Source: a virus | Taxonomy: Duplodnaviria > Caudoviricetes | Virus record (IMG/VR): IMGVR_UViG_3300023070_000001 | Location: 1-64,000 of that record | DNA length: 64,000 nt | Direction: 5' to 3' (one strand) | Shown: piece by piece, positions 1 through 64,000 of the stretch | Numbering within the stretch: the first letter of the stretch is position 1 | Layout of the letters: each line of letters starts with the position of its first letter | The notes under the pieces: model-generated | What the model was told of the DNA's origin: nothing | The model's database searches: none | What the model saw: the letters and a program-made list of their open reading frames with translations, nothing else | Position numbers and translations under genes: made by a program

Positions 1-47
1 TATCCATTGCTTTACGGGTTTGGTAGGATCGATTTTATCCGTTACGT

Positions 48-191
48 TCATGATCTCTTTTTCTTAAGATGATCTTTAATCATGATACATTCCCTGCAAT
101 TGATTTCATTCCAGTTAATGTTTTTAGACTGTCCATTAATTTTGCCGCAGCCAGTCTTACTGAAGTCATTCTTTTTAAAGTGAATAATCAT
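48..191 (-). CDS. 47-aa His/Cys zinc-finger-like microprotein (MIIHFKKNDFSKTGCG...NCREC)
   Basis: Hand-translated ORF below the track cutoff; start overlaps the stop of the upstream ORF; H..CG..W..CxxC pattern shared with 188-337 and 12156-12323. Confidence 0.6.
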   Translation of the reverse strand: MIIHFKKNDFSKTGCGKINGQSKNINWNEINCRECIMIKDHLKKKRS

Positions 192-337
192 CCAGACATA
201 CCTCGCCAGCTATCGTTATTCATCTTCTTACAGGCAGAGCAGGTAACCTTACTCCAAAGTTTAGTTACCTGCACCTGCTCTTTCAAAAGAAAACAATCTG
301 TACGCTTACCGTTATCATGATGCACTGGCTTAGCCAT
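188..337 (-). CDS. 49-aa His/Cys zinc-finger-like microprotein (MAKPVHHDNGKRTDC...VTCSAC)
   Basis: Hand-translated; coupled to the end of the 330-1121 gene; paralog-like motif. Confidence 0.6.
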   Translation of the reverse strand: MAKPVHHDNGKRTDCFLLKEQVQVTKLWSKVTCSACKKMNNDSWRGMSG

Positions 338-1121
338 TTACTTTCTCCAAAGGAATTAGCTTATTTCGTTTTGCCATGTGAATACTCATATAATTATGAG
401 GTGCCATGAACTCACGGAAGTTAGTAACAATAAATCGAGCTGACCTACCCTTAGTTAGAGAGGTAATAGTTTTCTTCAATGCCAGCTTGTAAGCCAGTCC
501 AGCAGAGAACTTGTAGTTTGTAGGAATCATCCAACGCTCTAGAGCAGTTGCACAGATTTCCTCACGAAACAGTAGTACCTGCTGCTCAAAGGTAAGACCA
601 TTCCATAGCTTATCAGGATCAATATCTACTGTTTCGCCATCCTTGAGGATTAGTTCATACAGAGGATGGTCGCCATAAGCAACACTATCATGGATGGAGT
701 CGTGATCATAGATACGCACCACAGCATCCTTGAAGAACATACCAGCAGCCTGCGCTAGATTCATCTTCTTGGAGCCGTGCTTCTCAATCCAGACCTTGTA
801 AAGAAGCTTATGTAGCTCAAGGTCTAGAACAGCACCACGATCCTGTAGGAATAGGATATCGCACATGTGCTTATCCCAGGAACCATTCTTCAATTCCCAG
901 TAGGCATGAGATACCTTAATAGTGTAAAGCTCATCGAGAGTAGCGAAACCATTACGGTCTAGCTGCGTACCAGCAAAACTTTCATGCCAGAAATCATCAC
1001 TAGATTCTGGATAGAATCCCATTTCAGGATGAGGGCGAGCAAATACATCAAGGTCTTTAGGTTCACGAACTTCATTAGGAAATAGTCTGTGCATGGCTGT
1101 AGAGCCAATGATCAGTGCCAT
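330..1121 (-). CDS. Pol-beta superfamily nucleotidyltransferase-like phage protein
   Basis: N-terminal hhGS-x13-DLD motif (IIGSTAMHRLFPNEVREPKDLDVF); 263 aa. Confidence 0.6.
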   Translation of the reverse strand: MALIIGSTAMHRLFPNEVREPKDLDVFARPHPEMGFYPESSDDFWHESFAGTQLDRNGFATLDELYTIKVSHAYWELKNGSWDKHMCDILFLQDRGAVLDLELHKLLYKVWIEKHGSKKMNLAQAAGMFFKDAVVRIYDHDSIHDSVAYGDHPLYELILKDGETVDIDPDKLWNGLTFEQQVLLFREEICATALERWMIPTNYKFSAGLAYKLALKKTITSLTKGRSARFIVTNFREFMAPHNYMSIHMAKRNKLIPLEKVNG

Positions 1122-1441
1122 CTAGAATCCTCAACTCTAGTTAGTCGTAAATACAATCCATAAGTTTCATAGCCTTTTAGGAATCCTTGCACGACCCAAG
1201 TACTCATAACATGACCATGAGGACCGCAATTAGTATTAACTAGTTTGCTAGTTGCATAATTTAGTGTTTTACCTGTGCACATAACTCCCGAATACCTTAC
1301 ACCACGATAATTATCTAGCCAGCGATTGAACTCAGCCAAATCTAAAATAGTTTTAAGATACTCTATACTGTAGCCACTAAGGCAATTAGGTGGTGGAGAG
1401 ATCACAAGTAGTTTACCTGGGGAATGAAAATTATAACTCAT
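1112..1441 (-). CDS. hypothetical protein starting 1 nt after the tRNA-Ser discriminator
   Basis: 109-aa ORF, ATG at N73-C-ATG, 3' end overlaps the next gene. Confidence 0.5.
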   Translation of the reverse strand: MSYNFHSPGKLLVISPPPNCLSGYSIEYLKTILDLAEFNRWLDNYRGVRYSGVMCTGKTLNYATSKLVNTNCGPHGHVMSTWVVQGFLKGYETYGLYLRLTRVEDSRWH

Positions 1442-1442
1442 G

Positions 1443-1525
1443 CGGAAGGTAAAGGAGTCGAACCCTCAGGTGTTACCCTGGCCCGGTTTTCAAGACCGGT
1501 TGCGTACCTCTACGCGCTACCCTCC
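1443..1525 (-). tRNA. tRNA-Ser(TGA), long variable arm
   Basis: GGAGGGT/ACCTTCC acceptor, CT-TGA-AA loop, GGTTCGACTCC T-arm, G73. Confidence 0.9.
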
Positions 1526-1554
1526 ATAATGCCCGAAGGCATCCTTACATTATA

Positions 1555-1758
1555 TCAGTTTTCCCAGCTTAGTACAAGCTTGGGGTCTCCGTCAAGTGAT
1601 GTCATCAGATTATAGGCAATCTTGTTGAAGTTCACTTGATCAATCTGTAGCATCTGCTCTGGATCAGAAGTACCATAATCCAGTAGTGCTTCATCCATGT
1701 CTACATCATAGTATCCACGTAGTGTTACATGCATACGACGAATAGCCATGTCATCCAA
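1555..1758 (-). CDS. hypothetical protein
   Basis: 67-aa ORF on the coding strand, coupled to the upstream ORF. Confidence 0.55.
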   Translation of the reverse strand: MDDMAIRRMHVTLRGYYDVDMDEALLDYGTSDPEQMLQIDQVNFNKIAYNLMTSLDGDPKLVLSWEN

Positions 1759-1879
1759 ACCAGTTATCTAGATGAAGTACTACATAAATCAGAGCCCAGA
1801 TAATAACACCCCAGATACCCAGACCTAGTAGAACTCCTGCAATCCAGAACTTACCGAAATGCTTAAAAATAAAATCCAT
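1751..1879 (-). CDS. 42-aa single-pass membrane protein (MDFIFKHFGKFWIAGVLLGLGIWGVIIWALIYVVLHLDNWFG)
   Basis: Hand-translated; one hydrophobic helix; stop/start overlaps at both ends. Confidence 0.6.
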   Translation of the reverse strand: MDFIFKHFGKFWIAGVLLGLGIWGVIIWALIYVVLHLDNWFG

Positions 1880-2271
1880 TATCGAACCTCTACCTCAGGA
1901 ATAATTACAGAGGGCTTGAAGACAACCTTATAGTGGTTGGGGCTGACACCAGAGGTACCAAGCTGCTCATACCACCACAGTACGTTATCTGACTTACCAA
2001 GAGCATTTCGCTTATACTCGTTACCAACCTTGCAGGTAACAGTCATACGATTAGCATCACCAGGATCAACTGAGCAGAATCCCTCAACAGTCATGATGTA
2101 CTTGTCAAGGATAGCGTTATAAAACACTACTCGACGGTTAACCTTAAAGTTATCTGCGTCCTTGTTCAAATTCTCATTAACAACATCTGCATCATCAGTA
2201 GTACAGGCTGTCATACCAAAGCTGGCACCAATGAGAAGGACAGCAGCAATAGCCTTAAACTTATTACGCAT
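1879..2271 (-). CDS. lipoprotein of a widespread phage family
   Basis: Signal peptide II with lipobox GMTAC; NENLNKDADNFKVNRRVVFYN motif; start moved to MRNKF. Confidence 0.75.
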   Translation of the reverse strand: MRNKFKAIAAVLLIGASFGMTACTTDDADVVNENLNKDADNFKVNRRVVFYNAILDKYIMTVEGFCSVDPGDANRMTVTCKVGNEYKRNALGKSDNVLWWYEQLGTSGVSPNHYKVVFKPSVIIPEVEVR

Positions 2272-2413
2272 TACGAACCTCTTCATCATAATCACAAACT
2301 TCACAAGGATATTCTTGAGACACCTTTTTTTGCGTTACAGGACAATTAGTTTTGCCATATTTACAGCCGTGATCGACACAGCAATGTGTTGCGTGTACTC
2401 TATCGTTTTCCAT
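2264..2413 (-). CDS. 49-aa Cys-rich microprotein (HCCVDHGCKYG..CPV..CEVC)
   Basis: Hand-translated; ATG 1 nt after the tRNA-Ile(TAT) discriminator; 6 Cys and 3 His. Confidence 0.65.
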   Translation of the reverse strand: MENDRVHATHCCVDHGCKYGKTNCPVTQKKVSQEYPCEVCDYDEEVRNA

Positions 2414-2414
2414 G

Positions 2415-2496
2415 TACGAGCCGTGGGACTTGAACCCACCTGGACCAACTACGGCATTATAATCCCCCGCTTATAAGACGGGACCGGTACACTCGC
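2415..2496 (-). tRNA. atypical tRNA-Ile(TAT): no D-arm, extended variable arm
   Basis: CCCGT-CT-TAT-AA-GCGGG anticodon arm, GTGGG-TTCAAGT-CCCAC T-arm, GCGAGT/GCTCGT acceptor, only 7 nt where the D-arm should be. Confidence 0.65.
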
Positions 2497-2500
2497 CTGT

Positions 2501-2573
2501 TAAGGCCAAGGTCTCGAACCTTGCTTTATTCTCTCACCCTACCATGGATTCTAGGTGTCAGTCTAGCGGCCTA
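2501..2573 (-). pseudogene. degenerate tRNA-like sequence (only the T-arm is recognisable)
   Basis: CAAGG-TTCGAGA-CCTTG T-arm, imperfect acceptor, no clear anticodon loop. Confidence 0.3.
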
Positions 2574-2618
2574 CTATCCTGAACGAAAGTATCACCCCAG
2601 TCGGTGCCTTCAAGAACT

Positions 2619-2647
2619 ACTCTAGCAGAGTCACCAGCTACCGTCAA
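2619..2647 (-). promoter_or_regulatory. sigma70/HrdB-type promoter TTGACG-N17-TAGAGT
   Basis: Matches the recurrent promoter consensus. Confidence 0.7.
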
Positions 2648-3249
2648 TACCTGTTGACCTGGGTATTTCCATCGCCAAACTGGATTCCACGGGAGTGTGA
2701 GACTTTTACAGTTCTAGCTAACTCATAATCCATTAGCCATTCATGCATTTCTCTTTCAACCTTAGCATTTGCCAGAGCATGATGAATAGGCTGATCTGCA
2801 CTACGTAGATCAGGAATACGAACATCTAGCCTTTGAGCCTCTTGTCTAATATCATTAGTCCACATAGGAATAGTCTCAGGTAGATTAGCCATTGAGCCGA
2901 AGAGTTGCCCTAGGCATACATGGTCATAACCAGAGTACCAACCCCACAATTGCAGGGGCTTGTTATCTCGGCCTTGCGCATCAGTAAGAAACTCATGAAC
3001 CTTCATGCGAATAGATAGGGTACTTCTAACAATATTATTTCCAACACCACTGACAATAGCAGCATTATGCTTAGCGGATAGCTTAGGTACTACATTTGCT
3101 ACTAGCCATTCATGCTTAAGGATTCTACCCCAAGGTGCATCAATAAATTCATAATAAAGCTCATAACCATCATCTGTTACCATACCTACAGAGAGAGGAT
3201 GAACACTATTACCACTCTCTAGAAATTCCCAGTCATGATAAACCTTCAA
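2644..3249 (-). CDS. DEDD 3'-5' exoribonuclease (Rv2179c/DUF5051-like)
   Basis: YHDWEFLE ExoI motif, SVGMV..DG.ELY, YDHV.L.QLFG, HHAL.NA. Confidence 0.8.
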   Translation of the reverse strand: MKVYHDWEFLESGNSVHPLSVGMVTDDGYELYYEFIDAPWGRILKHEWLVANVVPKLSAKHNAAIVSGVGNNIVRSTLSIRMKVHEFLTDAQGRDNKPLQLWGWYSGYDHVCLGQLFGSMANLPETIPMWTNDIRQEAQRLDVRIPDLRSADQPIHHALANAKVEREMHEWLMDYELARTVKVSHSRGIQFGDGNTQVNRY

Positions 3250-3288
3250 TTTACTCTCCTAATTAATACTCACATTAGCAATAATGCG

Positions 3289-3313
3289 GAAAAGGGAGCC
3301 CGAAGACTCCCTT
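3289..3313 (-). terminator. intrinsic terminator
   Basis: GGGAG-TCTTCGGG-CTCCC followed by TTTT on the minus strand. Confidence 0.65.
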
Positions 3314-3317
3314 TCGT

Positions 3318-3776
3318 TTATCCGCCTGACTTTCCCCCGCCAGATCCTCCACCAGCCTTACCACCTGCTGATCCAACCTTAGCGCTAGATCCAGGACCGC
3401 CCTTACCGATTACGCCAGTCTTAACTGTACCGTTTGAAATCTTACCAGTAGAGGGAAGCCCAAACTTAGTTCGACTAGCTTTATCTGTCACAGAGAACTT
3501 GTGCCCCGCAGCAGGTAGTCTTGATCCTGTAGCATAGTTTCCATTAGATCCATGAACTGATGTGCCACCAATCCAAATGAATGTACCTGGATTGTAATTG
3601 CTAGAGGTTTCATCACAATAAGATTCATCGATAACTACACCCTCTGCATTTGAACAATACGCATGTCCATCCTCATTAGGATCTTCGGCAGTATCACATG
3701 CCATCAATGCTCCACTAACAAGAGCTAGAGTTAGAGCACTAGTACCAACTCGGCGCGACATCATGCGTCGGGTCAT
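3318..3776 (-). CDS. lipoprotein with Gly/Lys-rich tail
   Basis: Lipobox ALMAC; C-terminal GGKAGGGSGGGKSGG. Confidence 0.75.
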   Translation of the reverse strand: MTRRMMSRRVGTSALTLALVSGALMACDTAEDPNEDGHAYCSNAEGVVIDESYCDETSSNYNPGTFIWIGGTSVHGSNGNYATGSRLPAAGHKFSVTDKASRTKFGLPSTGKISNGTVKTGVIGKGGPGSSAKVGSAGGKAGGGSGGGKSGG

Positions 3777-3840
3777 CTGGACCGATCGCCCTTTCTGTGT
3801 TTGTCTATTGCTATGAGCCTACCAGCAGTACCTTAAGATG

Positions 3841-4419
3841 TCAAGAGACCTTAATAGGTGTCTCCCCATAAGCCTTAGCACATGTAGTCCCCATTACAGG
3901 ACCAGTACGTACAACATAGTTATTAGCTGGATACTTGATTACCTTATGAATACCTGTGTGAAACTCAGCACACCAATTAGAGCGTGCTCTTGCATCAGAT
4001 GGAGCATTCTTTCCATCGATCCACATATCGTATTGAGGATAACCTGGCTCATCAACATTAGTATGACATGGACCATTCTCAGGGTGAGGGCCATCACCAC
4101 AAGTATCCTCTACAATGAAATACTTCTGAAGAGATACCATATAGAACTTAACTCCAGGAGCAATATCAATTACATCATTTCCTGATGCCATAGAATGTCC
4201 TACTGCTAGAGTAATAGGATCATTAAAGGTACCTGTTCCTGCTGCCTGAGTGTGGATTACAGGATGAGAGATAGCTGCTGTACCAGGAGGTGTATTATCC
4301 CAGTAAGTATAGCCTGTTAGATAAGCATAATGTGTATACTCTGCTGCCTGAGCTGGCCCTGCAAACCCCAGAACTGCTACCATCAAAGATAGAATGGCTA
4401 CTGCTATAATTCTTTTCAT
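3841..4419 (-). CDS. secreted 3D/double-psi-beta-barrel-like protein (possible cell-wall-active enzyme)
   Basis: Sec signal peptide MKRIIAVAILS...PAQA; GTGTFNDPITLA and KYFIVEDTCG motifs; start moved from 4524 because a terminator lies in the extension. Confidence 0.55.
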   Translation of the reverse strand: MKRIIAVAILSLMVAVLGFAGPAQAAEYTHYAYLTGYTYWDNTPPGTAAISHPVIHTQAAGTGTFNDPITLAVGHSMASGNDVIDIAPGVKFYMVSLQKYFIVEDTCGDGPHPENGPCHTNVDEPGYPQYDMWIDGKNAPSDARARSNWCAEFHTGIHKVIKYPANNYVVRTGPVMGTTCAKAYGETPIKVS

Positions 4420-4440
4420 ATTTAACTCCCTAACGCAGAA

Positions 4441-4464
4441 AAGGCACACCAATTGGTGTGCCTT
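4441..4464 (-). terminator. perfect palindrome, terminator-like
   Basis: AAGGCACACC-AATT-GGTGTGCCTT followed by TTCT on the minus strand. Confidence 0.6.
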
Positions 4465-4468
4465 GCTT

Positions 4469-4600
4469 TCAAACTTTCTTTTGCTTAGCCTTCTTTTCAG
4501 CATCAAGAACGCTTTTACCATCACCCTTTTTGGTCTTAGCGCCCTTATGCTCAGGCTTGGACCTCATTTGAGGATCATCTGGGTCTTTATAATCAGACAT
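4469..4600 (-). CDS. 43-aa Lys-rich microprotein (MSDYKDPDDPQMRSKPEHKGAK...)
   Basis: Hand-translated; purine-rich RBS region upstream; ends just before the terminator. Confidence 0.5.
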   Translation of the reverse strand: MSDYKDPDDPQMRSKPEHKGAKTKKGDGKSVLDAEKKAKQKKV

Positions 4601-4632
4601 TTATATCCTTTGGTTAGTTTACAAAGTTTTGA

Positions 4633-4712
4633 ATAGGGAGGGCGAGTCTCTTGCACGACTCCGGGATCACCAGGCTTCCAGAATTACAGCAGAATTGAAC
4701 TGCTCCCTCTAT
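4633..4712 (-). ncRNA. candidate tRNA-like ncRNA with T-arm preceding D-arm
   Basis: AGCAG-TTCAATT-CTGCT, then GGA-AGCCTGGTGA-TCC, then GAGTC/GACTC hairpin, closed by GAGGG/CCCTC. Confidence 0.4.
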
Positions 4713-4836
4713 GTGACCCTACCTTTTTCAGTCAAGCACTGAGATAGTCAATTGTGTAGCCACGCAGGACTGCACTCTCAACACTCTAAAGCTGGTTAGG
4801 CATATAGAGCAAGGTTACCACCCTTGTACCTCTCTG

Positions 4837-4906
4837 TGCCCCAGGAAAGAGTCGAACTTTCATGCTACTGCTTTACAGGCAGCGCCACATACCCATGCTC
4901 TGAGGC
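4837..4906 (-). tRNA. tRNA-Tyr(GTA), short variable loop
   Basis: GCCTCAG/CTGGGGC acceptor, CT-GTA-AA loop, T-loop TTCGACT. Confidence 0.75.
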
Positions 4907-4942
4907 TTACACCAGATAGGCTCTGGCTGGCCTTGTTACTAT

Positions 4943-4971
4943 AGACTAGCAGTTGTTATCTTGCCTGTCAA
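4943..4971 (-). promoter_or_regulatory. promoter TTGACA-N17-TAGTCT
   Basis: Consensus match upstream of tRNA-Tyr. Confidence 0.75.
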
Positions 4972-4975
4972 GTAC

Positions 4976-5398
4976 TTACTTGCGCTTTGCAGTGACAGGC
5001 TTAGGAGCTACAGGCTTAACTTTGATAATCTTAGGTGCAGGCTTAGCAGGAACAGCCTTAGGTGCAGAATTAACTTTAGCCTTTTCAGCCTTCTTGGGCT
5101 TCTTAGCCTTCTTGTGAGAACCGCCAGATTCCTCACCCTCCTCCTCATCCTGGAGCTGCACTCCTACAGGAGGCTCCCAGTTATCAGGAGAGTGAGATAC
5201 CTGACCCTGCTGAACCCAACTGTACCAAATCCACTGGTTGCTATCGTCCAGGTAGCCGCAATCAGAGTCATGCTCGATCTGATCGCCCTTATCACACTCA
5301 AGGTCATAGTTGGAGTTAGACTTATCACCACAACCTGTCAGAGTACCGGCCATCATAGCAGCACCCAAAGTGATTGCAGCCAGCTTACGGAAGTTCAT
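4976..5398 (-). CDS. lipoprotein with acidic linker and Pro/Lys-rich tail
   Basis: Lipobox TLTGC; C-terminal PKAVPAKPAPK...KRK. Confidence 0.75.
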   Translation of the reverse strand: MNFRKLAAITLGAAMMAGTLTGCGDKSNSNYDLECDKGDQIEHDSDCGYLDDSNQWIWYSWVQQGQVSHSPDNWEPPVGVQLQDEEEGEESGGSHKKAKKPKKAEKAKVNSAPKAVPAKPAPKIIKVKPVAPKPVTAKRK

Positions 5399-5438
5399 AG
5401 ATATCCTTCAACTAGAGTTTGTCTTGCTGATGTGAACT

Positions 5439-5467
5439 AGCTTAGCGGACCTAAGCCCTACTGTCAA
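5439..5467 (-). promoter_or_regulatory. promoter TTGACA-N17-TAAGCT
   Basis: Consensus match. Confidence 0.75.
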
Positions 5468-5586
5468 CTGTGAGGTGGGACAGGTTTGTTAGGGTGTCCA
5501 CCGATCTTGGCAATACTCTTGTGGCAGCGAGGGCATTGGGTCTGCTTATGTGTCTTAACCCATGATTTCCCTGAACCTGGGCACAT
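5464..5586 (-). CDS. 40-aa zinc-finger microprotein (MCPGSG...CPRC...PPH)
   Basis: Hand-translated; CPGSG/CPxC/PxH pattern typical of small actinophage proteins. Confidence 0.55.
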   Translation of the reverse strand: MCPGSGKSWVKTHKQTQCPRCHKSIAKIGGHPNKPVPPHS

Positions 5587-5602
5587 CTTACTTCAACCCC
5601 TT

Positions 5603-6847
5603 TTAATCTGTCAAGCCAGCACGATAACTGAGAAGCTGGCTAATAGTAGCGATAGCTAGAGTATCATCATCCTTCAAAAGAATAGGAGCTTTATATAGCT
5701 TAGTGTCCTCACCTAGCATGAATCTACATTCTTTCTGCGGATGAGCCTTAAGCATTTCTGCTAGATGATAGCAGTTAACTACAATAGTTCTAGGCTTACC
5801 AGACCACTTACAAGCAATTACATGATTAGCTGAATTAGTTTCACCCTTGGCAGTAATACGCATTTGGTTGTTTTCAATAACCATACCGATAGCGCTTGTT
5901 ACTGAATCCAGAGCAAACCTCACCTGCTTAATAGCAGTAATAAGTTCCTGCCTATCCACTAATAGCTCCTGGTCATTACTGAGAGCAGGACGTAGCCATA
6001 GCTGCTCTACGTTTGGGTAGACATTAGTAAGCTTATTGATATAGAGAATTGTAGTACCCACCCTGAAGATTAGCTTACCGGGAATACCTGCAATCTCACC
6101 GATCTCTAATGTCTCAATATCAGTACTTCCAAGTACCTTCAGGATTACTGCAATACTATCAGATGGAAGTTGCATAGATAGATTGAAACCATCAATCCTA
6201 GTCTGTTGGAATCGTGAACCATCGCAGGCAGTGAATTTACCACCTTTGATATTGATTACCTTCATACTGGCTTGTCCAGAGAAGTCTTTCCCAGGAAGCG
6301 CATACTTAACAGCAGTAATAGCGTTAAGAAACCTCTGCCTATCAACCTCATGGAATGTAACATCATTAAGGTTAGACATCTTAGGAAAGTCTCGACCAGA
6401 TGCCATAGCTACCTCAGCACTAAAGCTACCAGATACAATAACTGCACCTGATAAAGTGACTTCAATGAATACAGTACTTCCTACAGTAGTTTCTTTAATG
6501 ATAGTAAGCAATGTTCTTGCAGGAAACACATCTACTCCTGCAACTTTAGTATTTACCTGAGTAGTAGATACTACCATAGAGACAGTTTCAGAGCTTGCAA
6601 TTACCTTTAACTCATCTTCACTTACATGAAATTGAAAATTAGTAAGTACAGGAACCATATCTCTTGATGGTACTACAGAGATTGCTCTCTCAAGTAAAGA
6701 GAGCAATACCTCTCGCTGAACTTCAAAGCACGTACCAGATACTTCTGTAGCTGTTAGAGAGTTAGTATGTGCTGACCTAACCTCTATTGCTGGCGTAACT
6801 GACTCTTCCTTTTCAAGCCAGCCTAAGATATCTAGATCAACTGACAT
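5603..6847 (-). CDS. dnaN: DNA polymerase III beta sliding clamp homolog
   Basis: VVPSRDMVPVLTNF, DFP, ACDGSRF, YPNVEQL, VNCYHLAEMLKA motifs of the three-domain beta clamp; ~40-aa N-terminal extension. Confidence 0.85.
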   Translation of the reverse strand: MSVDLDILGWLEKEESVTPAIEVRSAHTNSLTATEVSGTCFEVQREVLLSLLERAISVVPSRDMVPVLTNFQFHVSEDELKVIASSETVSMVVSTTQVNTKVAGVDVFPARTLLTIIKETTVGSTVFIEVTLSGAVIVSGSFSAEVAMASGRDFPKMSNLNDVTFHEVDRQRFLNAITAVKYALPGKDFSGQASMKVINIKGGKFTACDGSRFQQTRIDGFNLSMQLPSDSIAVILKVLGSTDIETLEIGEIAGIPGKLIFRVGTTILYINKLTNVYPNVEQLWLRPALSNDQELLVDRQELITAIKQVRFALDSVTSAIGMVIENNQMRITAKGETNSANHVIACKWSGKPRTIVVNCYHLAEMLKAHPQKECRFMLGEDTKLYKAPILLKDDDTLAIATISQLLSYRAGLTD

Positions 6848-6857
6848 TCCCAAACTC

Positions 6858-7106
6858 CTAAAGGTTCATAGCATCTAATTTGTGTTCGGCCTCATCAATT
6901 AACTCCTGAGCCCTGGCTTGGATCTTCGCTAGTGTAGCACGAGCATCAGCTAAGTTGTCAATCCCAAAGTCATCCTTGAGTACCTGCATAGCCTGCTCTA
7001 ATTGCCTCTCAGCAGATTCTTTCGTAGCCTCTGCTCTGTACTTAGCTGACATAAATTCTTGGCTACGTGCTTTTAATCGTTCAATAGCTGAGTCAATATC
7101 TTCCAT
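6858..7106 (-). CDS. coiled-coil hypothetical protein
   Basis: 82 aa, heptad pattern, RBS upstream. Confidence 0.65.
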   Translation of the reverse strand: MEDIDSAIERLKARSQEFMSAKYRAEATKESAERQLEQAMQVLKDDFGIDNLADARATLAKIQARAQELIDEAEHKLDAMNL

Positions 7107-7240
7107 TAGTACCTCTTTTTAATGACTTTAGTAGTTTTGCACGTATCACAATAGCCAAGTTCTCCTGGCTCTGCCACATGAATAACTACTGCCTTATTAT
7201 GTCCACAACTAAGTACTACTAGAACTCTTTTCTGCGCCAT
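7106..7240 (-). CDS. 44-aa zinc-ribbon microprotein (LSCGH...YCDTC)
   Basis: Hand-translated; stop/start overlaps at both ends. Confidence 0.55.
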   Translation of the reverse strand: MAQKRVLVVLSCGHNKAVVIHVAEPGELGYCDTCKTTKVIKKRY

Positions 7241-8031
7241 TAAAATAGTTTCCTTTGGAATTTAGCGCACTTATGTGCAACTTCACAGAATGAGCATCCT
7301 GCATTATCAGGTTTTGGGTCGAAGTTGCCATCCCATACATCACGCATCATCATATTAATGCGTCCCCACATTTCAGCTCTATGTGAACTGTCAAAGTAAA
7401 ATTCCTTAACCTGCTCATCGCAGAGAGGTTGAATAAGCCCAGCCTTAATAGGAGGCTCACCGAACATACTCAGAATTACCAAGTCATAGAATACTAACTG
7501 ACCTACTGTCTTTTTCCAGTAATCATTATCAGCAGTAGTCTTAAGATCCCAAATAATGAATTTGCCATTATTATCTCTTACCAGAAGGTCAAACTCTCCA
7601 CGGAGAATGATCTCTTCTACCTGACCAGTTTTAGGATTCTGAATCTTAACAGGGACACTGAACCACTTAGCAGGCTCATAATCAAATGGTAATACGCGAG
7701 CCCTTAGAATAGGCTCTAGTAATAAGGTAGCTGCCTTACAGGCTGTGTGAATAGTCTTTTTATCATTCTTATTGCGCCACTTGATAGTATCCTGCTCTTG
7801 AGCCTTAGCGATAGCTTTATCGAAATGCTCATCTACTAGGTCTACCATACTACCTACAGGATTATCTAGCCAAGTCTTTTGAATGGAGTCAACAACATTA
7901 CCCGCAAGGAAGTTTCTTACATCTCTTCCCTTAACTCCATAACCTTCGCTGATAAGATGTTGCTTCTGCTTACAAAGCTCATGGCGCTGTAGAGCACTCC
8001 ATGATAGCTTATAACGTTCATCTTTAGTCAT
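7240..8031 (-). CDS. Cas4/RecB-like PD-(D/E)XK exonuclease with Fe-S cysteines
   Basis: LSWSAL..HELC; GEFDLL...WDLKT; QL.FY; C-terminal CSFCEVAHKC. Confidence 0.85.
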   Translation of the reverse strand: MTKDERYKLSWSALQRHELCKQKQHLISEGYGVKGRDVRNFLAGNVVDSIQKTWLDNPVGSMVDLVDEHFDKAIAKAQEQDTIKWRNKNDKKTIHTACKAATLLLEPILRARVLPFDYEPAKWFSVPVKIQNPKTGQVEEIILRGEFDLLVRDNNGKFIIWDLKTTADNDYWKKTVGQLVFYDLVILSMFGEPPIKAGLIQPLCDEQVKEFYFDSSHRAEMWGRINMMMRDVWDGNFDPKPDNAGCSFCEVAHKCAKFQRKLF

Positions 8032-8075
8032 GTGGAACTCATCTCAAAATAGTCGTAGATCAAGTATAGCACAGC

Positions 8076-8234
8076 TTATCCTTGCAGCTCAAGGCGCCTT
8101 TTATGGTAGCTGTTCAGCTTATGTCCCTGACTATAAATGTAGGCATTACGTTCCTCTAGAAAAGGAAAATAGAGCGGACACAATGAGCAACAAAAGAAAT
8201 ACCATTTGTAGTCATAATCAAAGATTACTCTCAT
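8076..8234 (-). CDS. 52-aa hypothetical protein
   Basis: Hand-translated ORF filling the gap between nuclease genes. Confidence 0.4.
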   Translation of the reverse strand: MRVIFDYDYKWYFFCCSLCPLYFPFLEERNAYIYSQGHKLNSYHKRRLELQG

Positions 8235-8253
8235 GTAGTCCACTCTAATCACC

Positions 8254-9246
8254 TTACTCTGACGTTAGCAATTCCTCTACTACAGCTTCAAACTCTTTAC
8301 CTAGTTTGAGAGCCCTTACCTTATCCATAACGGATTCAATAGAGGTAACTTCAATAGTAGATTGCCCAACTGATGCCAAGAAATCATCTAGTTTAGCTTG
8401 AGTTGCTTTAACCTCAGTTATTTCTTTTATTCTAAATACCTGCTCTGCTGGCTTAGCCTCAAGTGCAACAAACTCAAATGCACCCGTAACAGAATCCCAG
8501 ATGGTAACTCCGACAGGTCTAGTGAGGTTTGATTCTGTCAGACTACCTCTTGAGAGTGCTCCATAATTAGCGAACCTGACCCCATTAACAACGTACTGAC
8601 CATGCCAGTCGTGAATGTGTCCATAGCACACCTGCACATTTGATTTTCCAGATGGGTTAACCATCTTAGCAAACTTACCTGTTGCATAGTGCTCGTAAGC
8701 TGGATTACTACCCTCTGGAAAGAATGGTGCATGAGTAACAATAAGTTGTGGAGTATCTGATGGCTCAAATTCTTTTAGGGCATCCTTTACAGCCCTATCA
8801 GCTACAGTATGCTCCGCATCCCAGAATTGCTGCCAAGGTACACCATAAACAGGTAGGAAGTTATTCAATCCTCTTGGTAACTTTAGGTAGCCCTCAGCTC
8901 TAGTTACTGCTCCTGATGAGAACATAACCCCAAGAGGTTGCCCCTCATCGAGACTTGCAAGCCTATCATTGGTAAGGTCATGATTCCCGGGTACAGCAAA
9001 TACAGGACAAGGACTAGACCTAGCCCACTTCATTGCCCTGATAACCAATTCATGAGAGTTACGACTAGGAGACTTGATATGGAAGAAATCTCCTAGTTGA
9101 ATAATAGCCTCGCAATTGAATAATTCAGCAACTTCATTGATTTGGTACAGTAAATCAAATAAGTCATCCGTGTATGCACTTGTGCAACTTGACGGATGAC
9201 TATTTGAATTGGTTAAATGCAGATCATTTATCAGTAAGATTTTCAG
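8254..9246 (-). CDS. SbcD/Mre11-like metallophosphoesterase nuclease, apparent CTG start
   Basis: KILLINDLH, GDFFH, GNHD, HAP, GHIH motifs in one frame; in-frame TAA just upstream of AGGAGA-N-CTG. Confidence 0.8.
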   Translation of the reverse strand: MKILLINDLHLTNSNSHPSSCTSAYTDDLFDLLYQINEVAELFNCEAIIQLGDFFHIKSPSRNSHELVIRAMKWARSSPCPVFAVPGNHDLTNDRLASLDEGQPLGVMFSSGAVTRAEGYLKLPRGLNNFLPVYGVPWQQFWDAEHTVADRAVKDALKEFEPSDTPQLIVTHAPFFPEGSNPAYEHYATGKFAKMVNPSGKSNVQVCYGHIHDWHGQYVVNGVRFANYGALSRGSLTESNLTRPVGVTIWDSVTGAFEFVALEAKPAEQVFRIKEITEVKATQAKLDDFLASVGQSTIEVTSIESVMDKVRALKLGKEFEAVVEELLTSE

Positions 9247-9547
9247 CGTACTTCTCCTTTATTGCTTTAACCTCGTCCTCACTCATGAAAGCTGCTTGAT
9301 TTCCTATATAAGTATCATCCTCAGGATATCCCTCAAGTACTCGGTACAGGAAGTCCCTATACCAAATCGACTTCATAAGCAGGCTATAAACCTCGCTACG
9401 ATTTAGTACAGCATTATCATAGATTCTTTGAAGATAAGTTGCTGATTCGGCATAGGCTGCATAATCCTTTGACAGGTCCATGAAGATAGCATACTTCAGA
9501 TCCTCATCGTTTCTATTTGTTTCAATAATCTTTGAATAGTTAGTCAT
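9224..9547 (-). CDS. hypothetical protein
   Basis: 107-aa ORF in an operon. Confidence 0.6.
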   Translation of the reverse strand: MTNYSKIIETNRNDEDLKYAIFMDLSKDYAAYAESATYLQRIYDNAVLNRSEVYSLLMKSIWYRDFLYRVLEGYPEDDTYIGNQAAFMSEDEVKAIKEKYAENLTDK

Positions 9548-9750
9548 AGTAGTGACACAACCTTTACAATATCCTCGATCTCAAGTCCTGTCATAGCTAT
9601 AAGCATATCTGCTTTTTGTAGCCATCGCTGATGAGTAAATTCTGTCCAAGTACTTTCTCTATTGACCTCATAAAACCAACCACAATACTCAGTATGATCT
9701 TGATGACATTGTGTAGTATGCAAAATAGTAGCAAGCTGAAAGTTATCCAT
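9544..9750 (-). CDS. hypothetical protein (H-x2-C-H...C-x-W motif)
   Basis: 68-aa ORF in an operon. Confidence 0.6.
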   Translation of the reverse strand: MDNFQLATILHTTQCHQDHTEYCGWFYEVNRESTWTEFTHQRWLQKADMLIAMTGLEIEDIVKVVSLL

Positions 9751-9765
9751 GGCCTGATTCTACCA

Positions 9766-10017
9766 CTACCTACCTAGATCCTCAAGCCTCTTGAGGCGGG
9801 CTAGGATTTCATCGATTTTATCATCATTCTTAGCACCTTCCCAAGCAGAGATATGTGCACCTACATTAGCATAAATTGAGATCATGAGAATCCAAAGAAT
9901 TGATTCAGACCAGAACAACACTGTAGGAATAGCTAAACATATCCATACTAGGGCTAAAGTAATGTGAATTGTAGTATCTGGAATACGAGAAAAGAGGCCC
10001 TTCACAATAGCAATCAT
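9766..10017 (-). CDS. two-TM membrane protein
   Basis: Two hydrophobic segments and a short coiled tail. Confidence 0.65.
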   Translation of the reverse strand: MIAIVKGLFSRIPDTTIHITLALVWICLAIPTVLFWSESILWILMISIYANVGAHISAWEGAKNDDKIDEILARLKRLEDLGR

Positions 10018-10043
10018 GAAAGGGCCTCTTAACTGTAGGAGAA

Positions 10044-10448
10044 TTAACTACCTAGTGTATCGACAATATACCTAGCCCAACGTGTAGCATGAGGATCACG
10101 ATCATAAGGTGTATCATTTACCCATAATTTCATTTCTTGCCTAAAAGCTTTAATGTTAGGAAAGATATGCTTGATTTTCAGAGTAGGCCAGAACTGTATA
10201 AACTCGTGCTCATCCATCCTACCACGAATATCCACAAACTTACCGTTAGGATGAACCACAAAGAAATGACCAAACAAATCAACATTCCCAGGAGGTAGAT
10301 CACTAAGTTGACCAATAGGCCAACCTGTCAGTTTCCAAATCTCATAAGCTAGAGCATTACATTGACCTTTTGTGAAGTAGTGAACAGTCTTCCTATCAGA
10401 GGTAAAGACTACATCACGTGTCTCAGGCCAGTTGAGCGTCATTGTCAT
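10044..10448 (-). CDS. hypothetical protein (FTKGQCNALA...H...DIRG)
   Basis: 134-aa ORF. Confidence 0.65.
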   Translation of the reverse strand: MTMTLNWPETRDVVFTSDRKTVHYFTKGQCNALAYEIWKLTGWPIGQLSDLPPGNVDLFGHFFVVHPNGKFVDIRGRMDEHEFIQFWPTLKIKHIFPNIKAFRQEMKLWVNDTPYDRDPHATRWARYIVDTLGS

Positions 10449-10929
10449 GATCGAAGCTTAACACGAATGCATCGATCTTGTCAAAGTCCTCAGGGCGTAG
10501 ACCTCTGGATGGATTTGGGGCTATCAGTAGGCTTCTACCATCTTGGGTGAGTTTATTGTAGAGATCACCACTAGTTGGTATAGCTACATCGTCAGCCCAG
10601 ATCAACTTAGCTTGAGGGTAGGCAAGTACATTCAATGCTGCCTGCTGCTTGTCCTCCACAGACATAGCCCTAGAACCCGCTGAGAGCAAATGTGGGAGCC
10701 CAAATAATCTCTCTAGCCCATCAGTGTGCCCAACCCAAGTAGTGGCCCAGATAACCTCTAAATCAGGTCTTCTGTTAAGCTCTGCTATCCTATCTATTAC
10801 CTTAGGTTCCCATCGCATAGTCCAGCTTACACCTTCAGCATGAGCAAACCCTCTTTTAGGTGCCCTTGACCATCCAGCTTTACTAGCGTTAAGAACTCCA
10901 TCCACATCTAGTAGTAACGTAAACATCAT
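10423..10929 (-). CDS. HAD-superfamily protein (Swiss-army-knife RNA-repair-associated HAD type)
   Basis: LLLDVDGVLN motif I, WATTW, WADD, P.RGL. Confidence 0.8.
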   Translation of the reverse strand: MMFTLLLDVDGVLNASKAGWSRAPKRGFAHAEGVSWTMRWEPKVIDRIAELNRRPDLEVIWATTWVGHTDGLERLFGLPHLLSAGSRAMSVEDKQQAALNVLAYPQAKLIWADDVAIPTSGDLYNKLTQDGRSLLIAPNPSRGLRPEDFDKIDAFVLSFDHDNDAQLA

Positions 10930-10938
10930 ATCTCCTAA

Positions 10939-10975
10939 TAAAAAAATCCCCACTCACTTTCATAGTGAGTGGGGT
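10939..10975 (-). terminator. intrinsic terminator
   Basis: CCCCACTCAC/GTGAGTGGGG stem followed by a T-run on the minus strand. Confidence 0.75.
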
Positions 10976-10980
10976 ATTAC

Positions 10981-11064
10981 TTAATGCCCATTAGGACATC
11001 TGTTAGTCTTGGATTTTTCTGTGTCCCATGCCGCATTGCATTTCGGACAGATTTTAATTGCCAT
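10981..11064 (-). CDS. 27-aa zinc-ribbon microprotein (MAIKICPKCNAAWDTEKSKTNRCPNGH)
   Basis: Hand-translated; CxxC...CxxxH. Confidence 0.5.
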   Translation of the reverse strand: MAIKICPKCNAAWDTEKSKTNRCPNGH

Positions 11065-11069
11065 AAGTT

Positions 11070-11156
11070 TTACCTACAACCTAGTGGACAACTGCTCCCA
11101 TTATATAACCTACCACATTTAAGGCAGATATTCTGTCCTCGTACATAAATTATCAA
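11070..11156 (-). CDS. 28-aa Cys-rich microprotein after tRNA-His (TTG start)
   Basis: Hand-translated ICLKCGRLYNGSSCPLGC; start at N73-C-TTG. Confidence 0.45.
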   Translation of the reverse strand: MIIYVRGQNICLKCGRLYNGSSCPLGCR

Positions 11157-11157
11157 G

Positions 11158-11229
11158 GGTGATCGAGGGGAATTGAACCCCCGTATTCCGAGTCACAGTC
11201 GGACGCTCTACCATTGAGCTACGAACACC
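11158..11229 (-). tRNA. tRNA-His(GTG), G-1 encoded, C73
   Basis: Canonical cloverleaf. Confidence 0.92.
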
Positions 11230-11302
11230 ATTGCAGAGGTTTTTGCTGACAGGATTGCATAACAGCTTGCGCCTCACCTCTGCTTAACCTGTTGTTATAA
11301 CG

Positions 11303-11375
11303 TCGCAAGGCCGGGATTCGAACCCGAACCTGAGCCTTCCAAAGGCCCCCGTCTACCAAGTTAACGTACCTCGCG
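11303..11375 (-). tRNA. tRNA-Pro(TGG)
   Basis: CGCGAGG/CCTTGCG acceptor, TT-TGG-AA loop. Confidence 0.85.
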
Positions 11376-11455
11376 TTATGACCTTAGCTCGGGTAGGTAC
11401 TCCCCTTTGGTCTGCTTCAGCGTCCTCGTTACATGTACCTATCGTAAATTAAATC

Positions 11456-11665
11456 TTAACCTTCGCCATCACTTAGTGGCACAAAGTCTTTATCGCCTAC
11501 CATAATCATATCGAAATTAGTACCGCGCCAACGAATATGGTATTTCTTCTTAAACCCGCCTTCAATTTTAGTAATTGTACCTCGGGTATTGGGCCTAAGG
11601 TGGGTTGTGTGAAAAGAAATCCTCTTACGGAGTCGAACTTCATCGCCTTCATCATACTTTGCCAT
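11456..11665 (-). CDS. small beta-barrel (SH3-like) hypothetical protein
   Basis: 69 aa; ATG 1 nt after the tRNA-Pro discriminator. Confidence 0.65.
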   Translation of the reverse strand: MAKYDEGDEVRLRKRISFHTTHLRPNTRGTITKIEGGFKKKYHIRWRGTNFDMIMVGDKDFVPLSDGEG

Positions 11666-11666
11666 G

Positions 11667-11738
11667 TCGAATGCCTGAGAATCGAACTCAGTTTATCTTG
11701 CTCCCAAAGCAAGCGGATTACCATCTTCCTCGCACTCG
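11667..11738 (-). tRNA. tRNA-Pro(TGG), second copy
   Basis: CGAGTGC/GCATTCG acceptor, TT-TGG-GA loop. Confidence 0.85.
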
Positions 11739-11824
11739 TTAACACCCCGCGAATTTATACTCAAGGCATAAACTCCGAATGTACTCATCCAAATGAGGCT
11801 GGTCCGTTTGATTACCCTATTGCT

Positions 11825-11936
11825 AGTACAGCTTCAGGTCTCAGACTATTATGAACCAATGTCCTGTCTTTAGGACTGCAAGCTGTGCTACCATTACACT
11901 AAGTACCGGGAGATTTGACTTCCCAGCTCGGGTACT
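11825..11936 (-). ncRNA. candidate tRNA-like RNA with an exact D-arm but no downstream T-arm
   Basis: TAGTGTAATGGTAGCAC D-arm, AGCTT/AAGCT stem enclosing two hairpins, GGTAC/GTACT closing stem. Confidence 0.35.
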
Positions 11937-11961
11937 GACCCCGCTCTTGCTCGTAACTACG

Positions 11962-11990
11962 ATCTTACATTACCTGGCAAGTTCTGTCAA
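11962..11990 (-). promoter_or_regulatory. promoter TTGACA-N17-TAAGAT
   Basis: Consensus match. Confidence 0.75.
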
Positions 11991-11996
11991 GTCGCT

Positions 11997-12155
11997 TTAG
12001 CGATAAAACCAAGGAACCTGCTTGAGTAATTCATTTACCTTAGCATTAAGTTCACGATACTTAGGTGTTTCAACACTACCCTTAGGCAACCCAGCACAAT
12101 AATCATTTAGCTTTTTGCGAGCTGCCTTAAGGGCCTTAACTTTATCATTTGCCAT
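11997..12155 (-). CDS. 52-aa basic helical microprotein
   Basis: Hand-translated MANDKVKALKAARKKL...; RBS upstream. Confidence 0.55.
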   Translation of the reverse strand: MANDKVKALKAARKKLNDYCAGLPKGSVETPKYRELNAKVNELLKQVPWFYR

Positions 12156-12323
12156 TTAGCACTTCCCTGGTTTATGTAGAGCAATACATTTACGACAGTT
12201 TACCTCTTCAATACCGTCAATGTATCGCAAACATATATCACCATCAGCAAATATAGCTGAACGGAAAAGCCCACACTTGGATTTATGCTTTGTACCGAAT
12301 TTTCCGCCATGTATAATTCTCAT
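12156..12323 (-). CDS. 55-aa His/Cys microprotein (IH..CG...VNCRKC)
   Basis: Hand-translated; paralog-like to 48-191 and 188-337. Confidence 0.55.
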   Translation of the reverse strand: MRIIHGGKFGTKHKSKCGLFRSAIFADGDICLRYIDGIEEVNCRKCIALHKPGKC

Positions 12324-12460
12324 TAGCGAACCTTTGCGCTACAGAAACAAATGCAGGGTTTCTTTTCTGTACGTGAAATACAAGCTTCACGTGGATGGGT
12401 ATCATTAGTACAAGGCCAGCAAACTGTAACCTTTTCCTTTTTCTTCTTTTTAAATCCCAT
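12323..12460 (-). CDS. 45-aa Cys-rich basic microprotein
   Basis: Hand-translated CWPC...H...C...CICFC; ATG directly after the closing stem of the 12462-12589 RNA. Confidence 0.55.
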   Translation of the reverse strand: MGFKKKKKEKVTVCWPCTNDTHPREACISRTEKKPCICFCSAKVR

Positions 12461-12461
12461 G

Positions 12462-12589
12462 CGTGAGTGCGGCGCTACGAATATCCGCTTCTGCTACTCT
12501 CTTTCGCCTACTAGGTTCGGGCCTGCCTGTAACGGCCAGCCCTACTACGATCAGCTCCGATTTCGCTATGTTACTATACACTAACTCAC
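12462..12589 (-). ncRNA. candidate tRNA-framed structured RNA (~128 nt)
   Basis: GTGAGT/ACTCAC closing stem, TA-GTGT-ATAGTA-ACAT D-like arm, internal hairpins, GCGG/CCGC arm with TTCGTAG loop. Confidence 0.4.
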
Positions 12590-12642
12590 TCATCAGGGTA
12601 ATTACTCCTGATGCAACATAAGGTTGATCAGACCTTAATGCG

Positions 12643-12763
12643 TGGACTGAGAGGGATTCGAACCCTGCCTACACGTGATTGCTCCTAGCATCTAAAATAA
12701 TTCTGACAGATTGTACTGTAGCTATCAGCGTCTAGCAGAATCAAATAGAAGCGTTGTCAGCCC
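12643..12763 (-). ncRNA. mini tmRNA-like RNA (alanine-identity tRNA-like domain, ~121 nt)
   Basis: GGGCTGA/TCAGTCC acceptor with G3-U70 and A73, stemless D-loop, AGGG-TTCGAAT-CCCT T-arm, no anticodon arm, internal frame TAGAC|GCT...TAG. Confidence 0.55.
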
Positions 12764-12858
12764 AAGTTCTGAAGAATGGTAGTATTGGCTCGCTTACTAC
12801 CCATCCTTATCCCTTAACTTAGAATCGATAAGCGAGTGTTAATTCTAAGCTTACAGAG

Positions 12859-12931
12859 TGGACATTAGCCGTATCGAACGGCTCAGGACGTTCCCCTATG
12901 AAAGCAGGAGCCCTGCCGACCTTAGATGCCC
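12859..12931 (-). tRNA. atypical tRNA-like gene (G3-U70 acceptor, ambiguous TTC anticodon loop)
   Basis: GGGCAT/ATGTCC-A acceptor, AGCCG-TTCGATA-CGGCT T-arm, weak D-stem, 6-7 nt loop CTTTCA(T). Confidence 0.4.
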
Positions 12932-13001
12932 ATGTGCTGGTTCAAACATTGTTTTCGCAATGGAGGAAGGTTGTACCAGCAACTCCGTCCCTGTTAGCTC
13001 T

Positions 13002-13030
13002 AGCCTAACACCTCGCTAGTGGGCTGTCAA
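13002..13030 (-). promoter_or_regulatory. promoter TTGACA-N17-TAGGCT
   Basis: Consensus match upstream of the atypical RNA cluster. Confidence 0.75.
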
Positions 13031-13206
13031 GTAGCGGGCTCAGCTCCACATAGCATGTTCTGACATCTAATACCTTCCCAATCTCCACCATCATGTATCC
13101 ACCCGGTAGATGAATAGTCAGCCTTGACTATTAGATGCCCGCAGTTCTTACAGCTTTTCTTTCGTTTATTTATTTTATCCCAGTACTTAGCGTCAAACTT
13201 ATCCAT
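13027..13206 (-). CDS. small Cys-containing protein (CKNCGH...W.H...C..C)
   Basis: ORF in an operon. Confidence 0.55.
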   Translation of the reverse strand: MDKFDAKYWDKINKRKKSCKNCGHLIVKADYSSTGWIHDGGDWEGIRCQNMLCGAEPAT

Positions 13207-13633
13207 AGATATCAAACTCGTTTTCATATAGGAATGTTTCTGTAGCTATTCCAGCAGCTTTAGCTAGGTCTCTACAACTAGTAGCGCCCTTGGACTTGTT
13301 CCTGATGAAAGCGAGACATATATCTGGGTTAGTATTAACCATAAGTTTATTACGTCTAAACCCTGCGCTTTTACCGAAGCTAGCCCAATTAGCATCATGC
13401 CTTTCGACATTCACACGCATTACTTGAGTAGCAAAGTTATCTGCTATAGCATCTGCACCACGAGGACAGTTACCATGTACGATAGTTAACCAATCAATCG
13501 GACCTTTCTCAAGCCCTGGATGATCCTTGATCCAATCTATCACAGCTTCAACGATTCTACCAGAAACACTTTCATATAGGTCCCAGTCTCGGGAGCCTGT
13601 TATCAGTAACCTCATGTACCACACCTTAGACAT
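13199..13633 (-). CDS. SLOG-family protein (DUF2493/YspA-like)
   Basis: LLITGSRDW, IVHG..RGADAIA, ANW..GKSAGFRRN.LMV. Confidence 0.85.
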   Translation of the reverse strand: MSKVWYMRLLITGSRDWDLYESVSGRIVEAVIDWIKDHPGLEKGPIDWLTIVHGNCPRGADAIADNFATQVMRVNVERHDANWASFGKSAGFRRNKLMVNTNPDICLAFIRNKSKGATSCRDLAKAAGIATETFLYENEFDIYG

Positions 13634-13839
13634 GCATACTCTACTAGATCGCCACAATCAACACATAGAGCTTTTTCGCATACAGGGCAGTTACCTTTAG
13701 CATCTAAATATCTAACTCCGCAAGGGCGCTCTTTATAAGCTCCGCATAGAGTTAGCTTAGGGCTACACAGGCAAACAATATGGCAGAATGAAACATTGTC
13801 ATCTGTAATTTGTGGCTTATCTAATACTGCACCTTGCAT
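13612..13839 (-). CDS. Cys-rich hypothetical protein
   Basis: 75 aa, multiple CxxC. Confidence 0.55.
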   Translation of the reverse strand: MQGAVLDKPQITDDNVSFCHIVCLCSPKLTLCGAYKERPCGVRYLDAKGNCPVCEKALCVDCGDLVEYACLRCGT

Positions 13840-13919
13840 TATAGATCACCTAATACCCATAAAATAATTAAGGTGCCCAACCCAATTACTATGAGCGAGA
13901 CACCTATACCGACAATCAT
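13839..13919 (-). CDS. 26-aa transmembrane peptide
   Basis: Hand-translated MIVGIGVSLIVIGLGTLIILWVLGDL; stop/start overlap. Confidence 0.45.
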   Translation of the reverse strand: MIVGIGVSLIVIGLGTLIILWVLGDL

Positions 13920-13921
13920 AC

Positions 13922-14110
13922 TTAAATATCAAATTCCCCAGCTTTAACGCCTGCAATAAAAGCTTTCCACTCATCTTCAGTGAAAAGTACTTTAACATCA
14001 GGAGCGAGGTTGTTTCGAACAGCAATCCAAATAGGATTAGTTTCCAAAACAGTTACCTCAACACAGGCGTTAGTACCGCAGTAGCTTGATTTTACCCAAG
14101 TTGTATTCAA
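13922..14110 (-). CDS. DUF397 family protein (BldB-like actinomycete family)
   Basis: WVKSSYC..NACVEV...AVRN...L.FT.DEW.AFIAGVK. Confidence 0.9.
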   Translation of the reverse strand: MNTTWVKSSYCGTNACVEVTVLETNPIWIAVRNNLAPDVKVLFTEDEWKAFIAGVKAGEFDI

Positions 14111-14200
14111 CTATGACCTCTCAATAAGCCACTTAGCAGCCAAAGTTATCAGAATAGCTACTCCGATAGCTATTGGAATCGAAATTATAAATTCCCACAT
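14111..14200 (-). CDS. 29-aa transmembrane peptide after tRNA-Glu
   Basis: Hand-translated MWEFIISIPIAIGVAILITLAAKWLIERS; N73-C-ATG. Confidence 0.55.
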   Translation of the reverse strand: MWEFIISIPIAIGVAILITLAAKWLIERS

Positions 14201-14201
14201 G

Positions 14202-14275
14202 TAGAGCGAATGGGATTCGAACCCACATTTTCCAGATTGAAAGTCTGGCATCCTAAACCATTAGACGACCGCTCC
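14202..14275 (-). tRNA. tRNA-Glu(TTC)
   Basis: Canonical cloverleaf. Confidence 0.92.
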
Positions 14276-14341
14276 AGGCTGGCAAGAAAAATACTTTTAT
14301 TGTTACGTCTGCCATTCGCAACCGCTAGATGTTGCGCAGAG

Positions 14342-14415
14342 TACTCCGTACGGGATTCGAACCCGTATTCTCTTCCTTGAGAGGGAAGCGAGATAAACCA
14401 TTACTCTAACGGAGC
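14342..14415 (-). tRNA. tRNA-Glu(CTC)
   Basis: Canonical cloverleaf. Confidence 0.92.
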
Positions 14416-14469
14416 ATGTTGTAAGCGACTCTGTTTCCAGCTTTCGGGTGTCCGTCGCTTACAAGTACT

Positions 14470-14498
14470 ACCTTACCTTAAAACTTTACCCCTGTCAA
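14470..14498 (-). promoter_or_regulatory. promoter TTGACA-N17-TAAGGT
   Basis: Consensus match. Confidence 0.8.
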
Positions 14499-14500
14499 GC

Positions 14501-14980
14501 TCAGTAATCTGAAGAACTTGAACTAGATCCTGAATCTGAACTGCTTGAGCTAGATGATCCGCTATCTGAACTGTAGCTTGAAGAGTTACCTGAATCAGAT
14601 GATCCACTAGAGTAGTTAGATCCTGAATCAGAGCTGCTTGAAGAAGGTGCCTCATATGAGCTACTACGATCAGGCTCAGAGTAACCTGAATCAGAACCCC
14701 AGTAACCAAAGTCAGCAGGCTCAGATACGGCTACATAATCATCTGAGGGGGAGTCATCATACTTCTTACGAGGCTTCTCTACAACAGGCTTAGTACGGGT
14801 TACAGGCTTGCGAGGCTCAGTAACGATATTACGGGAGGTATAAGCACTACCGGTATAGGTGTGAGGCTGTGAATACACAGATGCCTGCACCTTGTTAGGC
14901 TTACGACTCTTAGACTTAACTACCTTGTATACTACAAAGGCAATAATAGCAAGAGCTAGGATTACTAGAAGAAACTTCAT
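14501..14980 (-). CDS. membrane-anchored protein with Ser-rich tail
   Basis: N-terminal TM helix; SSSSSDSGS repeats. Confidence 0.75.
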   Translation of the reverse strand: MKFLLVILALAIIAFVVYKVVKSKSRKPNKVQASVYSQPHTYTGSAYTSRNIVTEPRKPVTRTKPVVEKPRKKYDDSPSDDYVAVSEPADFGYWGSDSGYSEPDRSSSYEAPSSSSSDSGSNYSSGSSDSGNSSSYSSDSGSSSSSSSDSGSSSSSSDY

Positions 14981-15038
14981 GATTCTCACATTCCGTGAAG
15001 GTTGTCTTACTTACTGACATTATCCTAGCAGACTTGCT

Positions 15039-15404
15039 CTAGCGATGCAAGCCTAGAGTTTCACGCTTCATCTCTTCAGTCATAATGCATTTAAGATCCT
15101 TGAATACCCAATTAGGTACCTTAACTCCATAGCAGACATCACCATCATAGTTAAGTGCCTCTACCCTGACCTTAATATGACCTTCAAGTAGGCCATCAGA
15201 ATCCTTGAAGGCGTGAAGAGCATAAAGCTTAGCCATCACAGTAGGAATCTCATCATAGTAGACTCTATACCATGAGCCTCTATTCTGCCAGATAGTACCT
15301 AAGCCATAAAAGTCAGTAAAGAATGCCAGCACTAAAGCAATTAGGGCTGTAATCCAAATCCAATCAGGCACAGTCGTAGAACCTACTTCCACCTGATGCT
15401 GCAT
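15039..15404 (-). CDS. membrane protein
   Basis: One TM segment near the N-terminus. Confidence 0.55.
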   Translation of the reverse strand: MQHQVEVGSTTVPDWIWITALIALVLAFFTDFYGLGTIWQNRGSWYRVYYDEIPTVMAKLYALHAFKDSDGLLEGHIKVRVEALNYDGDVCYGVKVPNWVFKDLKCIMTEEMKRETLGLHR

Positions 15405-15795
15405 TAAGAATGCGCTCTACAGTTGCAAAAATAGGCTTAGGTAGATTATAGATTGAATGCCACTTCCAGCTCTCTACCTTATCGGGCTCCATAACTTCAG
15501 GAACACCACCATCATAATAAGCTACCATACCAATATCGATATAGTGCTTGGGATAGTACTCGATGAGGTTGATTACTGAAACAACATGAAGACCACTGTA
15601 CTTTACACTAGAGCCAAGTTCCTCTTCAAGCTCACGCTCAGCACAAGCCTGGAAACTTTCATTAAATTCAAGGTGTCCCCCAGGAAGAGCCCACTGGCCT
15701 TCACCATGAGATCCCTTACGCTTACCCAGAAGAATACGATCCTCTCGGTCGATAAGTGCTACACCTACGCCAACCTTAGTAATGTTATCTGTCAT
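15364..15795 (-). CDS. NUDIX hydrolase
   Basis: Nudix box GGHLEFNESFQACAERELEEELG. Confidence 0.92.
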   Translation of the reverse strand: MTDNITKVGVGVALIDREDRILLGKRKGSHGEGQWALPGGHLEFNESFQACAERELEEELGSSVKYSGLHVVSVINLIEYYPKHYIDIGMVAYYDGGVPEVMEPDKVESWKWHSIYNLPKPIFATVERILNAASGGSRFYDCA

Positions 15796-15801
15796 GCTCT
15801 C

Positions 15802-15830
15802 ATCCTAGTAGAGTCACACAAGTCTGTCAA
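15802..15830 (-). promoter_or_regulatory. promoter TTGACA-N17-TAGGAT
   Basis: Consensus match just upstream of the NUDIX ATG. Confidence 0.75.
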
Positions 15831-15834
15831 GTAG

Positions 15835-15861
15835 AAAACCCACACCATCTGGTGTGGGTTT
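15835..15861 (-). terminator. intrinsic terminator
   Basis: AAACCCACACCA/TGGTGTGGGTTT stem plus T-run. Confidence 0.7.
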
Positions 15862-15866
15862 ATCAA

Positions 15867-16031
15867 TTATCCTTCGAACTTATATTTCTTGAAGGGTGAA
15901 TTTGAAGGCAACTTATCAAAAGCCTTGCGGGCCTTTTTTCTGTTATCTGTAGATGGCATACGAGCTGATGCCTCTGCTGCCCTTACAAATTCTTTCTCTT
16001 CTTTAGTTGTAGGCTCATGATCTGTTGGCAT
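15867..16031 (-). CDS. 54-aa basic microprotein
   Basis: Hand-translated; AGGAG RBS. Confidence 0.55.
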   Translation of the reverse strand: MPTDHEPTTKEEKEFVRAAEASARMPSTDNRKKARKAFDKLPSNSPFKKYKFEG

Positions 16032-16053
16032 TTAATTCTCCTAGAGTAATGGG

Positions 16054-16128
16054 TACCTGTAGTGGGACTCGAACCCACACTGAACGGATTTTAAGTCCGC
16101 ATCCTCTAACCGATTGGGATACACAGGC
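16054..16128 (-). tRNA. tRNA-Leu(TAA), short variable loop (same anticodon as bldA)
   Basis: GCCTGTG/TACAGGT acceptor, CT-TAA-AA loop, A73. Confidence 0.88.
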
Positions 16129-16159
16129 TTGATTGGCACTGTGTTAGCGCCAACGTTTA

Positions 16160-16315
16160 TCATAAAGTGAAATCGATGTGCCTTGTTTTACATTTGCAAC
16201 TAGTGCAACCATTTTTGTCATGCTGACTACGCCCGTGGCCACAAGGCGGTGGACAGATTTTCTCTTTACGAGGGTAATCTAGTCTACCTTTGTCAGGCTT
16301 TTTAGGCTTAGTCAT
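16160..16315 (-). CDS. 51-aa zinc-binding microprotein (CPPPCGHGRSQH...GCTSCKC)
   Basis: Hand-translated; coupled to the upstream ORF. Confidence 0.55.
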   Translation of the reverse strand: MTKPKKPDKGRLDYPRKEKICPPPCGHGRSQHDKNGCTSCKCKTRHIDFTL

Positions 16316-16488
16316 TAGCTCTTGCCGCCTCTTAGATAATTTTCATACGCTGCAATAGCATTTTTTAAATTATCTCTAAGCTTCTTAGGGACAGGAACTC
16401 CACGTTCCTTCTCTTCTTCTTTTGCTCTCATTAAAGCATCATTTGCTTTAACTACACTACGAGAATAAGCTTTTAACTTATCATCCAT
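16315..16488 (-). CDS. 57-aa helical microprotein (paralog B)
   Basis: Hand-translated; aligns with 16488-16637. Confidence 0.6.
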   Translation of the reverse strand: MDDKLKAYSRSVVKANDALMRAKEEEKERGVPVPKKLRDNLKNAIAAYENYLRGGKS

Positions 16489-16637
16489 TACGATTCATAT
16501 TCCTTAATGGCATCTCTAAGTTCTTTAAGTACACTATCAGGTACTTGTTTCCCTTTCAGCCTTTTTTCTTTCCTAGCTTTTGCTACAGCAGCATCAGCGT
16601 CTTGCACTCTTTTCAGAGTATTAGCATTTTTGGGCAA
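16488..16637 (-). CDS. 49-aa helical microprotein (paralog A, TTG start)
   Basis: Hand-translated; aligns with 16315-16488. Confidence 0.6.
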   Translation of the reverse strand: MPKNANTLKRVQDADAAVAKARKEKRLKGKQVPDSVLKELRDAIKEYES

Positions 16638-16747
16638 AATAATTCTTTCTATTTTCAAAAATGATATGGTTGAGGAACCGACGATCAGGCGTCAGACTTC
16701 TGTCCCGTAAGGGCAGTGTTCTGTCTACTCTTAAACTATTCCCCAAG

Positions 16748-16822
16748 TACCGATGAAAGGATTCGAACCTTCAACATCCTGATTCTAAGTCAGGCACCTC
16801 TAGCCATTTGGGTCACATCGGC
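16748..16822 (-). tRNA. tRNA-Leu(TAG), short variable loop
   Basis: GCCGATG/CATCGGT acceptor, CT-TAG-AA loop. Confidence 0.88.
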
Positions 16823-16850
16823 ATAGCCCCGAAGGGCTTACTATTAATAA

Positions 16851-17048
16851 TTAAACTTCTTCTCTATCAACTTCGATAGTTACGTTAAGAACCTTGCCCT
16901 CACGTACCCAAACTGGCTGCTCTCCCTGTCCACCAGCAGTGAACTTAAGGGTAGTATCGCCATCCTTAGCAGTGATTGCGCTCTGCCAATGGCCCTCATC
17001 AGCAGGCTTTGGCTTTACAGTAGCTACTGTAACATCTCGCATGAACAT
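16851..17048 (-). CDS. hypothetical protein
   Basis: 65-aa ORF. Confidence 0.5.
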   Translation of the reverse strand: MFMRDVTVATVKPKPADEGHWQSAITAKDGDTTLKFTAGGQGEQPVWVREGKVLNVTIEVDREEV

Positions 17049-17100
17049 TGTCTAGCTCCCATCGATATACCTGAATACGAACATCTAGTATATCGGCTGA

Positions 17101-17268
17101 CTAGCCATTCTTGTTGATAGCAGCAAGGACAGCTTTAGCATCTTGAAGTTCTTTCCTCAGAGCCTTTAGCTTCTTTGCATCTTTAGTAGTTAGCTTTTCA
17201 ACAGCGATCTTATTCATAATACGTTCAATAACACGTTCGGCATCAGTTCTAGTTGTAATCTTAGCCAA
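17101..17268 (-). CDS. 55-aa helical basic protein (TTG start)
   Basis: AGGAG RBS before TTG; the longer track ORF overlaps a tRNA and a terminator. Confidence 0.55.
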   Translation of the reverse strand: MAKITTRTDAERVIERIMNKIAVEKLTTKDAKKLKALRKELQDAKAVLAAINKNG

Positions 17269-17296
17269 TTGAATTACTCCTATGTCAGTTAAATAC

Positions 17297-17325
17297 AGGG
17301 GTATGAGATGCGACCTCATACCCCT
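17297..17325 (-). terminator. hairpin after tRNA-Leu
   Basis: 11-bp AGGGGTATGAG/CTCATACCCCT stem. Confidence 0.55.
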
Positions 17326-17328
17326 AAG

Positions 17329-17409
17329 TGCTCGTAACAGGAGTCGAACCTGCATACCTCTCGGCGTCACGTTCTAAGCGTGATGTGTATTCCGTTCCAC
17401 CATACGAGC
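17329..17409 (-). tRNA. tRNA-Leu(TAG), long variable arm
   Basis: Class II cloverleaf. Confidence 0.92.
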
Positions 17410-17416
17410 ATGAAAC

Positions 17417-18010
17417 CTATTTAAAATGATTCCTTACCTCTGCTACCTGAGTATTAAGATTTGCTACGGTAACAGTTAATTCTGATAGCTTAGCTACCGC
17501 CTTGTTCAACTCTACCAGACTAGCGGCCACCTTAGCAACCTCAGTAGATAACTTACTGATAGCTAAAAGATCCTCATCTACATAAGGCCAAGGGTGCTGT
17601 ACACCTAGTCTAGCATCTGGTAGGTACTGCTCGTAAGGGGCAACACCACTTGCGTTTTTGGTGAATACAGACCAAGAAGTGAAGGTACGCCCTGCACCCT
17701 TGAAGATTTCATATGCTGCGGCAGTATTTACTACAGGATCTCTCCATCTACCACCAGCAGCCTGAATCTTAGGATATTGCCAACGCCCTGAGAGCTGAAA
17801 GATTCCATGATCTCTCTGCCCAATACTAGCAGGATCACTAGTAATAGGTGCAGTAGTACGAGAAATGGATTCTGTGTCTGCACTAGATTCGGCAAAAGCT
17901 ACCGCCACAGCAACAACAGCCTCGGTATCTGTTGTACCGGGTACAATTGTAGTTTTACTGAAGCCAGCCTTAATAACAAGGTCAGCAATTTCATGTGGTG
18001 ATAGCTTCAT
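17417..18010 (-). CDS. lysozyme-like/lytic transglycosylase (endolysin candidate) with C-terminal coiled coil
   Basis: AVAVAFAESS catalytic Glu, GIFQL, DPVVNTAAAYEIF, W motif. Confidence 0.8.
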   Translation of the reverse strand: MKLSPHEIADLVIKAGFSKTTIVPGTTDTEAVVAVAVAFAESSADTESISRTTAPITSDPASIGQRDHGIFQLSGRWQYPKIQAAGGRWRDPVVNTAAAYEIFKGAGRTFTSWSVFTKNASGVAPYEQYLPDARLGVQHPWPYVDEDLLAISKLSTEVAKVAASLVELNKAVAKLSELTVTVANLNTQVAEVRNHFK

Positions 18011-18032
18011 AATTAGTCCTTAATTCAGAGAG

Positions 18033-18105
18033 CACCGGTTGCAAGAATCGAACTCGCACAGACGCGGGTTTGGAAGCCGCCGCACTACCATTATACTAAA
18101 CCGGC
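18033..18105 (-). tRNA. tRNA-Trp(CCA)
   Basis: Canonical cloverleaf, G73. Confidence 0.9.
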
Positions 18106-18180
18106 ATTAATTCGGAGATTCAATAAGGAGGGTTGCGATCCCTCATATCATACTTACTTGCACTCCTAGGTTTGGTCAAG

Positions 18181-18352
18181 CCGCGCAAAGGACTTACGCT
18201 AGTCTCATCTGAACCCTAACAGATGACTCTGTCAAAATCAACAGACACCAAGTGTTCCAGGGGAAGCTCATGCTTCTCGTATACCCGCTCGCCTCGACGA
18301 GACCCCTTGGATTACTATGATTCTAGTAGCTTGCATCAGAGGCTATCTAAAA
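18181..18352 (-). ncRNA. candidate structured RNA downstream of the Met tRNAs
   Basis: Several nested hairpins, no credible ORF on the sense strand. Confidence 0.35.
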
Positions 18353-18359
18353 TCTTACG

Positions 18360-18431
18360 TGGCGGATACCTGAGTCGAACAGGTGATTTCAAGCTCATGA
18401 CGCTTGCGAGATACCACTTCTCCAATCCGCT
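18360..18431 (-). tRNA. tRNA-Met(CAT), initiator-like
   Basis: A1xC72 mismatch, A11-U24 type D-stem, GT-CAT-GA loop. Confidence 0.8.
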
Positions 18432-18433
18432 AG

Positions 18434-18504
18434 TACCGAGTGATGGTAACGATCCATCTTCTATGCCTTATGAGAGCATCGTTCTACCTTTAAACTAACC
18501 CGGC
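18434..18504 (-). tRNA. tRNA-Met/Ile2(CAT), elongator type, atypical T-loop ATCGTTA
   Basis: GCCGGGT/ACTCGGT acceptor, CT-CAT-AA loop. Confidence 0.8.
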
Positions 18505-18515
18505 CTGCTCCTACC

Positions 18516-18544
18516 AGCTTAGCAGAGCAGTTAAACCTTGTCAA
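18516..18544 (-). promoter_or_regulatory. promoter TTGACA-N17-TAAGCT
   Basis: Consensus match immediately upstream of tRNA-Met. Confidence 0.75.
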
Positions 18545-18694
18545 CTACTTTGCCTTGTAGAATCCGCTGTTAGGATCTGAAATATGAGATTTATGAATCC
18601 ACTTACCACTTGCAATTCTTACAAGTTTATTAAGTGGTGTGGGTTTATGTCCACATGCTGCACAGTTAGCAGGTGCCTTCTTATCCGTCTTCAT
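18545..18694 (-). CDS. 49-aa CxxC/His microprotein
   Basis: Hand-translated CAACGH...WIH..H. Confidence 0.55.
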   Translation of the reverse strand: MKTDKKAPANCAACGHKPTPLNKLVRIASGKWIHKSHISDPNSGFYKAK

Positions 18695-18888
18695 ACCAGC
18701 AAGTCTACAACAGGCTTATTGGTTGAGTCAAGCTTAGGCATTCCACCATACTGATCAGGATCAACGCCTGTCATTAATGCTATAGCAGATTCACTACTCC
18801 CGTCAAGGCGCTCAAGATGAACTTGTACCATGGAGTAGTAAGGTCCACAATAATCAGATAGACTCTCGCTTGAGTCGCTTTCTATCAT
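18691..18888 (-). CDS. hypothetical protein
   Basis: 65-aa ORF. Confidence 0.4.
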   Translation of the reverse strand: MIESDSSESLSDYCGPYYSMVQVHLERLDGSSESAIALMTGVDPDQYGGMPKLDSTNKPVVDLLV

Positions 18889-18988
18889 ACTTCTTCCTAT
18901 TCTTATGCTTAGAAGATGCGTTAGAGCGGCGAAGTTCTAGGAGCTGACGTAGTTCCTCAGCATCCATCTTGCGCTTATAAGTTTGCAT
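18854..18988 (-). CDS. 44-aa very basic microprotein (LRRSNASSKHKNRKKYDRK)
   Basis: Hand-translated; GGAG RBS. Confidence 0.55.
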   Translation of the reverse strand: MQTYKRKMDAEELRQLLELRRSNASSKHKNRKKYDRKRLKRESI

Positions 18989-19034
18989 GTCAGCTCCCTT
19001 CATGACTTCAATCTATCAGAGTAGGTCTGAGGTG

Positions 19035-19223
19035 TCAAGCGTCGTAGTAATTATCGTTTCTAATATTTACATCGACTACAGAAATCAACTCTTGAGCACG
19101 AACCTTAAAGCCCTCTAGCTCTGATCTCTTATACAGGCTGGCATTTTCAGTAATGTCTTTAATAACAAAGATTAGCTCGCTCATTAATTGAGCTACATAA
19201 GGTGTTGTGGATTCACTCATCAT
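19035..19223 (-). CDS. hypothetical protein
   Basis: 62-aa ORF in an operon. Confidence 0.5.
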   Translation of the reverse strand: MMSESTTPYVAQLMSELIFVIKDITENASLYKRSELEGFKVRAQELISVVDVNIRNDNYYDA

Positions 19224-19425
19224 CCTGCCATTCTACTACGGTCTTACCGCCATGACCGTGAATAATAATTACATCAGCAATACTTTTATAGAAACAGACA
19301 GAACTGGTAGATGTCATCCACCTCATAGCGCAGGAACCATCAGTAAACTGAACACCTTCAGTTACTATACCTACTCCTGAGATTCCTGTCTCATCATCTA
19401 ATCTACGGAGGTTGAATCTACGCAA
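19213..19425 (-). CDS. conserved phage hypothetical protein (D.TGISG.G.V.EGVQF.DG...MRW)
   Basis: Recognisable widespread phage motif. Confidence 0.75.
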   Translation of the reverse strand: MRRFNLRRLDDETGISGVGIVTEGVQFTDGSCAMRWMTSTSSVCFYKSIADVIIIHGHGGKTVVEWQDDE

Positions 19426-19542
19426 GGTTCCTCTTCTTTCTTAGTATATTTATTAAACAGTTCTTGAAGCTCTTCATAAAGTTTCTGAACTTTATCCTTA
19501 TCTTCATCAGATAAGTTATCCCAATCTAGTACACCATCATCA

Positions 19543-19899
19543 TTAGGCATTTCTTGCCCTCATAACTACAATAAGCCATTCATCAGGATTATCCTGCTGT
19601 AGAAATACTAATTCCTCTACTGACAGATCCCTGGCTTCGAAATCATAATTAGCAGCTTCAGCCATACGCATAACCATCTCAGTACAATCTGATGTAATAA
19701 CTGCTTTAACTACTGCTACATCATCACTGAGGCAAGCCCAGATTTCACCACAAGCAAATCCCCTTGCAAATTCTGGGTCCTCAGAGTCAAATACCAAGAG
19801 GAATTCCTCAGAATCCATACTCTTTTTGATTCCTCTATTATCCTTGGATCTCATTAGATTCCGCCAATCTAATACCGTAATCTTGATATTTCTTAACAA
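19543..19899 (-). CDS. hypothetical protein (PEFARGF.CG.IW)
   Basis: ORF in an operon; true start probably downstream. Confidence 0.6.
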   Translation of the reverse strand: MLRNIKITVLDWRNLMRSKDNRGIKKSMDSEEFLLVFDSEDPEFARGFACGEIWACLSDDVAVVKAVITSDCTEMVMRMAEAANYDFEARDLSVEELVFLQQDNPDEWLIVVMRARNA

Positions 19900-20206
19900 C
19901 CATCCAGTGCATCTTATGCGTTACGCCTTCAGAAATCTCTGAGACCTTAATAAGTTCTACCAGCTCTGTAAGAAACATCGGATAGCATAAGCCAGTATCC
20001 ACATCTTTAAACCTGACTGCACTAGGCGCTAACCAACCATCCAATTTTAGCTTAGCGAGGAATGGAGTATTAGCTCTCCACTCTTCAGGTACTGCCCAGC
20101 GATGAACAGACTTCATCAAATCGCCAGCTTCATTGTAAGGAACTTTGAAATTACCCTTTGGCATTCTACTTAACCTCTTGGTGACATAGTGGGCATTGCC
20201 CTGCAT
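19838..20206 (-). CDS. hypothetical protein
   Basis: ORF in an operon. Confidence 0.6.
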   Translation of the reverse strand: MQGNAHYVTKRLSRMPKGNFKVPYNEAGDLMKSVHRWAVPEEWRANTPFLAKLKLDGWLAPSAVRFKDVDTGLCYPMFLTELVELIKVSEISEGVTHKMHWMVVKKYQDYGIRLAESNEIQG

Positions 20207-21104
20207 TAGTTAATAGTTTGTGTAGTTCGGTTTCGATATCTGATATGGCATGATCTAGAGTATTTATTTGATCGACTAACTCTTGAATCTTCTTTGTAGC
20301 TAGGATAGCAGACTTTAGGGCAGCTTTAAAGCCTCTGAGTTGATCCTGCACCTCTACTAGCTCAGACATACTAGGAGGCTCTGGAATTATTCTAACCTTG
20401 CTGAGGGCATCTGAGGCTTGTTGTGCCCTATCTACAGAGCTAGCTAGGTTGAGTTGCCAAGCATTGATATCTGAAAGTTCCTCCCAGATATCCTCTACCT
20501 CAGTCATCGTGCTAGCCTGAGCTTTAATATCTGTATATTCAACAATCTGCTTCATTACTGCTTCCTGGTCCTTCTTACGCAGGTTCAGTAATGTAGATGC
20601 TGCCTTTGCTTTCTTACTAGCTTTACTAACTGCTGCAAAGATAGTAGAGACATTTGTCAATTCCCCTAGAATCCTTGCAGCATTGCTAGATGTCTCAGTC
20701 AATAGATAAGGTGCATCATGTTGACTAGCGAAACTTATCGACTTTACTTCTTTTGTGCTCGGCGGGATACCAAGAACTTCTGTAACTTGGGAAGGTACTT
20801 GACGATTAAGCTTAGTAAAGCTGGATTCTTTGCTACCAATCTCAGTAATCTTGTAAACACTAGATCCTCCTACGCTTCTTTCAATAGTTACTGTAGCATT
20901 ATCTGTGGTAACCGCTACAGATGCATGTTTAGTTCCTTGCATTATATTATCGGAGTTCAATGAATTACTAGCGATGGCCTCGATAGCTCTGATTAAAGCT
21001 GACTTTCCACTACTAGATGCACCGACAATTACAGTAAACTTTCCCAGTTCAATTTCTACATCTTGTAGACTCTGGAAATTCTTACATGATATAGAGTGAA
21101 TCAC
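20166..21104 (-). CDS. SbcC/Rad50-like ATPase, N-terminal half with zinc hook
   Basis: KNFQS, Walker A GASSSGKS, Q-loop FASQHD, coiled coil, terminal CPLC; no signature or Walker B motif. Confidence 0.8.
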   Translation of the reverse strand: MIHSISCKNFQSLQDVEIELGKFTVIVGASSSGKSALIRAIEAIASNSLNSDNIMQGTKHASVAVTTDNATVTIERSVGGSSVYKITEIGSKESSFTKLNRQVPSQVTEVLGIPPSTKEVKSISFASQHDAPYLLTETSSNAARILGELTNVSTIFAAVSKASKKAKAASTLLNLRKKDQEAVMKQIVEYTDIKAQASTMTEVEDIWEELSDINAWQLNLASSVDRAQQASDALSKVRIIPEPPSMSELVEVQDQLRGFKAALKSAILATKKIQELVDQINTLDHAISDIETELHKLLTNAGQCPLCHQEVK

Positions 21105-21164
21105 TAATCCTCCATACGCTAAGAGCCACCGAACCCTGTTCAGGCTGGTGGCTCTAGTATAGCA

Positions 21165-21347
21165 TCATTTTGCTATGATGTAACCCTTGCCCTCGCAAGG
21201 TCCACAATCTACAGCAACAAATTTATCAGAAGACTTAATAAACTTAACGTCTTTAAGTTTAGCCCTTGGAACTAAAATCTTTCCATCTTTACATGCTAAG
21301 CACGTAACTCTGGAACCCTTTAAGGGTTTAGGATACTTACTACTCAT
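21165..21347 (-). CDS. DnaJ-type CxxCxGxG zinc-finger microprotein
   Basis: CLACKDGK...CGPCEGKG. Confidence 0.65.
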   Translation of the reverse strand: MSSKYPKPLKGSRVTCLACKDGKILVPRAKLKDVKFIKSSDKFVAVDCGPCEGKGYIIAK

Positions 21348-21355
21348 TTAATTCC

Positions 21356-21652
21356 TCAGACTACGAAGTATCGTTTACCCTTACAGCCCTTGCAAGTATC
21401 TTTAACTGCAAGTTCACCTGTCTTCTTGTTAGCAGGTCTGACAAGAACAATACCCTTACCTTTACAGCCAGCACAAGTGATTTTATCACCCTTTTTAACT
21501 GTAGGGTATTTATCTTTCTTAACTCGCTGAACTGCATTTGCAGTGTTTACGCCAGGACGCTTGACCCTAGCAATAATATCATAGCAATCCTTACATCGTA
21601 GATTATCTTGCGCATCTACAAACATGTTAAGGCCGTGCTTTTTACACTCCAT
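21356..21652 (-). CDS. zinc-finger protein with CxxCxGxG repeats
   Basis: CKKH..CKDC; CAGCKGKG...CKGCKGK. Confidence 0.65.
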   Translation of the reverse strand: MECKKHGLNMFVDAQDNLRCKDCYDIIARVKRPGVNTANAVQRVKKDKYPTVKKGDKITCAGCKGKGIVLVRPANKKTGELAVKDTCKGCKGKRYFVV

Positions 21653-21770
21653 TATTTTTAGGTTTTCCCTTAATATGATTTGGAGTTAGGGCTCTACCAC
21701 AGTGATAACATCGAGTAATACCCTTAGTAATAATTATTCTTTCGCCATGTTGTTCACATTTTTTAGGCAC
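21642..21770 (-). CDS. 42-aa zinc-binding microprotein after tRNA-Arg (GTG start)
   Basis: MPKKCEQHG...RCYHCG; N73-C-GTG. Confidence 0.6.
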   Translation of the reverse strand: MPKKCEQHGERIIITKGITRCYHCGRALTPNHIKGKPKNNGV

Positions 21771-21771
21771 G

Positions 21772-21844
21772 TGCCCCAGGAGGGATTCGAACCCCCAACC
21801 TGACGGGTAGAAACCGCCTGCTCTATCCATTGAGCTACTGAGGC
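21772..21844 (-). tRNA. tRNA-Arg(TCT)
   Basis: Canonical cloverleaf. Confidence 0.92.
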
Positions 21845-21992
21845 ATTAGTTAACAGGGTGCCAGCCCTGCTTTTACCATTACGGTCCCCAAGGTCTCCCG
21901 ACCCTGAATAACGAATGCTGGCACATAAGTTTTTGGCCAACCGTACTTGCTAGTTCCATACATACGGGAAGTATACTAGCACCCCACCTGCG

Positions 21993-22068
21993 TGATCCAT
22001 GTAGGATTTGAACCTACGCACTTCGGATTAAAAGTCCGCTGCTCTATACCAGACTGAGCTAATGGATC
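21993..22068 (-). tRNA. tRNA-Lys(TTT)
   Basis: Canonical cloverleaf. Confidence 0.92.
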
Positions 22069-22139
22069 ATTAAATGAAATTGTTGGGAAAGGCTATGCCC
22101 TTTATTCCAAGGGGATGTCTATGCCCATACAATTTCAAG

Positions 22140-22214
22140 TGGTTCATCTCGGATTCGAACCGAGGATCTTCGGATTAAGAGGCCGCTGCTTTAGCCAGGC
22201 TAAGCTAATGAACC
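22140..22214 (-). tRNA. tRNA-Lys(CTT)
   Basis: Canonical cloverleaf. Confidence 0.9.
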
Positions 22215-22282
22215 ATACATGATTTATCCATCACCAACTTAGGGTGGCACCCGCTTTATAATGGATTCGTTCACAGACGAGG

Positions 22283-22359
22283 TGGTGGATCGAGTGGGAT
22301 TCGAACCCACGACCAATGGATTAAGAGTCCACTGCTCTATACCGCTGAGCTACCGATCC
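22283..22359 (-). tRNA. tRNA-Lys(CTT), CCA encoded
   Basis: Canonical cloverleaf ending ACCA. Confidence 0.93.
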
Positions 22360-22375
22360 ATAATTGCCTTTCAAG

Positions 22376-22446
22376 TACCCGGTGACAGAATCGAACTGCC
22401 GTCTGCACGGTGTAAACGTGCGGCCCTCCCATTAGACGAACCGGGC
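22376..22446 (-). tRNA. tRNA-Val(TAC)
   Basis: Canonical cloverleaf. Confidence 0.9.
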
Positions 22447-22691
22447 TTGGTGCCGTGGAAATTTTCAGATCAGCAAGAGCTTAAGTTAACTGACCCTATA
22501 TTCTAGACCGCATTATCGTTACCCACAGCTATAACAATCTAGAAGCTTAGCATAAATCGTAACACGGACTCCCACCGTTAGTCTAGCACACTTTCCCAGA
22601 TCCAAGATTTATGTATGTTAGAGTACATCTAGCACATTAGCATTTAATTAGCGCCCACATGGACAAGTAACTTACTGTGTACTCTAAATCT

Positions 22692-22809
22692 GTAAGAGTA
22701 AAGTGAAAGGAATTGAACCTTTCCAGCGGGTGCCCCCAATTTGGCTTAGCCTTAGTACCATACCTAAGCAGGAATCGAACCTGTTACTGCCATTTACTTC
22801 ACTCTTTAC
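22692..22809 (-). ncRNA. candidate RNA with two T-arms
   Basis: CAGG-TTCGATT-CCTG and GAAAGG-TTCAATT-CCTTTC inside a long closing stem. Confidence 0.5.
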
Positions 22810-22810
22810 G

Positions 22811-22883
22811 TGGAACCGGACGGATTCGAACCGTCATCCTCCTGATTGCAAAACAGGCGCTCTACCGTTGGAGCTACGATCCC
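22811..22883 (-). tRNA. tRNA-Ala(TGC)
   Basis: G3-U70, canonical cloverleaf. Confidence 0.92.
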
Positions 22884-22951
22884 ATAATGTAAGTGGGCCG
22901 TCACCGCCAGGTGTCTGAGCTATGTACTCAGGAACATCACTTACATCTACT

Positions 22952-22980
22952 ACCTTACACCATGTCTTACAGGCTGTCAA
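22952..22980 (-). promoter_or_regulatory. promoter TTGACA-N17-TAAGGT
   Basis: Consensus match. Confidence 0.8.
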
Positions 22981-22988
22981 GTACTTAT

Positions 22989-23198
22989 TTAGTCCTCGTC
23001 AGCCATGTTGTCATCCCAGCACTTACTGTCAACACCCGTAATCAGAAGTTCACGAGTATCAGCGGATAGCCCAGGAAAGGCAACCTGCACAAACTCACCT
23101 GATTTCCACTTGTTAAAGCCATCCTCAGGTAGGTCGATCTTCTTCGACTTACCACAGAACATACACTTCTTAGTGGTGTAGCTTACTGTCTTGGTCAT
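22989..23198 (-). CDS. CxxC-containing conserved phage protein, probably leaderless
   Basis: ATG lies 7 nt downstream of the -10 hexamer; AFP.LSAD.RELLITG motif. Confidence 0.75.
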   Translation of the reverse strand: MTKTVSYTTKKCMFCGKSKKIDLPEDGFNKWKSGEFVQVAFPGLSADTRELLITGVDSKCWDDNMADED

Positions 23199-23204
23199 GT
23201 AAGT

Positions 23205-23233
23205 AGCTTATCCTACTCTGTCAGATTCGTCAA
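23205..23233 (-). promoter_or_regulatory. promoter TTGACG-N17-TAAGCT
   Basis: Consensus match. Confidence 0.75.
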
Positions 23234-23365
23234 GTACTACAGGAGAGTACAGAAACCATCTTTACTCTTGTGACCAGGGCAACCTTGTGCCTTGCATCGA
23301 TACTTGCCCTTGCGGTGTGCTCCACCCTTGGGCTCTTCCCTCTTATCTTTTGCCATGAGATGAGC

Positions 23366-23989
23366 TTACTCTACTGTGGAGCCTTCGTCAACGGGGTAGA
23401 CATCATAAATCTTGAAGTTCTCATGAACCTTGCTAGCGGTAGGGCCGCTCTGGTTTTGGTAGTGCGAGCCAGCAAATCTAGATCCATAAAGAATAGTAGA
23501 TGGCTGAGGTAGCTTGAAAAAGCATAACTGAGCAATCTTCATTCCAGGATACAATAGGATTGGTGTAGTACCGTTATTAGATAATTCTAGTGTAACAGTT
23601 CCCTCAAACCCTGGATCGATAAAGCCAGCAGTCGAGTGAATTTGTAAACCTAATCTACCTAAACTTGACTTACCTTCACACCTTGCAGTTATATTAGCTC
23701 CTAAAGCAATAGCCTCATGAGTTGAAGCGAGAATAAAGCTATCAGGCTTTATCTCAATAGCTGAACCCTTGGGTACGGTAACAGCTTGGAAATGATTAGA
23801 GCTATCTACTTTAGGATCTATTACATCATTGAAGGCTAGGTAATCAGGGTGAGTACGCCTCTGTACTAAAAATTCGCAGCTCAGAGTTACATCATAACTA
23901 GATGGCTGCATTAATTCAGGATGGAAGGGCTCTATGACAATATTGTCAAATCGCTTCTCTTCTAAGATATCTCTATTAGATAATAGCAC
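23366..23989 (-). CDS. dcd: dCTP deaminase
   Basis: QPSSYDVTL, EGKSSLGRLGL, AGFIDPGFEG, TLELSN, Y.G.YQ.Q.GP. Confidence 0.95.
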   Translation of the reverse strand: MLLSNRDILEEKRFDNIVIEPFHPELMQPSSYDVTLSCEFLVQRRTHPDYLAFNDVIDPKVDSSNHFQAVTVPKGSAIEIKPDSFILASTHEAIALGANITARCEGKSSLGRLGLQIHSTAGFIDPGFEGTVTLELSNNGTTPILLYPGMKIAQLCFFKLPQPSTILYGSRFAGSHYQNQSGPTASKVHENFKIYDVYPVDEGSTVE

Positions 23990-24080
23990 TCATGTCTCCC
24001 CATGAAAATAGAGACCTCATCGACAGGCACCATAAAAGGTCTCGGCTAAATACAGCACCCTAGAGCTTGGTCTCTATTTT

Positions 24081-24455
24081 CTATTTAGTATGGCCTGCTT
24101 GAATCATAAGTGTAGCAATATCTTGACCATCTGGCAAGGTTACTGACGCTAATGTTCTTCCCATAGTAAATCCATACGACACAAGAGAAACAATTGTCCC
24201 TTGAGGAATTATTGCTTTCAAGTATGAAGTAGCTAATTTAGAGCGGGCCTTATCCTTAGTCTCAGGAGCGTCATACCACCCGCCATCAGGTAATGTAATT
24301 CTGATAGAGCAGTGACCTGGCTCACCTTCATCTATAGGATAGATCCTAACACCCCAGCCTAAATCTAAATATTCCATAGTGAATGTATCACCATCATGAA
24401 CAGATTTTACTGGACCTACAGCTACACGGACTCGTGTCTTGCGTATTTCTGACAT
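24081..24455 (-). CDS. thermonuclease (SNase-like) family protein
   Basis: VHDGDTF..LDLGW, DAPE, GRTLA motifs. Confidence 0.8.
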   Translation of the reverse strand: MSEIRKTRVRVAVGPVKSVHDGDTFTMEYLDLGWGVRIYPIDEGEPGHCSIRITLPDGGWYDAPETKDKARSKLATSYLKAIIPQGTIVSLVSYGFTMGRTLASVTLPDGQDIATLMIQAGHTK

Positions 24456-24595
24456 AAAAATACTCCCATCTATGTGATAGGAGTATCGGTTAAATATAGT
24501 AGGCAGTCCTGAGAGCATAGCACTCTACCAATCGGGTTTCCTCTACACTTCTGTAAGGGCTTCAGACTTTTCTCTAGTGCTAGACCTACTATAAG

Positions 24596-24675
24596 AGCCC
24601 ATAAGCGGAATCGAACCGCAGACAATTAGACTCGTTTTGCAGACGAGCAGCAGCCACCAGCTACTTTTTATAGGC
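24596..24675 (-). tRNA. tRNA-Cys(GCA), U73, slightly enlarged variable loop
   Basis: CT-GCA-AA loop, GCCTATA/TATGGGC acceptor. Confidence 0.85.
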
Positions 24676-24806
24676 ATTAAAATAAGGCTCCCCCGCTAAC
24701 GGCTGAGCGACGGAAACTTTCAAGGCATTAGCTTATCCGAATTCAGCATATCCTTGACCGCTAGGTTCCCTTATTTAAGATTTACCCTTATCTTGTAATC
24801 ATAAAG

Positions 24807-24881
24807 AGCCGTCAGTGTGGCTCGAACACACTACTCATCGCATACCAAGCGAGGGCTTTAACCTGATTAAGCTACGACGGC
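24807..24881 (-). tRNA. tRNA-Thr(GGT)
   Basis: Canonical cloverleaf. Confidence 0.88.
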
Positions 24882-25074
24882 AAAACCTAAGGATATCTAT
24901 TTGTGTATTTGATATCAATCTGTTAAATAAAACCTACAGAATAACTTAGGTAGTTGTTGCAAAGATTATGGTCTCTGTCCTTAGCAGCTTTGTCAGAGAC
25001 TTGCTGGGGATCGCTATAGCATACATAAGCCCTTCCCCTCCAGCGACATTATCCGGTCTGCATAATCTATTGCG

Positions 25075-25145
25075 AGCGGATAGCCGGGTTCGAACCGGCG
25101 AGAAATGATTGGAAATCACTTATGTTACCACTACATCATATCCGC
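25075..25145 (-). tRNA. tRNA-Gly(TCC)
   Basis: Canonical cloverleaf, U73. Confidence 0.92.
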
Positions 25146-25217
25146 ATAAACGGTTTTTCAGCGGCGTACTAGACGTGGTGGGACTTGCTCCGCTGAGCTG
25201 CAACCGAAAATCTCCCG

Positions 25218-25288
25218 AGCGACATAGGGGAATCGAACCCCTGTATACTGCATGGCAAGCAGTCGCACTACCATTGTGCTAATATCGC
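25218..25288 (-). tRNA. tRNA-Gly(GCC)
   Basis: Canonical cloverleaf, U73. Confidence 0.92.
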
Positions 25289-25293
25289 ATCTT

Positions 25294-25479
25294 TCAATCT
25301 AGCAAAGTGCTAGAGCTTAAAAACATCCAAGCTTTAAATTCATTGCTTGTCATATTGTCTTCATCATGACGACGCTTCAATTCTAAAGCTGAGATACCCA
25401 TTCTGTCAAGCATATCTTTTACCAGAGAATCCCACTCGTCTTGAGTTAACTCAACTACATTAATAGGTTCATTACTCAT
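25294..25479 (-). CDS. hypothetical protein
   Basis: 61-aa ORF coupled to the upstream ORF. Confidence 0.6.
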   Translation of the reverse strand: MSNEPINVVELTQDEWDSLVKDMLDRMGISALELKRRHDEDNMTSNEFKAWMFLSSSTLLD

Positions 25480-25610
25480 ACTGTCCCCATATTTACCTTG
25501 CCTTTATTACACTTAGCATGGCACTTAAGTTCTTTCCATTTTCCAGGTTTTATTTCTTTTTGAATCACACCATAACCTTTACAGGTCTGGCACATTATCC
25601 ACTTGGCCAT
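25476..25610 (-). CDS. 44-aa CxxCxGxG zinc-finger microprotein after tRNA-Asp
   Basis: MAKWIMCQTCKGYG...CHAKCNKG; N73-C-ATG; the longer track ORF runs through the tRNA. Confidence 0.65.
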   Translation of the reverse strand: MAKWIMCQTCKGYGVIQKEIKPGKWKELKCHAKCNKGKVNMGTV

Positions 25611-25611
25611 G

Positions 25612-25684
25612 CGCTCCCGAGGGGAAGTCGAACCCCCACCTGTTGATTGACAATCAACTATGCTAACCTTTACACCACGAAAGC
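25612..25684 (-). tRNA. tRNA-Asp(GTC)
   Basis: Canonical cloverleaf, G73. Confidence 0.9.
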
Positions 25685-25788
25685 TTGACTGGACCGATAG
25701 CTCTTCAGCATGTTTTGATTCTGCTAGATTGGAGCCTAGCATACTCTCCACAAATATAACACCTGCTCGGTCCTACACAGGCTTAATG

Positions 25789-25861
25789 TATCCACAAAGG
25801 GATTTGAACCCCCGACCTCTTCGTTCGTAGCGAAGCGCTCTATCCACTGAGCTATGCGGAC
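25789..25861 (-). tRNA. tRNA-Arg(ACG)
   Basis: Canonical cloverleaf. Confidence 0.92.
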
Positions 25862-25937
25862 TTGATGTAAGCGATCCGGTAGTCTGCTCATTCGCGGCTT
25901 TCCGTCTTAAGGGCTTCTAACCTCGCTTACAAGTACT

Positions 25938-25966
25938 ACCTTACCTCATCGGTAAGTCTTTGTCAA
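25938..25966 (-). promoter_or_regulatory. promoter TTGACA-N17-TAAGGT
   Basis: Consensus match. Confidence 0.8.
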
Positions 25967-26084
25967 GTGGCTTATTAGCGAGATCGAGTAACCCCTGCCA
26001 CTATATGCAGAATACGGGTCCTCAGCGCACCTCGTTCCTCACAAGGTCGCCACACCTTGCTTCACTACCTCGCTAACAAATACT

Positions 26085-26113
26085 ACCTTACATCAACTCT
26101 AGCAGAGTGTCAA
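26085..26113 (-). promoter_or_regulatory. promoter TTGACA-N17-TAAGGT
   Basis: Consensus match. Confidence 0.8.
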
Positions 26114-26115
26114 GC

Positions 26116-28371
26116 CTAGGAAACTGCTGCCCATCTTGCGATGGAATCACCTGTTTGTGTACCAATAGTACCAGGTGCACTAGCTAATGTGGTAACTCCT
26201 GTATCTGCTGTAGCATACCTGAAGTTAGGAGCTGATAGTCCTGCATTCAGGATAGCAGATGATGAGCTTAGCGCACGAGAGAAGGTTGGTCCAGTAGTTC
26301 CATTGAACCAGAACCTAATTTTATACCAGTTACCGGGAGTAGTTACCTGTGCAGCTACTAGTGGATGAGTCTTAAGTCCACCTGTCAGCCATCCGTTAGT
26401 ACCTGATCCAGATAGATCAGATGTAACAGCACTAGCTGCAAGCAATACTCCTGAATCATCATGAAGCGTAGCAAAGCACTGACCTGATGTCAAGGTAGCA
26501 CCAGGAGTAGTAATATGGAAATGCAGGTTGGTTACTAATGCACTCATGATACGTAAACGAATGACATAAGTAAGACCTGAAGTAACTACTAAACCATTAC
26601 CCTGAACCATAGCAGGATCAAATGTCCATCCGCCATAGTTATGATCTGATGCTCTTACGTTAGCAGCATTAGCTACGGCCTGTAAAGCACTAATAGGCTT
26701 AGCTGAATCTGATGTGTTATCAACGTTGGCTAACCCTACCATAGACTTGGTAATACCTGCAACTGTTCCTGTAAATGTAGGGCTCGCAAGGTTAGCCTTT
26801 AAATCCAAAGCTGTTTGCTGCGCAGTAGATACAGGCTTTGCAGTATCAGCGGTATTATCTACGTTAGCTAGGCCAACCATAGATTTAGTAATTCCGCCTA
26901 CAGTACCAGTAAATGTAGGTGATGCAATATTAGCCTTTAGATTTAATGCTGTTTGCTGAGCTGTACTTACTGGCTTAGCTGTATCTGCTGTGTTATCAAC
27001 ATTAGATAGGCCAATAGCTGTTTTATCAACAGTCACCCAAGTACCAGGAGTACCAGCTACAGAACACCTCCACAAGCGCCCCAGAGTGTCCAGGACGAGA
27101 TCATTTAATGTCCAGGTACCTGATGCAGGTGAGGTGTTGGTTGCTGTGTAGCCACAAAAACGTAGATTACCTAAACCATTCTTTGCGCCAATTCTAGCCT
27201 CACCAGATCCAGCATCAATTACCTGCTCTTCACCGTATGCTGATGCACTGAAAGATGTCTTACCTACAAAGGTAGTTCCATCATTTCTCCAACGCTGGAT
27301 ATTAGTTTGTGTTCCTGAGAACCCGGGGCCAGCGAAGGACCCAACAATGATGTCACCATTCATTTTATCAAAATCAACAGCACCACCTGATGAGCGCATA
27401 CGAATACCAGAGCTGTTATCGCCCTTGCGGACAGTAATAGTAGAATCTACAATCTCGCCACCAGCTTTATCGAGCTTAAGAGCTAAACCACTAGTTAATG
27501 CACTTGTAGTTGCTAGGTTAGCAATATCAGCAGCTACTAAATAACTTCCTGCTGGCTGCAATCCATTAAGTGCTACCTGCAAACCTGTAACATCAGAGAT
27601 TGCATGGCTGTGAGATACAGGAGCATACACTCCCGCATGGTTATGGTTAATAGGTGCATATAAAGTATCGTGGTTATGACCTAGTGGTGAATAAGTAGCG
27701 TCATGGTTATGATTAACTACTGCATAAACTCCATTATGGTTATGAATTAGTGGAGCATATACAGCATCATAATTATGAGTATGGTCACCAGCAGCTACCT
27801 GATTAGATCCTACGCCTACAGGAAGTCGAGCTATTGCAATAGTACCAGATACAATAGCTGATGCTGCATGAGTATGACTAATCGGAGCATAGTTAACTAA
27901 TTCTCCAACTAAAGCATCAGCAACAGCATCCTCTACAACTGCACCAACAGATGCCTCTACGATTTCAGTAACATCATCCTCAGTAACAAAACCCATATGG
28001 GTGTGAGAATAAGCTGCATAAAGCCCTGACCCGCCTGAGGTTACTGGTAGTAGATCATTCATAAAGACCTCTCCACCAGGAGCGTTATATGGAATTACAG
28101 TCTGGAATACAGAGTAATCTCCACTAACCTTAGTCGATACAGTATAGCGCCACCCTACAGGAGTCCAGTCAGGGTCATTAGATGCCGGTAACTCTAATTC
28201 GAAGCTACCGTTTTCATCTAGAATAGCTGTCTTTGAACTAGGTACTACGGAAAATTCATCCTCTGAATAAAGAACGTATACCTTAGAAGTAAATGTGATA
28301 GAACCTGTCTCTGGCGTACCATCTAATTTCAGGTAGGTACCCTTGACAGTAATTATAGTTGGCAGCGCCAT
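26116..28371 (-). CDS. tail fibre / receptor-binding-like protein
   Basis: HxH..YAP repeats, three GL(A/S)NVDNT(A/S)D.AKP repeats, beta-rich C-terminal head. Confidence 0.8.
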   Translation of the reverse strand: MALPTIITVKGTYLKLDGTPETGSITFTSKVYVLYSEDEFSVVPSSKTAILDENGSFELELPASNDPDWTPVGWRYTVSTKVSGDYSVFQTVIPYNAPGGEVFMNDLLPVTSGGSGLYAAYSHTHMGFVTEDDVTEIVEASVGAVVEDAVADALVGELVNYAPISHTHAASAIVSGTIAIARLPVGVGSNQVAAGDHTHNYDAVYAPLIHNHNGVYAVVNHNHDATYSPLGHNHDTLYAPINHNHAGVYAPVSHSHAISDVTGLQVALNGLQPAGSYLVAADIANLATTSALTSGLALKLDKAGGEIVDSTITVRKGDNSSGIRMRSSGGAVDFDKMNGDIIVGSFAGPGFSGTQTNIQRWRNDGTTFVGKTSFSASAYGEEQVIDAGSGEARIGAKNGLGNLRFCGYTATNTSPASGTWTLNDLVLDTLGRLWRCSVAGTPGTWVTVDKTAIGLSNVDNTADTAKPVSTAQQTALNLKANIASPTFTGTVGGITKSMVGLANVDNTADTAKPVSTAQQTALDLKANLASPTFTGTVAGITKSMVGLANVDNTSDSAKPISALQAVANAANVRASDHNYGGWTFDPAMVQGNGLVVTSGLTYVIRLRIMSALVTNLHFHITTPGATLTSGQCFATLHDDSGVLLAASAVTSDLSGSGTNGWLTGGLKTHPLVAAQVTTPGNWYKIRFWFNGTTGPTFSRALSSSSAILNAGLSAPNFRYATADTGVTTLASAPGTIGTQTGDSIARWAAVS

Positions 28372-28385
28372 GAAAGATACCTCAC

Positions 28386-28439
28386 AATAAAAAGAGCGAA
28401 CCGATACGTCTATTACAATATCGGTTCGCTCTTTTTATT
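28386..28439. terminator. bidirectional terminator-like 21-bp inverted repeat
   Basis: AATAAAAAGAGCGAACCGATA / TATCGGTTCGCTCTTTTTATT. Confidence 0.8.
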
Positions 28440-28615
28440 TAGTTCTTAAAGATATGGCTTTCACTATGGTCTCTAGATACTTCATGTATTTCATGATCAT
28501 GGGTATGCCACTCTACTAGATATTCTATAGATTTAGAATTAGCTGAACTTGGCTTCATATAATGAGGTTTAGCAATCAAATGCTGTCTAAATTTAGCAAG
28601 CTCTTGTTCTGTCAT
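28439..28615 (-). CDS. 58-aa His-rich microprotein
   Basis: Hand-translated; coupled to the HNH stop. Confidence 0.45.
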   Translation of the reverse strand: MTEQELAKFRQHLIAKPHYMKPSSANSKSIEYLVEWHTHDHEIHEVSRDHSESHIFKN

Positions 28616-29073
28616 TATGCTTTCCTCTTATAAACATCTGACCAGTCAGGAACCTTTGGTGCGAACATCAAGGGCATTCTAGCCTGATCAGGAGTTCTGT
28701 CAGCCTTCCTGTTATTACATGGAGAACATGCAGCAATAGTGTTCTTCCAACTATTGCCTCCACCTTGAGCCTTAGGCTTTACGTGGTCGATAGTAGTTGC
28801 TTTACCTGCACAGAATGCACAAGTGTAGTTATCCCTTTTCAGAACACCATTCTTACTCCATTTAGGTTGCCTTTGATACCTCCACTGCATCTTTTGGTAT
28901 CTGACCAACCTAACTGCAACAGGGCGAAAAAAGTTCCCGATCAGCTCTTCAGTCTCTTCGATTACCTCCGCAACTTCACGAATAACCATTCTGATAGCGT
29001 GAGCTACAGATACGGTGTGAAGAACGGTAACACCATCTGTGTTATATACTGTTACACTTCCAGTTAACATCAC
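28615..29073 (-). CDS. HNH endonuclease (actinobacterial McrA-like type)
   Basis: RDNYTCAFC, TIDHVKP..QGG.NSW.N..AAC..CN.RK. Confidence 0.92.
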   Translation of the reverse strand: MMLTGSVTVYNTDGVTVLHTVSVAHAIRMVIREVAEVIEETEELIGNFFRPVAVRLVRYQKMQWRYQRQPKWSKNGVLKRDNYTCAFCAGKATTIDHVKPKAQGGGNSWKNTIAACSPCNNRKADRTPDQARMPLMFAPKVPDWSDVYKRKA

Positions 29074-29112
29074 CGCTCTCCCTTCGTTTAGTTGCGGTGT
29101 AATTATAGGGAA

Positions 29113-29142
29113 AGCCTAGCAGATTCACTAGGCTCCCGTCAA
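29113..29142 (-). promoter_or_regulatory. promoter TTGACG-N18-TAGGCT
   Basis: Near-consensus match. Confidence 0.55.
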
Positions 29143-29145
29143 GAC

Positions 29146-29457
29146 TTAAATCCTCGCTAGGTCTGCAAGGTACTCAGTACGGTCAGCACCCTGGGGGCGA
29201 AGTGAATAGATCGAGCTATCATTGATCCACTCACTAAAAGCACGCATAAGTTCCTGCTTGCTACCACGAATAAAGTCACTCTTTGACATTATATCTTCAA
29301 GAGGGCCAGTACATGAACAACCATTTTCAAATACCCAGTAATAGTAGCCAGTGTCAGCTTCCTTGAAGATAGTAAAGATATCCCACTCATAATCATAAGC
29401 TGCGGTCTGAAGAACCATCTCTAGTCCCCAGTCAGCATAATCAAAGTTGTAATCCAT
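29146..29457 (-). CDS. hypothetical protein (YEWD......G.YYW....GCSC)
   Basis: Recurring small phage protein pattern. Confidence 0.7.
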   Translation of the reverse strand: MDYNFDYADWGLEMVLQTAAYDYEWDIFTIFKEADTGYYYWVFENGCSCTGPLEDIMSKSDFIRGSKQELMRAFSEWINDSSIYSLRPQGADRTEYLADLARI

Positions 29458-29738
29458 TACAGTTTCCTTTCAATGTATACGCTCAGAGTTTCCTCTGCTG
29501 TTAAAAGTCCTCTATATTCCAATTCATACACAATAGCTGGAACTACCTGTACCCAGTAACCTTCAACGTGCGTACACCATGTTTCAGGTTCGCTACCTTG
29601 AGCTACTGTCCTTTCATATTCGGCTATATCCAGATACACCGATTGGGTGCCTTCCATGGCCAGAAGCCTATCAGAGGACACCCAATCAGTCAAGCTTAAA
29701 TCAGTGCTGGTGATCCATGAACCTGTGGCAAGAGTCAC
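29457..29738 (-). CDS. hypothetical protein
   Basis: ORF in an operon. Confidence 0.55.
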   Translation of the reverse strand: MTLATGSWITSTDLSLTDWVSSDRLLAMEGTQSVYLDIAEYERTVAQGSEPETWCTHVEGYWVQVVPAIVYELEYRGLLTAEETLSVYIERKL

Positions 29739-30810
29739 AACGACCCTCAGCTACAAGAAGAGGAATCTCTCCACCTGCACGCATAAGGCTATCTACAATG
29801 TGAGGCTTTACATCTGCACTGTTAGCGGCCTGAGTTACAGCCTGCATAAGTGAGTACATAGTAAGAGTATCCTCATTAACCATTGTACTAGTGATACGGT
29901 TACGCTCAGCCTGAGGAATCTTGAATGTATCAAATACGCCGCGAAGAGCCTCAACGGCAGTACCCTCAATACTCACATCAGTTAGAGACTGTACTGCATC
30001 AAATGAACCCTCAAGACCTGATAGCGCCTCATCAACTGCATCCTTAGCCCAATCAAATACTGCATCACCCTTACCAACAGCGCCACGACGAGACCAAACG
30101 CTATTACTAGCATTCATAGTATCGATAGCACCATTAGTACACCAGTAACGGAATAGGTAAGCATTGATTTCAGTCTGCTCATCACCGTTAAGTGAGTTCT
30201 TTAGCTGAAGACCTGCTGACCAGGTATCATTTTCTGTACCTGTATTCTGCATTACACGAATGTGCTCAGGAACGATAAGACGAAGGTGAGTCTGCTTAAG
30301 ATTATGAACAAACTTGTAATCTGCCCATACCTCACCGCTACCGTACTTCTTCTCAATAGCCTCAAGAGCAATCTCAAGGAAGCGAAGGTTTGAATAAGGT
30401 TGTAGAGCACCACGAGTAATAGCTGCTGCCTTACGATTACCTACAGCAAGGATCTTGAAGTCCTTACCAGTTAGCCCAGAATTGTACTGATGGTTAAGGG
30501 CATCTTCAATGACTTCAGCAGGATAGTTCTGTACGAACCCCTTAGTCATGAATGCCTCACCAGCTAGACCATAAAGAGAGTCAGGAGTTAGCTGAAGCTC
30601 AGTACCACTGACAGTAACAAAACCCTCTAGAGGTGCATCTGCCTGGGTAGCCTTTAGCTCATGATTGAAACCCTCAGTTAGCTTGAAAGCAACCTGGTTT
30701 CCACCTACCTCAAAATCATAGGCACGAACAGGCTCAGTAGCGGCTAGGGTTTCACGAACAGTGTCAAGCGTAAGTAGCTTATCTTTTACGTCATCGATTA
30801 GGATGGTCAA
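29701..30810 (-). CDS. DUF932-like phage protein
   Basis: GLQLKNS.NG...FRYWCTNG motif; TTG start after GGAG. Confidence 0.7.
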   Translation of the reverse strand: MTILIDDVKDKLLTLDTVRETLAATEPVRAYDFEVGGNQVAFKLTEGFNHELKATQADAPLEGFVTVSGTELQLTPDSLYGLAGEAFMTKGFVQNYPAEVIEDALNHQYNSGLTGKDFKILAVGNRKAAAITRGALQPYSNLRFLEIALEAIEKKYGSGEVWADYKFVHNLKQTHLRLIVPEHIRVMQNTGTENDTWSAGLQLKNSLNGDEQTEINAYLFRYWCTNGAIDTMNASNSVWSRRGAVGKGDAVFDWAKDAVDEALSGLEGSFDAVQSLTDVSIEGTAVEALRGVFDTFKIPQAERNRITSTMVNEDTLTMYSLMQAVTQAANSADVKPHIVDSLMRAGGEIPLLVAEGRCDSCHRFMDHQH

Positions 30811-30881
30811 AATATCTCCCTTAAAGGATGGATGGGTTGGACTTTCGCCCTTGCCCATCCATCCTATCAGAATCAGTGCGG

Positions 30882-31967
30882 TCAGTCAACAGGTTCAGTG
30901 CCAGTAGCCTTCTTGGCACGATCATCAGCGAGGATCTTTACAGCAGCGTCAATAATTTTTTGACGCCATTCAGGATTCTCTGTAGCATGTTCAACTAGTT
31001 TAGCCATACCATTAAAGTTGTCTGCACCTAAAGAGTCATCTATTTTATACCAAGCACCTGACTTCAATACAAGTTTATTGTATTGAAGTACTTTAAGTGC
31101 GGCCCAAAGATTATCAAAGCCAATACCGTAACGAACGAGGGCTTTAGCTTCGCGCTGAGGCATAGATACTTTATTTTTAGTACAAATCATTTTTACTTCA
31201 GTAGCTACTGCAACATCAACCTCTTCACCGAAGACATTGACAACAGTTCCTTTCTCCTTACTGGTTCCAATAAACTCAGCCATCTGTGAGGAGTAATAAG
31301 TTAATTTCTCTCCACCTGGACGAGTTTTCTGAGGTGGGCCAAATCCTGGCATTCCGCCGATAGCGGAATGTACGTGGTTAATGAAAATAGCCGTAGTGTT
31401 AGTAGTTAGCAGAATTGAATTAAGAATCCCTAGGAATGGAGACATTAGTCTAGCTAGTGGAGCTACGGCAGGCTTACCTAGGTCATCCTCTACCTGGCTT
31501 GAGGGCATTGCTGCGGCTACAGAATCCCATACTAGTAGTCTAACCTTACCTGTTTTAATAAGGTCTCGTGTAAGGTTTGCGCCTGTCTCAAAATCCGTAG
31601 GACGAAATAGACCAAAAGAAGGATCATGCACATCAAGACCTAGACTACGTGCATATGCCTCATCCAAAGCACATTCATAATCCATGTAAAGGATAATGTC
31701 ATCAGAGTCTTCTGCTAAAATATCCTTCTGAACGCCTGCTGCTGTCTGTAGAGCTGCGGTAGTCTTACCTGACTGAGACTTACCATAGAATTGAGCAATG
31801 CGACCTACAGCAACGCCACCACCTAAAATATCATCTAGGCCAATATTACCAGTTGGTAGGAAGTTTACATCAGCTACAAAGCCCTCAGTGTATTTCCCTG
31901 CATATTTCTTACTAGCTTCTGCTAGAATATCTGCAATACTTGCTTTAGCTTTTTCCTTTGGTGGCAT
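30882..31967 (-). CDS. recA: RecA-like recombinase
   Basis: Walker A GKSQSGKT, LLVWDSVAA, IFINH, PGGEKLTYYS, KNKVS. Confidence 0.93.
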   Translation of the reverse strand: MPPKEKAKASIADILAEASKKYAGKYTEGFVADVNFLPTGNIGLDDILGGGVAVGRIAQFYGKSQSGKTTAALQTAAGVQKDILAEDSDDIILYMDYECALDEAYARSLGLDVHDPSFGLFRPTDFETGANLTRDLIKTGKVRLLVWDSVAAAMPSSQVEDDLGKPAVAPLARLMSPFLGILNSILLTTNTTAIFINHVHSAIGGMPGFGPPQKTRPGGEKLTYYSSQMAEFIGTSKEKGTVVNVFGEEVDVAVATEVKMICTKNKVSMPQREAKALVRYGIGFDNLWAALKVLQYNKLVLKSGAWYKIDDSLGADNFNGMAKLVEHATENPEWRQKIIDAAVKILADDRAKKATGTEPVD

Positions 31968-31970
31968 ATG

Positions 31971-32096
31971 CTATTCCGTCTCTTCTTTATTTGGGCACCA
32001 TTCTGGACAAGGTAAAATAATGATTTGTTTATTTGGTGCTGGGCATCTACACTGAGCTATTAAAGTACCATGCTTACATTCTTGCCTTTTATGCAT
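31971..32096 (-). CDS. 41-aa Cys-rich microprotein
   Basis: Hand-translated CKHG..QCRC...CPEWC; GAGGAG RBS. Confidence 0.55.
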   Translation of the reverse strand: MHKRQECKHGTLIAQCRCPAPNKQIIILPCPEWCPNKEETE

Positions 32097-32155
32097 ATTA
32101 CTCCTCAAATGTAATATTGACATTAGACCTGGTAAGCCAATAACGATCAGCTTTA

Positions 32156-32608
32156 CTACTCACGAATCTTCTCCAATAGTTTCTGCGCAGGTGGGTTCTT
32201 AGCGTAATCTCGGATCTTATCGATTCTATCAAACAAGTGCCCCGATGAGTCTCCAAGCTCTCCTAATAAACTATTGCAACGAGAGCAAATAAGCCCTCTG
32301 ATACATTTACCACAGATTGGAGTAGTCGGGCAGCAGGAGTGATCATGATCGACAGACAGCTTCTTACTAAGACCTCTATTACCTGTCCACGGACCACAAG
32401 TGTAGCACATTCCGCCCTGTGCTTCATAGAGAGCGTCATACTCCCCTGGTGCCAACTTGTAATCCTTGAGCATTCTGCTAGAGTGACTGTTAGCTCTTAA
32501 TAACTTCTTCCTAGCTCTAAAGCAGGTAACACAGCGAGGGCCAGGATGCGGCAACTTCCTAGTTGTAGAACCACAATCTTTACATGATTTTACTTTAGGT
32601 TGTGCCAT
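32156..32608 (-). CDS. recombination endonuclease VII (Holliday junction resolvase)
   Basis: QGG.CYTC, LSVDHDH, IRGLICSRCN..LG. Confidence 0.9.
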   Translation of the reverse strand: MAQPKVKSCKDCGSTTRKLPHPGPRCVTCFRARKKLLRANSHSSRMLKDYKLAPGEYDALYEAQGGMCYTCGPWTGNRGLSKKLSVDHDHSCCPTTPICGKCIRGLICSRCNSLLGELGDSSGHLFDRIDKIRDYAKNPPAQKLLEKIRE

Positions 32609-32664
32609 TATCCTGACCCTCAATCGTATTAGTCGCTATGAAGTTATCAGTATATCATATAATC

Positions 32665-33549
32665 CTAGAGACCGTTAAGTAGATCCTCTAGGTCTACAGC
32701 ATCCTGCTTATTACGAGGCTTCTCTTCTACCTTAGTAGCTGATGCCTTAGTGTCGTTATCTAGTAGGCCCTCAAGACCAGCATCTAGATTACGCTCAGCG
32801 CCTACTAGATTATCGCTATTAGTCTCACTTGCCTGGCCGTTAACTACACGCCAGCGAGCACGAATCTTATCTAGGTCATCCTCAAGGTATTCAACCTTCT
32901 TGACAACGCGACCTAGGAATGGCTCAAGGTCTTCAACCTTATTCTCTTCAATAATCTCATCAAAGAGATCCTGGTTCTCATCCTTCTTTACCATACTAGA
33001 AGGAATGATCTTGTACTTCTGGAATAGCTGGTTCTCACAAGGACCGAGAATAACATCGATCTTAGATAGATCCTTGTTAGGTGCCTCATCACGAAGGTCA
33101 GCAATTTCATTGAACTTCTTATCAGTGAATGCCCAAATCTTAACTGAACCCTGGAAGCTCTTAGTAGGCTTTGAAGTTCCGTTAGTTGCGTACTGGAAAA
33201 CGTGCATTGCGAAACGACGCTTAGGACGCTGGAACTGGTCAGGGTTAGTCTCTGCTGCCTTACATGCAGGGCAGTTCTTGGGGTCCATACCACGATCCTG
33301 AAGAATATCAGGCTTACCTAGGCAGATGGGATTTCCTACAAAATCAAATTCCATCTCTTCACCCTTAGGGCCTGACTTGTACTTAGGCATACCATTTACT
33401 AGAGTAGGCATACGTAGGTTGTGAACATAACCTACATCAGGTGCCTCGTAAATGTGAATACGAGCTGTCTCATCCTGGACTAGCTTTAGTCGGGGAAACT
33501 GCTCTGAACTTGCTGACTTGTTCTCTGAACTGAAGGACATCTTAGCCAT
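32665..33549 (-). CDS. single-stranded DNA-binding protein (gp32-like, acidic tail)
   Basis: Aromatic-rich OB-type core, C..D...CPAC zinc site, C-terminal DLEDLLNGL. Confidence 0.7.
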   Translation of the reverse strand: MAKMSFSSENKSASSEQFPRLKLVQDETARIHIYEAPDVGYVHNLRMPTLVNGMPKYKSGPKGEEMEFDFVGNPICLGKPDILQDRGMDPKNCPACKAAETNPDQFQRPKRRFAMHVFQYATNGTSKPTKSFQGSVKIWAFTDKKFNEIADLRDEAPNKDLSKIDVILGPCENQLFQKYKIIPSSMVKKDENQDLFDEIIEENKVEDLEPFLGRVVKKVEYLEDDLDKIRARWRVVNGQASETNSDNLVGAERNLDAGLEGLLDNDTKASATKVEEKPRNKQDAVDLEDLLNGL

Positions 33550-33632
33550 AAAATTAATCTCTTTTCTTCTCTTTGATTCGAGCGAACGCTTCTGGATCGC
33601 TACATCTATTCTACCACAGTCTTGATCTTGGA

Positions 33633-34115
33633 TCAAGCTGAGAGAATATCTAGTCTCTTACGTAGATCCTGTCGTACCTTATCTAGCCCATAATAGTGTA
33701 GACGAATGACCTCTACTGCTTCAAGAGCAAAGGCTTGAGTGTCCTCTACCTTGCGTAGCTCACGAGCACTGTTTAAGGTAGCTAGATTAGCCTCTGCGGC
33801 CTTTTCCTTACCTGTTGCATACTCACTGAAGGCTACACGCTTAGATGGCGCAGAAATTGCCCTATCCCACTGTTCTTGATGGTTCATCTTGAAAACAAAT
33901 ACTTGCCTATCAAGTTTAGCCTTAGCCCTGATTGCCTTACTGAGTAACATTTCAATTCCTGTCAATGCACCTTGACACTTAATAAGTTCAGTATGAATTT
34001 CAGGAAACTCAGCGTCAGCATCTAGGGTACTAACTGACATACGAAGTTTGATAGTTTCATTGATCAGATTACCAAGTTCAGTATGTAATGTATTCTCTTC
34101 ACTCAATAGGATCAA
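33633..34115 (-). CDS. helical hypothetical protein
   Basis: 160-aa coiled-coil-like ORF in the replication operon. Confidence 0.65.
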   Translation of the reverse strand: MILLSEENTLHTELGNLINETIKLRMSVSTLDADAEFPEIHTELIKCQGALTGIEMLLSKAIRAKAKLDRQVFVFKMNHQEQWDRAISAPSKRVAFSEYATGKEKAAEANLATLNSARELRKVEDTQAFALEAVEVIRLHYYGLDKVRQDLRKRLDILSA

Positions 34116-34671
34116 TTCCTCTCATGAACATCATCAACCTGATATCTTCATGTAGCTCTTCTACTGTCTCATCATTATGAAGAATTACTGAAGCTAGATC
34201 ACGAATAGCAGTTGACTCTGATGCATGACCATCTGACTGTAATCCAGGTCGTTCGACCCAAGTAACTATTCCGCCATTGTTGCGAACAAAATCTACTTCG
34301 TTATCAAATCTGCAATCAGTAATAACATAACGAGATTCTTCATCAACAATGTCAGGAAACTTTGCAGCTATTAAGTCTACCCACACATTAGTACCGAAAA
34401 GCATTCTACCAACTTCAGTACCAAATACTTGCAGAAGTCTACGAACCTCAGGAACATTATTCTTAGCCCAATCCCATCCAGCATCGTCAATCAATTCTGA
34501 GAGTGGCAAAGTTCCGTACTGCCCGTAATGAGGAATCCAAGGATCAAGAACTAAAAGTGATTCACGTAGAGCATCAGCAAAAGCAATTCTAGTGAAACCG
34601 TACTCATTAACAAGGACTTTAGCAGCAGTATCCTTACCTGAGCCCTTAAGGCCACTAAACGCTATCAACAT
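34099..34671 (-). CDS. deoxynucleoside monophosphate kinase
   Basis: SGLKGSGKDT, FADAL, RRLLQ.FGTE.GR, ITDCRFDNE, HASE. Confidence 0.93.
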   Translation of the reverse strand: MLIAFSGLKGSGKDTAAKVLVNEYGFTRIAFADALRESLLVLDPWIPHYGQYGTLPLSELIDDAGWDWAKNNVPEVRRLLQVFGTEVGRMLFGTNVWVDLIAAKFPDIVDEESRYVITDCRFDNEVDFVRNNGGIVTWVERPGLQSDGHASESTAIRDLASVILHNDETVEELHEDIRLMMFMRGIDPIE

Positions 34672-34939
34672 GAGGCATCCTACTAATGAGGGAACTTAAC
34701 TCTGCCATAAGTAAACGAGATGACTTCTCGCCCGTAAGGTTTTGACCTTCCATCTGCAATGTTACCAGGATTTCAGCTTGAGAGACAAGTAGTTGGTACT
34801 TCTGACCAACTGTCAGCTTATCTGCATCAAGGCCATTCTTGATAACAATTGCCTGAAGGTCTGACTCATCTAACTCAATATCAAACTTAAACCATTTATT
34901 CGATGCTACTTCAGCGCTTCCGCCTCTTAGAACTCTCAA
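34655..34939 (-). CDS. hypothetical protein
   Basis: ORF in an operon (GTG start). Confidence 0.6.
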   Translation of the reverse strand: MRVLRGGSAEVASNKWFKFDIELDESDLQAIVIKNGLDADKLTVGQKYQLLVSQAEILVTLQMEGQNLTGEKSSRLLMAELSSLISRMPHVDSV

Positions 34940-35196
34940 TCTTCTTCCTCCAAAAGCATTTCATCATCTTCAAATTCGATGAATAGGTTTCCTGTAAAGT
35001 CTAAAATTCTGACTAAGCCTGTACGAACATCAACTTGCCAGTCGGGGAAGTCAATGGAGCATCCACATGATAAGTAAATTGTCTGAGCACCTTGAACTGA
35101 TCGCTCAGCAGTTAACGTATAATGAATGTTTTGATACCATCCACTGACTTCCCCATTACAATTATGACACTTAACTGAAAACTCATCGCTGCTCAT
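34936..35196 (-). CDS. zinc-ribbon hypothetical protein
   Basis: CHNC...LSCGC. Confidence 0.6.
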   Translation of the reverse strand: MSSDEFSVKCHNCNGEVSGWYQNIHYTLTAERSVQGAQTIYLSCGCSIDFPDWQVDVRTGLVRILDFTGNLFIEFEDDEMLLEEED

Positions 35197-35220
35197 CAGT
35201 CAAGTCTAGCAGTGTCTTAC

Positions 35221-37644
35221 TTAGAATGCAATGTCAGCAGCAAGATCATCAAGCGCCTGCTCAGAAACCTTGTAGTAGGTCTCAGCATCACCGAACAAGT
35301 TACGAATAACAGATGCATACTTTTCAGGAGTTAATCCTGTAGTAATAGGAATTGCAGCTACACCTACAGGAGTCTTGACTTCGATAGTGTTAGTTCCCTC
35401 TACCTTAGTCGCGTAATCAATGAAAGCCTTGAACTTATCCTTGGTAGGCATATTCTTCAGCTCTACAATGATGTGCTTAGACTGCTGCTCATCCTCAGAT
35501 CCAAGTGTAGGTAAGTATGTATCCCTACTAGGTTCCTCTACTGCTACCTCTTCATTTTCAAGTGTAGGTAAGTATCTAGTCCCTAGGGTAGGACCATCCT
35601 TAACTCTTACTGTTCCATCTGAATCTAGCTCTAGTTCCTTTACTGATCCCCAACGCTTTCCAATATGCCAGTCAGCTACCATCTTAGGCCAACCAGGAAC
35701 ATCAAAAATTACTGCTGGCTGTAGAGCATGGATTACCTCTACTGGATCAAGGCTGCGGTGAACATAGAATTCAAGAGCGTCGTGAACGTTCATGAACAGC
35801 CGAACTTTATCCTGCCAACCATTCTGCTGAATTACTTTACGGGCTCTAACCATTCCAATACGAACATAGTCACCTGTAGCACCACCTTGGACAGGATAGT
35901 TGAAGCAGGCACGCTCTCCACCCTCACGAATCCAGCGGCGAGAATCCTGTAATTCCCAAATAGGAATCTTACGGCCAAACTTAGTTACTACATAACCATG
36001 CTCATAGCCGTATTCGATCTGCTTATCTGTCCAACGCTTAAGCTTAGGAAATGCCGCGAAGTACTGGGCAAACAGATCCTCAGCCTCTTCAATAGAGCAG
36101 TTAAGCCTTTTTGCTAGGGCTGATGCAGTCATACCGAACAATAGACCGAAGCCCAGAGTCTTAGCTTTTGACCTAAGTTCCTTAGTGACTTTATCCATAG
36201 GAACTTTGAACATCATAGCAGCTACCTTAGTGTGGACATCCTCATCATTAGCGAATGCCTCAATAAGAGCTGTCTCATCTGCAAGTCCTGCGGCAGCACG
36301 ATACTCAGCCTGTGAAAGGTCGAATCCAAGGATGTAAAAATCCTCTGGTGCAATTACCGCATCCCTAAAGTTCAGCTTAAATTCAATTCCATTATTAAGC
36401 GTGTACCAATAGCTTAGGTACTTACCCTCTGGTGTCTTAATGTTAATTGATGGCTGATTCTGCTGGTTTGGATTAGCTGATGAGAATCGAGCAGTACGTA
36501 CATAACTCTGGTTAAGTGATGGGTGTACCATTCCATCAGGAGCATATCCATAATCTTTTGCATACTTATCCAGGAATGACCCGGTAAGACGCTTAAGATT
36601 CTTATACTGAGAAATCTTCTTAACGACAGGATGCTTCTCAGCTAGCGCATCAAGAGCCATTTTACCTGTAGACATCTTCTTATCAGCCTTAGCCGCACCC
36701 TTAGTACTTGTGGTGTAGATGTTGACTACCAAACCTAGGCGGTCGTACAGGATCTCAGATAGCTGTTTAGGGCTTGCCAGATTTACGTTGAGCTTAGTTT
36801 CACCCATACCCAGTAGGTGAGCTAGTTCAGTTTGAATCTCGTCGTTCAACAAAGCTGTGAAGTCTTTAGCCCTTGCTGATGCCTCCTGCATAAAGAACCA
36901 GTCATAGCGGATACCACAATCCTCCATATCACAAATGACATAACAGATTTCCATATCCACTTTATACATAAGCTGATCTTTAACTTTAGGGTAAGCATCT
37001 AGATGAAGACCTAAACACCAGAGTGCATCCTCACAAGCATACTTAATAACCTTATTTGTCAGGTCAAGTACATTGAATCGAAATGCCTTCTTGTTCTTCT
37101 CAGTTAGCTTATCGAATAGCTCTTCGAACTTGATCATCTGGTGCTGGAATTTATTAAGTACCAGATCCTTCAGACCAAACTCTTGGAATTCTCTGAGAAT
37201 ATATGCCTCTACCTGGGTACAAGAACGAACAGGAAAATATCCTTTAGCCTCTGTAACTTCTTTACTATATAGAGGGTGATCAGATAGCATCTCTCGAAAG
37301 AACCTAGCCATACGCCTAAGTTCGAACCCTACATTATGTGCTACTAATAGTTTTGTCTTGAATGCTGACCATAGAATCTCAGCTACTCGTAAATGATCTG
37401 TAATATTTTCTGCAAAATCATGAGCAAGAGGTACATACCTAGCCCAGTTAAGAGAATTAGTAAAGCTAAAACCTACAAGTAAATTTGTCTCTAGCTTAAG
37501 CGAACCTCGATCATCATCAGGGCCATGATACCCAGTTTCAATATCGAAACCAAATGGCTTACCCTCTGCGACAATCTTATCGAAAAATTCCTTTAGCTCT
37601 TCGGTGGAACGTACTACATCATAATTCTTATTAACTGTAGACAT
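35221..37644 (-). CDS. polA: family A DNA polymerase with 3'-5' exonuclease and C-terminal extension
   Basis: FDIETG, YACED, motif A DLSQAEYR, motif B RSKAKTLGFGLLFG, motif C NVHDAL. Confidence 0.95.
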   Translation of the reverse strand: MSTVNKNYDVVRSTEELKEFFDKIVAEGKPFGFDIETGYHGPDDDRGSLKLETNLLVGFSFTNSLNWARYVPLAHDFAENITDHLRVAEILWSAFKTKLLVAHNVGFELRRMARFFREMLSDHPLYSKEVTEAKGYFPVRSCTQVEAYILREFQEFGLKDLVLNKFQHQMIKFEELFDKLTEKNKKAFRFNVLDLTNKVIKYACEDALWCLGLHLDAYPKVKDQLMYKVDMEICYVICDMEDCGIRYDWFFMQEASARAKDFTALLNDEIQTELAHLLGMGETKLNVNLASPKQLSEILYDRLGLVVNIYTTSTKGAAKADKKMSTGKMALDALAEKHPVVKKISQYKNLKRLTGSFLDKYAKDYGYAPDGMVHPSLNQSYVRTARFSSANPNQQNQPSINIKTPEGKYLSYWYTLNNGIEFKLNFRDAVIAPEDFYILGFDLSQAEYRAAAGLADETALIEAFANDEDVHTKVAAMMFKVPMDKVTKELRSKAKTLGFGLLFGMTASALAKRLNCSIEEAEDLFAQYFAAFPKLKRWTDKQIEYGYEHGYVVTKFGRKIPIWELQDSRRWIREGGERACFNYPVQGGATGDYVRIGMVRARKVIQQNGWQDKVRLFMNVHDALEFYVHRSLDPVEVIHALQPAVIFDVPGWPKMVADWHIGKRWGSVKELELDSDGTVRVKDGPTLGTRYLPTLENEEVAVEEPSRDTYLPTLGSEDEQQSKHIIVELKNMPTKDKFKAFIDYATKVEGTNTIEVKTPVGVAAIPITTGLTPEKYASVIRNLFGDAETYYKVSEQALDDLAADIAF
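35494..35584. repeat. two direct copies of CAAGTGTAGGTAAGTAT inside polA (third copy at 50713-50745)
   Basis: Direct sequence comparison; encodes YLPTL twice. Confidence 0.85.
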
Positions 37645-37683
37645 CTGCTCTCCTGATCTGTGGTTTGCTTAAAGGATAACCAC

Positions 37684-38106
37684 TTAATTCCCATATAATA
37701 ATTCATCCTCCTTGGACTTAGTATTATGACAAGTAGAGCATAATATCTGTAAGTTATCAGGATGATGTTTGCAACTAAACCTTGACTTATCGCCCCTACG
37801 TGGGATGATGTGATCGCAGGTTATCTCGTCGCCTCGTAACCTTACCACTACTTCACAGCGTCCACAACTAGCGCAGCAGCTATGACGCTGCCCATTCTCA
37901 GGTCTGTGGCACATACACTTACGTCTTGATCGCTTCAGGGCTAATTGTCGCGCCAAAAAATAACGGTGGTGCAATCGCCATGTATTAAGACATGTGCCAC
38001 TACACCACCGCTTTTGTACTGCATCTAATTTAGAACTACACCAGCGGCATTCATCATCTATTCCTGACCACTGAGATAGACTACAATTTAATGGATTCAC
38101 TGTCAT
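37684..38106 (-). CDS. HNH endonuclease with N-terminal zinc finger
   Basis: CRWC...WCS..C; CDHIIP...NLQILC..CHN.K. Confidence 0.88.
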   Translation of the reverse strand: MTVNPLNCSLSQWSGIDDECRWCSSKLDAVQKRWCSGTCLNTWRLHHRYFLARQLALKRSRRKCMCHRPENGQRHSCCASCGRCEVVVRLRGDEITCDHIIPRRGDKSRFSCKHHPDNLQILCSTCHNTKSKEDELLYGN

Positions 38107-38115
38107 AGGCTAAAC

Positions 38116-38541
38116 CTACAGACAGGCAAATAGCAGTGCTGAAATCCACAAACAAAAGTAGTGCAAACTCTGGTCAGCTAAGTACATACCGCAGATAGGT
38201 GTTTGTATTTCCGCAAAGTTAGATGCCCCTACATGATTCAAGAACCACTTAACAGGCCAACGCCTATCTAGGAATGCATGACTAACCCCTGAGAATAGCA
38301 ATGATGAAAATACTCCAAGTAGTGTTACAGGTACATTAAGAAATACACATGTAACAAGAAGCATAATGAACATTACTATATGATATACAAACACATGCTG
38401 TAAAATATGAGACCAGCCAGTACGACCTGGCTTTGCTTTGTTACTTGCCATCTTATCAGTCTGAAATAAATGATCAGCTACCTGATGGGCAACAATAGCA
38501 GTCCCCAAGAATACAGCAAAAAGAATTGCTGAGGTAAGCAT
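38116..38541 (-). CDS. DUF3307-like membrane protein
   Basis: HQVADHLFQTD.MA..K, SHAFLDR, ADQSLH. Confidence 0.85.
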   Translation of the reverse strand: MLTSAILFAVFLGTAIVAHQVADHLFQTDKMASNKAKPGRTGWSHILQHVFVYHIVMFIMLLVTCVFLNVPVTLLGVFSSLLFSGVSHAFLDRRWPVKWFLNHVGASNFAEIQTPICGMYLADQSLHYFCLWISALLFACL

Positions 38542-38708
38542 TAGAACCCTGCCGAAGCTTCCTTGCCTAGTCGCATCCACTTCTGGTGGACTTCCTTGGC
38601 CTCAGCGGGTGTTAGTTCACCCTTAGCGCCAAAATGATAACGACCAGACCAATCCTGGAAAATCTCATCGTAGCTCATTTCCCAAGTTGGCTTCTTGTTC
38701 TCGCTCAA
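38541..38708 (-). CDS. 55-aa hypothetical protein (TTG start)
   Basis: Hand-translated; AAAGGAG RBS; stop overlaps the next start. Confidence 0.55.
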   Translation of the reverse strand: MSENKKPTWEMSYDEIFQDWSGRYHFGAKGELTPAEAKEVHQKWMRLGKEASAGF

Positions 38709-38737
38709 GTTATTTCTCCTTTTTACATATTACAAAG

Positions 38738-38820
38738 TACCAAGGAAGGGAATCGAACCCTCACGCCCTTTCGGACACTCGATTTTGAGTCGAGCGCGGC
38801 TGCCGTTACGCCACCCTGGC
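38738..38820 (-). tRNA. tRNA-Leu(CAA), long variable arm, outside the main array
   Basis: Class II cloverleaf. Confidence 0.93.
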
Positions 38821-38937
38821 ATGTGTTCCTTACCTACATGCTTAGTTACCTTATAACTAAGTCTTACAGTCCACCTATGCTGTAGAGTCTATAGCCTCAG
38901 AACAGCCCACCCTCAGGAACAACTCCATCTTACCACA

Positions 38938-39330
38938 TCAATCGGTCAGGCGTCCAGGGTTGACTTTCTCAACACTGTAGGAACCCAACTCATTGGTGTA
39001 GACGATTTCTTTAATGCCTGCTGAGATAATAGCCCACATACACCAAGTACAAGGTCGAGACATTTGAGTATCACCCCTACTATCAACTCTAGCAATATAG
39101 ATCGTGCAACCCCTCAAGTCATCCCTAACCTTCAGAAGTTCTCGAAGAGTTGCACGCTCAGCATGATCACTAACATTATGCTCATCAATTGCAGGAGCAT
39201 TACGAAATTTGTTAGGCGCAGACCCTAGTACTTTATTACCCTTAGCTACTACTGCTCCATGCCTCCATCGATAAGTACTCTGCTCAGCAACCCGAACAGC
39301 TCGTCGGATCAGGTTATCATGTCGCTTCAT
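38938..39330 (-). CDS. cytidine/dCMP deaminase-like zinc protein
   Basis: HAE...PCxxC motif. Confidence 0.9.
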   Translation of the reverse strand: MKRHDNLIRRAVRVAEQSTYRWRHGAVVAKGNKVLGSAPNKFRNAPAIDEHNVSDHAERATLRELLKVRDDLRGCTIYIARVDSRGDTQMSRPCTWCMWAIISAGIKEIVYTNELGSYSVEKVNPGRLTD

Positions 39331-39347
39331 ACCCAGAGCCTAGCACT

Positions 39348-39656
39348 CTAGTAAGCTCTTGTCAACTCAGCATAGTTGCAGTAAGTAAGGAAGTTAGCGC
39401 CTATATTCTCAATGTAACTCATTGCTACAACAGAATCGTACCAGGCATTGTGCACAAATGCAATGTGCTTAGCTTCATATGCTGTCATAAAAGACCCCAG
39501 TTCGAACTTACCGGCATAGGGATTTAGTTCTGATACAGGCTCGGGGACATTACTGATAGCCCATCCACCAATAGTATCATCTATGACAGCATACCACCTA
39601 CAATAAATAATTTCTTCTTGCGTGAGTGGATTTTGTTGAAAATTGCGCTTTACCAT
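39348..39656 (-). CDS. hypothetical protein
   Basis: ORF in an operon. Confidence 0.55.
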   Translation of the reverse strand: MVKRNFQQNPLTQEEIIYCRWYAVIDDTIGGWAISNVPEPVSELNPYAGKFELGSFMTAYEAKHIAFVHNAWYDSVVAMSYIENIGANFLTYCNYAELTRAY

Positions 39657-40606
39657 AATGTTATTAACGTCTCCCATAATCCTACTTTGACACCATTGTT
39701 GAGGCTTGAGTCTATCATGGCAAGCACCTGCCTGCAATACTTGATTTTTGCATCTGTGTACTCTTTTGTTACAGGTAGAAACCTTTTCACTAGGAAAATC
39801 TTAATTCCTGTTGTCGCAGCAATATCAGTAGCGTACATACGTTTACGTACACAACGTGAGATTTCCATCATAGTATCAAGCCTATAATCTAAATGAGAGA
39901 TAATTTTAGCCTTATCCTCATGAGACATAGTAGACAGCGCAATATAGGCAGTTCTCTTATCACGTAGCATCAAGTAATCAGCGAAGGAGTCAAGTGCTTG
40001 CTCTTCGCATAAAAGGTCTAATGCCTTAACGCTAGGTGAGCCATTCCAGATATGAACCTTGCGGAGAACATCAAGCATCATATTAGTATCACCTGATGTA
40101 CGCTCTACTAAGTACTTAGATGCTTGCTCAGTAAGCCCATAACTACGGCCCCACTTGACAAGATCCTCATCATTAGGTTGAGAGCATTTGACAAACTTAC
40201 CTTTAGCTCTAATAATTTCAATATGCTCAGTATACCCTACTCTCTTCCCTTTAGCATAAACACTAGGGGCATCAGTATTGTAGGATACAAATAGAATGTA
40301 GTTGGTTTTGTTATTCCTGGTTTGTGCTAGCCAGGGGTCTAGTTCATACCAGTTATCGATAGCTTCAGCATTGCGAACTACTATAAGCCTATTACTACTA
40401 GGATCTAGAGGGTACTGGCTAGCACGATCCCAAACGGATGAATCTTGCTTAGCATCAATATCAATAAAATCAGTTACAGGTACTTGCAGTAGATTCTTAA
40501 CATCTTCAACTACTAATTCAACGAGAGCTGATTGATCCCCACAGCAGTAGATAATTTTAGGTAGAGATCCTTTATCTACAAAACCCTTCCACTGATTAAA
40601 ATTCAT
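39650..40606 (-). CDS. DNA polymerase III delta (HolA)-like clamp loader subunit
   Basis: Degenerate P-loop, RLIVVRNAE, three-domain delta architecture, adjacent to delta-prime. Confidence 0.7.
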   Translation of the reverse strand: MNFNQWKGFVDKGSLPKIIYCCGDQSALVELVVEDVKNLLQVPVTDFIDIDAKQDSSVWDRASQYPLDPSSNRLIVVRNAEAIDNWYELDPWLAQTRNNKTNYILFVSYNTDAPSVYAKGKRVGYTEHIEIIRAKGKFVKCSQPNDEDLVKWGRSYGLTEQASKYLVERTSGDTNMMLDVLRKVHIWNGSPSVKALDLLCEEQALDSFADYLMLRDKRTAYIALSTMSHEDKAKIISHLDYRLDTMMEISRCVRKRMYATDIAATTGIKIFLVKRFLPVTKEYTDAKIKYCRQVLAMIDSSLNNGVKVGLWETLITLW

Positions 40607-40609
40607 GAG

Positions 40610-40939
40610 CTACTTCCCTGGTGTGATCAGTTTACTTCGAGCGGCAGCTACACCTTGAGTAAGCTGCATCTGACGAATCTCTTTTAGTAGATCCTCAATA
40701 AAGTTCTTCTTACGAGTTTCAAGGTTATGCTGGAAAATCAACTTTGCTTCACGGGAGGCTAGTACAGTCTCAACAAGAGCCTCCACCTTAAGAAGAGCTA
40801 AGATTTCAGGCCCCAGCGGAATACCCTGATTAGCTAGATTCTCGATTCTAGCAACATTACTTTGGCTTAGCTGGTCTATTGTTTTTTGAGCTTCATCTAA
40901 ATCTGCTAAGAATTTAGCAGTGTTTTCCTTATCTGACAT
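40610..40939 (-). CDS. helical hypothetical protein
   Basis: 109-aa ORF. Confidence 0.65.
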   Translation of the reverse strand: MSDKENTAKFLADLDEAQKTIDQLSQSNVARIENLANQGIPLGPEILALLKVEALVETVLASREAKLIFQHNLETRKKNFIEDLLKEIRQMQLTQGVAAARSKLITPGK

Positions 40940-40942
40940 ACA

Positions 40943-41728
40943 TCAGCCTCTCATAATTGATTCTAGTGCTGCTCTGACTGCCAGCTTAGGGCGTGCAGCA
41001 GAGACATTACTCCATGATGATAGCACAGCTAGCGCTACTCTGCGATCAGCAAAAGCTCCTAGATACTCAGGATTGAATAGCTTCCATTTCTGGGATGCTG
41101 ACTCTTCCATGATATTAAGAATTACTCTCGCTGTGTTATCATCTACTGCTTTATATGCTTGTGCAAATAGAATATAATCATTGCTTATTGCTGCCTGTAG
41201 AACTGTTAAAGCTGTTGTCCTCGATGCGATACCAGAACACGCCTCAATAGCGAGATCCACTCTACCAAGCTTACTAACTTTAGATGCATCTTTTTCATCG
41301 ATTCCCTTACTTACTAGAATCTCTAGTAACTCATCTTGAGATAATAGACCTACAGTAAATTTAGCTGCGCGCGTACGTAATGTTCTAGGTACACGACTAG
41401 AAGAGATCAATGAGAATCTAGCATAGCTAGGAGGATTCTCTAATGCTACCAGTAGATCATTTATCGCTGGAATACTAGCATTATCCAAATCTATCAATGC
41501 AAACTTCAATTGTTGCATAGGGCTGACAGACATGAAACTTTTGATTCTACTAGCTTCGCTAACTGTAAGCTTAGGCACCTCCGTGAAATCTACGCGAGAA
41601 ATATTATTAGTCATCGCAGCATGAGCTGCGATAAGTCTTTTGCCCACAGATGGTGGACCTGTAATGATAGAAACCGGGGGCAACTGAGAACTTAATGCCC
41701 CAATTACCCCCTGGTGACCTACTAACAT
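40943..41728 (-). CDS. DNA polymerase III delta-prime (HolB)-like clamp loader subunit
   Basis: GPPSVGK, IDLD.AS..A.N.LL..LE.PP, LRTR. Confidence 0.75.
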   Translation of the reverse strand: MLVGHQGVIGALSSQLPPVSIITGPPSVGKRLIAAHAAMTNNISRVDFTEVPKLTVSEASRIKSFMSVSPMQQLKFALIDLDNASIPAINDLLVALENPPSYARFSLISSSRVPRTLRTRAAKFTVGLLSQDELLEILVSKGIDEKDASKVSKLGRVDLAIEACSGIASRTTALTVLQAAISNDYILFAQAYKAVDDNTARVILNIMEESASQKWKLFNPEYLGAFADRRVALAVLSSWSNVSAARPKLAVRAALESIMRG

Positions 41729-41731
41729 GTA

Positions 41732-42112
41732 TTAAGCCTTCTGATCTGCGTTAGGATTATCGTATGTTGGTCCTGCTTGAGTTATCTGCTGAGCATCATC
41801 TGGAATATCTCTTGATGCCCACTGTTCTGCCTGCTCAAGCGGTTGTGCCTTACGCGGCCTTCCACGCTTCCTGGTCGCAGGCTTCTCAACCGCACCACTA
41901 TCAGCTAGTTTATTAAGGAGTGACTTGCCTACTACAATGTGCATACTACCATCTGTAGAGACTAGACGCCAACCACTCTTAACTTTATATCCTAATGGAG
42001 TCTCCTGAGGCTCTTCATTCTTGAATTCAGATTCAACAGTAAATTGCTTACCATCGAAAAGCTCTTTCATTCGAGCCTCACGAGTTTCATGCCACTTGCT
42101 TGACTGTGCCAT
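41732..42112 (-). CDS. AT-hook-containing protein
   Basis: RKRGRPRK motif. Confidence 0.65.
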   Translation of the reverse strand: MAQSSKWHETREARMKELFDGKQFTVESEFKNEEPQETPLGYKVKSGWRLVSTDGSMHIVVGKSLLNKLADSGAVEKPATRKRGRPRKAQPLEQAEQWASRDIPDDAQQITQAGPTYDNPNADQKA

Positions 42113-42126
42113 AACCTTACCTCATC

Positions 42127-42333
42127 TCAATCAGGGCTTGTATTTAGCCACTTATTAAGAATCGGTGGAATGTACCTTACTCGATCGATTACACGCAACT
42201 CTTCCAGATGATAAAAAGTAATGTGAGCTAACGTACGCCACTTTACTTCCTCAGAATCGTGAAGTGCTGCCTTGCGACAGAACAGTAAGTAAAGCTCAAA
42301 CTCCCTTGTAATAAGCTCATCCACAGTTAACAC
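42127..42333 (-). CDS. hypothetical protein
   Basis: 68-aa ORF. Confidence 0.55.
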   Translation of the reverse strand: MLTVDELITREFELYLLFCRKAALHDSEEVKWRTLAHITFYHLEELRVIDRVRYIPPILNKWLNTSPD

Positions 42334-42340
42334 AAGTTTC

Positions 42341-43195
42341 TCATTCCCCTATAGTTAGGATCTCCCACACATCATTTGCGCGCCAATCAGTTCCGGATTG
42401 ATTGAAGTTAGGTACATCAGCACCAAGTCCTTCAACTAGTGTATATGCATTATCGTCACCACAGCGAATAGTATCTCTATAGCGTACATGCAAGTGTCCA
42501 TGCACAAACATCTTAGGCTGAAGAGTATTTACAGCCTTCTGCAATCTGCGCTGGTTAGGAATTGTTTCTGGAATAGTTAGAAGTTTAATCATTGGATTAC
42601 TAGAGATAGGCTTATCGTGAGCTAGAATAACATCTACTCGCTCGTCCTTAACCTCATCTAGGATTCTATCCAAATCACTATCTGACATTTCTTCCTCTGG
42701 GAACCAAGAAGTTCCAGCAGTTTTCTGACGAGCCTCATCTAGGCAACGAGCCCAAGGATATCCACTCTTAGCGAACAATACCTTAGCATCCTGATGAGCT
42801 TTAATGTCCTCATCCTCTAGACGAATATCCTTATCTACAGAGTAGGCTCCACCGAGAACTAGAAATGATGTACCGTGGAAATCCCAGAAGGTTCCATTAG
42901 GTGCATACCATAGTCCTGGGCGAATAGAATAAAACCCCTGCATTGAGCTGTACTTTTGTGGAATCAAAGATACCTTATCATGATTACCCTGAATGAACAC
43001 TAATTCAATTTTGGCATCCATCAGAGCTTGGCTGACAGCATTTAGATAAAGTGCTCCCCAAGGGGAGTGTTCCCAGTACCCGAAATCTCCTACCTGGTAA
43101 ATCCAGGAAGCACCTTGAGACTTAGCTTCTTTTATAGCCTGTAGAATAAACTTGGTGTTGCCGTGAGTATCACCAAGCAACATAATCTTAGACAT
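42341..43195 (-). CDS. calcineurin-like metallophosphoesterase
   Basis: GDTHG, VGDFG, GNHD, LGGAYSVD, HGHLH. Confidence 0.92.
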   Translation of the reverse strand: MSKIMLLGDTHGNTKFILQAIKEAKSQGASWIYQVGDFGYWEHSPWGALYLNAVSQALMDAKIELVFIQGNHDKVSLIPQKYSSMQGFYSIRPGLWYAPNGTFWDFHGTSFLVLGGAYSVDKDIRLEDEDIKAHQDAKVLFAKSGYPWARCLDEARQKTAGTSWFPEEEMSDSDLDRILDEVKDERVDVILAHDKPISSNPMIKLLTIPETIPNQRRLQKAVNTLQPKMFVHGHLHVRYRDTIRCGDDNAYTLVEGLGADVPNFNQSGTDWRANDVWEILTIGE

Positions 43196-43197
43196 AG

Positions 43198-43611
43198 TTA
43201 TTCTTTCTTTTCCATTGCAACTACCGTCTTGAGATAATTGCTAATTTCTTTATTGTCCCAGTCATTAGCGACGCACACAAGCATGTAAATGTAATAAGCA
43301 ATCTCTGCCTGTGTCTGCTCTTCTGTGTGTAATGCTAATGCACCGATCGTTCTACTATGCATAATCCAGTGCTTAGCACACATCTGAGCTGAGACGAACT
43401 CTGAGTCTACCACCTCAGCATTAAAGGCGTCAAGGTAACCCTCATCCATCCCAATCTGCTGTAATGCTAGTAGTAGGTGCTCAAGAGCAGGGCCACCAAA
43501 TGCTAAAGTAGTAATAGGCCCACAACAAGCTAACCTATCAGTATCCATAGTCATCTGAGCAAAGAAATCATATTCCTTCTGCCCTCGTGCTACTGTTTCA
43601 GTACATGGCAT
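43198..43611 (-). CDS. hypothetical protein
   Basis: 137-aa ORF in an operon. Confidence 0.6.
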   Translation of the reverse strand: MPCTETVARGQKEYDFFAQMTMDTDRLACCGPITTLAFGGPALEHLLLALQQIGMDEGYLDAFNAEVVDSEFVSAQMCAKHWIMHSRTIGALALHTEEQTQAEIAYYIYMLVCVANDWDNKEISNYLKTVVAMEKKE

Positions 43612-44186
43612 TATAGGTCTCCTAAAGTTTTAGTCATTACCTGCTTACAGACGTTAAGCCACTTTGCAGCATCCTCATCTGATTTTACTGCATCAAGTAA
43701 GTCCAGGCATTGATTAAGTTTAGTACCTACCTTATCATCTAACTGAACTATATTCCAATCTGTCCTAACTCCTGAGCAGAACATCTTCAAGGCATCAGCC
43801 AGAGCTAATAAATCCGGCTCTACTTTTTCTGTAGCTACTGCATCAGCCCAGCGCTCTTCTAGGCTCTTAGGCTTAAAACCAGAGTCCTCTAAGAGCCTCA
43901 TAGCGGCTGCTGGCCAAGAGATGTCCCACGCAGCAGATGCCAGCGAGACAGGGCTATATCTTTTACTGCACGAGAAACACCACACTGTGTTATTCGTCAG
44001 GTATACACGCATAGCTTTGGCATACCCACCATCTGAATGATAAAATCCAAATGGGCAGTGGATCTTCTTATTTCCACCATTGAGAATAGTAGAAGGTACG
44101 AATACTCCTATACTTTCTAGAACATCAGTTATCTTAATACTAGTATTGGCTTGGTCAATCCATGATGTTCTCTGACCTAGTTTCAT
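43611..44186 (-). CDS. stand-alone primase zinc-binding (CHC2) domain protein
   Basis: CPF..H.DG....RVY....WCFSC; no TOPRIM domain. Confidence 0.75.
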   Translation of the reverse strand: MKLGQRTSWIDQANTSIKITDVLESIGVFVPSTILNGGNKKIHCPFGFYHSDGGYAKAMRVYLTNNTVWCFSCSKRYSPVSLASAAWDISWPAAAMRLLEDSGFKPKSLEERWADAVATEKVEPDLLALADALKMFCSGVRTDWNIVQLDDKVGTKLNQCLDLLDAVKSDEDAAKWLNVCKQVMTKTLGDL

Positions 44187-44392
44187 TAACTTACCTCTGC
44201 ACCTACTGGCCTACGAGTTAGAAGATCACGAGTATCTACTGATACGGTCCAGCCTGCTGCCTCAAGTGAGGTTGCTAGTTTGGCGTAATGGTGTCCACAG
44301 AAAATAAAATCTGAGTAGCCCTCTCTTACGACAACTACATACCCTTGGGCGTAGCAACTGTCACACCTATCAGAACTAGTTAGTGATTCCAT
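44186..44392 (-). CDS. small zinc-binding protein (DRCD.C....FCGHH)
   Basis: Actinobacterial motif. Confidence 0.7.
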   Translation of the reverse strand: MESLTSSDRCDSCYAQGYVVVVREGYSDFIFCGHHYAKLATSLEAAGWTVSVDTRDLLTRRPVGAEVS

Positions 44393-44454
44393 TATTTAAG
44401 CCCCTTTCAGTGGCGTGTACCTCATATTAAAATTATCGGATATGAAGCAAGGTC

Positions 44455-44483
44455 AGTCTAGTGTATCAGACTGACCTTGTCAA
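44455..44483 (-). promoter_or_regulatory. promoter TTGACA-N17-TAGACT embedded in a 12-bp inverted repeat
   Basis: Consensus match; arms 44448-44459 and 44468-44479. Confidence 0.75.
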
Positions 44484-44488
44484 CGTAC

Positions 44489-45952
44489 CTACAGACCACC
44501 AAAGACGGTATCAGGTGATAGAAGGAAGTTACCTACACTATTTCCAGTACTTCTTCTATCTGTAGAAAAGAAGCTAGTTGCGTAATCTACACTAACATCA
44601 ATTCTATTAGATTTCTCACCATCACGATTCTTTACTACCTGCATAATCAAATCAGTGTAACGAGAGTCCACACCCTCTGGCTCAAGTAGAGAAATTACAA
44701 CATCAGATGATGAGGTAGCCTCAGAGGTTTCTGCAAGAGCTGATGAATTATAACTACCAGCCTTCTGAGCTTCCTTCCATGAATCACGATTAACCTGCCA
44801 AGGACTCACTACAGGAATACCACGACCATCATCAAATGTAGTAGCCATCTGCTTAGCTTCCTGCACAATAGCTGAAAGCTCTTCACGCATACTAGAACGC
44901 TTACGATCTGATCTTAGTAGAGCAAGATAATCTACGATAGCCAAATCTACTTGGAACTCTCGCTGATATCTGAGTAGTTTACCCTCTACTGTACCGATTG
45001 TAGCACCTCTAGGAATCTGAACGATAACTAGTTTACCATAATTAGGATTATCAGATGTATAATCATCTAGGATAGCAGGAAGAATAGCTTCCTCTTCAGG
45101 CTTAAGATATCCCTTACCTCGCTTTAGGTCTCGTGAATTGATTCCTTCATCAAGCCCAAATTGAGGTAACTTACTATGCCTACAGATTAGCTTACGCCTT
45201 ACCTGCGGGCGTAGTGTCTCTGAGGTGCAGATAACTACATTCTTTCCTTGCATGATAGCTGCGTGCCAAGCTAATTGAATAGTTGCAAGGCTAGTCTTAC
45301 CAGATGATGAATAGCCTACTACTAGATCCAGTTCACCATTCTGTAAACCTCCACCAAGCTTATCATCTAGTTCAGGAATACCAAACTTGATACCACCGAA
45401 TGTCCTAGCTGATAAGTACTCTTGCATAATCTCTTCAGCCTCAGTACGTGAATCACCCTCAGGAGATTCTTGCATACTGAGGTCTCTATCGATTTCAGCA
45501 AACTTAGTGAGGATATGTTTACGTGCATCATCGTGCCCGAATAAATCCTCACCTCTAGAGTCTTTAGCTCCACGGTTAAGGATTTCCATACCCTCAGTAA
45601 TTGCCTGAGCAGTATCCTGAGCAGCAGCTAATTCCTTAAGCTGCTCGACACTCCACTTAAAATCAGATTCATCTACCTCTGATGCAGCAAGTACATCATA
45701 AGTAGTCTCATATAGAGCAATCTTACCTGCATCTACATTCCTCTTACTAAGCTGCTCAATCAATGCATTCTTAGTAAGTACACCACCAGCAGTTTCTAGG
45801 TAGCGCTCCATAAGCATGTAAAGAGCTTTATACTGAGGATCAGGGAAATGATCTACAGTAAGCTGAATCAAAGCCTTATTGAGAAGGTCTAGACGCTTAG
45901 GAAGAATTGCTCCAAGTACTACCTTACTATGCTCTAACGAGGTACGAGCCAT
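44489..45952 (-). CDS. dnaB: DnaB-like replicative helicase
   Basis: Walker A GYSSSGKT, IVDYLAL, SPWQVNR, VKNRDG. Confidence 0.92.
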   Translation of the reverse strand: MARTSLEHSKVVLGAILPKRLDLLNKALIQLTVDHFPDPQYKALYMLMERYLETAGGVLTKNALIEQLSKRNVDAGKIALYETTYDVLAASEVDESDFKWSVEQLKELAAAQDTAQAITEGMEILNRGAKDSRGEDLFGHDDARKHILTKFAEIDRDLSMQESPEGDSRTEAEEIMQEYLSARTFGGIKFGIPELDDKLGGGLQNGELDLVVGYSSSGKTSLATIQLAWHAAIMQGKNVVICTSETLRPQVRRKLICRHSKLPQFGLDEGINSRDLKRGKGYLKPEEEAILPAILDDYTSDNPNYGKLVIVQIPRGATIGTVEGKLLRYQREFQVDLAIVDYLALLRSDRKRSSMREELSAIVQEAKQMATTFDDGRGIPVVSPWQVNRDSWKEAQKAGSYNSSALAETSEATSSSDVVISLLEPEGVDSRYTDLIMQVVKNRDGEKSNRIDVSVDYATSFFSTDRRSTGNSVGNFLLSPDTVFGGL

Positions 45953-46248
45953 TAACTTCCTTTCTTAACGAATGCCTTAAGGATATCACTCTCATTAATA
46001 AAATGAGTTTTAGTTATAGGCAATCCAACCTCAAGGACAATCTCACCTCGACATGTTGGTGTGGTAGATACCACAACACCCATACCCGCTACTGTATCAC
46101 CTTCGACAAGATCCTGCACCTCTACCTCACGCCACTCCCTTGTCACACCTGTACGATCTAAGTCAACCTTAGGACGAGAGAGGTCAGGCTTTACTGTCTT
46201 ATTCCTAAATCCTGCTGGCATTGAAACCTCCTGTAGATCCATGCCCAC
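45952..46248 (-). CDS. hypothetical protein
   Basis: ORF in an operon; start uncertain. Confidence 0.55.
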   Translation of the reverse strand: MGMDLQEVSMPAGFRNKTVKPDLSRPKVDLDRTGVTREWREVEVQDLVEGDTVAGMGVVVSTTPTCRGEIVLEVGLPITKTHFINESDILKAFVKKGS

Positions 46249-46657
46249 CTAAACCACGAACAGATTCATTTAATTCGTCTACCTCTTCAAAGTCAGCGAT
46301 ACCGACTTCTTGAAAGATAATCTGAGCAATTCTATCGTGAATGCAGAATGAGTATGGTGTTACGTTAGTGTTATGTAAATTGATTTTAATTTCTCCACGG
46401 AATCCTGCATCGATAGTCCCCGGAGAGTTCAATACAGTCACACCTAGCTTAGCTGCTAGTCCAGACCTAGGATGAATAAGACCAACCCAGCCATAGGGAA
46501 TTTCAATGGCAATTCCTGTAGAAATTAGCCTTTGCTCTCCTGGTTCTAATACTCCATACTCGATAGAGTAAATATCTGCACCGGCATCTCCATACTTAGA
46601 GTATGTAGGAATTTTGGCTAAATCATGTAGCCTTTTAATTTTAATAGGTAGTGACAC
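46205..46657 (-). CDS. dut: trimeric dUTPase
   Basis: GDAGAD, PRSGLA, GTIDAGFRGE, RIAQ, RGLGGHGSTG. Confidence 0.96.
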   Translation of the reverse strand: MSLPIKIKRLHDLAKIPTYSKYGDAGADIYSIEYGVLEPGEQRLISTGIAIEIPYGWVGLIHPRSGLAAKLGVTVLNSPGTIDAGFRGEIKINLHNTNVTPYSFCIHDRIAQIIFQEVGIADFEEVDELNESVRGLGGHGSTGGFNASRI

Positions 46658-47386
46658 TTATCCTCTTTCTACTGCTGCGTATAATAATGCTTCTTTAACT
46701 GAAGAGACTGCTGATGCATGGAGTTGAGAAATCTTAGCTTCAGCTAAATCAAGTTCCTCTGAAATCTTCCTAAAATCTAATCTACTGTAGTAATGTAATA
46801 CCAATACAAGCTGCTCAGCCATTGGAAGATTGCGGACAGTGTCAATGAAAATATCTGTCATCTCTCTTGCAAAGACTGAGCCCTCTGTATCGATTTCATC
46901 CTTTACTTGATTCTCATTAGAGTTACCTGGTTCATATCCTGATCCAGATGTATTAAGGTGTGCATCTAAGCTAACTGGCCTGGCAGCTAATCTAGCATTA
47001 ACCTTATTGATTTCAGATACAGTCATCTCAGTACGTTCAGCAAGTACCTCTACAGGTACTCCCTCATCCTGACCTGCCTCTTTTAGTTTCTTAGATTTGC
47101 TTCTCAGAGTTCTAGTAGCCCAATCATCTGAGCGGATACTATCCCTGATAGTACCACGAATCCTCAAGCTAGCAAAGACCTTAAAGTACTGCACAGCACT
47201 AGGCTCATATCCTTTACGTTCACAATATGATTCCCAGCGATTAGCCGCATCAGTAAGCCCTAAATAAGCTAATCCTAGCATGTCATCTTTATCTAATGCA
47301 TGGGTAGCAGTGCGCCACTCTCGCAGCGCAATCTGTTTAGCCAAACTAAGATGCTCTAGGATCAGAGTATCTTTATCGTAATTCAC
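46658..47386 (-). CDS. RNA polymerase sigma factor, FliA/WhiG family
   Basis: FKVFASLRIRGTIRDSIRSDDW region 2, VSLD, region 4 HTH ISEELDL.E.KISQLH. Confidence 0.88.
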   Translation of the reverse strand: MNYDKDTLILEHLSLAKQIALREWRTATHALDKDDMLGLAYLGLTDAANRWESYCERKGYEPSAVQYFKVFASLRIRGTIRDSIRSDDWATRTLRSKSKKLKEAGQDEGVPVEVLAERTEMTVSEINKVNARLAARPVSLDAHLNTSGSGYEPGNSNENQVKDEIDTEGSVFAREMTDIFIDTVRNLPMAEQLVLVLHYYSRLDFRKISEELDLAEAKISQLHASAVSSVKEALLYAAVERG

Positions 47387-48990
47387 CTACTACTACCCCC
47401 GATCATTTGAAGCAATTCAAGTGGAGATAGTGCAGCAAACAATTCACTACGAGAATCCCAGATATGATCAATAAGGGCCTGCTCACGCTCAAGAGCAGGA
47501 AGATAACCTTCCTCCTGCGTACCTATAGTAAGAAGGTTATGAACGTAAACTGACTTATGAGCTGAGCCATCTCGCCTTACACGCCCGGCTAGCTGTTCCA
47601 TTCTTGAAGGATTCATAATCATATCCACATTTACTAGATGCCTAGCAATCTGTAGGTTTAGTGACTGCTCAATTGAGGTTGTACCAATCAATACTCTACA
47701 ATCAGGGTTCTGCCAGAATTCTTGCTGTGCCGCATAGCGCTCAGCATTATTCTTATTCTCTCCCCAAATAGTAACGTATTGAACTCCCGCCCTATCTAGC
47801 CTTGCCTGAAGAGCACGAACATTATTTCTAAAATTGATAAAGGTTACTACTTTATCTTCACTAAGGTCACCATCTACTAGTTTATCCTCAAGCCAATCCA
47901 GCTTAACTGATGTTCTTGGCCTATCAGCCTCACCTAATGCTGCAAGTCCTCCACAGATTTGTGCTCCGTAAATGAATTTAGCAATAGCTGTAGCTCTTTT
48001 GACCTCTGTACCCTCAGCCTTAATAATCCTCAATACACCGGCTTTTAGGTCATTATACTTTTCCATCTGTAATGGATAAGGATCAAGAAATACGTTAGTA
48101 GAAATTACAGCAGGTAGATCAACGTCATCAATGTCTGCTGCTGTACGCCTTAGAGTTAAGTGAGCAATCTTTTCCTTGAACTCATCAAGATGTCTATAAC
48201 CTACTACACGCTTACTAGTAATCATCTTACCATTAGATGTTTCAGTTACAGTTTGCTTATCCAGGTATCTTCTCTCAAAGGAGATGGGTGAGCCTAAGAT
48301 ATCTCTAATATTGAGAGGTTGCAGTACGTGATAAAGGTCATTCAGCCTTTTCTGAAGAGGCGTTCCTGTAAGAATAGGAATACGTGCACTCTTACGGGTA
48401 ATTCTATTGATCGCATATGATGTTGCAGTATCTCCATTACGGAGAGGATCAACATCATCAATAAATACAGCACGGAAATTAAAGGCAAGTTCTAGTGCCT
48501 CTAAATCATTGATAAGCATCTGATAGCTAATGACGCAGATATTCCAATCTGCCGCTAAGTACTTATCAATACGCTTCTTCTTAGGACCATCACCTACAAT
48601 TACCTTTACGTCCTTGAGAAGCCTATTTAGCTGATCTTCCCACTGAGGTACGGCAGCAGGTCTACAGATTACTAATACTTTATCCTCTTCAAGCTCACCG
48701 GCCTCTTTCATAATAGCGAGCATTCCAGCGGCTTGAATAGTCTTTCCTGTTCCGACAGAATCAGCTAGCAATCCTTTTTCAGCTAAGAATAGCCAGGCTA
48801 CCCCCACTCGCTGATGAGCGCGAAAAATAACCCCGCACTGTTGGCAGGCAGGGTTTGGGACCTCATGGTTAGCACAAGGATCACTATTAAAGTATTTTAA
48901 ATCTGGTAGCTTTACGTCTTTTAGTGTTCTAACTCTATTGGCTGCGGCTGCCTTTTTTGCCGCTGGCAGCTTACTAGCCTCAAACAGCAC
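47383..48990 (-). CDS. SNF2/SF2 helicase
   Basis: LADSVGTGKT, FIDD, LTGTP, QSLNLQ, QLAGRVRR.G. Confidence 0.9.
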   Translation of the reverse strand: MLFEASKLPAAKKAAAANRVRTLKDVKLPDLKYFNSDPCANHEVPNPACQQCGVIFRAHQRVGVAWLFLAEKGLLADSVGTGKTIQAAGMLAIMKEAGELEEDKVLVICRPAAVPQWEDQLNRLLKDVKVIVGDGPKKKRIDKYLAADWNICVISYQMLINDLEALELAFNFRAVFIDDVDPLRNGDTATSYAINRITRKSARIPILTGTPLQKRLNDLYHVLQPLNIRDILGSPISFERRYLDKQTVTETSNGKMITSKRVVGYRHLDEFKEKIAHLTLRRTAADIDDVDLPAVISTNVFLDPYPLQMEKYNDLKAGVLRIIKAEGTEVKRATAIAKFIYGAQICGGLAALGEADRPRTSVKLDWLEDKLVDGDLSEDKVVTFINFRNNVRALQARLDRAGVQYVTIWGENKNNAERYAAQQEFWQNPDCRVLIGTTSIEQSLNLQIARHLVNVDMIMNPSRMEQLAGRVRRDGSAHKSVYVHNLLTIGTQEEGYLPALEREQALIDHIWDSRSELFAALSPLELLQMIGGSSR

Positions 48991-48998
48991 GCTTACTC

Positions 48999-49169
48999 CT
49001 AAAGTTTAGTTCGCTTGTTTTTCTTAGTGGAAATCGAACGAGCCGACTCCACTACCTGCACGACGTAGATCACGTCTTCTTGGAATGCCAAGTATGCATC
49101 TTCTAAGAGTGTAGCATACCTGTCCCAGTTAGGGGAAGCGGCAGGTGAATGTAGGAGTCGGCTCGTCAA
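48999..49169 (-). CDS. 56-aa hypothetical protein (TTG start) overlapping an inverted repeat
   Basis: Hand-translated open frame with AGAGG RBS. Confidence 0.35.
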   Translation of the reverse strand: MTSRLLHSPAASPNWDRYATLLEDAYLAFQEDVIYVVQVVESARSISTKKNKRTKL

Positions 49170-49177
49170 ATTATCCT

Positions 49178-49507
49178 CTACTTTTCGTAAGTGTCAGGTA
49201 CCAACTTAGGTGCTGCCTCTGTCTGGTTATTGTCAAGGGCCTTTAGGGCATCCTTACCAACAGATCCAACTGAACCTACTAGAATACCTAGAACAGTCTG
49301 TGTCAATAGTCCCATCTGGTCTAGAGACATGTTTGCAAAGCTGACTGCTGAAGCGAAGTCTACGTGAGCAGTTAGGTATACAGCCACAATTCCAAGTACC
49401 CAAGCTAGTAGCTGAGTAACAATTGCACTTGTATCCTTACCACGTAGCTGACGTACAAAGTCAACAAACTTCTTTACTACAGCAGCAATAAGAGCTAGGG
49501 TTCCCAT
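49178..49507 (-). CDS. holin
   Basis: Small multi-TM protein at the end of the tail module. Confidence 0.7.
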   Translation of the reverse strand: MGTLALIAAVVKKFVDFVRQLRGKDTSAIVTQLLAWVLGIVAVYLTAHVDFASAVSFANMSLDQMGLLTQTVLGILVGSVGSVGKDALKALDNNQTEAAPKLVPDTYEK

Positions 49508-49572
49508 TTCTTTCCTCCTTGTGGAGATAAGTAAAACAGTTACTTATCTTAAGTATAATTGATCTTGTTACT

Positions 49573-50658
49573 TTAGTCAATTTTTCTGACTAACATAAAT
49601 GAATTGGCTCTTAATGTAGTTACCGCAGCATTAGATGTGTTCTGTGCCCACTTCAATTGGAAATTACCTGCTGTTGCACCATTAAGGACAATAATTGTTT
49701 CTTTCGCTCCACTCCATGAAGTATCTGAGAATACTCCGAATGCTGGTTCTGAGGCTGGTACGTGAATACTAGTTCTCATTGTTACGTTAGAGTTAGATGT
49801 TGCAGCTACATCAGGACCAAGAGACCAACGATAAACCGTAGATCCAGCAGGTGCATTCCAAGCAAGTTTAAAGTCTCCTGCTGTTCCTGAGATCATCATA
49901 TAGAATTCGATAAGATAGTTAGTGTTTGCTGCTAATGCTACAACCATATCTGGATCTACTGAAGTTGTAGCAGTAGATGTCCTTGTTGCATCAGTAGTTT
50001 TTCGAATTACCTGGGTGTAGCCTTTACCTGTCCCTGAAATATCTCCTACGACATTTAAATCGGTAACTACGTCTCCACCAAGGTTTAAATCGCCTGCCAC
50101 ATCTAAATCATTTACACTCGTAGCACCAGTTACATCAAGAGTACTACCTAGTGATAGACCTGCCCCCGCTAGAGCTAGCTGAGCTGTTGTAGGGCGGTAC
50201 AAGTGCACCTCTGGTAGAGCGTTACCAGGTCCGAACTTGATTCCATCATGATCAAGCTGCATACGTGATTGAGTATCTGCTGCCTGCCTAAATCTTAATA
50301 GAGTAGGTTGTGCTGCAATTGTAGCTACAACAACATCGATTACTGAGTTAGGTACTAAAGTTCCGATACCAATCTTCTTAGCGGTATCCATAAGAATATC
50401 TCCTACGAATGCCGCACCAGCAGATAGAATCTGGGTCCATACACCAGCCTTGTTATAGCTTACTTTACCAGTATCAGTATTGTACCTACCCATACCATTG
50501 AATGTAGTTGATGGTGGAGTAGATTCCAGAGCAGGAACAAACCCCATAGTAGCATCTATCTTCTCTAAGTTGTCGTTTAGATCCGTAGCTACATTGATTG
50601 GTTCACTACCATCATCTGCTGGTAAGTAAAGTCCCACTCTGGGGGTTGTTCCTGACAT
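49573..50658 (-). CDS. minor tail / fibre protein
   Basis: TTPRVGL.LP N-terminus; C-terminal domain paralogous to 56223-57038. Confidence 0.8.
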   Translation of the reverse strand: MSGTTPRVGLYLPADDGSEPINVATDLNDNLEKIDATMGFVPALESTPPSTTFNGMGRYNTDTGKVSYNKAGVWTQILSAGAAFVGDILMDTAKKIGIGTLVPNSVIDVVVATIAAQPTLLRFRQAADTQSRMQLDHDGIKFGPGNALPEVHLYRPTTAQLALAGAGLSLGSTLDVTGATSVNDLDVAGDLNLGGDVVTDLNVVGDISGTGKGYTQVIRKTTDATRTSTATTSVDPDMVVALAANTNYLIEFYMMISGTAGDFKLAWNAPAGSTVYRWSLGPDVAATSNSNVTMRTSIHVPASEPAFGVFSDTSWSGAKETIIVLNGATAGNFQLKWAQNTSNAAVTTLRANSFMLVRKID

Positions 50659-50712
50659 CTGTACCTCCTAGGTTACACGTTAAGTCTTACTACTAAATCG
50701 GTACTCTCTCCA

Positions 50713-50745
50713 CTCAGATCCAAGTGTAGGTAAGTATCTGTCCCT
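50713..50745. repeat. third, intergenic copy of the CAAGTGTAGGTAAGTAT motif
   Basis: 25 nt identical to 35494-35518. Confidence 0.85.
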
Positions 50746-51659
50746 TAGAACATCGCTCTCAAGACATCATGCTGATCTGTAATAATTGCATCTACACCAG
50801 CGTTGTTAAGAGCAGTCCATTTTGCAGGAACATCATCAGCAGCATTATTAGTAGTCCAAGTAAATACCTGAAGACCGTATGCGTGATAGTAATTGACAAA
50901 GTTAGTATTAACAGCAGGCCAGTTTACAGTAATTCCTGAAGCTCCCATAGCTTGAATTGATTCTCCTGTGCGCATAGTTCCTGATGCAGGAGTCTCAAAC
51001 AAGTAATAAGTTAGGTTATTGTAACCATAGCTCTTCATAGCTGCAATACTTGCGGCAGTTCCCTGCCAGATAACCTTGGACTCATACCCGAAGCTAGTGA
51101 TATAGTAGTACAGGTTCTCTGCCTGCTCCTGTGTGGGAGTTTCCTTAATGTCCATGAGTAATTTGATATTATCTACTGAAGCAGCATTAAAGAATTCCCA
51201 ACCATAAGGTGGGTGAACCTTAGCTTTTACATCGCCACCATCACCTACATAGGTACCATGGTACTGAGGATATACCCAAGTACCATTAGCATTCTTATCA
51301 TCCCACTGATCATAATCAGCAGCATCTAAATCATTGATAGGTCCAAGCCAATAACTATTCAGTAGACCTGTTCCATTAGTAGTAGGATCTACCTCTGCAT
51401 TGTGCATAGCGATAGGCATATTAGACCTGTTCCATCTAATATCAATCTCTACCCAGGTAGCGCCTAATGACGCTGCCTTATCAATTCCCTGAATAGTATT
51501 TTCAGGTGCATCACCCTTACCTGTAGCGTGAGCAATAGATTCTACAGTAGTAGAGCTTACTGTTACAGGTACCTTAGGCTTAGCGGATACTGGTGCAGCA
51601 CTGAAGAGAGTCATCACTGTAATTGTCGATGCTGCTAGAATACTCTTAAACACTTTCAT
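50745..51659 (-). CDS. glycerophosphodiester phosphodiesterase (GDPD/GlpQ-like) with Sec signal peptide
   Basis: IAH..G..APENT, WVEIDI, MHN, LMDIK, VFTWT.N, DAIITD. Confidence 0.88.
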   Translation of the reverse strand: MKVFKSILAASTITVMTLFSAAPVSAKPKVPVTVSSTTVESIAHATGKGDAPENTIQGIDKAASLGATWVEIDIRWNRSNMPIAMHNAEVDPTTNGTGLLNSYWLGPINDLDAADYDQWDDKNANGTWVYPQYHGTYVGDGGDVKAKVHPPYGWEFFNAASVDNIKLLMDIKETPTQEQAENLYYYITSFGYESKVIWQGTAASIAAMKSYGYNNLTYYLFETPASGTMRTGESIQAMGASGITVNWPAVNTNFVNYYHAYGLQVFTWTTNNAADDVPAKWTALNNAGVDAIITDQHDVLRAMF

Positions 51660-51662
51660 CCT

Positions 51663-54600
51663 TTACTTGACGTATACGATAGTTAGGACAGGCTCGTTAG
51701 ACTGTCCATTACCATTGAATTTACCGTACTGAGTTTTAGAGCCTGAGGTAGGACCCAAGGCAATACCCTTAGCTGCACCAGACTTGAAATCATTTCCAAT
51801 TCCAGTACCAAGGCTTACTTTACGCTTTCCAGGCTTAGGCCAGTTAGATGATGAAACTCTTTGCTCATCTACTCTTGAGCCCGACCATGATCCCGGCCTA
51901 CCGGTATAGTTATGTGTACCGATACGAGCGGTTCCTCCATCATTCCAGTACCAATGGTTTGCATACAGTGTAACATAACATGCCTTAATTGTCGCGCCCT
52001 TAGTATCCTTCATAATCTGAGCATAGTTGAATCCACACAATGATCGTGCATCGTTTAGCCATGAATCAGCTCCGGAATCACCTTGTACCATTTGTGATCC
52101 ATGAGATGATGAATAGTCACCGTTTGAACGATAAGTTCCAGACCAGGTAGCTGAATATGTTTTAGTGTATTCAACCTTAGGCTTTGGCTTAGGTGGCTTT
52201 GATACATTGTTAGTAGGATCTGTAGGCGCTGGTGCATTGTAAACATCAATTCCAGCATCGTTGAGAATTACTGTATCTGTCTTAGGTAGACCTACATCCT
52301 CAACCCAAATCAGGGTAGTGTTTTCTGGCTGGCCAGATCCACCAGGAGGGTTAAGGGTAGCAATACCATTAGTGCAGTAGAATGATACAAGTACTCTATG
52401 TAGCCCTGGTGTGAATGTACCTGAGTAAATAATCTGAGCGCCCTGGTTAGCGGCAGGACCATCAACGCCTGGTGCGATAGCCTGCTGAAGATATGGTAAT
52501 GCAAGAGATGGGTCATCTTCACCAGCATCTCTTAAACGCAATACCAATCTATCTGTTGCTACAGTAGATTCCCATTCAGTTACGAAACAGATCATATAAG
52601 TTCTAGATTCCTCAGCGATGAAGCTGATCTCCATGAAACCTCGTTCAATGTTTACACCAGCACCTACATAAGATGCACCGGTATAGCTACCGATTGAGAT
52701 AACTCCCTTAGAGCGAGGGTTGATGATTTCTTCTAGAAGTAATTCTCCTTGAATAGTAATATCATCAGAGATAGTAGCGCTCTGGAATGAACCTCTACCT
52801 GTACCATCAATTCCTGCTAATGTTTGAGTAGGATCTTCTAGATCCTTGATCATTAGGAAGTTACCGTTTTCAGCAGGGTTACCTAGAAGGCTAACAGTAG
52901 CATCCTCATCCTCTGAGAAGATCCTGAATCCTTCAAAGTTCATTTCAGCGCGAGCACCTGTCTCCGCTGTCTTGATAACACCTGCCAAAATAATAGATGA
53001 GCTGATAGTACCGGCAGTAATCTTTGATGCTGTCAGATCACTGATATGTGCATCATCGATTAGGTTAATAGTAGATGTAACAGCAGGAGATGGGCCAGAC
53101 TTGTTTCCAGCCTTATCTACAGCAATTACTCTTACCCAAATATTATCTGTACTTTCCAAATTGAATGTCTGGATTACAGGAGTCCCTGACCTAATCATAC
53201 CCTGATCAGCAATAATCTTTCCTACTCTGGTAGATTCATCAGGGTAGAATGATGGGCCACCTACGTGAATTTCTAGGTGAGACATATCAGGAGGTAGGTT
53301 GAACTGTCCTCCATCAAATCTACCTAAGAAGTGCTGCACCTGAATACCTAGTAAACTAGATGCAATTACAGGTGGTGCAGGCATAGGTGGAGCGATCGTA
53401 TCTCTATTGGCTGAAAATGTGTAAATATCTGACCACTCAGAGAAATGCTGAGGTGTTGAAGAATCAACTGCACGAATCTGAACTTCATAATCAACACCAG
53501 GGCTTAGCTCCTGGATTACTGTACTAAGATCATCCCAGCCTACATAAAGTACTTGCCACCCTGAATTAGTAATAGGTGGAATTGTAGGCTGACCCCAAGT
53601 GTAAACCTCATTCCAATCATACTGGTGAGCTTCCTCCCATGTTGCAGGGTAATCAGCACTTACATCAGGACGGTACCTTAATTCAAAGTGGTGACCATCA
53701 CTGATAATAGATCCATCAGTATTGGTAGGAAGTGTCCATGATAATTCAGCCTGAGCGCGGACAGATACTCCATCAGCAGGGTAGTAAACATTACTGAATA
53801 CTGAAACAAATTCAGGAGTCATAGGTACAGTTTTATCACCCGGCGCAGCAGGTACCCAGAATCCATTTGCGTAAGTAAGTACATCACCCTCTACAGGGTT
53901 TGGAATTACTACATCTTTCAATCCTGCTAGAGTAGCCTGCTCAAGTAATACGGCAGCACTAATAGCACTTCCTAGTGTTGTTCCACCAGAAGCGCTTGAA
54001 GGTGACATATTGTCAACTTGAGACTTAAGTCTTTGAGCTAGTAGCTCCATTCGTGATTGTAGAGTTAGTTCTACAGTAGTAATTCCATCGCTAACAACCT
54101 GAACAGCAATCCCGACAACTCTCCACTGACCAACAGTGATGTTATTCTTGGAATCGATATTTTCGATTGAGATCCAATCTCCTACATCGTAATCCTCAAA
54201 TACTCGCCTACCTGGCTGGTCAGCAGCAACTACTACCTTCCAAGATGTTTTTTCACCCTTTAATTCTTCCAGGGATGAATCAAGTACTAGAGCTAGATTA
54301 GCTACATCATCAGCGTTTCCGGCCTGAATAAATGCCTCACGCCTCTGAAACTTATCGATAGAGTCAGCATCCTCAATGTAAGCATATTCTCCAGCAGCAT
54401 TCTTACCAACGATAGAGTTAGCAATCTGGTCTCTACTGCGAGAACGTTCCTTACTGATCTGTGATCCCGCCTCATGAAATACTACATCTTCCTTAGCGAA
54501 GAATACAGGAGGAATAACAATATCACCCTTAGTACGCTGGTAAATCTTCAGCTTGAAATCAGGGTCCATAATCCAGTCAGCCTGCTGGATTTGTGCAAGG

Positions 54601-56204
54601 TCATTTAATGCTAGAGATAGCTTAGTACCTTCTTGCACATCAACGATAGGCTTACCAATCCAAGCTAATCCACGAGAATCAACTGCATCAGTAAAGTCAG
54701 GATCTACGTAAGGAATTGTTCCACGACTTTGGGCAGCACCCAACAACTCTAAGAACAGTGCCATTACAGGCTCTACAGCAGGAATAGCAGTCAGGTTCAT
54801 CTTAAAGAAGTATGCTGATAGAGGTAATGCAATTCCTACGTTACCGATAAGGTCAAGTCCTAGTTGAGCTACAACAGGTGAAGCATCCCAGGTGTAAGCT
54901 GATCTGAACCTCTCAGTCCATACAGTGTCATCAGGTGAAGTGTCAAAGACTACAAATCCGTTATCTTCACGGATTCTCCAATACTTCATTGCGCCCATAT
55001 TCATAGCCCAGTCCTCAATGGCTACGCTTGAGTTATTAGATACTTCAGCAATCATTCTTAGCTCATTGTTTACTCTAGCAGTATACATACGAGCATAATT
55101 GTTAGATGACCCTGCATAGCTAAGCTTCAGTACAGTATGGATCTGTCCATCTGCTGCTGGATCTGATGGGGCGACATCTACACCAATGGAGATACCAGAG
55201 CTATCAAAGTCGTACTCGCCTGAGCGCACATAAATAGATCCTGCTGAGGATAGAGTTAGCTTAAGGTGTCCAAAGCTGTCATCTGTAACAATACCATTAG
55301 CAAATGTATCTCGTGCTAATGCCCATACAGTTAGCTTATCATTAACTACCTTGGCTGCCTTAGCCTTATCTAGGGCTACCTTAGCCTCATTAAGCTGCTT
55401 AGTAGCTTCCTTCTTCTCAGCGGCAGTAGATGTTTTATCCTTATACACTGCCGCATAATCAACCTTCTCAGCATTGTATGCAGCAGTAGCTTGAGTAACA
55501 TCTTCAGTTAGGTTTTTATTAGCTTCAACAAATCTATCGTGATCTGCTGATGCCTCCTGCTTAGCGCCAAGGGAGGTTAAAGAGATTCCAGTACGGTAAC
55601 CTGTATTTTCCCAGATGTCAGTATTAAGTGTCTCTCCGGTAAATGGATCAACCAATGTCTCTAGCTTGGTGATAATGTTATCCGGGAATCCTGTAGGGTA
55701 TACGCTAGCCCATTCAAGAACCTTACCTGTTCCTGATCCTGAGACAGTAGCGGAACGGATCTCTGCATCATTAATCTGGGAATCTACTACAGCAGTACCT
55801 AAAACCTGGAAACGAATCTTTCCATCGAAACGGATTTCCCACAGATTCTCATAATCAAAAAGCTCTTCAATAGATGAACCATTAGCTAGAGTATTCTGAA
55901 ACAGTGGATGATCTAAGTTAAGTGAGAATGATGATGCACCGAATGCACTTAGTTCACGAGAGAATGTAAGGCTAGTAAAGTCATTGGTCCTCAAAAGCTC
56001 AGTTTGAAAATCATCATGAGCACGGCAAATAAGCTCCCACCCAATACTTCCATACGGAATTTCTGGTTCCGATACGAGAGCACTTAAAGTAAATGGAAGC
56101 CTTTTTGGCAATACGCCAGTGAAACCATATGCCTTCACGGTCCCTGGGCGAACCAGGCCACCTAAATTGAAGGGGATCTTATGAGGTAGTGATGCTAGAC
56201 TCAC
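51663..56204 (-). CDS. large tail tip / host-specificity protein with FN3-like domains
   Basis: 1513 aa after Dit; FN3-type LSPGVDYEVQIRA; tail-like C-terminus. Confidence 0.85.
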   Translation of the reverse strand: MSLASLPHKIPFNLGGLVRPGTVKAYGFTGVLPKRLPFTLSALVSEPEIPYGSIGWELICRAHDDFQTELLRTNDFTSLTFSRELSAFGASSFSLNLDHPLFQNTLANGSSIEELFDYENLWEIRFDGKIRFQVLGTAVVDSQINDAEIRSATVSGSGTGKVLEWASVYPTGFPDNIITKLETLVDPFTGETLNTDIWENTGYRTGISLTSLGAKQEASADHDRFVEANKNLTEDVTQATAAYNAEKVDYAAVYKDKTSTAAEKKEATKQLNEAKVALDKAKAAKVVNDKLTVWALARDTFANGIVTDDSFGHLKLTLSSAGSIYVRSGEYDFDSSGISIGVDVAPSDPAADGQIHTVLKLSYAGSSNNYARMYTARVNNELRMIAEVSNNSSVAIEDWAMNMGAMKYWRIREDNGFVVFDTSPDDTVWTERFRSAYTWDASPVVAQLGLDLIGNVGIALPLSAYFFKMNLTAIPAVEPVMALFLELLGAAQSRGTIPYVDPDFTDAVDSRGLAWIGKPIVDVQEGTKLSLALNDLAQIQQADWIMDPDFKLKIYQRTKGDIVIPPVFFAKEDVVFHEAGSQISKERSRSRDQIANSIVGKNAAGEYAYIEDADSIDKFQRREAFIQAGNADDVANLALVLDSSLEELKGEKTSWKVVVAADQPGRRVFEDYDVGDWISIENIDSKNNITVGQWRVVGIAVQVVSDGITTVELTLQSRMELLAQRLKSQVDNMSPSSASGGTTLGSAISAAVLLEQATLAGLKDVVIPNPVEGDVLTYANGFWVPAAPGDKTVPMTPEFVSVFSNVYYPADGVSVRAQAELSWTLPTNTDGSIISDGHHFELRYRPDVSADYPATWEEAHQYDWNEVYTWGQPTIPPITNSGWQVLYVGWDDLSTVIQELSPGVDYEVQIRAVDSSTPQHFSEWSDIYTFSANRDTIAPPMPAPPVIASSLLGIQVQHFLGRFDGGQFNLPPDMSHLEIHVGGPSFYPDESTRVGKIIADQGMIRSGTPVIQTFNLESTDNIWVRVIAVDKAGNKSGPSPAVTSTINLIDDAHISDLTASKITAGTISSSIILAGVIKTAETGARAEMNFEGFRIFSEDEDATVSLLGNPAENGNFLMIKDLEDPTQTLAGIDGTGRGSFQSATISDDITIQGELLLEEIINPRSKGVISIGSYTGASYVGAGVNIERGFMEISFIAEESRTYMICFVTEWESTVATDRLVLRLRDAGEDDPSLALPYLQQAIAPGVDGPAANQGAQIIYSGTFTPGLHRVLVSFYCTNGIATLNPPGGSGQPENTTLIWVEDVGLPKTDTVILNDAGIDVYNAPAPTDPTNNVSKPPKPKPKVEYTKTYSATWSGTYRSNGDYSSSHGSQMVQGDSGADSWLNDARSLCGFNYAQIMKDTKGATIKACYVTLYANHWYWNDGGTARIGTHNYTGRPGSWSGSRVDEQRVSSSNWPKPGKRKVSLGTGIGNDFKSGAAKGIALGPTSGSKTQYGKFNGNGQSNEPVLTIVYVK

Positions 56205-56222
56205 GGCCTTACACTCCTAAAA

Positions 56223-57038
56223 TTAACCATTGATTAGCTTAGTAACTGTCATATATGAAGATGCTCGCATAACTGTCTGAGCAGCGTTAGATGTATTCTG
56301 AGCGTGCTGAAGAGTTACGTTCCCAGGTGTAGCACCAATAGAGATTACGAACCTCTCCTGAATAGATGTCCAGAAGTTATCATCACTGTTCAAACCATAT
56401 GCGATACTGGCGCCATAACCATGAGCACCAGTTCTCATATTAGTATCGTCTCGGTTAGTAGATGCAGCAGTAGGGCCAAGAACTGATCTTAATCCACCGG
56501 CGCCAGATGGTACTGACCAAGCTAATACAATGTCTCCTGCACCACCTGAACAGATAGCATATAATTCTACCTTGTACTTTGTATTGGCTACAGCAGCAAA
56601 CTTCAACACGGTATCGTCATTCAAAGTTACATCACTAGAATAACCCTGATCTACTGACTTATATACGGTGAATGTAGATTCCCATGCTGATTCGGGTAAT
56701 CCGTGCACACCAGCAGGTGTAGTGTTAGCCATGTGGTCCTGAGGTTCTTGGAAGTCACGAGCAGATACACCATGAACAATAGCTGAACCTGATGCATGAG
56801 TTTTGGCGGTAGTACCGTCAGATGCACGAGTAATGATTAAAGTACCAGGAGATCCGCCCTTAGGGCCTGTAACTGTTACCAATTCCTCATTTGAGGTATC
56901 TGGTTCTAATCTAAGAGTATATGGGTACTGTGAAGGGAAACCTGTTGTTGAGGCAGGAGTGATTTCGGTAGCACCTGTAGAGATACCACCTACGTTAGAT
57001 AGAGTAGTAAGAACTGCAACGTTGCTGTAGTAACGCAT
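56223..57038 (-). CDS. minor tail protein
   Basis: Position; C-terminal domain shared with 49573-50658. Confidence 0.8.
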   Translation of the reverse strand: MRYYSNVAVLTTLSNVGGISTGATEITPASTTGFPSQYPYTLRLEPDTSNEELVTVTGPKGGSPGTLIITRASDGTTAKTHASGSAIVHGVSARDFQEPQDHMANTTPAGVHGLPESAWESTFTVYKSVDQGYSSDVTLNDDTVLKFAAVANTKYKVELYAICSGGAGDIVLAWSVPSGAGGLRSVLGPTAASTNRDDTNMRTGAHGYGASIAYGLNSDDNFWTSIQERFVISIGATPGNVTLQHAQNTSNAAQTVMRASSYMTVTKLING

Positions 57039-57049
57039 TTATAAACCTT

Positions 57050-57889
57050 TCACAGATATGCTGGTCTGAATGTAATGACCGCGTTCCCGGAACTATTACC
57101 GAGAGATGTTAATTTCAAAGTATTATTACCTGGCGCTAATCTCATCCAAGCTCGGAAACCTGAGTGAGTAACTGAACCTACCAGGTTACTGTTATCGAAT
57201 GTATTAGTAACTGTAAAATCACCAACACTCACGTTTACCTCATCGGCTACTACTGCGGTATTTACTCTAAACCAGGTATGAGGATTGGTAGTCTGATTGG
57301 TCAGGGTAGGAGAAACTAATTCACCATATAATTCAATATTTAAAGTCAACCAGGCATCAATGTCTCCAGGGTTGTTCACTACTACCAGATCCCCTACTTC
57401 GAGCGTCTGCGTTAATTCTGGGCCGTAGAAATAGGGGTCTGAGAGTAGTAGGTCAACTGCGAAGTCAGCTCTTGTACGACCTGTCATAGTAGGGTCCATA
57501 GTTCCCGCTAATTCACAGAGTGCAGTAGCCTCTCGCAATACTGGGGCTGAGGCATTCTCCCACCAACGACGAGTCAAAACTAATTGCTCATCAGGTGACC
57601 AGAATGCCTTCTGCAATGCTCGCCAGTTATCATTGAATTGGGTAAGTTGATTCTCACCTGGTTGATCTGTATCAGGATCAATTCCCGCAACCCACATAGC
57701 TAAGGTAATGATTCTAGAGTCAGCTTTTTTGGCTCTGAATGATCTACCATCACGGAAGGGGTAAAGAACGTTATCCCCTCTTAGCTTAGGTACAGCTAAA
57801 CGTGATCCTCCAACTGTTTTAATAGAATGGCAATACTGGTTGAGAGATATTCCACCAATCTCCCAATACTCATCTGAACTGTTAGACAT
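57050..57889 (-). CDS. distal tail protein (Dit)
   Basis: Immediately after the tape measure; DPYFYG, NPGD, LAPGNN motifs. Confidence 0.85.
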   Translation of the reverse strand: MSNSSDEYWEIGGISLNQYCHSIKTVGGSRLAVPKLRGDNVLYPFRDGRSFRAKKADSRIITLAMWVAGIDPDTDQPGENQLTQFNDNWRALQKAFWSPDEQLVLTRRWWENASAPVLREATALCELAGTMDPTMTGRTRADFAVDLLLSDPYFYGPELTQTLEVGDLVVVNNPGDIDAWLTLNIELYGELVSPTLTNQTTNPHTWFRVNTAVVADEVNVSVGDFTVTNTFDNSNLVGSVTHSGFRAWMRLAPGNNTLKLTSLGNSSGNAVITFRPAYL

Positions 57890-57903
57890 TCTTTACCTCC
57901 CTC

Positions 57904-60900
57904 CTAGAATAGTAGATTAGTCCTGTAAAGGGCATCTCTGATTGAATCTCCTGCACGCTCTGGTACAGGGTTGTTAATGATAACGTCACCAAATGTCCTT
58001 GAAGTATCTGTTGAATTATTAACTACTGCGCTTGCAGCAGGTGATAGAGTTCTTGGAGTTGAAGGAAGTGGAGTTTGCTGACTTGGTGCCAGGTTATCCA
58101 TTCCCATCATCTTCATAAGGTCTACCAGACCACCATCCTTGAAAGCCCAGTGATCGTGAGCATTTCCACCAGCGAAGTTGTGCTGATTCCAAATTGCACC
58201 AGTATAACGATGTGGCTTACCATTGTGTAGGTTAAGATCGTTATATGGAGTAATAAGTTCCTTGGTGCGGGCACCATAGTTAGCACGAATCCACTGAGCT
58301 ACATCTCTACGTGGCGGAAGGTCAACGGCTCTACCTACAGAGTGATAAGACCTGTTTCCTGATAGTGTTCTAGCTCCTGGGCGGAAACCAGAGATAAGCT
58401 GCAAGCCAGGGAATGCCTGACGAAGTACTGCCATCTGCCACTTATAACCATTTCCACCTGCCGCACCACCAAGGCCACCTAAATCATTAGCCCATGCCTT
58501 CTTGATCATAGTGTCTGATGTATCTACAGGGAATGGCCATCCAACACCTCCACCCTTAGCGAAGTTATGACCACCTGAAGCACATGCAGGACAATTCTTA
58601 CTATGTGAACCTCCACTAGCGAATCCATGACCATCATCAGGTAAAGCCTCCTGAATAACTGCCTTATCAAGCTTACGAGTTCTTAATGCTTCCATCAAAG
58701 GCATACCGTAATACTCTACGGCATCAGTAGGCTGAACAAACTCACCGTTAGATAGCCATGCCTGAATAGAGTCAGAGGTACGAGTACCCTGACCATAAAC
58801 GGGACCACCAGTAGCATAACCATGAGCATTAGCACGAGCCTTAGACTGCTCTACTTCCTTAGCAGCCTCATCTAGACTCTTACCACTCTGTAGGGATGCC
58901 TGCAATGCCTTAAGATCCTGCATTTGCTGGTAAACCTTAACGTATCCCTGAGTTTCAATGTTAGTCTTAACATCATCAGGTACGTCACCATAAGCATCAA
59001 TAAGTTTACGAGTTTCAGTCTTGCTCAAGTTAGCCTTATCAGCCTCTCTCTGCAACTCCTTAATTCTAGCCTGGTGGCGCCTTAATGCCTGATCCATAGG
59101 AGTACCAGATGCGATATCCTGTAAATAAAGCTCACGTGTAGCCTTTGCTGCTTCCTCAAGGGCATCACGGTTACGTAGACCTGCTCTACTATGAACGTCA
59201 AGGCTTCTACCGTTAGCAGAAATAGAATCCTTTAAATCAAGCATTCTACTAGACCATGATTCAGTTGCCTCAGTGGCATTGATCATAGCACCCTTTTCAT
59301 CATTGATGATATCCCTAAGGGCACTACTCTTGTTCTCAGCAGATGAGGTAGCGCTAGATAATGTATCAAGAGCTGAAGATAGCTTTTGGATTCTACCCTG
59401 GATTTCTCCCGCAGCAGTAGCGCTGTTTACTTGCTCTTGAGTAAGTCCACTCAACCTATCCTGATAAGTTCTACTGATATCAGCAGCATTACTCATGACA
59501 GCATTTTGACGAGTCTGAGCATCAGCTACCTCGTTAATCTGCTTCTTATATGCAATAGCCGCATTCACAGCATCCTGAGGACCCTGCTTACCAGCTAACT
59601 TATCAGCTTCACCCTGGCCACCAATACTATTGTAGTTCTCAGGAACTTGTGCCTGAAGATACTTGATCTGAGCATCAAGCTGAGCGTTAACTCTACTCAA
59701 GCTCTGAGACTGGTTATTTAGCGCACCAGAAACATCCTTTACGCTAAGGCCATAACTCTTAGAACTTTCAAGAATACTTCTAAGCTTTTCATCAGTCTGA
59801 GCAAGCTGGTCAATTCCAGAGGAATCTCCCTGTGATAGGTCAGAGTATGCATTCTTTAGTGCTAGGAATGCATCCTTAGTATCTTGTGCCTCCTGCTTGT
59901 TATTAGCTAATTCAGATGTGATAGCTCCTACTAGAACTGTAGCTCCAATTAATGCCACACCCCATGGCCCGCCAACAAATGATGACAGGCTACTTAATGC
60001 ACCTCTTGCTACACCTCCAGCGGCACGTACACCATTAAGAGCACTTGCGAATCTACCAGTTTGAGTAGCAGCTCTAGTAGATGCATTACCTACTCGTTCA
60101 GTTGCCTTAGCCTGCTGATCTAATACCTCAGACCCGATTGCACCAACTGATCCAACAGTGCTTGGAATATTCTTAGGTAATGCTTGCTGTCCACCAACAG
60201 TAGATAGTCCGGCAGCTCCACGTGCAGCATCGGCAAAGGCACCTGATAGATTACCCTTGTTACGAGTCATCCATGTAAAGAAGTCCCATAGCTTGAATAG
60301 TCCTGTAAACCTAGCAACTACAGATACCGCAGCAATAGCAGCAACTCCAGCAGCAACAGATCCTAGAACATTACTAATACCAGGAAGAGCTGCGATGTTG
60401 AATAATAATTCTGCAAAACTAGCCAGTACAGTTACGAATACACTAAGAGCCTGTGTTGCTCCACTATCCAAGAACTTAGCGATAGCATCTAGAAGATCAC
60501 CAATTGCCTCTGTAACTGTTACAGCAATTCCTGACTCATTTAGCTGACGTAGAATTTCAAGAATAGGTGGAAGAACTCTAGTACGTAGAGTATCTAGCAA
60601 TGCAACCATTGTAGAGATACTATCCTGGTCAGATGCTAGTCCAGCAATTCCACGAGCTAGATCACGGATAAGAGCACCAATACTTGTTAGCACTGGCTGA
60701 ATATCCTGCATCCACTTACGTAGAGGTGAGTTAGCTGCTTCCTGCTGCTCAGCTACATCTGCCCATCCACCAGTGATATCCTCAAGAGTTCTTAGGTAAT
60801 CCTGTCCCTGATCTACTGTAGACTGGAAGAATGAATTAACTACATTACCTAGGTTCTTAAGGATCTGCCATAGAATCTGAGCGGATTCAGTTGTCTGATC

Positions 60901-62736
60901 AAGGAATGTTAAAATAGTTCCATCAGAGCGAGCTTGAGCTGACCATTCCGCAAATGCTTCAGCGCCATCCTTTAATGCTCCTGTTACCCAGCGAGTAAAT
61001 GGTGCAGCAGCCACGGCGATATTACGGAACACGTTAATTAACGCGAAACCGGCCTTACCCATATTCTCAATGTTCTTAGCATTTTCATTAGCGATGATAC
61101 CAAAGTCACGCTTCCACGGACCTGAGGTAAGCATTCTAATACCTTCATCAGCAAGTCTACCTACAGCAGAGGCTGACTTACCAAAGAAGTTCTCTGAGAT
61201 AGGAAGTAGCTTATTAAGACGTTCAGTCTGATCAGCAATTTCTACAAAGAACTTTTCGCTAACACGTCTCTGTCCTTCAGCATATGCTTCGGTGAACGCT
61301 ACAAACGCCTCAGTAACCTTCTGTGTTGCCGGATCAAGGTTCTTTAGGGCAAGCTCATACTTCTGAGTAGCTGTAAGAGCCTTCTCAGTTCCTAATCTTG
61401 CCTTTTCCTCAGCTTCAGCCTGCTGCTCTCTAGCCTGACGGGCATTCTTTAGAAGCTCAGCCATTCCACCAAGAGCTTGCTTAGTTCCTCCAATAGCTCC
61501 AATAAATGCAAAGATCAATCCAGGACCAGCAGCTAGTAATCCAGAAAGTGATCCTAGTGCGCTAGCAGTTCCTAATGCTCCACCACCAAGAGCACCAATT
61601 CCTGAAACAAGTGCTGGAATAGCAGATACGATTACACCGATAAGTCCAGGCATTCTATATAGCTCGCCAGATACTCGACTTAGGCGCTGTAGTAGCTTAG
61701 AGCTTGCCTCTGAGAAGTCATCGAATCCAGAAACAAATGACTGGATAAAGTTTCCTCCACCACCGCCTCCACCTGCCGCAGCGGCTCTACGTAGCCTTTC
61801 GAATACAGTAGTTCCCTTCTCGGCCTCACTGAATACACGAGACATATCAGATAGCGCAGTTAATGCCCAGAACTTGAATGCTCTACCTGAAGGGAGCCCA
61901 TCAATAATCTTAAGCTCATCCTGGATTCTCTTAGATTCCTTGATGATGTCTTCAGCAACTTCATCCTTAAATAGCTTTTGAATAGCACGTAGACTATTCA
62001 ATGCTCGGGTTGTATCGATAGTAACCTGAGGATTAGCTGATTCATGTCCTAGCTTACGAAGTTCTAACTCTACAGACTTCATTGCCTGCTTGGCATCTTC
62101 AGTGTCTACATCTAAATCAAGCTTATCGAAACCAAGTACGCTTAGTGTTGCATTCAAATCTCGTAGCTTAGTAGCAAAGCCTTGTACGAATGCATTACCT
62201 GTACTAGTTCCCTCCTTAGAGAACTTATCTTGAATCTTCTTTAGCGTAGTACTGAATGTAGAGTCATTACCTAATTCGGGGGCATCCTTGGTAATCTTCT
62301 TCTTAACATTACCTACGAAACCTGCTCCGGATTCATCTCCAGCTTTAGCAAATGCCTGGCTTAATGCCTTTGTTGCAGCAGATAGGAATTGAGCATTAGA
62401 TCCACTCTTGGAATCCTGCTCTAGCTTACGACCCATTCCCTTAGTAAAGGATGCGCCAGTATCTTCACCAGCCTTTTCGGCTGTAGCCTTATTCTTACCT
62501 AGATCCTCTACAGACCTCTTAGCAGAATCAGCGCTCTGCTTTTCAGCCTTAGCTCTGTCTGCTTTTGATGCTGCAACTTTTTTATCCTCAGCCATAGACT
62601 GAGCATTTAGCTTAGCTTCCTCTTCACGTAATTCACGTAGGGCGCGCTGAGCCTTCTTAGCCTCGCGGATAAGGTTGTCGAACTCTGCGAGGGCACGATA
62701 ACGAGATACATGCTCTGAGCCTGATGGGCTAGTCAC
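57904..62736 (-). CDS. tape measure protein with C-terminal M15-like zinc peptidase motif
   Basis: 1610 aa helical protein; GEFV motif; SGFRP..SYH..GRAVD..HDHWAF. Confidence 0.93.
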   Translation of the reverse strand: MTSPSGSEHVSRYRALAEFDNLIREAKKAQRALRELREEEAKLNAQSMAEDKKVAASKADRAKAEKQSADSAKRSVEDLGKNKATAEKAGEDTGASFTKGMGRKLEQDSKSGSNAQFLSAATKALSQAFAKAGDESGAGFVGNVKKKITKDAPELGNDSTFSTTLKKIQDKFSKEGTSTGNAFVQGFATKLRDLNATLSVLGFDKLDLDVDTEDAKQAMKSVELELRKLGHESANPQVTIDTTRALNSLRAIQKLFKDEVAEDIIKESKRIQDELKIIDGLPSGRAFKFWALTALSDMSRVFSEAEKGTTVFERLRRAAAAGGGGGGGNFIQSFVSGFDDFSEASSKLLQRLSRVSGELYRMPGLIGVIVSAIPALVSGIGALGGGALGTASALGSLSGLLAAGPGLIFAFIGAIGGTKQALGGMAELLKNARQAREQQAEAEEKARLGTEKALTATQKYELALKNLDPATQKVTEAFVAFTEAYAEGQRRVSEKFFVEIADQTERLNKLLPISENFFGKSASAVGRLADEGIRMLTSGPWKRDFGIIANENAKNIENMGKAGFALINVFRNIAVAAAPFTRWVTGALKDGAEAFAEWSAQARSDGTILTFLDQTTESAQILWQILKNLGNVVNSFFQSTVDQGQDYLRTLEDITGGWADVAEQQEAANSPLRKWMQDIQPVLTSIGALIRDLARGIAGLASDQDSISTMVALLDTLRTRVLPPILEILRQLNESGIAVTVTEAIGDLLDAIAKFLDSGATQALSVFVTVLASFAELLFNIAALPGISNVLGSVAAGVAAIAAVSVVARFTGLFKLWDFFTWMTRNKGNLSGAFADAARGAAGLSTVGGQQALPKNIPSTVGSVGAIGSEVLDQQAKATERVGNASTRAATQTGRFASALNGVRAAGGVARGALSSLSSFVGGPWGVALIGATVLVGAITSELANNKQEAQDTKDAFLALKNAYSDLSQGDSSGIDQLAQTDEKLRSILESSKSYGLSVKDVSGALNNQSQSLSRVNAQLDAQIKYLQAQVPENYNSIGGQGEADKLAGKQGPQDAVNAAIAYKKQINEVADAQTRQNAVMSNAADISRTYQDRLSGLTQEQVNSATAAGEIQGRIQKLSSALDTLSSATSSAENKSSALRDIINDEKGAMINATEATESWSSRMLDLKDSISANGRSLDVHSRAGLRNRDALEEAAKATRELYLQDIASGTPMDQALRRHQARIKELQREADKANLSKTETRKLIDAYGDVPDDVKTNIETQGYVKVYQQMQDLKALQASLQSGKSLDEAAKEVEQSKARANAHGYATGGPVYGQGTRTSDSIQAWLSNGEFVQPTDAVEYYGMPLMEALRTRKLDKAVIQEALPDDGHGFASGGSHSKNCPACASGGHNFAKGGGVGWPFPVDTSDTMIKKAWANDLGGLGGAAGGNGYKWQMAVLRQAFPGLQLISGFRPGARTLSGNRSYHSVGRAVDLPPRRDVAQWIRANYGARTKELITPYNDLNLHNGKPHRYTGAIWNQHNFAGGNAHDHWAFKDGGLVDLMKMMGMDNLAPSQQTPLPSTPRTLSPAASAVVNNSTDTSRTFGDVIINNPVPERAGDSIRDALYRTNLLF

Positions 62737-62758
62737 CGTGCAACCTCCAAGGTTTCAT

Positions 62759-63765
62759 TTAATCGTGGCCCGGCTTACCCTCTGATAGTTTCATTCCGAA
62801 CATGGCTAACATATCCATACTGTTCCTATCAGCAGCAGCCTCATAGTTCTTTTGGGCCTGAGCTTCTTGAGTTTGTGCGTTAACGGCTACCTTCTTATCT
62901 ATCTGTACGGGTTTGAAATCACCCTGACCGAATAGCTCGAACTCTTCTTTATCTATCGTCAGATTAGCTGCAAACTTCATTAGTTCCTCAGAGCTGTTTG
63001 AGCCTGCCGCAGCCATTACCATAGCTAGATTTCTAGTCTGCCAGGATAGCTGAAGTCTTTGATCTCTTTGTTCCAAGAATCTAGCCTCAGTAATAGTCGC
63101 AAGTATCTGCCTTATACGACGTAAAGTGAGATCGAGAATAATGTCATCAGTCCACCCATAGGTAGAACTGATGACATTAAACGCTCTTGATATAGGGCCT
63201 ACTAGATCAATTCCAGGAATATGCGGAACTACTCCGCTACTGGTGCTTGCTCTGTCATTGTCTGAGGTACTTGGCCTGTCTTCTTCGCTAGATCGAACAT
63301 GCTCATTAGACGTTTTCCCAGTGCCTGCAAGTCTTCAGCTTCGCGCTGTACGATTGCCTCAATGATGGTAATAACATCTTCTAGCTCTGGGTTATAAAGC
63401 TCTTCAAACAAGGACTCAGTAAGTTCTTTATTTGTCTGCTTCTCTTCCTTGCTAAGGTTACGGCCTGCCTTTACTCCCTCAGATTCAACCATTGCTAGAA
63501 GGAAGTCGATAACCTCATCTTCAGCATCAGGGATAGCAAAACCAACTAGAGCAAATAGCTTTGCGCCAAACTCTTCAGGGGTATCGTCACCTGAGAATTT
63601 AACGTTAAGAAGCATTCCACCAGCACCGTGGGTTACGATACGTAGTAACTTGAAGAACTGTCGTGCCTTTAAAGGCTGAATAACGACTTTAGTTCCTGAA
63701 GATAATACTACAGAATCTCCTGCATTGATAATTACATCTACATCTTTTGGACTTGCTTTTGCCAT
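62759..63765 (-). CDS. tail assembly chaperone GT (-1 programmed frameshift fusion)
   Basis: The -1 frame is open from the slippery site to 62759 and contains YGWTDDIILDLTLRRI. Confidence 0.8.
63229..63765 (-). CDS. tail assembly chaperone G
   Basis: Between the major tail and tape measure genes. Confidence 0.85.
   Translation of the reverse strand: MAKASPKDVDVIINAGDSVVLSSGTKVVIQPLKARQFFKLLRIVTHGAGGMLLNVKFSGDDTPEEFGAKLFALVGFAIPDAEDEVIDFLLAMVESEGVKAGRNLSKEEKQTNKELTESLFEELYNPELEDVITIIEAIVQREAEDLQALGKRLMSMFDLAKKTGQVPQTMTEQAPVAE
63313..63319 (-). promoter_or_regulatory. -1 frameshift slippery heptamer G GGA AAA
   Basis: X XXY YYZ in frame (ctG GGA AAA cgt). Confidence 0.8.
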
Positions 63766-63801
63766 TTTGGACTCCTGGTCTCAGTGGGCTTTAAGTTTTA
63801 A

Positions 63802-64000
63802 TTACGCTGCACGGTTAACTACGCGGCCAATAGCACGCTTAGCTAGGGTTACACCCTTTTCGTTCTTGTCTGAAATAACTGCTCGACCTGTGTAGTTAAG
63901 TAGAAGTCCAGACTTGTAAGATGGTCCTGTGAAGTTAATAGGACCAAAGATTACCTTGTATAGAATGAAGTCCATTACTCGAATCTGGCCATCGCTATCC
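63802..64000 (-). CDS. major tail protein, C-terminal fragment (runs off the window)
   Basis: Open frame DSDGQIRVMDFILYKV...VVNRAA upstream of the chaperone. Confidence 0.7.
   Translation of the reverse strand, partial: DSDGQIRVMDFILYKVIFGPINFTGPSYKSGLLLNYTGRAVISDKNEKGVTLAKRAIGRVVNRAA

Follow-up and report, generated by a model that had tools for sequence, protein, structure and literature searches.

The window analysed here is a stretch of 64,000 nt from a soil phage of the Caudoviricetes, the phage and its host both being uncultured; of the listed sequencing runs in which the phage occurs, none is of RNA. The window carries 26 tRNA genes, all on the minus strand (ARAGORN), and the placement of N73 by Rfam is the same as in an earlier reading made from the letters of this DNA (hereafter the sequence-only reading). 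Position 74 is a C in 26 of 26 genes, CCA is encoded in full by one of the 26 and CC by one. C74 is also templated in all tRNA genes of Microbacterium phage Magritte and Streptomyces phage Faust.

After several of these tRNAs a gene begins with no spacing whatsoever (Table 1). C74 is followed at once by ATG after tRNA-Ser (1441), Pro (11665), Glu(ttc) (14200) and Asp (25610), by GTG after tRNA-Arg(tct) (21770) and by TTG after tRNA-His (11156), and the same flush start is found after a tRNA-like element and after a structured RNA. This gives eight junctions at which an NTG start (ATG in six, GTG and TTG in one each) follows C74, or the base equivalent to it, at 0 nt, and roughly one tRNA in four serves as a flush gene border. 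The sequence-only reading had listed five tRNAs with N73-C-ATG, of which Ser, Pro, Glu and Asp stand, and the fifth, "Ile-UAU", called by neither ARAGORN nor Rfam, counts only as a tRNA-like element; its GTG at Arg, its TTG at His, the structured RNA ending in stem-G-C-ATG, and the lengths and Cys/His or transmembrane character of the ORFs are all present as it had described them.

Table 1. Flush junctions and neighbouring features in the window (positions refer to the whole 64,000-nt stretch).
Feature	Position	Strand	Remarks
tRNA-Ser(tga)	1442..1525	-	N73 = 1443, C74 = 1442; ARAGORN
Ser-adjacent 109-aa ORF	1112..1441	-	ATG directly 3' of C74; no Shine-Dalgarno (SD) sequence
tRNA-like element, UAU anticodon loop	2414..2496	-	acceptor, anticodon and T arms; no D arm
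49-aa Cys/His-rich ORF	2264..2413	-	ATG directly 3' of N73-C of the tRNA-like element
tRNA-His(gtg)	11157..11228	-	ARAGORN, Rfam
His-adjacent 28-aa zinc-ribbon ORF	11070..11156	-	TTG directly 3' of C74
tRNA-Pro(tgg)	11666..11738	-	ARAGORN, Rfam
Pro-adjacent 69-aa ORF (MAKYDEGDEV...)	11456..11665	-	ATG directly 3' of C74
Structured RNA, ends stem-G-C before ATG	12461..12589	-	conserved in L006
45-aa Cys-rich ORF	12323..12460	-	ATG directly 3' of structured RNA
tRNA-Glu(ttc)	14201..14275	-	ARAGORN, Rfam
Glu-adjacent 29-aa hydrophobic ORF	14111..14200	-	ATG directly 3' of C74
DUF397 gene	13922..14110	-	Pfam PF04149, E = 1.4e-14
tRNA-Arg(tct)	21771..21844	-	ARAGORN, Rfam
Arg-adjacent 42-aa Cys/His ORF	21642..21770	-	GTG directly 3' of C74
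tRNA-Asp(gtc)	25611..25684	-	ARAGORN, Rfam
Asp-adjacent 44-aa CxxCxGxG-type ORF	25476..25610	-	ATG directly 3' of C74
61-aa ORF coupled to Asp-adjacent ORF	25294..25479	-	stop 5 nt before tRNA-Gly(gcc) at 25217-25288

Several flush ORFs run into the gene that follows: the Ser-adjacent ORF overlaps a DUF7275 gene (330-1121) by 10 nt and the Arg-adjacent ORF overlaps the next ORF (21356-21652) by 11 nt, and the stops of the 45-aa Cys-rich and Asp-adjacent ORFs overlap the following starts in TAATG and ATGA, respectively. Public gene calls for the Asp-adjacent ORF use precisely the ATG at 25610, and its two-gene unit is bracketed by tRNAs, since the coupled 61-aa ORF ends just before tRNA-Gly; in the related contig L001 the order is tRNA-Asp, ORF, TAA plus 1 nt, tRNA-Gly. 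Stop codons in the window lie 5 nt before tRNA-Gly and tRNA-Arg(tct), and 7 nt before tRNA-Leu.

The tRNA-like element is not called by ARAGORN at default settings nor by Rfam RF00005 at E<=1, and relaxed settings give only a poor tRNA model; an acceptor, an anticodon (UAU) and a T arm can be folded, and its assignment as a canonical tRNA-Ile was rejected on the missing D arm and the sub-threshold scores with both programs. At this locus the relative has a normal tRNA-Ile(tat) and lacks the 49-aa ORF, which is hence outside the coding comparison below. For the structured RNA, one A-U pair of the closing stem is G-C in L006, a compensatory change that, with the other changes confined to loops, supports the proposed structure; its folding energy is ordinary (z = -0.2), no Rfam 15 covariance model matches at E<=1, and a copy was found only in L006. 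Plant mitochondria contain t-elements. Both RNAs, the non-decoding tRNA-like element and the structured RNA, resemble these in occupying the place of a tRNA directly before a start codon, and differ from them in that their tRNA-likeness is only partial for the element and putative for the structured RNA.

The case that the flush ORFs are genes comes from comparison. In five ORFs common to the phage and its relative (85-98% identical), the differences fall 16/6/51 at codon positions 1/2/3 (chi-square p = 1e-10), and the synonymous changes start at codons 2-8. Synonymous codon changes outnumber non-synonymous ones at the Ser-adjacent ORF (8 to 3, the first at codon 2, behind a junction identical in L006), the 45-aa Cys-rich ORF (10 to 6, with 15 of 20 base changes at position 3), the Arg-adjacent ORF (12 to 5) and the Asp-adjacent ORF (12 to 6, from codon 2 on), and the His-adjacent ORF differs from that of L006 by two changes only, both synonymous. 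Judged from these substitution patterns, the flush ORFs are genuine genes, with purifying selection acting on them from the second codon onward, and would therefore be translated; the TTG at His is the least certain of the starts.

The position of the start is conserved along with the protein. The Arg-adjacent gene starts with GTG in the window, and L001 and contigs of runs X7, X10 and X15 have an ATG in that place. The Pro-adjacent ORF has 17 cluster representatives at E<=1e-3, and homologues at about 45% identity lie flush to tRNA-Pro-A-C in three further lineages, L132 and L135-137 (ATG) and L134 (GTG), the acceptor stems differing between these distant lineages and the spacing staying at zero. 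At the level of the alignments, the GTG/ATG swaps at Arg and Pro show a start fixed exactly after C74, and no in-frame alternative start precedes the conserved residues of the flush ORFs. Conserved spacing in relatives, whose absence the sequence-only reading had listed among the results that would refute it, is seen in the Arg swap, in L006 and in the Pro lineages, so that this test was passed. The arrangement is nevertheless dispensable, as the Pro-adjacent homologue of L133 has an SD and no tRNA, and those of the His-adjacent ORF begin 2 nt (L135, ATG) or 45 nt (L132) downstream of tRNA-His. The occupant of the slot also changes: in the relative, a 69-aa ORF with ATG is flush after tRNA-Glu(ctc) and the DUF397 gene is flush, with GTG, after C74 of tRNA-Glu(ttc), whereas in the window the DUF397 gene starts with TTG and an SD (GAGAGG) just behind the 29-aa hydrophobic ORF, which is found in the window type only and takes the flush slot. 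Different genes thus occupy the slot after the tRNA in the window and in the relative.

The number of ATGs counts for less. With a coding-strand ATG frequency of 0.024, ATG after C74 in 4 of 26 tRNAs has p = 0.003, and in 5 of 27 p = 4e-4; the sequence-only reading had set five against about 0.4 expected. Under position-specific trailer frequencies, however, the expectation is about 1.6 ATGs. Throughout the window, tRNA trailers are biased to C74-N-U76(-G77), with U76 in 65% and G77 in 42% (65-72% and 42-48% across window and relative). This bias occurs also at tRNAs without a downstream gene, and the C is not peculiar to flush junctions. Some of the excess of NTG therefore reflects a trailer or processing motif and not start codons; the significance of the ATG count from composition by itself is weak, and the case rests on the comparison. 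An explanation wholly in these terms, with NTG after C74 mainly a trailer or processing motif, the ORFs partly fortuitous and the true starts elsewhere, would fit that bias, the TTG after tRNA-Lys (22138), Val (22374) and Leu-tag (16746), rejected as gene starts as no gene is there, and the L054/L069 group, where C-A-T makes up the majority of trailers and an ATG often stands right before the next tRNA. It would account for a start codon fitting at this place, but not for conserved proteins beginning there, and the third-position bias with synonymous changes from codon 2, the absence of in-frame alternative starts before conserved residues and the ATG/GTG interchange make it improbable.

None of the eight flush starts has a usable SD, in agreement with the sequence-only reading, whereas most other genes of the phage carry an AGGAGG-like SD 4-10 nt upstream. 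Gaps between tRNA and gene are bimodal: they measure 0 nt where an SD is missing, and 20 nt or more where there is one (e.g., Trp and Leu-taa). Within the RNAs preceding the starts, a TANNNT -10 box 5-9 nt upstream is missing in seven of eight junctions, and at the Ser junction TACCTT is present merely 4 nt upstream. With no -10 box at a working distance in seven of eight, a promoter lying within the tRNA would not supply the 5' end. Classical leaderless transcripts, with a promoter in each tRNA gene and transcription beginning at the first base (A or G) of the start codon, would find a precedent in the leaderless primary transcripts common in actinobacteria (PMC6448022, PMC4681348), but the missing boxes, and upstream sequences that are constrained T arms and acceptor stems differing between junctions, make them very improbable here.

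The reading that we consider probable, from the junctions and their conservation, is that tRNA 3' processing releases mRNAs with a leader of 0-1 nt. The tRNA array would be transcribed as one with the small genes between the tRNAs, a co-transcription made likely by the shared strand, the zero spacing and the lack of an internal -10 box. RNase P would cut the tRNA 5' end, and the 3' cut would fall after N73, by RNase Z or by an actinobacterial RNase E cutting 5' of the C, or alternatively after C74, where the cut has been mapped in Streptomyces coelicolor and P. acnes. The fragment on the downstream side would then start with AUG/GUG or with C-AUG and be translated as a leaderless mRNA without SD interaction, the next cistrons often by coupling, so that the tRNA gene would double as a cis signal making a translatable 5' end. 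The cut by RNase Z after N73 giving C-AUG, as proposed in the sequence-only reading, is just one option, since with a cut after C74 the mRNA would begin exactly at AUG; the idea that tRNAs act as processing switches for microproteins is speculation. What we infer in this model is that tRNAs and genes share a transcript, where it is cleaved, and that initiation is leaderless.

Precedents exist for its separate steps. In S. coelicolor the cut in most CCA-encoding tRNAs falls between the two Cs, and leaders shorter than 10 nt are found on 264 mRNAs (PMC4681348); CCA-encoding tRNAs of P. acnes are cut after C74 too (PMC3848588). In M. smegmatis, C is at +1 in more than 90% of cleavage sites, and ATG or GTG is enough for leaderless initiation (PMC6448022); RNase E cleaves 5' of C (PMC10641625). 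Against the model weigh the trailer bias, the dispensability of the arrangement in L132 and L133, and the TTG at His, which would be an atypical codon for starting a leaderless mRNA (in P. acnes it accounts for 3% of leaderless starts; PMC3848588). Processed 5'-monophosphate ends, moreover, are usually prone to decay.

A reading in which the genes are real and tRNA excision is irrelevant or harmful to them invokes SD-independent internal initiation on a long transcript, e.g., at an accessible A-rich start, the spacing reflecting compaction and recombination at tRNA borders. Of the M. smegmatis genes that have leaders, about half do without a canonical SD (PMC6448022). The phage region has a mosaic make-up in which insertions and deletions fall at tRNA borders, and A-rich codons follow several starts (MAK three times). 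The acceptor stem, however, is paired to 2 nt before the start and leaves no single-stranded 5' stretch for the 30S subunit, excision of the tRNA is needed anyway, so that the junction would be cut near the start, and neither zero spacing kept at about 45% protein identity, nor different genes in the same slot, nor the bimodal gaps would be expected; we regard this reading as unlikely.

An actinobacterial host, the setting assumed by the sequence-only reading, is plausible from the phage genes: a DUF397 gene, a Phage_VG64 match, a Microbacterium phage as the closest annotated PolA, and a tRNA-Glu resembling those of Streptomyces phages. The GC content of 43% is low for an actinophage and counts against such a host. 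Actinobacterial leaderless mRNAs (M. smegmatis and M. tuberculosis, PMC6448022; S. coelicolor, PMC4681348; P. acnes, PMC3848588) have AUG/GUG at or a few nt from the 5' end and no SD, and one preprint describes small proteins as often the first cistron of their operons (bioRxiv 10.1101/834739). The phage junctions share the AUG/GUG start (with one TTG) and the lack of an SD, and lack the TANNNT box about 6-8 nt upstream in seven of eight. The known leaderless mRNAs are primary transcripts that bear a 5' triphosphate and have their -10 box some 7 nt upstream, whereas the 5' end in the phage would come from processing (5' monophosphate) with no such promoter. The C74-C75 cut of S. coelicolor and P. 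acnes keeps C74 on the tRNA and leaves a downstream fragment beginning at position 75, which here is the first base of the start codon; it was mapped only on CCA-encoding host tRNAs, where it is also 5' of C, and in C74-A75 trailers the cut may lie elsewhere. The toxin MazF, the biological reality of whose leaderless mRNAs is disputed, cuts just 5' of AUG and renders mRNAs leaderless after transcription, but it is a stress toxin cutting at ACA, whereas the phage cut would be constitutive tRNA maturation, and only the A73 junctions happen to read ACA. Production of leaderless mRNAs by MazF in E. coli is attributed to Vesper et al. 2011, as cited in PMC3848588 and PMC4681348.

This phage is not alone in the design, which is also seen in the sequences of unrelated viral contigs. 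In loci found through one tRNA-C-ATG, 23 of the remaining 385 C74 tRNAs have ATG at offset 0, whereas the mean for offsets 1-29 is 8.6; for an ATG opening an ORF of at least 40 aa the count is 13 and the mean 2.1. Several flush ORFs there carry Pfam domains, and two junctions are preserved between L061 and L082, whose proteins are 56-61% identical. Viral C74 tRNAs sampled without bias show no enrichment (2 of 167), which points to a lineage-specific design and no general rule. No paper was found describing tRNA-flush leaderless genes as a phage strategy.

The closest parallel is the tRNA punctuation of animal mitochondrial transcripts, reportedly described by Ojala, Montoya and Attardi in 1981. 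In both systems same-strand coding regions abut tRNAs with 0-1 nt spacing and no ribosome-binding leader, flanking by same-strand tRNAs at 0 to a few nt being found here at the eight junctions and in the Asp unit, and, if the model is true, tRNA excision would define where leaderless mRNAs begin and, at some junctions, where they end. The phage is unlike mitochondria in being a bacterial virus in which most genes use an SD and about a quarter of the tRNAs are involved, in its often polycistronic units with coupled downstream genes, and in its enzymes, which would be RNase P with RNase E, RNase Z or another endonuclease; mitochondrial punctuation is the subject of reviews (e.g., PMC4394434, PMC11112384). 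A cut after C74, if true, would account for the C74 kept in every tRNA gene, and the model, if true, would be the phage counterpart of mitochondrial tRNA punctuation.

Twenty-six tRNAs are called in the window by ARAGORN, and Rfam places their discriminator bases (N73) where the sequence-only reading had put them. The following base, C74, is encoded in 26/26 of these genes, with the full CCA in one and CC in one according to the printed 3′ ends; the C in front of an ATG is thus a property of all the tRNAs of the window, not of the junctions, as the sites are termed here at which a start codon directly follows C74. C74 is likewise encoded, and CCA almost never, in 25/25 tRNAs of Microbacterium phage Magritte and in 11/11 in the part inspected of the genome of Streptomyces phage Faust (printed 3′ ends in both). 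A bias to C74-N-U76(-G77) runs through the 3′ trailers of the window tRNAs as a whole (U76 65%, G77 42%; 65–72% and 42–48% across the window and its close relative); it looks like a tRNA 3′-processing signature and agrees with the cut that has been reported after C74 in S. coelicolor and P. acnes.

The junctions themselves are solid. Five tRNA-C-ATG arrangements had been claimed; those after tRNA-Ser, tRNA-Pro, tRNA-Glu-ttc and tRNA-Asp stand, whereas the supposed Ile-UAU tRNA is a tRNA-like element. The GTG and the TTG read after tRNA-Arg and tRNA-His are both present in the printed 3′ ends.

Start codons at the tRNA junctions of the window
Junction	Start codon and position	Strand	Placement
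tRNA-Ser	ATG 1441	-	directly after C74
tRNA-Pro	ATG 11665	-	directly after C74
tRNA-Glu-ttc	ATG 14200	-	directly after C74
tRNA-Asp	ATG 25610	-	directly after C74
tRNA-Arg-tct	GTG 21770	-	directly after C74
tRNA-His	TTG 11156	-	directly after C74

The coding-strand ATG frequency is 0.024, and ATG at offset 0 in 4/26 tRNAs gives p = 0.003 (5/27, p = 4e-4); position-specific base frequencies put the expected number of ATGs at roughly 1.6. Since the trailer bias raises the expectation to this level, the ATG count alone is weak evidence and the case rests on comparison, and it is on the comparative data that chance is rejected as the explanation. TTG after tRNA-Lys (22138), tRNA-Val (22374) and tRNA-Leu-tag (16746) opens no gene, the first two opening no ORF at all.

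Most ordinary genes of the window carry an AGGAGG-like Shine-Dalgarno (SD) sequence 4–10 nt upstream. At the junction ORFs no free SD was found, as had been predicted, because the upstream bases are those of the acceptor stem and T arm; at the Asp junction a GGAG lies only 3 nt upstream, within the stem. The gaps after tRNAs are bimodal, either 0 nt without an SD or at least 20 nt with one (Trp, Leu-taa). A TANNNT -10 box 5–9 nt upstream of the start is absent at 7/8 junctions (the eight comprising the six in the table, the tRNA-like element and a structured RNA), so that transcription beginning at the start codon cannot account for the 5′ end; a promoter within the tRNA was rejected for want of TANNNT at working distance in the same proportion, and a sigma-70-like promoter scan gave no excess over shuffles. 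SD-independent internal initiation, combined with genome compaction, is a possible explanation of such starts, but is hard to square with the exactly conserved zero spacing and with a stem that is paired to within 2 nt of the start.

The close relative, 85–98% identical to the window and recovered as L001 (IMG/VR) and L006 (a metagenome contig), shares five junction ORFs, in which the differences fall 16/6/51 at codon positions 1/2/3 (p = 1e-10), synonymous changes are found already at codons 2–9, and the cysteines are kept. Judged by this substitution pattern, these junction ORFs are genes, starting where claimed. A pure trailer motif, lying behind the NTG after C74, accounts for the NTG bias but leaves the coding selection from codon 2 unaccounted for. 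The Arg start is GTG in the window and ATG at the same position in the relative, the ATG form being found in contigs of three runs; contigs of four runs contained only the known relative type, with 21770 C>T turning GTG into ATG, and nothing of a third lineage. In the relative, ATG after tRNA-Glu(ctc)-C opens a 69-aa ORF that the window lacks, and the DUF397 gene opens with GTG after tRNA-Glu(ttc)-C; in the window, the Glu(ttc) slot is occupied by a 29-aa hydrophobic ORF, with the DUF397 gene behind it and equipped with a TTG start and an SD. On this comparison, the same slot after tRNA-C is taken by different genes. The Asp-adjacent ORF of L001 ends with TAA and one base before tRNA-Gly, and is thus bracketed by tRNAs. 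Downstream genes often overlap the junction ORF (ATGA, TAATG, 10–11 nt), as the proposed coupling to the next gene would have it.

The eight junction ORFs have no match in Pfam; the Pro- and Asp-adjacent ORFs have no tblastn match in 50,697 phage records, and the Ser- and Asp-adjacent ORFs no homologues beyond their own clusters in a set of 5.8 billion proteins. Many of the small proteins between tRNAs are Cys/His-rich, and DnaJ-type CxxCxGxG zinc-finger motifs are present in two proteins of the tRNA region, 21356–21652 (-) and 25476–25610 (-), the former a 98-aa protein with a sub-threshold Pfam DnaJ_CXXCXGXG match (E = 9e-5). A Met-Ala-Lys N-terminus (ATG GCN AAR) is common to the Pro-adjacent ORF, its distant homologues at the L132, L134 and L135 junctions, the Asp-adjacent ORF and the Arg-adjacent ORF of the relative (L001 9221), and may represent a favoured context for initiating at a 5′-terminal start codon.

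Conservation of the spacing in relatives had been set beforehand as a test, and the relatives bear it out: the flush Pro start recurs in three distant lineages. The Pro-adjacent 69-aa protein has 17 cluster representatives at E ≤ 1e-3 (HMMER, 1.84 billion representatives), of which four were examined for genomic context. In L132, L134 and L135-137, the homologue (44–47% identity) stands directly after tRNA-Pro(tgg)-A-C and starts with ATG, GTG and ATG, respectively, the acceptor stems being different; the L133 homologue lacks the tRNA and has a GAGG SD 11 nt before its start. The His-adjacent zinc-ribbon gene follows tRNA-His at 0 nt (TTG), 2 nt (ATG) or 45 nt depending on the lineage, and in L134 a different ORF starts 3 nt after tRNA-His.

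Two junctions involve RNAs other than canonical tRNAs. The element at 2414–2496 (-) has acceptor, anticodon and T arms and no D arm, and is called neither by ARAGORN at default settings nor by Rfam, for which reasons it is treated as tRNA-like. Upstream of it, 2500–2640 (-) contains more degenerate tRNA-like pieces, including a T-loop-like GGTTCGAGACC, for which ARAGORN gives poor models at relaxed thresholds only; at this site, the relative carries an ordinary tRNA-Ile(tat), with unrelated flanking sequence. As described previously, the structured RNA at 12461–12589 runs from its closing stem into G-C-ATG; it folds with unexceptional energy and matches no Rfam family, and a single homologue was found by nhmmer among the loci retrieved. 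Compared with the relative, it shows an A-U to G-C compensatory change in the closing stem, the remaining changes being in loops or bulges. At 16621–16746 (-), the changes are non-synonymous and compensatory in the stem, so that TTG 16746 was rejected as a gene start and the region is regarded as a structured RNA rather than a gene; its hairpin reads CTGCCC/GGGACAG against CTAACC/GGTTAG in L006, it begins tRNA-like (GGGGAATAGTTTAAGAGTAG), and it may be a further tRNA-like RNA without a decoding role. At 17290–17327 (-), 5 nt past tRNA-Leu(tag) (17328–17409), begins a perfect 10-bp hairpin (GGGGTATGAG...CTCATACCCC), which is probably a stem for termination or processing and not the ATG ORF that opens inside it. 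The spacer between two tRNA-Lys genes is filled by a hairpin of about 70 nt (TTGTATGGGCATAG...CCCTTGGAATAAAGGG; 22069–22140 (-); folding z = -3.35), copies of which follow tRNA-Thr, tRNA-Lys and the Pro-adjacent ORF in the relative (L001 5906–5943 and 8765–8834, L006 5394–5458); it may be a small mobile element or a processing/terminator element.

Beyond these lineages, IMG/VR was scanned for a common T loop followed by N11-CATG, a pattern with at least 80 matching loci. When the tRNAs selected by the pattern are excluded, the other 385 C74 tRNAs, among the matches listed, have ATG at offset 0 in 23 cases against a mean of 8.6 at offsets 1–29, and an ATG opening an ORF of at least 40 aa in 13 cases against a mean of 2.1 elsewhere. 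Junctions occur at 4/8 tRNAs in L061 (GC 37%), 3/7 in L023 (GC 29%) and 3/4 in L079 (GC 50%), and several are present in each of L054, L069, L017 and L053 (GC 41–44%), which have some homologous junction ORFs in common; two junctions are kept between L061 and L082, the proteins there being 56% and 61% identical. Junction ORFs of these other contigs carry HAD hydrolase, response-regulator receiver, DUF4326, GlcNAc transferase and 2OG oxygenase domains (Pfam). Across the unrelated contigs L061, L082, L023, L079, L054, L069, L017, L053 and L160 (GC 29–50%), several tRNAs are flush with the ATG or GTG of sizeable genes, such as a 328-aa GlcNAc transferase, a 218-aa 2OG oxygenase and a 110-aa HAD hydrolase; trailers in the L054/L069 group are mostly C-A-T. 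In an unbiased sample of viral C74 tRNAs, offset-0 ATG was found in 2/167, with no excess; Magritte has 1/25 flush starts, a chance case running into the next tRNA, and Faust 0/11 in the part examined. Since this sample shows no excess, and Magritte and Faust are without the design despite C74, it is a lineage-specific design and not a universal rule, one that arose in several lineages.

The window makes up the first 64 kb of an uncultured viral contig 77.1 kb long, has a GC content of 43% with all genes on the - strand, and derives from leaf-litter and soil metagenomes (24 runs with the stretch, all DNA contigs). It encodes a family-A DNA polymerase, DnaB, RecA, a sliding clamp and dCTP deaminase. 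Megablast found no close relatives among annotated phages, with tRNA-Glu matches only, and neither a CCA-adding enzyme (PF01743) nor WhiB (PF02467) was found in the 77-kb contig (57% complete). The DUF397 gene (13922–14110 (-); PF04149, E = 1.4e-14), the Phage_VG64 and DUF7275 domains among the window proteins (Pfam), the nearest annotated PolA (Magritte, 37% identity) and a tRNA-Glu 88% identical to those of Streptomyces phages are hints of an actinobacterial host.

In S. coelicolor, 53/65 tRNA genes lack CCA, CCA-encoding tRNAs are mostly cut between the two Cs, that is, after C74, and 264 mRNAs have leaders <10 nt (PMC4681348); the same cut after C74 is found in P. acnes, where the CCA-adding enzyme can, according to the authors, complete partial ends (PMC3848588). 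In M. smegmatis, C is at +1 in >90% of mapped cleavage sites, transcripts with leaders ≤5 nt (24%) are classed as leaderless, and leaderless initiation needs no more than an ATG or GTG (PMC6448022); in purified form, mycobacterial RNase E cleaves directly 5′ of C (PMC10641625). Given these two specificities, two cut sites are possible. A cut at N73|C74, as originally proposed, would yield a C-AUG mRNA; a cut at C74|A75 would yield an mRNA starting exactly at AUG and leave C74 on the tRNA, which would explain why C74 is templated, without CCA, in every tRNA gene of these phages. Either product would count as leaderless in actinobacteria. MazF-type cleavage at ACA was rejected as the common feature, because ACA is read only at junctions with A73.

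It is thus plausible, from the junction geometry, that host tRNA-maturation enzymes excise the tRNA and so release the next gene as a 5′-AUG or 5′-GUG leaderless mRNA. The overlapping downstream genes fit leaderless short ORFs described, in a preprint (bioRxiv 10.1101/834739), as often heading polycistronic mRNAs. The junctions are not classical actinobacterial leaderless transcripts, because the promoter feature of that class was not found at them. The closest known system is mitochondrial tRNA punctuation, of the same geometry and presumably the same logic, whereas setting and enzymes differ in the phage; no description of tRNA-punctuated leaderless genes in phages was found in the open-access literature, in line with the sequence-only reading, which knew of none as a phage strategy. 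The fuller proposition, to which slightly less than even credence is given, is that several unrelated lineages of phages use their tRNA genes also as cis-acting expression signals, excision replacing both a promoter-defined 5′ end and a ribosome-binding site and giving exact 5′-AUG/GUG mRNAs with C74 kept on the tRNA. How much is made of a set of small proteins, mostly zinc-binding or membrane ones, would in that case depend on the tRNA-processing capacity of the host, and the tRNA-like decoys and structured RNAs (2414–2496, 12461–12589) would be derivatives kept solely as punctuation.

Flush-start genes tend to be missed or mis-started by gene callers and curators; in the region of Faust examined, the annotated genes keep a distance of 20 nt or more from the tRNA before them. 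As a compact expression part, the junction could also be of use in actinobacteria. If confirmed by RNA data, the arrangement would give bacterial viruses an equivalent of the tRNA punctuation of mitochondria, a way of gene expression thought peculiar to organelles, and leaderless mRNAs would be made by routine RNA processing and not solely by transcription. Phage tRNA genes would then have a second function, which bears on why large phages carry many tRNAs.

Follow-up and report, generated by a model that had tools for sequence, protein, structure and literature searches.

Does a 121-nt stretch within a phage tRNA array encode a miniature tmRNA, or a tRNA mimic of some other kind? The question goes back to an earlier note, made without database searches, which had read this element (here termed E2) as a tmRNA-like RNA with alanine identity and a tag frame lacking the ALAA degron, and had offered two roles for it: rescue of ribosomes without degradation of the product, or a decoy that blunts host trans-translation. 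The window analysed here, a stretch of 64,000 nt, covers the initial 64 kb of a phage record of 77 kb in IMG/VR, whose completeness is estimated at 57%; its G+C content is 43%. ARAGORN identified 26 tRNA genes in the window, 26 of 26 on the minus strand, and a family-A DNA polymerase, helicases and tail genes are encoded as well. E2 lies in an ORF-free, modular stretch (12460–13027), with no ORF of at least 30 aa over it and no ORF start directly after it; no promoter or terminator consensus was found in 11900–13700 around it. Nearly all tRNAs of the window phage end in N73-C without an encoded CCA, and so do E2 and a second tRNA-like RNA on its upstream side, E1. The coordinates of these and other features are collected in Table 1.

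Table 1. Features at and around the E2 locus, with the relatives and the Streptomyces phage element used for comparison
Feature	Location	Strand	Details and basis
E2, anticodon-less alanine-type tRNA-like element, 121 nt	12643..12763	(−)	Sequence, fold, descriptor scan
E2 acceptor 5′ strand	12757–12763	(−)	GGGCTGA
E2 interior, 90 nt	12667–12756	(−)	Sequence
E2 long irregular hairpin	12667..12752	(−)	MFE structure, retained in context fold
Putative tag frame in E2, GCT..TGC-TAG	12685..12729 including stop	(−)	14 codons, ADSYSTICQNYFRC-stop; TAGAC directly before
E2 T-arm	12651–12667	(−)	AGGG-TTCGAAT-CCCT, then C
E2 acceptor 3′ strand	12644–12650	(−)	TCAGTCC
E2 discriminator A73; C74	12643; 12642	(−)	Sequence
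Spacer between E1 and E2, 95 nt, two hairpins	12764..12858	(−)	Folds at −23.7 kcal/mol (z = −2.0); the C that follows the E1 discriminator lies at 12858
E1, tRNA-like RNA, 73 nt	12859..12931	(−)	95 nt upstream of E2; conserved in G002 and G003
H0 leader hairpin, GCTGGT...ACCAGC	12936..12980	(−)	Ends 4–5 nt before the E1 5′ end; kept in relatives; alignments, context fold
HP1 (12619–12637) and HP2 (12591–12613) hairpins	12591..12637	(−)	Downstream of E2; read by eye, alignment minus the 215-nt block
E3, tRNA-like frame, 128 nt	12462..12589	(−)	Acceptor GTGAGT/ACTCAC, D-arm, roughly 75-nt interior, weak T-like arm
SLOG-family protein gene, 152 aa	13199–13657	(−)	Upstream of the RNA cluster; Pfam YAcAr, E = 4.8e-10
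True tRNAs with a discriminator-C-ATG junction	Ends at 11666, 14201, 25611, 1442		
Unassigned T-arm hairpins, window	2423–2439, 2507–2523, 4688–4704, 22706–22722	(−)	Examples; many more in G002 and G003
Relative G002	IMGVR_UViG_3300020156_000022		105 kb; covers the locus
Relative G003	IMGVR_UViG_3300023074_000001		135.6 kb, complete, terminal repeats; covers the locus
BE-cluster mini-TLD example, phage CeilingFan	PV165877, 85816–85893 (L346:317–394)		Between tRNA-Val and tRNA-Leu

For comparison, we turned to related genomes. Microbacterium phage Magritte was the closest GenBank phage, with a polymerase identity of 37%. Within IMG/VR, one relative (G001) shares 99% polymerase identity, its contig stopping short of the E2 locus, and two further relatives, G002 and G003, cover it. 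The window phage, G002 and G003 are nearly equidistant from one another (polymerase identity 74–77%). Remoter relatives, at 36–43% polymerase identity and about 130–140 kb in size, have a G+C content of 61–67%. A neighbour-protein search with the SLOG protein encoded upstream of the RNA cluster found no loci; in G003, an ORF judged by eye to resemble this gene stands at the equivalent position (L025:16515–16937). We rejected a split gene at the locus, as the 152-aa protein encoded upstream consists of an entire SLOG/YAcAr domain and is no truncated GTPase.

Direct reading of E2 confirmed the structural marks that the earlier note had listed. All seven acceptor pairs form, G3:U70 among them, A73 follows as the discriminator base, the T-arm carries a canonical T-loop, and there is neither a D stem nor an anticodon arm. 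The mismatch noted at the base of the T stem is also real, namely C49·C65 beneath 4 bp. The stretch that follows the acceptor strand (CAACGCTTCTA) has no GG, and a tRNA-like elbow is therefore doubtful. When E2 was folded alone, the acceptor stem closed a long irregular hairpin with the T-arm alongside (MFE −36.6 kcal/mol); relative to shuffles, this fold has z = −1.88, with 6 of 200 shuffled sequences folding equally well. Closure by the acceptor was retained in a 546-nt context fold, in the MFE and centroid structures alike. The hairpin sits where a tmRNA has helix P2 and its message, or a tRNA its D and anticodon arms, and its 3′ side meets the T-arm directly, with no linker. The predicted fold thus consists of one hairpin and a T-arm in 121 nt and has no space for a pseudoknot, as had been anticipated.

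A descriptor for alanine-type elements (GGG start, G3:U70, A73, T-arm and at least 6 of 7 acceptor pairs) matched only tRNA-Ala, E1, E2 and one spurious frame in the whole 77-kb record, and block shuffles of three genomes yielded about 0.15 matches. Given a T-arm followed by NNNNTCCA, a rough estimate puts at roughly 8% the chance of finding a GGG-started partner with 7 of 7 pairs within 420 nt.

The earlier note had named Rfam covariance models for tmRNA and mt-tmRNA and the tmRNA mode of ARAGORN as checks, and both came back empty for E2. ARAGORN made no call at default settings or in relaxed tmRNA mode, Rfam gave no match at the gathering score, an 801-nt search at E ≤ 10 gave none to E2 or E1, and RF00023 (tmRNA) and RF02544 (mt-tmRNA) had no match at E ≤ 10 in the whole record. 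As positive controls, RF00023 recovered the 281-nt tmRNA of Streptomyces phage CeilingFan at 94.7 bits and that of Bxz1 at 73.9 bits. It also recovered message-less forms, the TLD-only RNA of Mycobacterium phage DS6A at 34.7 bits and the CeilingFan mini-TLD at 33.6–42 bits; the scores of 34.7 and 33.6 bits come from searches of similar size to that for E2. Because RF00023 scores TLD-only forms and nothing for E2, E2 fails a test that known message-less forms pass. Neither the tmRNA D-loop (GG...CGAC) nor a local match to the ends of the tmRNA model (positions 1–29 and 334–374) was present in E2. Of the proposal that E2 is tmRNA-like, the architecture of a tRNA-like domain with one helix therefore survives, and membership in the tmRNA family does not.

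Two further covariance models were compared with E2. R1, built from three E1 orthologs, gave with filters off a trivial 2.4-bit match to GGG...UCCA. R2, the model of the Streptomyces mini-TLDs, scored ordinary tRNAs at 10–29 bits, did not match E1, and reached only the T-arm of E2, on which ground we rejected E2 as a member of that family. Other candidates were likewise set aside. For a full-length or permuted tmRNA over the 570-nt gap, ARAGORN at thresholds of 70–80% returned junk 'permuted' calls and Rfam returned none; a tmRNA assembled across modules was rejected, the acceptor strands pairing inside each module and not between modules. The sole relaxed ARAGORN call at E2 was an intron-bearing tRNA-Lys with a 77-nt intron, a different 5′ end and a mismatched acceptor, which we rejected as implausible, and no Rfam match to a group I intron, ROOL or GOLLD was found at the locus.

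We then considered the putative tag. The frame that the earlier note had described, following TAGAC, is present at 12729–12685 and translates as ADSYSTICQNYFRC-stop. Its TAGAC-GCT start resembles UAGUC-GCA, the resume context of E. coli tmRNA. In tmRNA, positions −6 to +1 matter for setting the frame (PMC3985003). Controls place these features in proportion: a closed frame of at least 14 codons starting with GCN occurred in 38% of shuffles of the E2 interior, and the motif UAR-NN-GCN alone in 30%. The motif combined with a stop-closed frame of at least 8 codons was found in 6.6% of interior shuffles and in 1.8% of natural 90-nt windows on the same strand. The frame, which was picked post hoc, is weakly unusual (2–7% of controls) and at most suggestive. 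It has no ALAA-like hydrophobic C-terminal end, and it lies within the predicted hairpin with its start paired. With these properties, and with no homolog found, the tag and ribosome-rescue reading is not supported.

E1, the neighbour on the upstream side, provided a clearer picture. Its acceptor, GGGCATC/AATGTCC, contains G3:U70 and is followed by A73, and it has no anticodon. A 9-nt D-like loop containing GG leads into a 6-bp stem (CAGGGC/GTCCTG), whose cap varies between the phages (6-nt loop in the window, UUCG tetraloop in G002, another form again in G003); the T-arm, AGCCG-TTCGATA-CGGCT, abuts this central stem directly. In the alignment of the three phages, 5 of 18 consensus pairs show compensatory changes (4:69 and four pairs of the T stem), and G3:U70 is kept in 3/3. 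In G003, the D-loop GG has become GA and C56 has become U, an apparent replacement of G19:C56 by A19:U56. ARAGORN calls E1 only when its threshold is set to 80%, and then assigns it an 'anticodon' loop of 6 nt. Model R1 scored 80–91 bits in the window phage, G002 and G003 only, and nothing in seven remoter relatives (polymerase identity 36–68%) and Magritte. For further E1 loci in IMG/VR, a tighter pattern returned only G002 and G003, and a loose one 118 chance matches; in metagenomes, the only further locus among the matches listed was the source contig of G002. Judged by these substitutions, E1 demonstrates selection in this clade on tRNA-like RNAs of the alanine type that have no anticodon. 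The solid finding at this locus is therefore E1, a better-supported example of what the earlier note had proposed than E2 itself.

The distribution of E2 is different. In G002 and G003, the sequence after E1 (CACGC-TTAAGG...) is the sequence that follows E2 in the window, so the window has an extra 215 nt. This block, which runs from 12857 downwards and comprises the spacer and E2, is absent from both relatives and has a direct repeat, GTCCAC, on either side. As the three phages stand at equal distances from one another, a gain in the window lineage is just as economical as a microhomology-mediated loss in G002 and G003. Against 10 related genomes, blastn and nhmmer searches with the block matched generic T-loops only; in IMG/VR, an exact 24-mer and a three-anchor pattern of E2 each had 0 matches. 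E2 with compensatory changes was not found in relatives, G002 and G003 being without E2. The termini of E1 and E2 are identical (GGGC...GTCCAC), and pairs 5:68, 6:67 and 7:66 differ between them on both sides, 3/3 being paired in E2. From these termini and pairs, E2 is most likely a diverged sister or duplicate of E1.

Other modules surround the pair. Downstream of E2, the stems of HP1 and HP2 covary among the three phages (e.g. AAGG/CCTT versus TCAG/CTGA; by eye). The acceptor and D stems of the E3 frame also covary in the three-phage alignment, and G002 has a perfect T-arm here, ACAGG-TTCAATT-CCTGT. E3 ends in ...ACTCAC-G-C-ATG, the next ORF starting right after it, and both G002 and G003 retain the junction E3-G-C-ATGG despite unrelated downstream ORFs. 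The same arrangement, discriminator-C-ATG of the next ORF, was observed after tRNA-Pro, tRNA-Glu(ttc), tRNA-Asp and tRNA-Ser. These junctions fit mRNA 5′ ends generated by tRNA 3′ processing.

The tRNA arrays of the window phage, G002 and G003 contain many unrecognised tRNA-like elements. Perfect T-arm hairpins outside called tRNAs were enriched on the tRNA strand in each of the three phages, numbering 6 on that strand versus 1 on the other in the window, 17 versus 6 in G002 and 9 versus 7 in G003. In G002, a 113-nt tRNA-like frame at 24976–25088 (−) (L032:4976–5088), 5 nt from tRNA-Ile(tat), has the ends GGCAGTG...CACTGCC and the T-arm GCAGG-TTCGAGA-CCTGC, with three hairpins replacing the D and anticodon arms. 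Two alanine-type frames, of 80 nt in G003 (81819–81898, −) and of 118 nt in G010 (IMGVR_UViG_3300045451_000008, 113523–113640, +), combine a GGG start, G3:U70, A73 and a T-arm, and neither received a default ARAGORN call; no homologs of these two were found in the sampled genomes, so that they could not serve as a family. An element conserved between G002 (40610–40700, −) and G003 (33030–33105, +) starts with AGTGAG like the E3 region, has a perfect T-arm and ends in ...TCCA, with no obvious 5′ acceptor partner.

We tentatively favour the view that E2 is a tRNA mimic of the alanine type, oversized, specific to its lineage and without an anticodon, that is probably excised and charged and that acts, if at all, like the TLD-only decoys. 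Its processing, charging and decoy activity we infer as follows. The acceptor/T-arm minihelix, closing an 86-nt hairpin in the middle of the phage tRNA array, would be transcribed together with that array; RNase P would cut at G12763, and tRNA 3′-processing enzymes would trim after A12643. Completed with CCA, E2 would then be charged with alanine, because G3:U70 and A73 in a 7-bp stem suffice for AlaRS. Since it has no anticodon it could not decode and, by analogy, if functional it would most likely compete, without decoding, for factors that act on Ala-tmRNA or Ala-tRNA (SmpB, AlaRS, EF-Tu).

A rather unlikely account is that E2 is a relic or an accident: a duplicate, now decaying, of either E1 or a tRNA, or the remnant of a T-arm with a complementary 7-mer upstream by chance, carried as a functionless passenger in a fast-changing array. 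E2 is indeed a singleton whose block is missing in both relatives that cover the locus; its T stem is mismatched, its D-loop GG is gone and no covariance model matches it. Odd tRNA-like pieces are also numerous in these phages, and the fold z of E2 is only −1.9. Against this, the acceptor stem and T-loop are perfect, the alanine marks and the N73-C74 context are intact, the termini equal those of E1 despite both-sided changes at the three inner acceptor pairs, and closure holds in the context fold. The absence from relatives itself cuts both ways, as the GTCCAC repeats permit loss there as readily as gain in the window. It is also unlikely, and somewhat more so, that E2, like E1 and E3, is tRNA-shaped punctuation with no task other than recruiting RNase P and the 3′ enzymes, its alanine marks being incidental; the resulting cuts in the long array transcript would release or stabilise neighbouring structured RNAs and the downstream leaderless mRNA. 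The missing promoter and terminator consensus, the C-ATG of an ORF directly after E3 and several true tRNAs, and the conserved hairpins beside the modules all agree with such a role. But E1 keeps G3:U70 and A73 in 3/3 phages though its pair 4:69 changes, which a mere handle would not need, and E2 does not stand before an ORF start and is dispensed with in the relatives.

Most ambitious is the reading of E2 as a working, pseudoknot-free mini-tmRNA, in which Ala-E2 with SmpB would enter a stalled ribosome, resume at GCU 12729, add (A)ADSYSTICQNYFRC and stop at UAG, leaving no proteolysis signal. Its topology, a TLD with one helix and a loop holding a closed frame, is what such a molecule might have, TAGAC-GCT is like the E. 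coli context, and the motif with a closed frame is found in just 2–7% of controls. We nevertheless regard it as very improbable. True phage tmRNAs and TLD-only RNAs (about 34 bits) are recovered by the tmRNA model that gives nothing on E2; the frame start is paired in the predicted hairpin, and a pseudoknot and a hydrophobic end to the tag are both missing. E2 also lacks a GG in the D-loop for the elbow with which SmpB makes contact, and there is no homolog in which codon conservation could be read for this post hoc frame. The fuller version, in which E2 would be a working 121-nt tmRNA adding a non-degradable ADSYSTICQNYFRC tail and E1 its message-less partner or competitor, is barely credible. 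If the tmRNA reading were true, the phage would rescue ribosomes without destruction of its products.

On the preferred reading of E2 as an alanine-type mimic, the locus bears on a wider pattern. Alanine-type tRNA mimics without a message seem to form a class of phage RNA that recurs and is hardly ever annotated, with instances in DS6A, in 82 Streptomyces phages and in the E1 clade. To these, the locus adds a conserved member that is invisible to the tmRNA model (E1) and an oversized orphan with a long hairpin in the message position (E2). If E2 is expressed and charged, it would show how far the scaffold can be stretched and would offer a natural test of the need for tmRNA pseudoknots; if it is a relic, it shows how fast tRNA-like modules are gained and lost in arrays.

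Compared with its nearest neighbour, E2 shares with E1 identical termini, G3:U70, A73, a central helix that joins the T-arm without a linker, and the same strand at a distance of 95 nt, whereas E1 is only 64–73 nt long and has the D-loop GG, a short capped 6-bp helix and conservation backed by covariation. With the tmRNAs of RF00023 and RF02544, E2 has in common the tRNA-like domain architecture and alanine identity; unlike the RF00023 tmRNA, it lacks pseudoknots and a tag end of the ALAA type, and the models do not match it. Minihelix-Ala, a synthetic molecule attributed to Francklyn and Schimmel (1989), is reportedly a substrate of AlaRS, G3:U70 being said to suffice for its alanylation. E2 likewise has an acceptor/T-arm helix with G3:U70, but it is a natural gene with a large extra hairpin. 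Loss of the tag and of the pseudoknots is also seen in jakobid mitochondrial tmRNAs (PMC3985003).

Among phages, Streptomyces BE-cluster genomes encode a TLD-only RNA of 77–78 nt, never annotated and shared by 82 phages in conserved form; the same genomes also have a full tmRNA of 281 nt, whose tag is ANSNVASAYALAA. Nine representatives of this mini-TLD show 7 compensatory pairs, G3:U70 in 9/9, an invariant 16-nt loop (AAAGCCGACAATGGA) and A73. Like E2, it lies inside a large phage tRNA array and has G3:U70, A73, no anticodon and a single helix, and the BE-cluster genomes, at about 130 kb, are comparable in size and likewise carry many tRNAs. In contrast to E2, it is conserved in 82 phages and the tmRNA model matches it (33.6–42 bits).

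The closest published precedent, and one that lends substance to the decoy alternative of the earlier note, is DS6A, listed by Hudson et al. 2014 as 'Mycobacterium phage DS6A (TLD only)'; a molecule similar to the DS6A TLD strongly inhibits tmRNA whether chargeable or not, perhaps via SmpB titration (PMC4131195). In a 2025 paper on the tmRNA database, the 'Standard, no CDS' forms number nine, and inhibition of the endogenous E. coli tmRNA by the DS6A form is stated again (PMC11915505). The DS6A RNA (tmID 11587), of about 83 nt, retains both the D-loop of tmRNA (UGGUGGUCGAC) and a linker ahead of its T-arm, whereas E2, at 121 nt, has a 90-nt interior with a closed 14-codon frame, no D-loop GG and a mismatched T stem. 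Both are phage-encoded, with a G3:U70 and A73 acceptor, a T-arm and no anticodon arm, and both carry a single helix in place of the message and pseudoknots, on a scaffold that in DS6A is proposed to compete with host tmRNA, perhaps by titrating SmpB.
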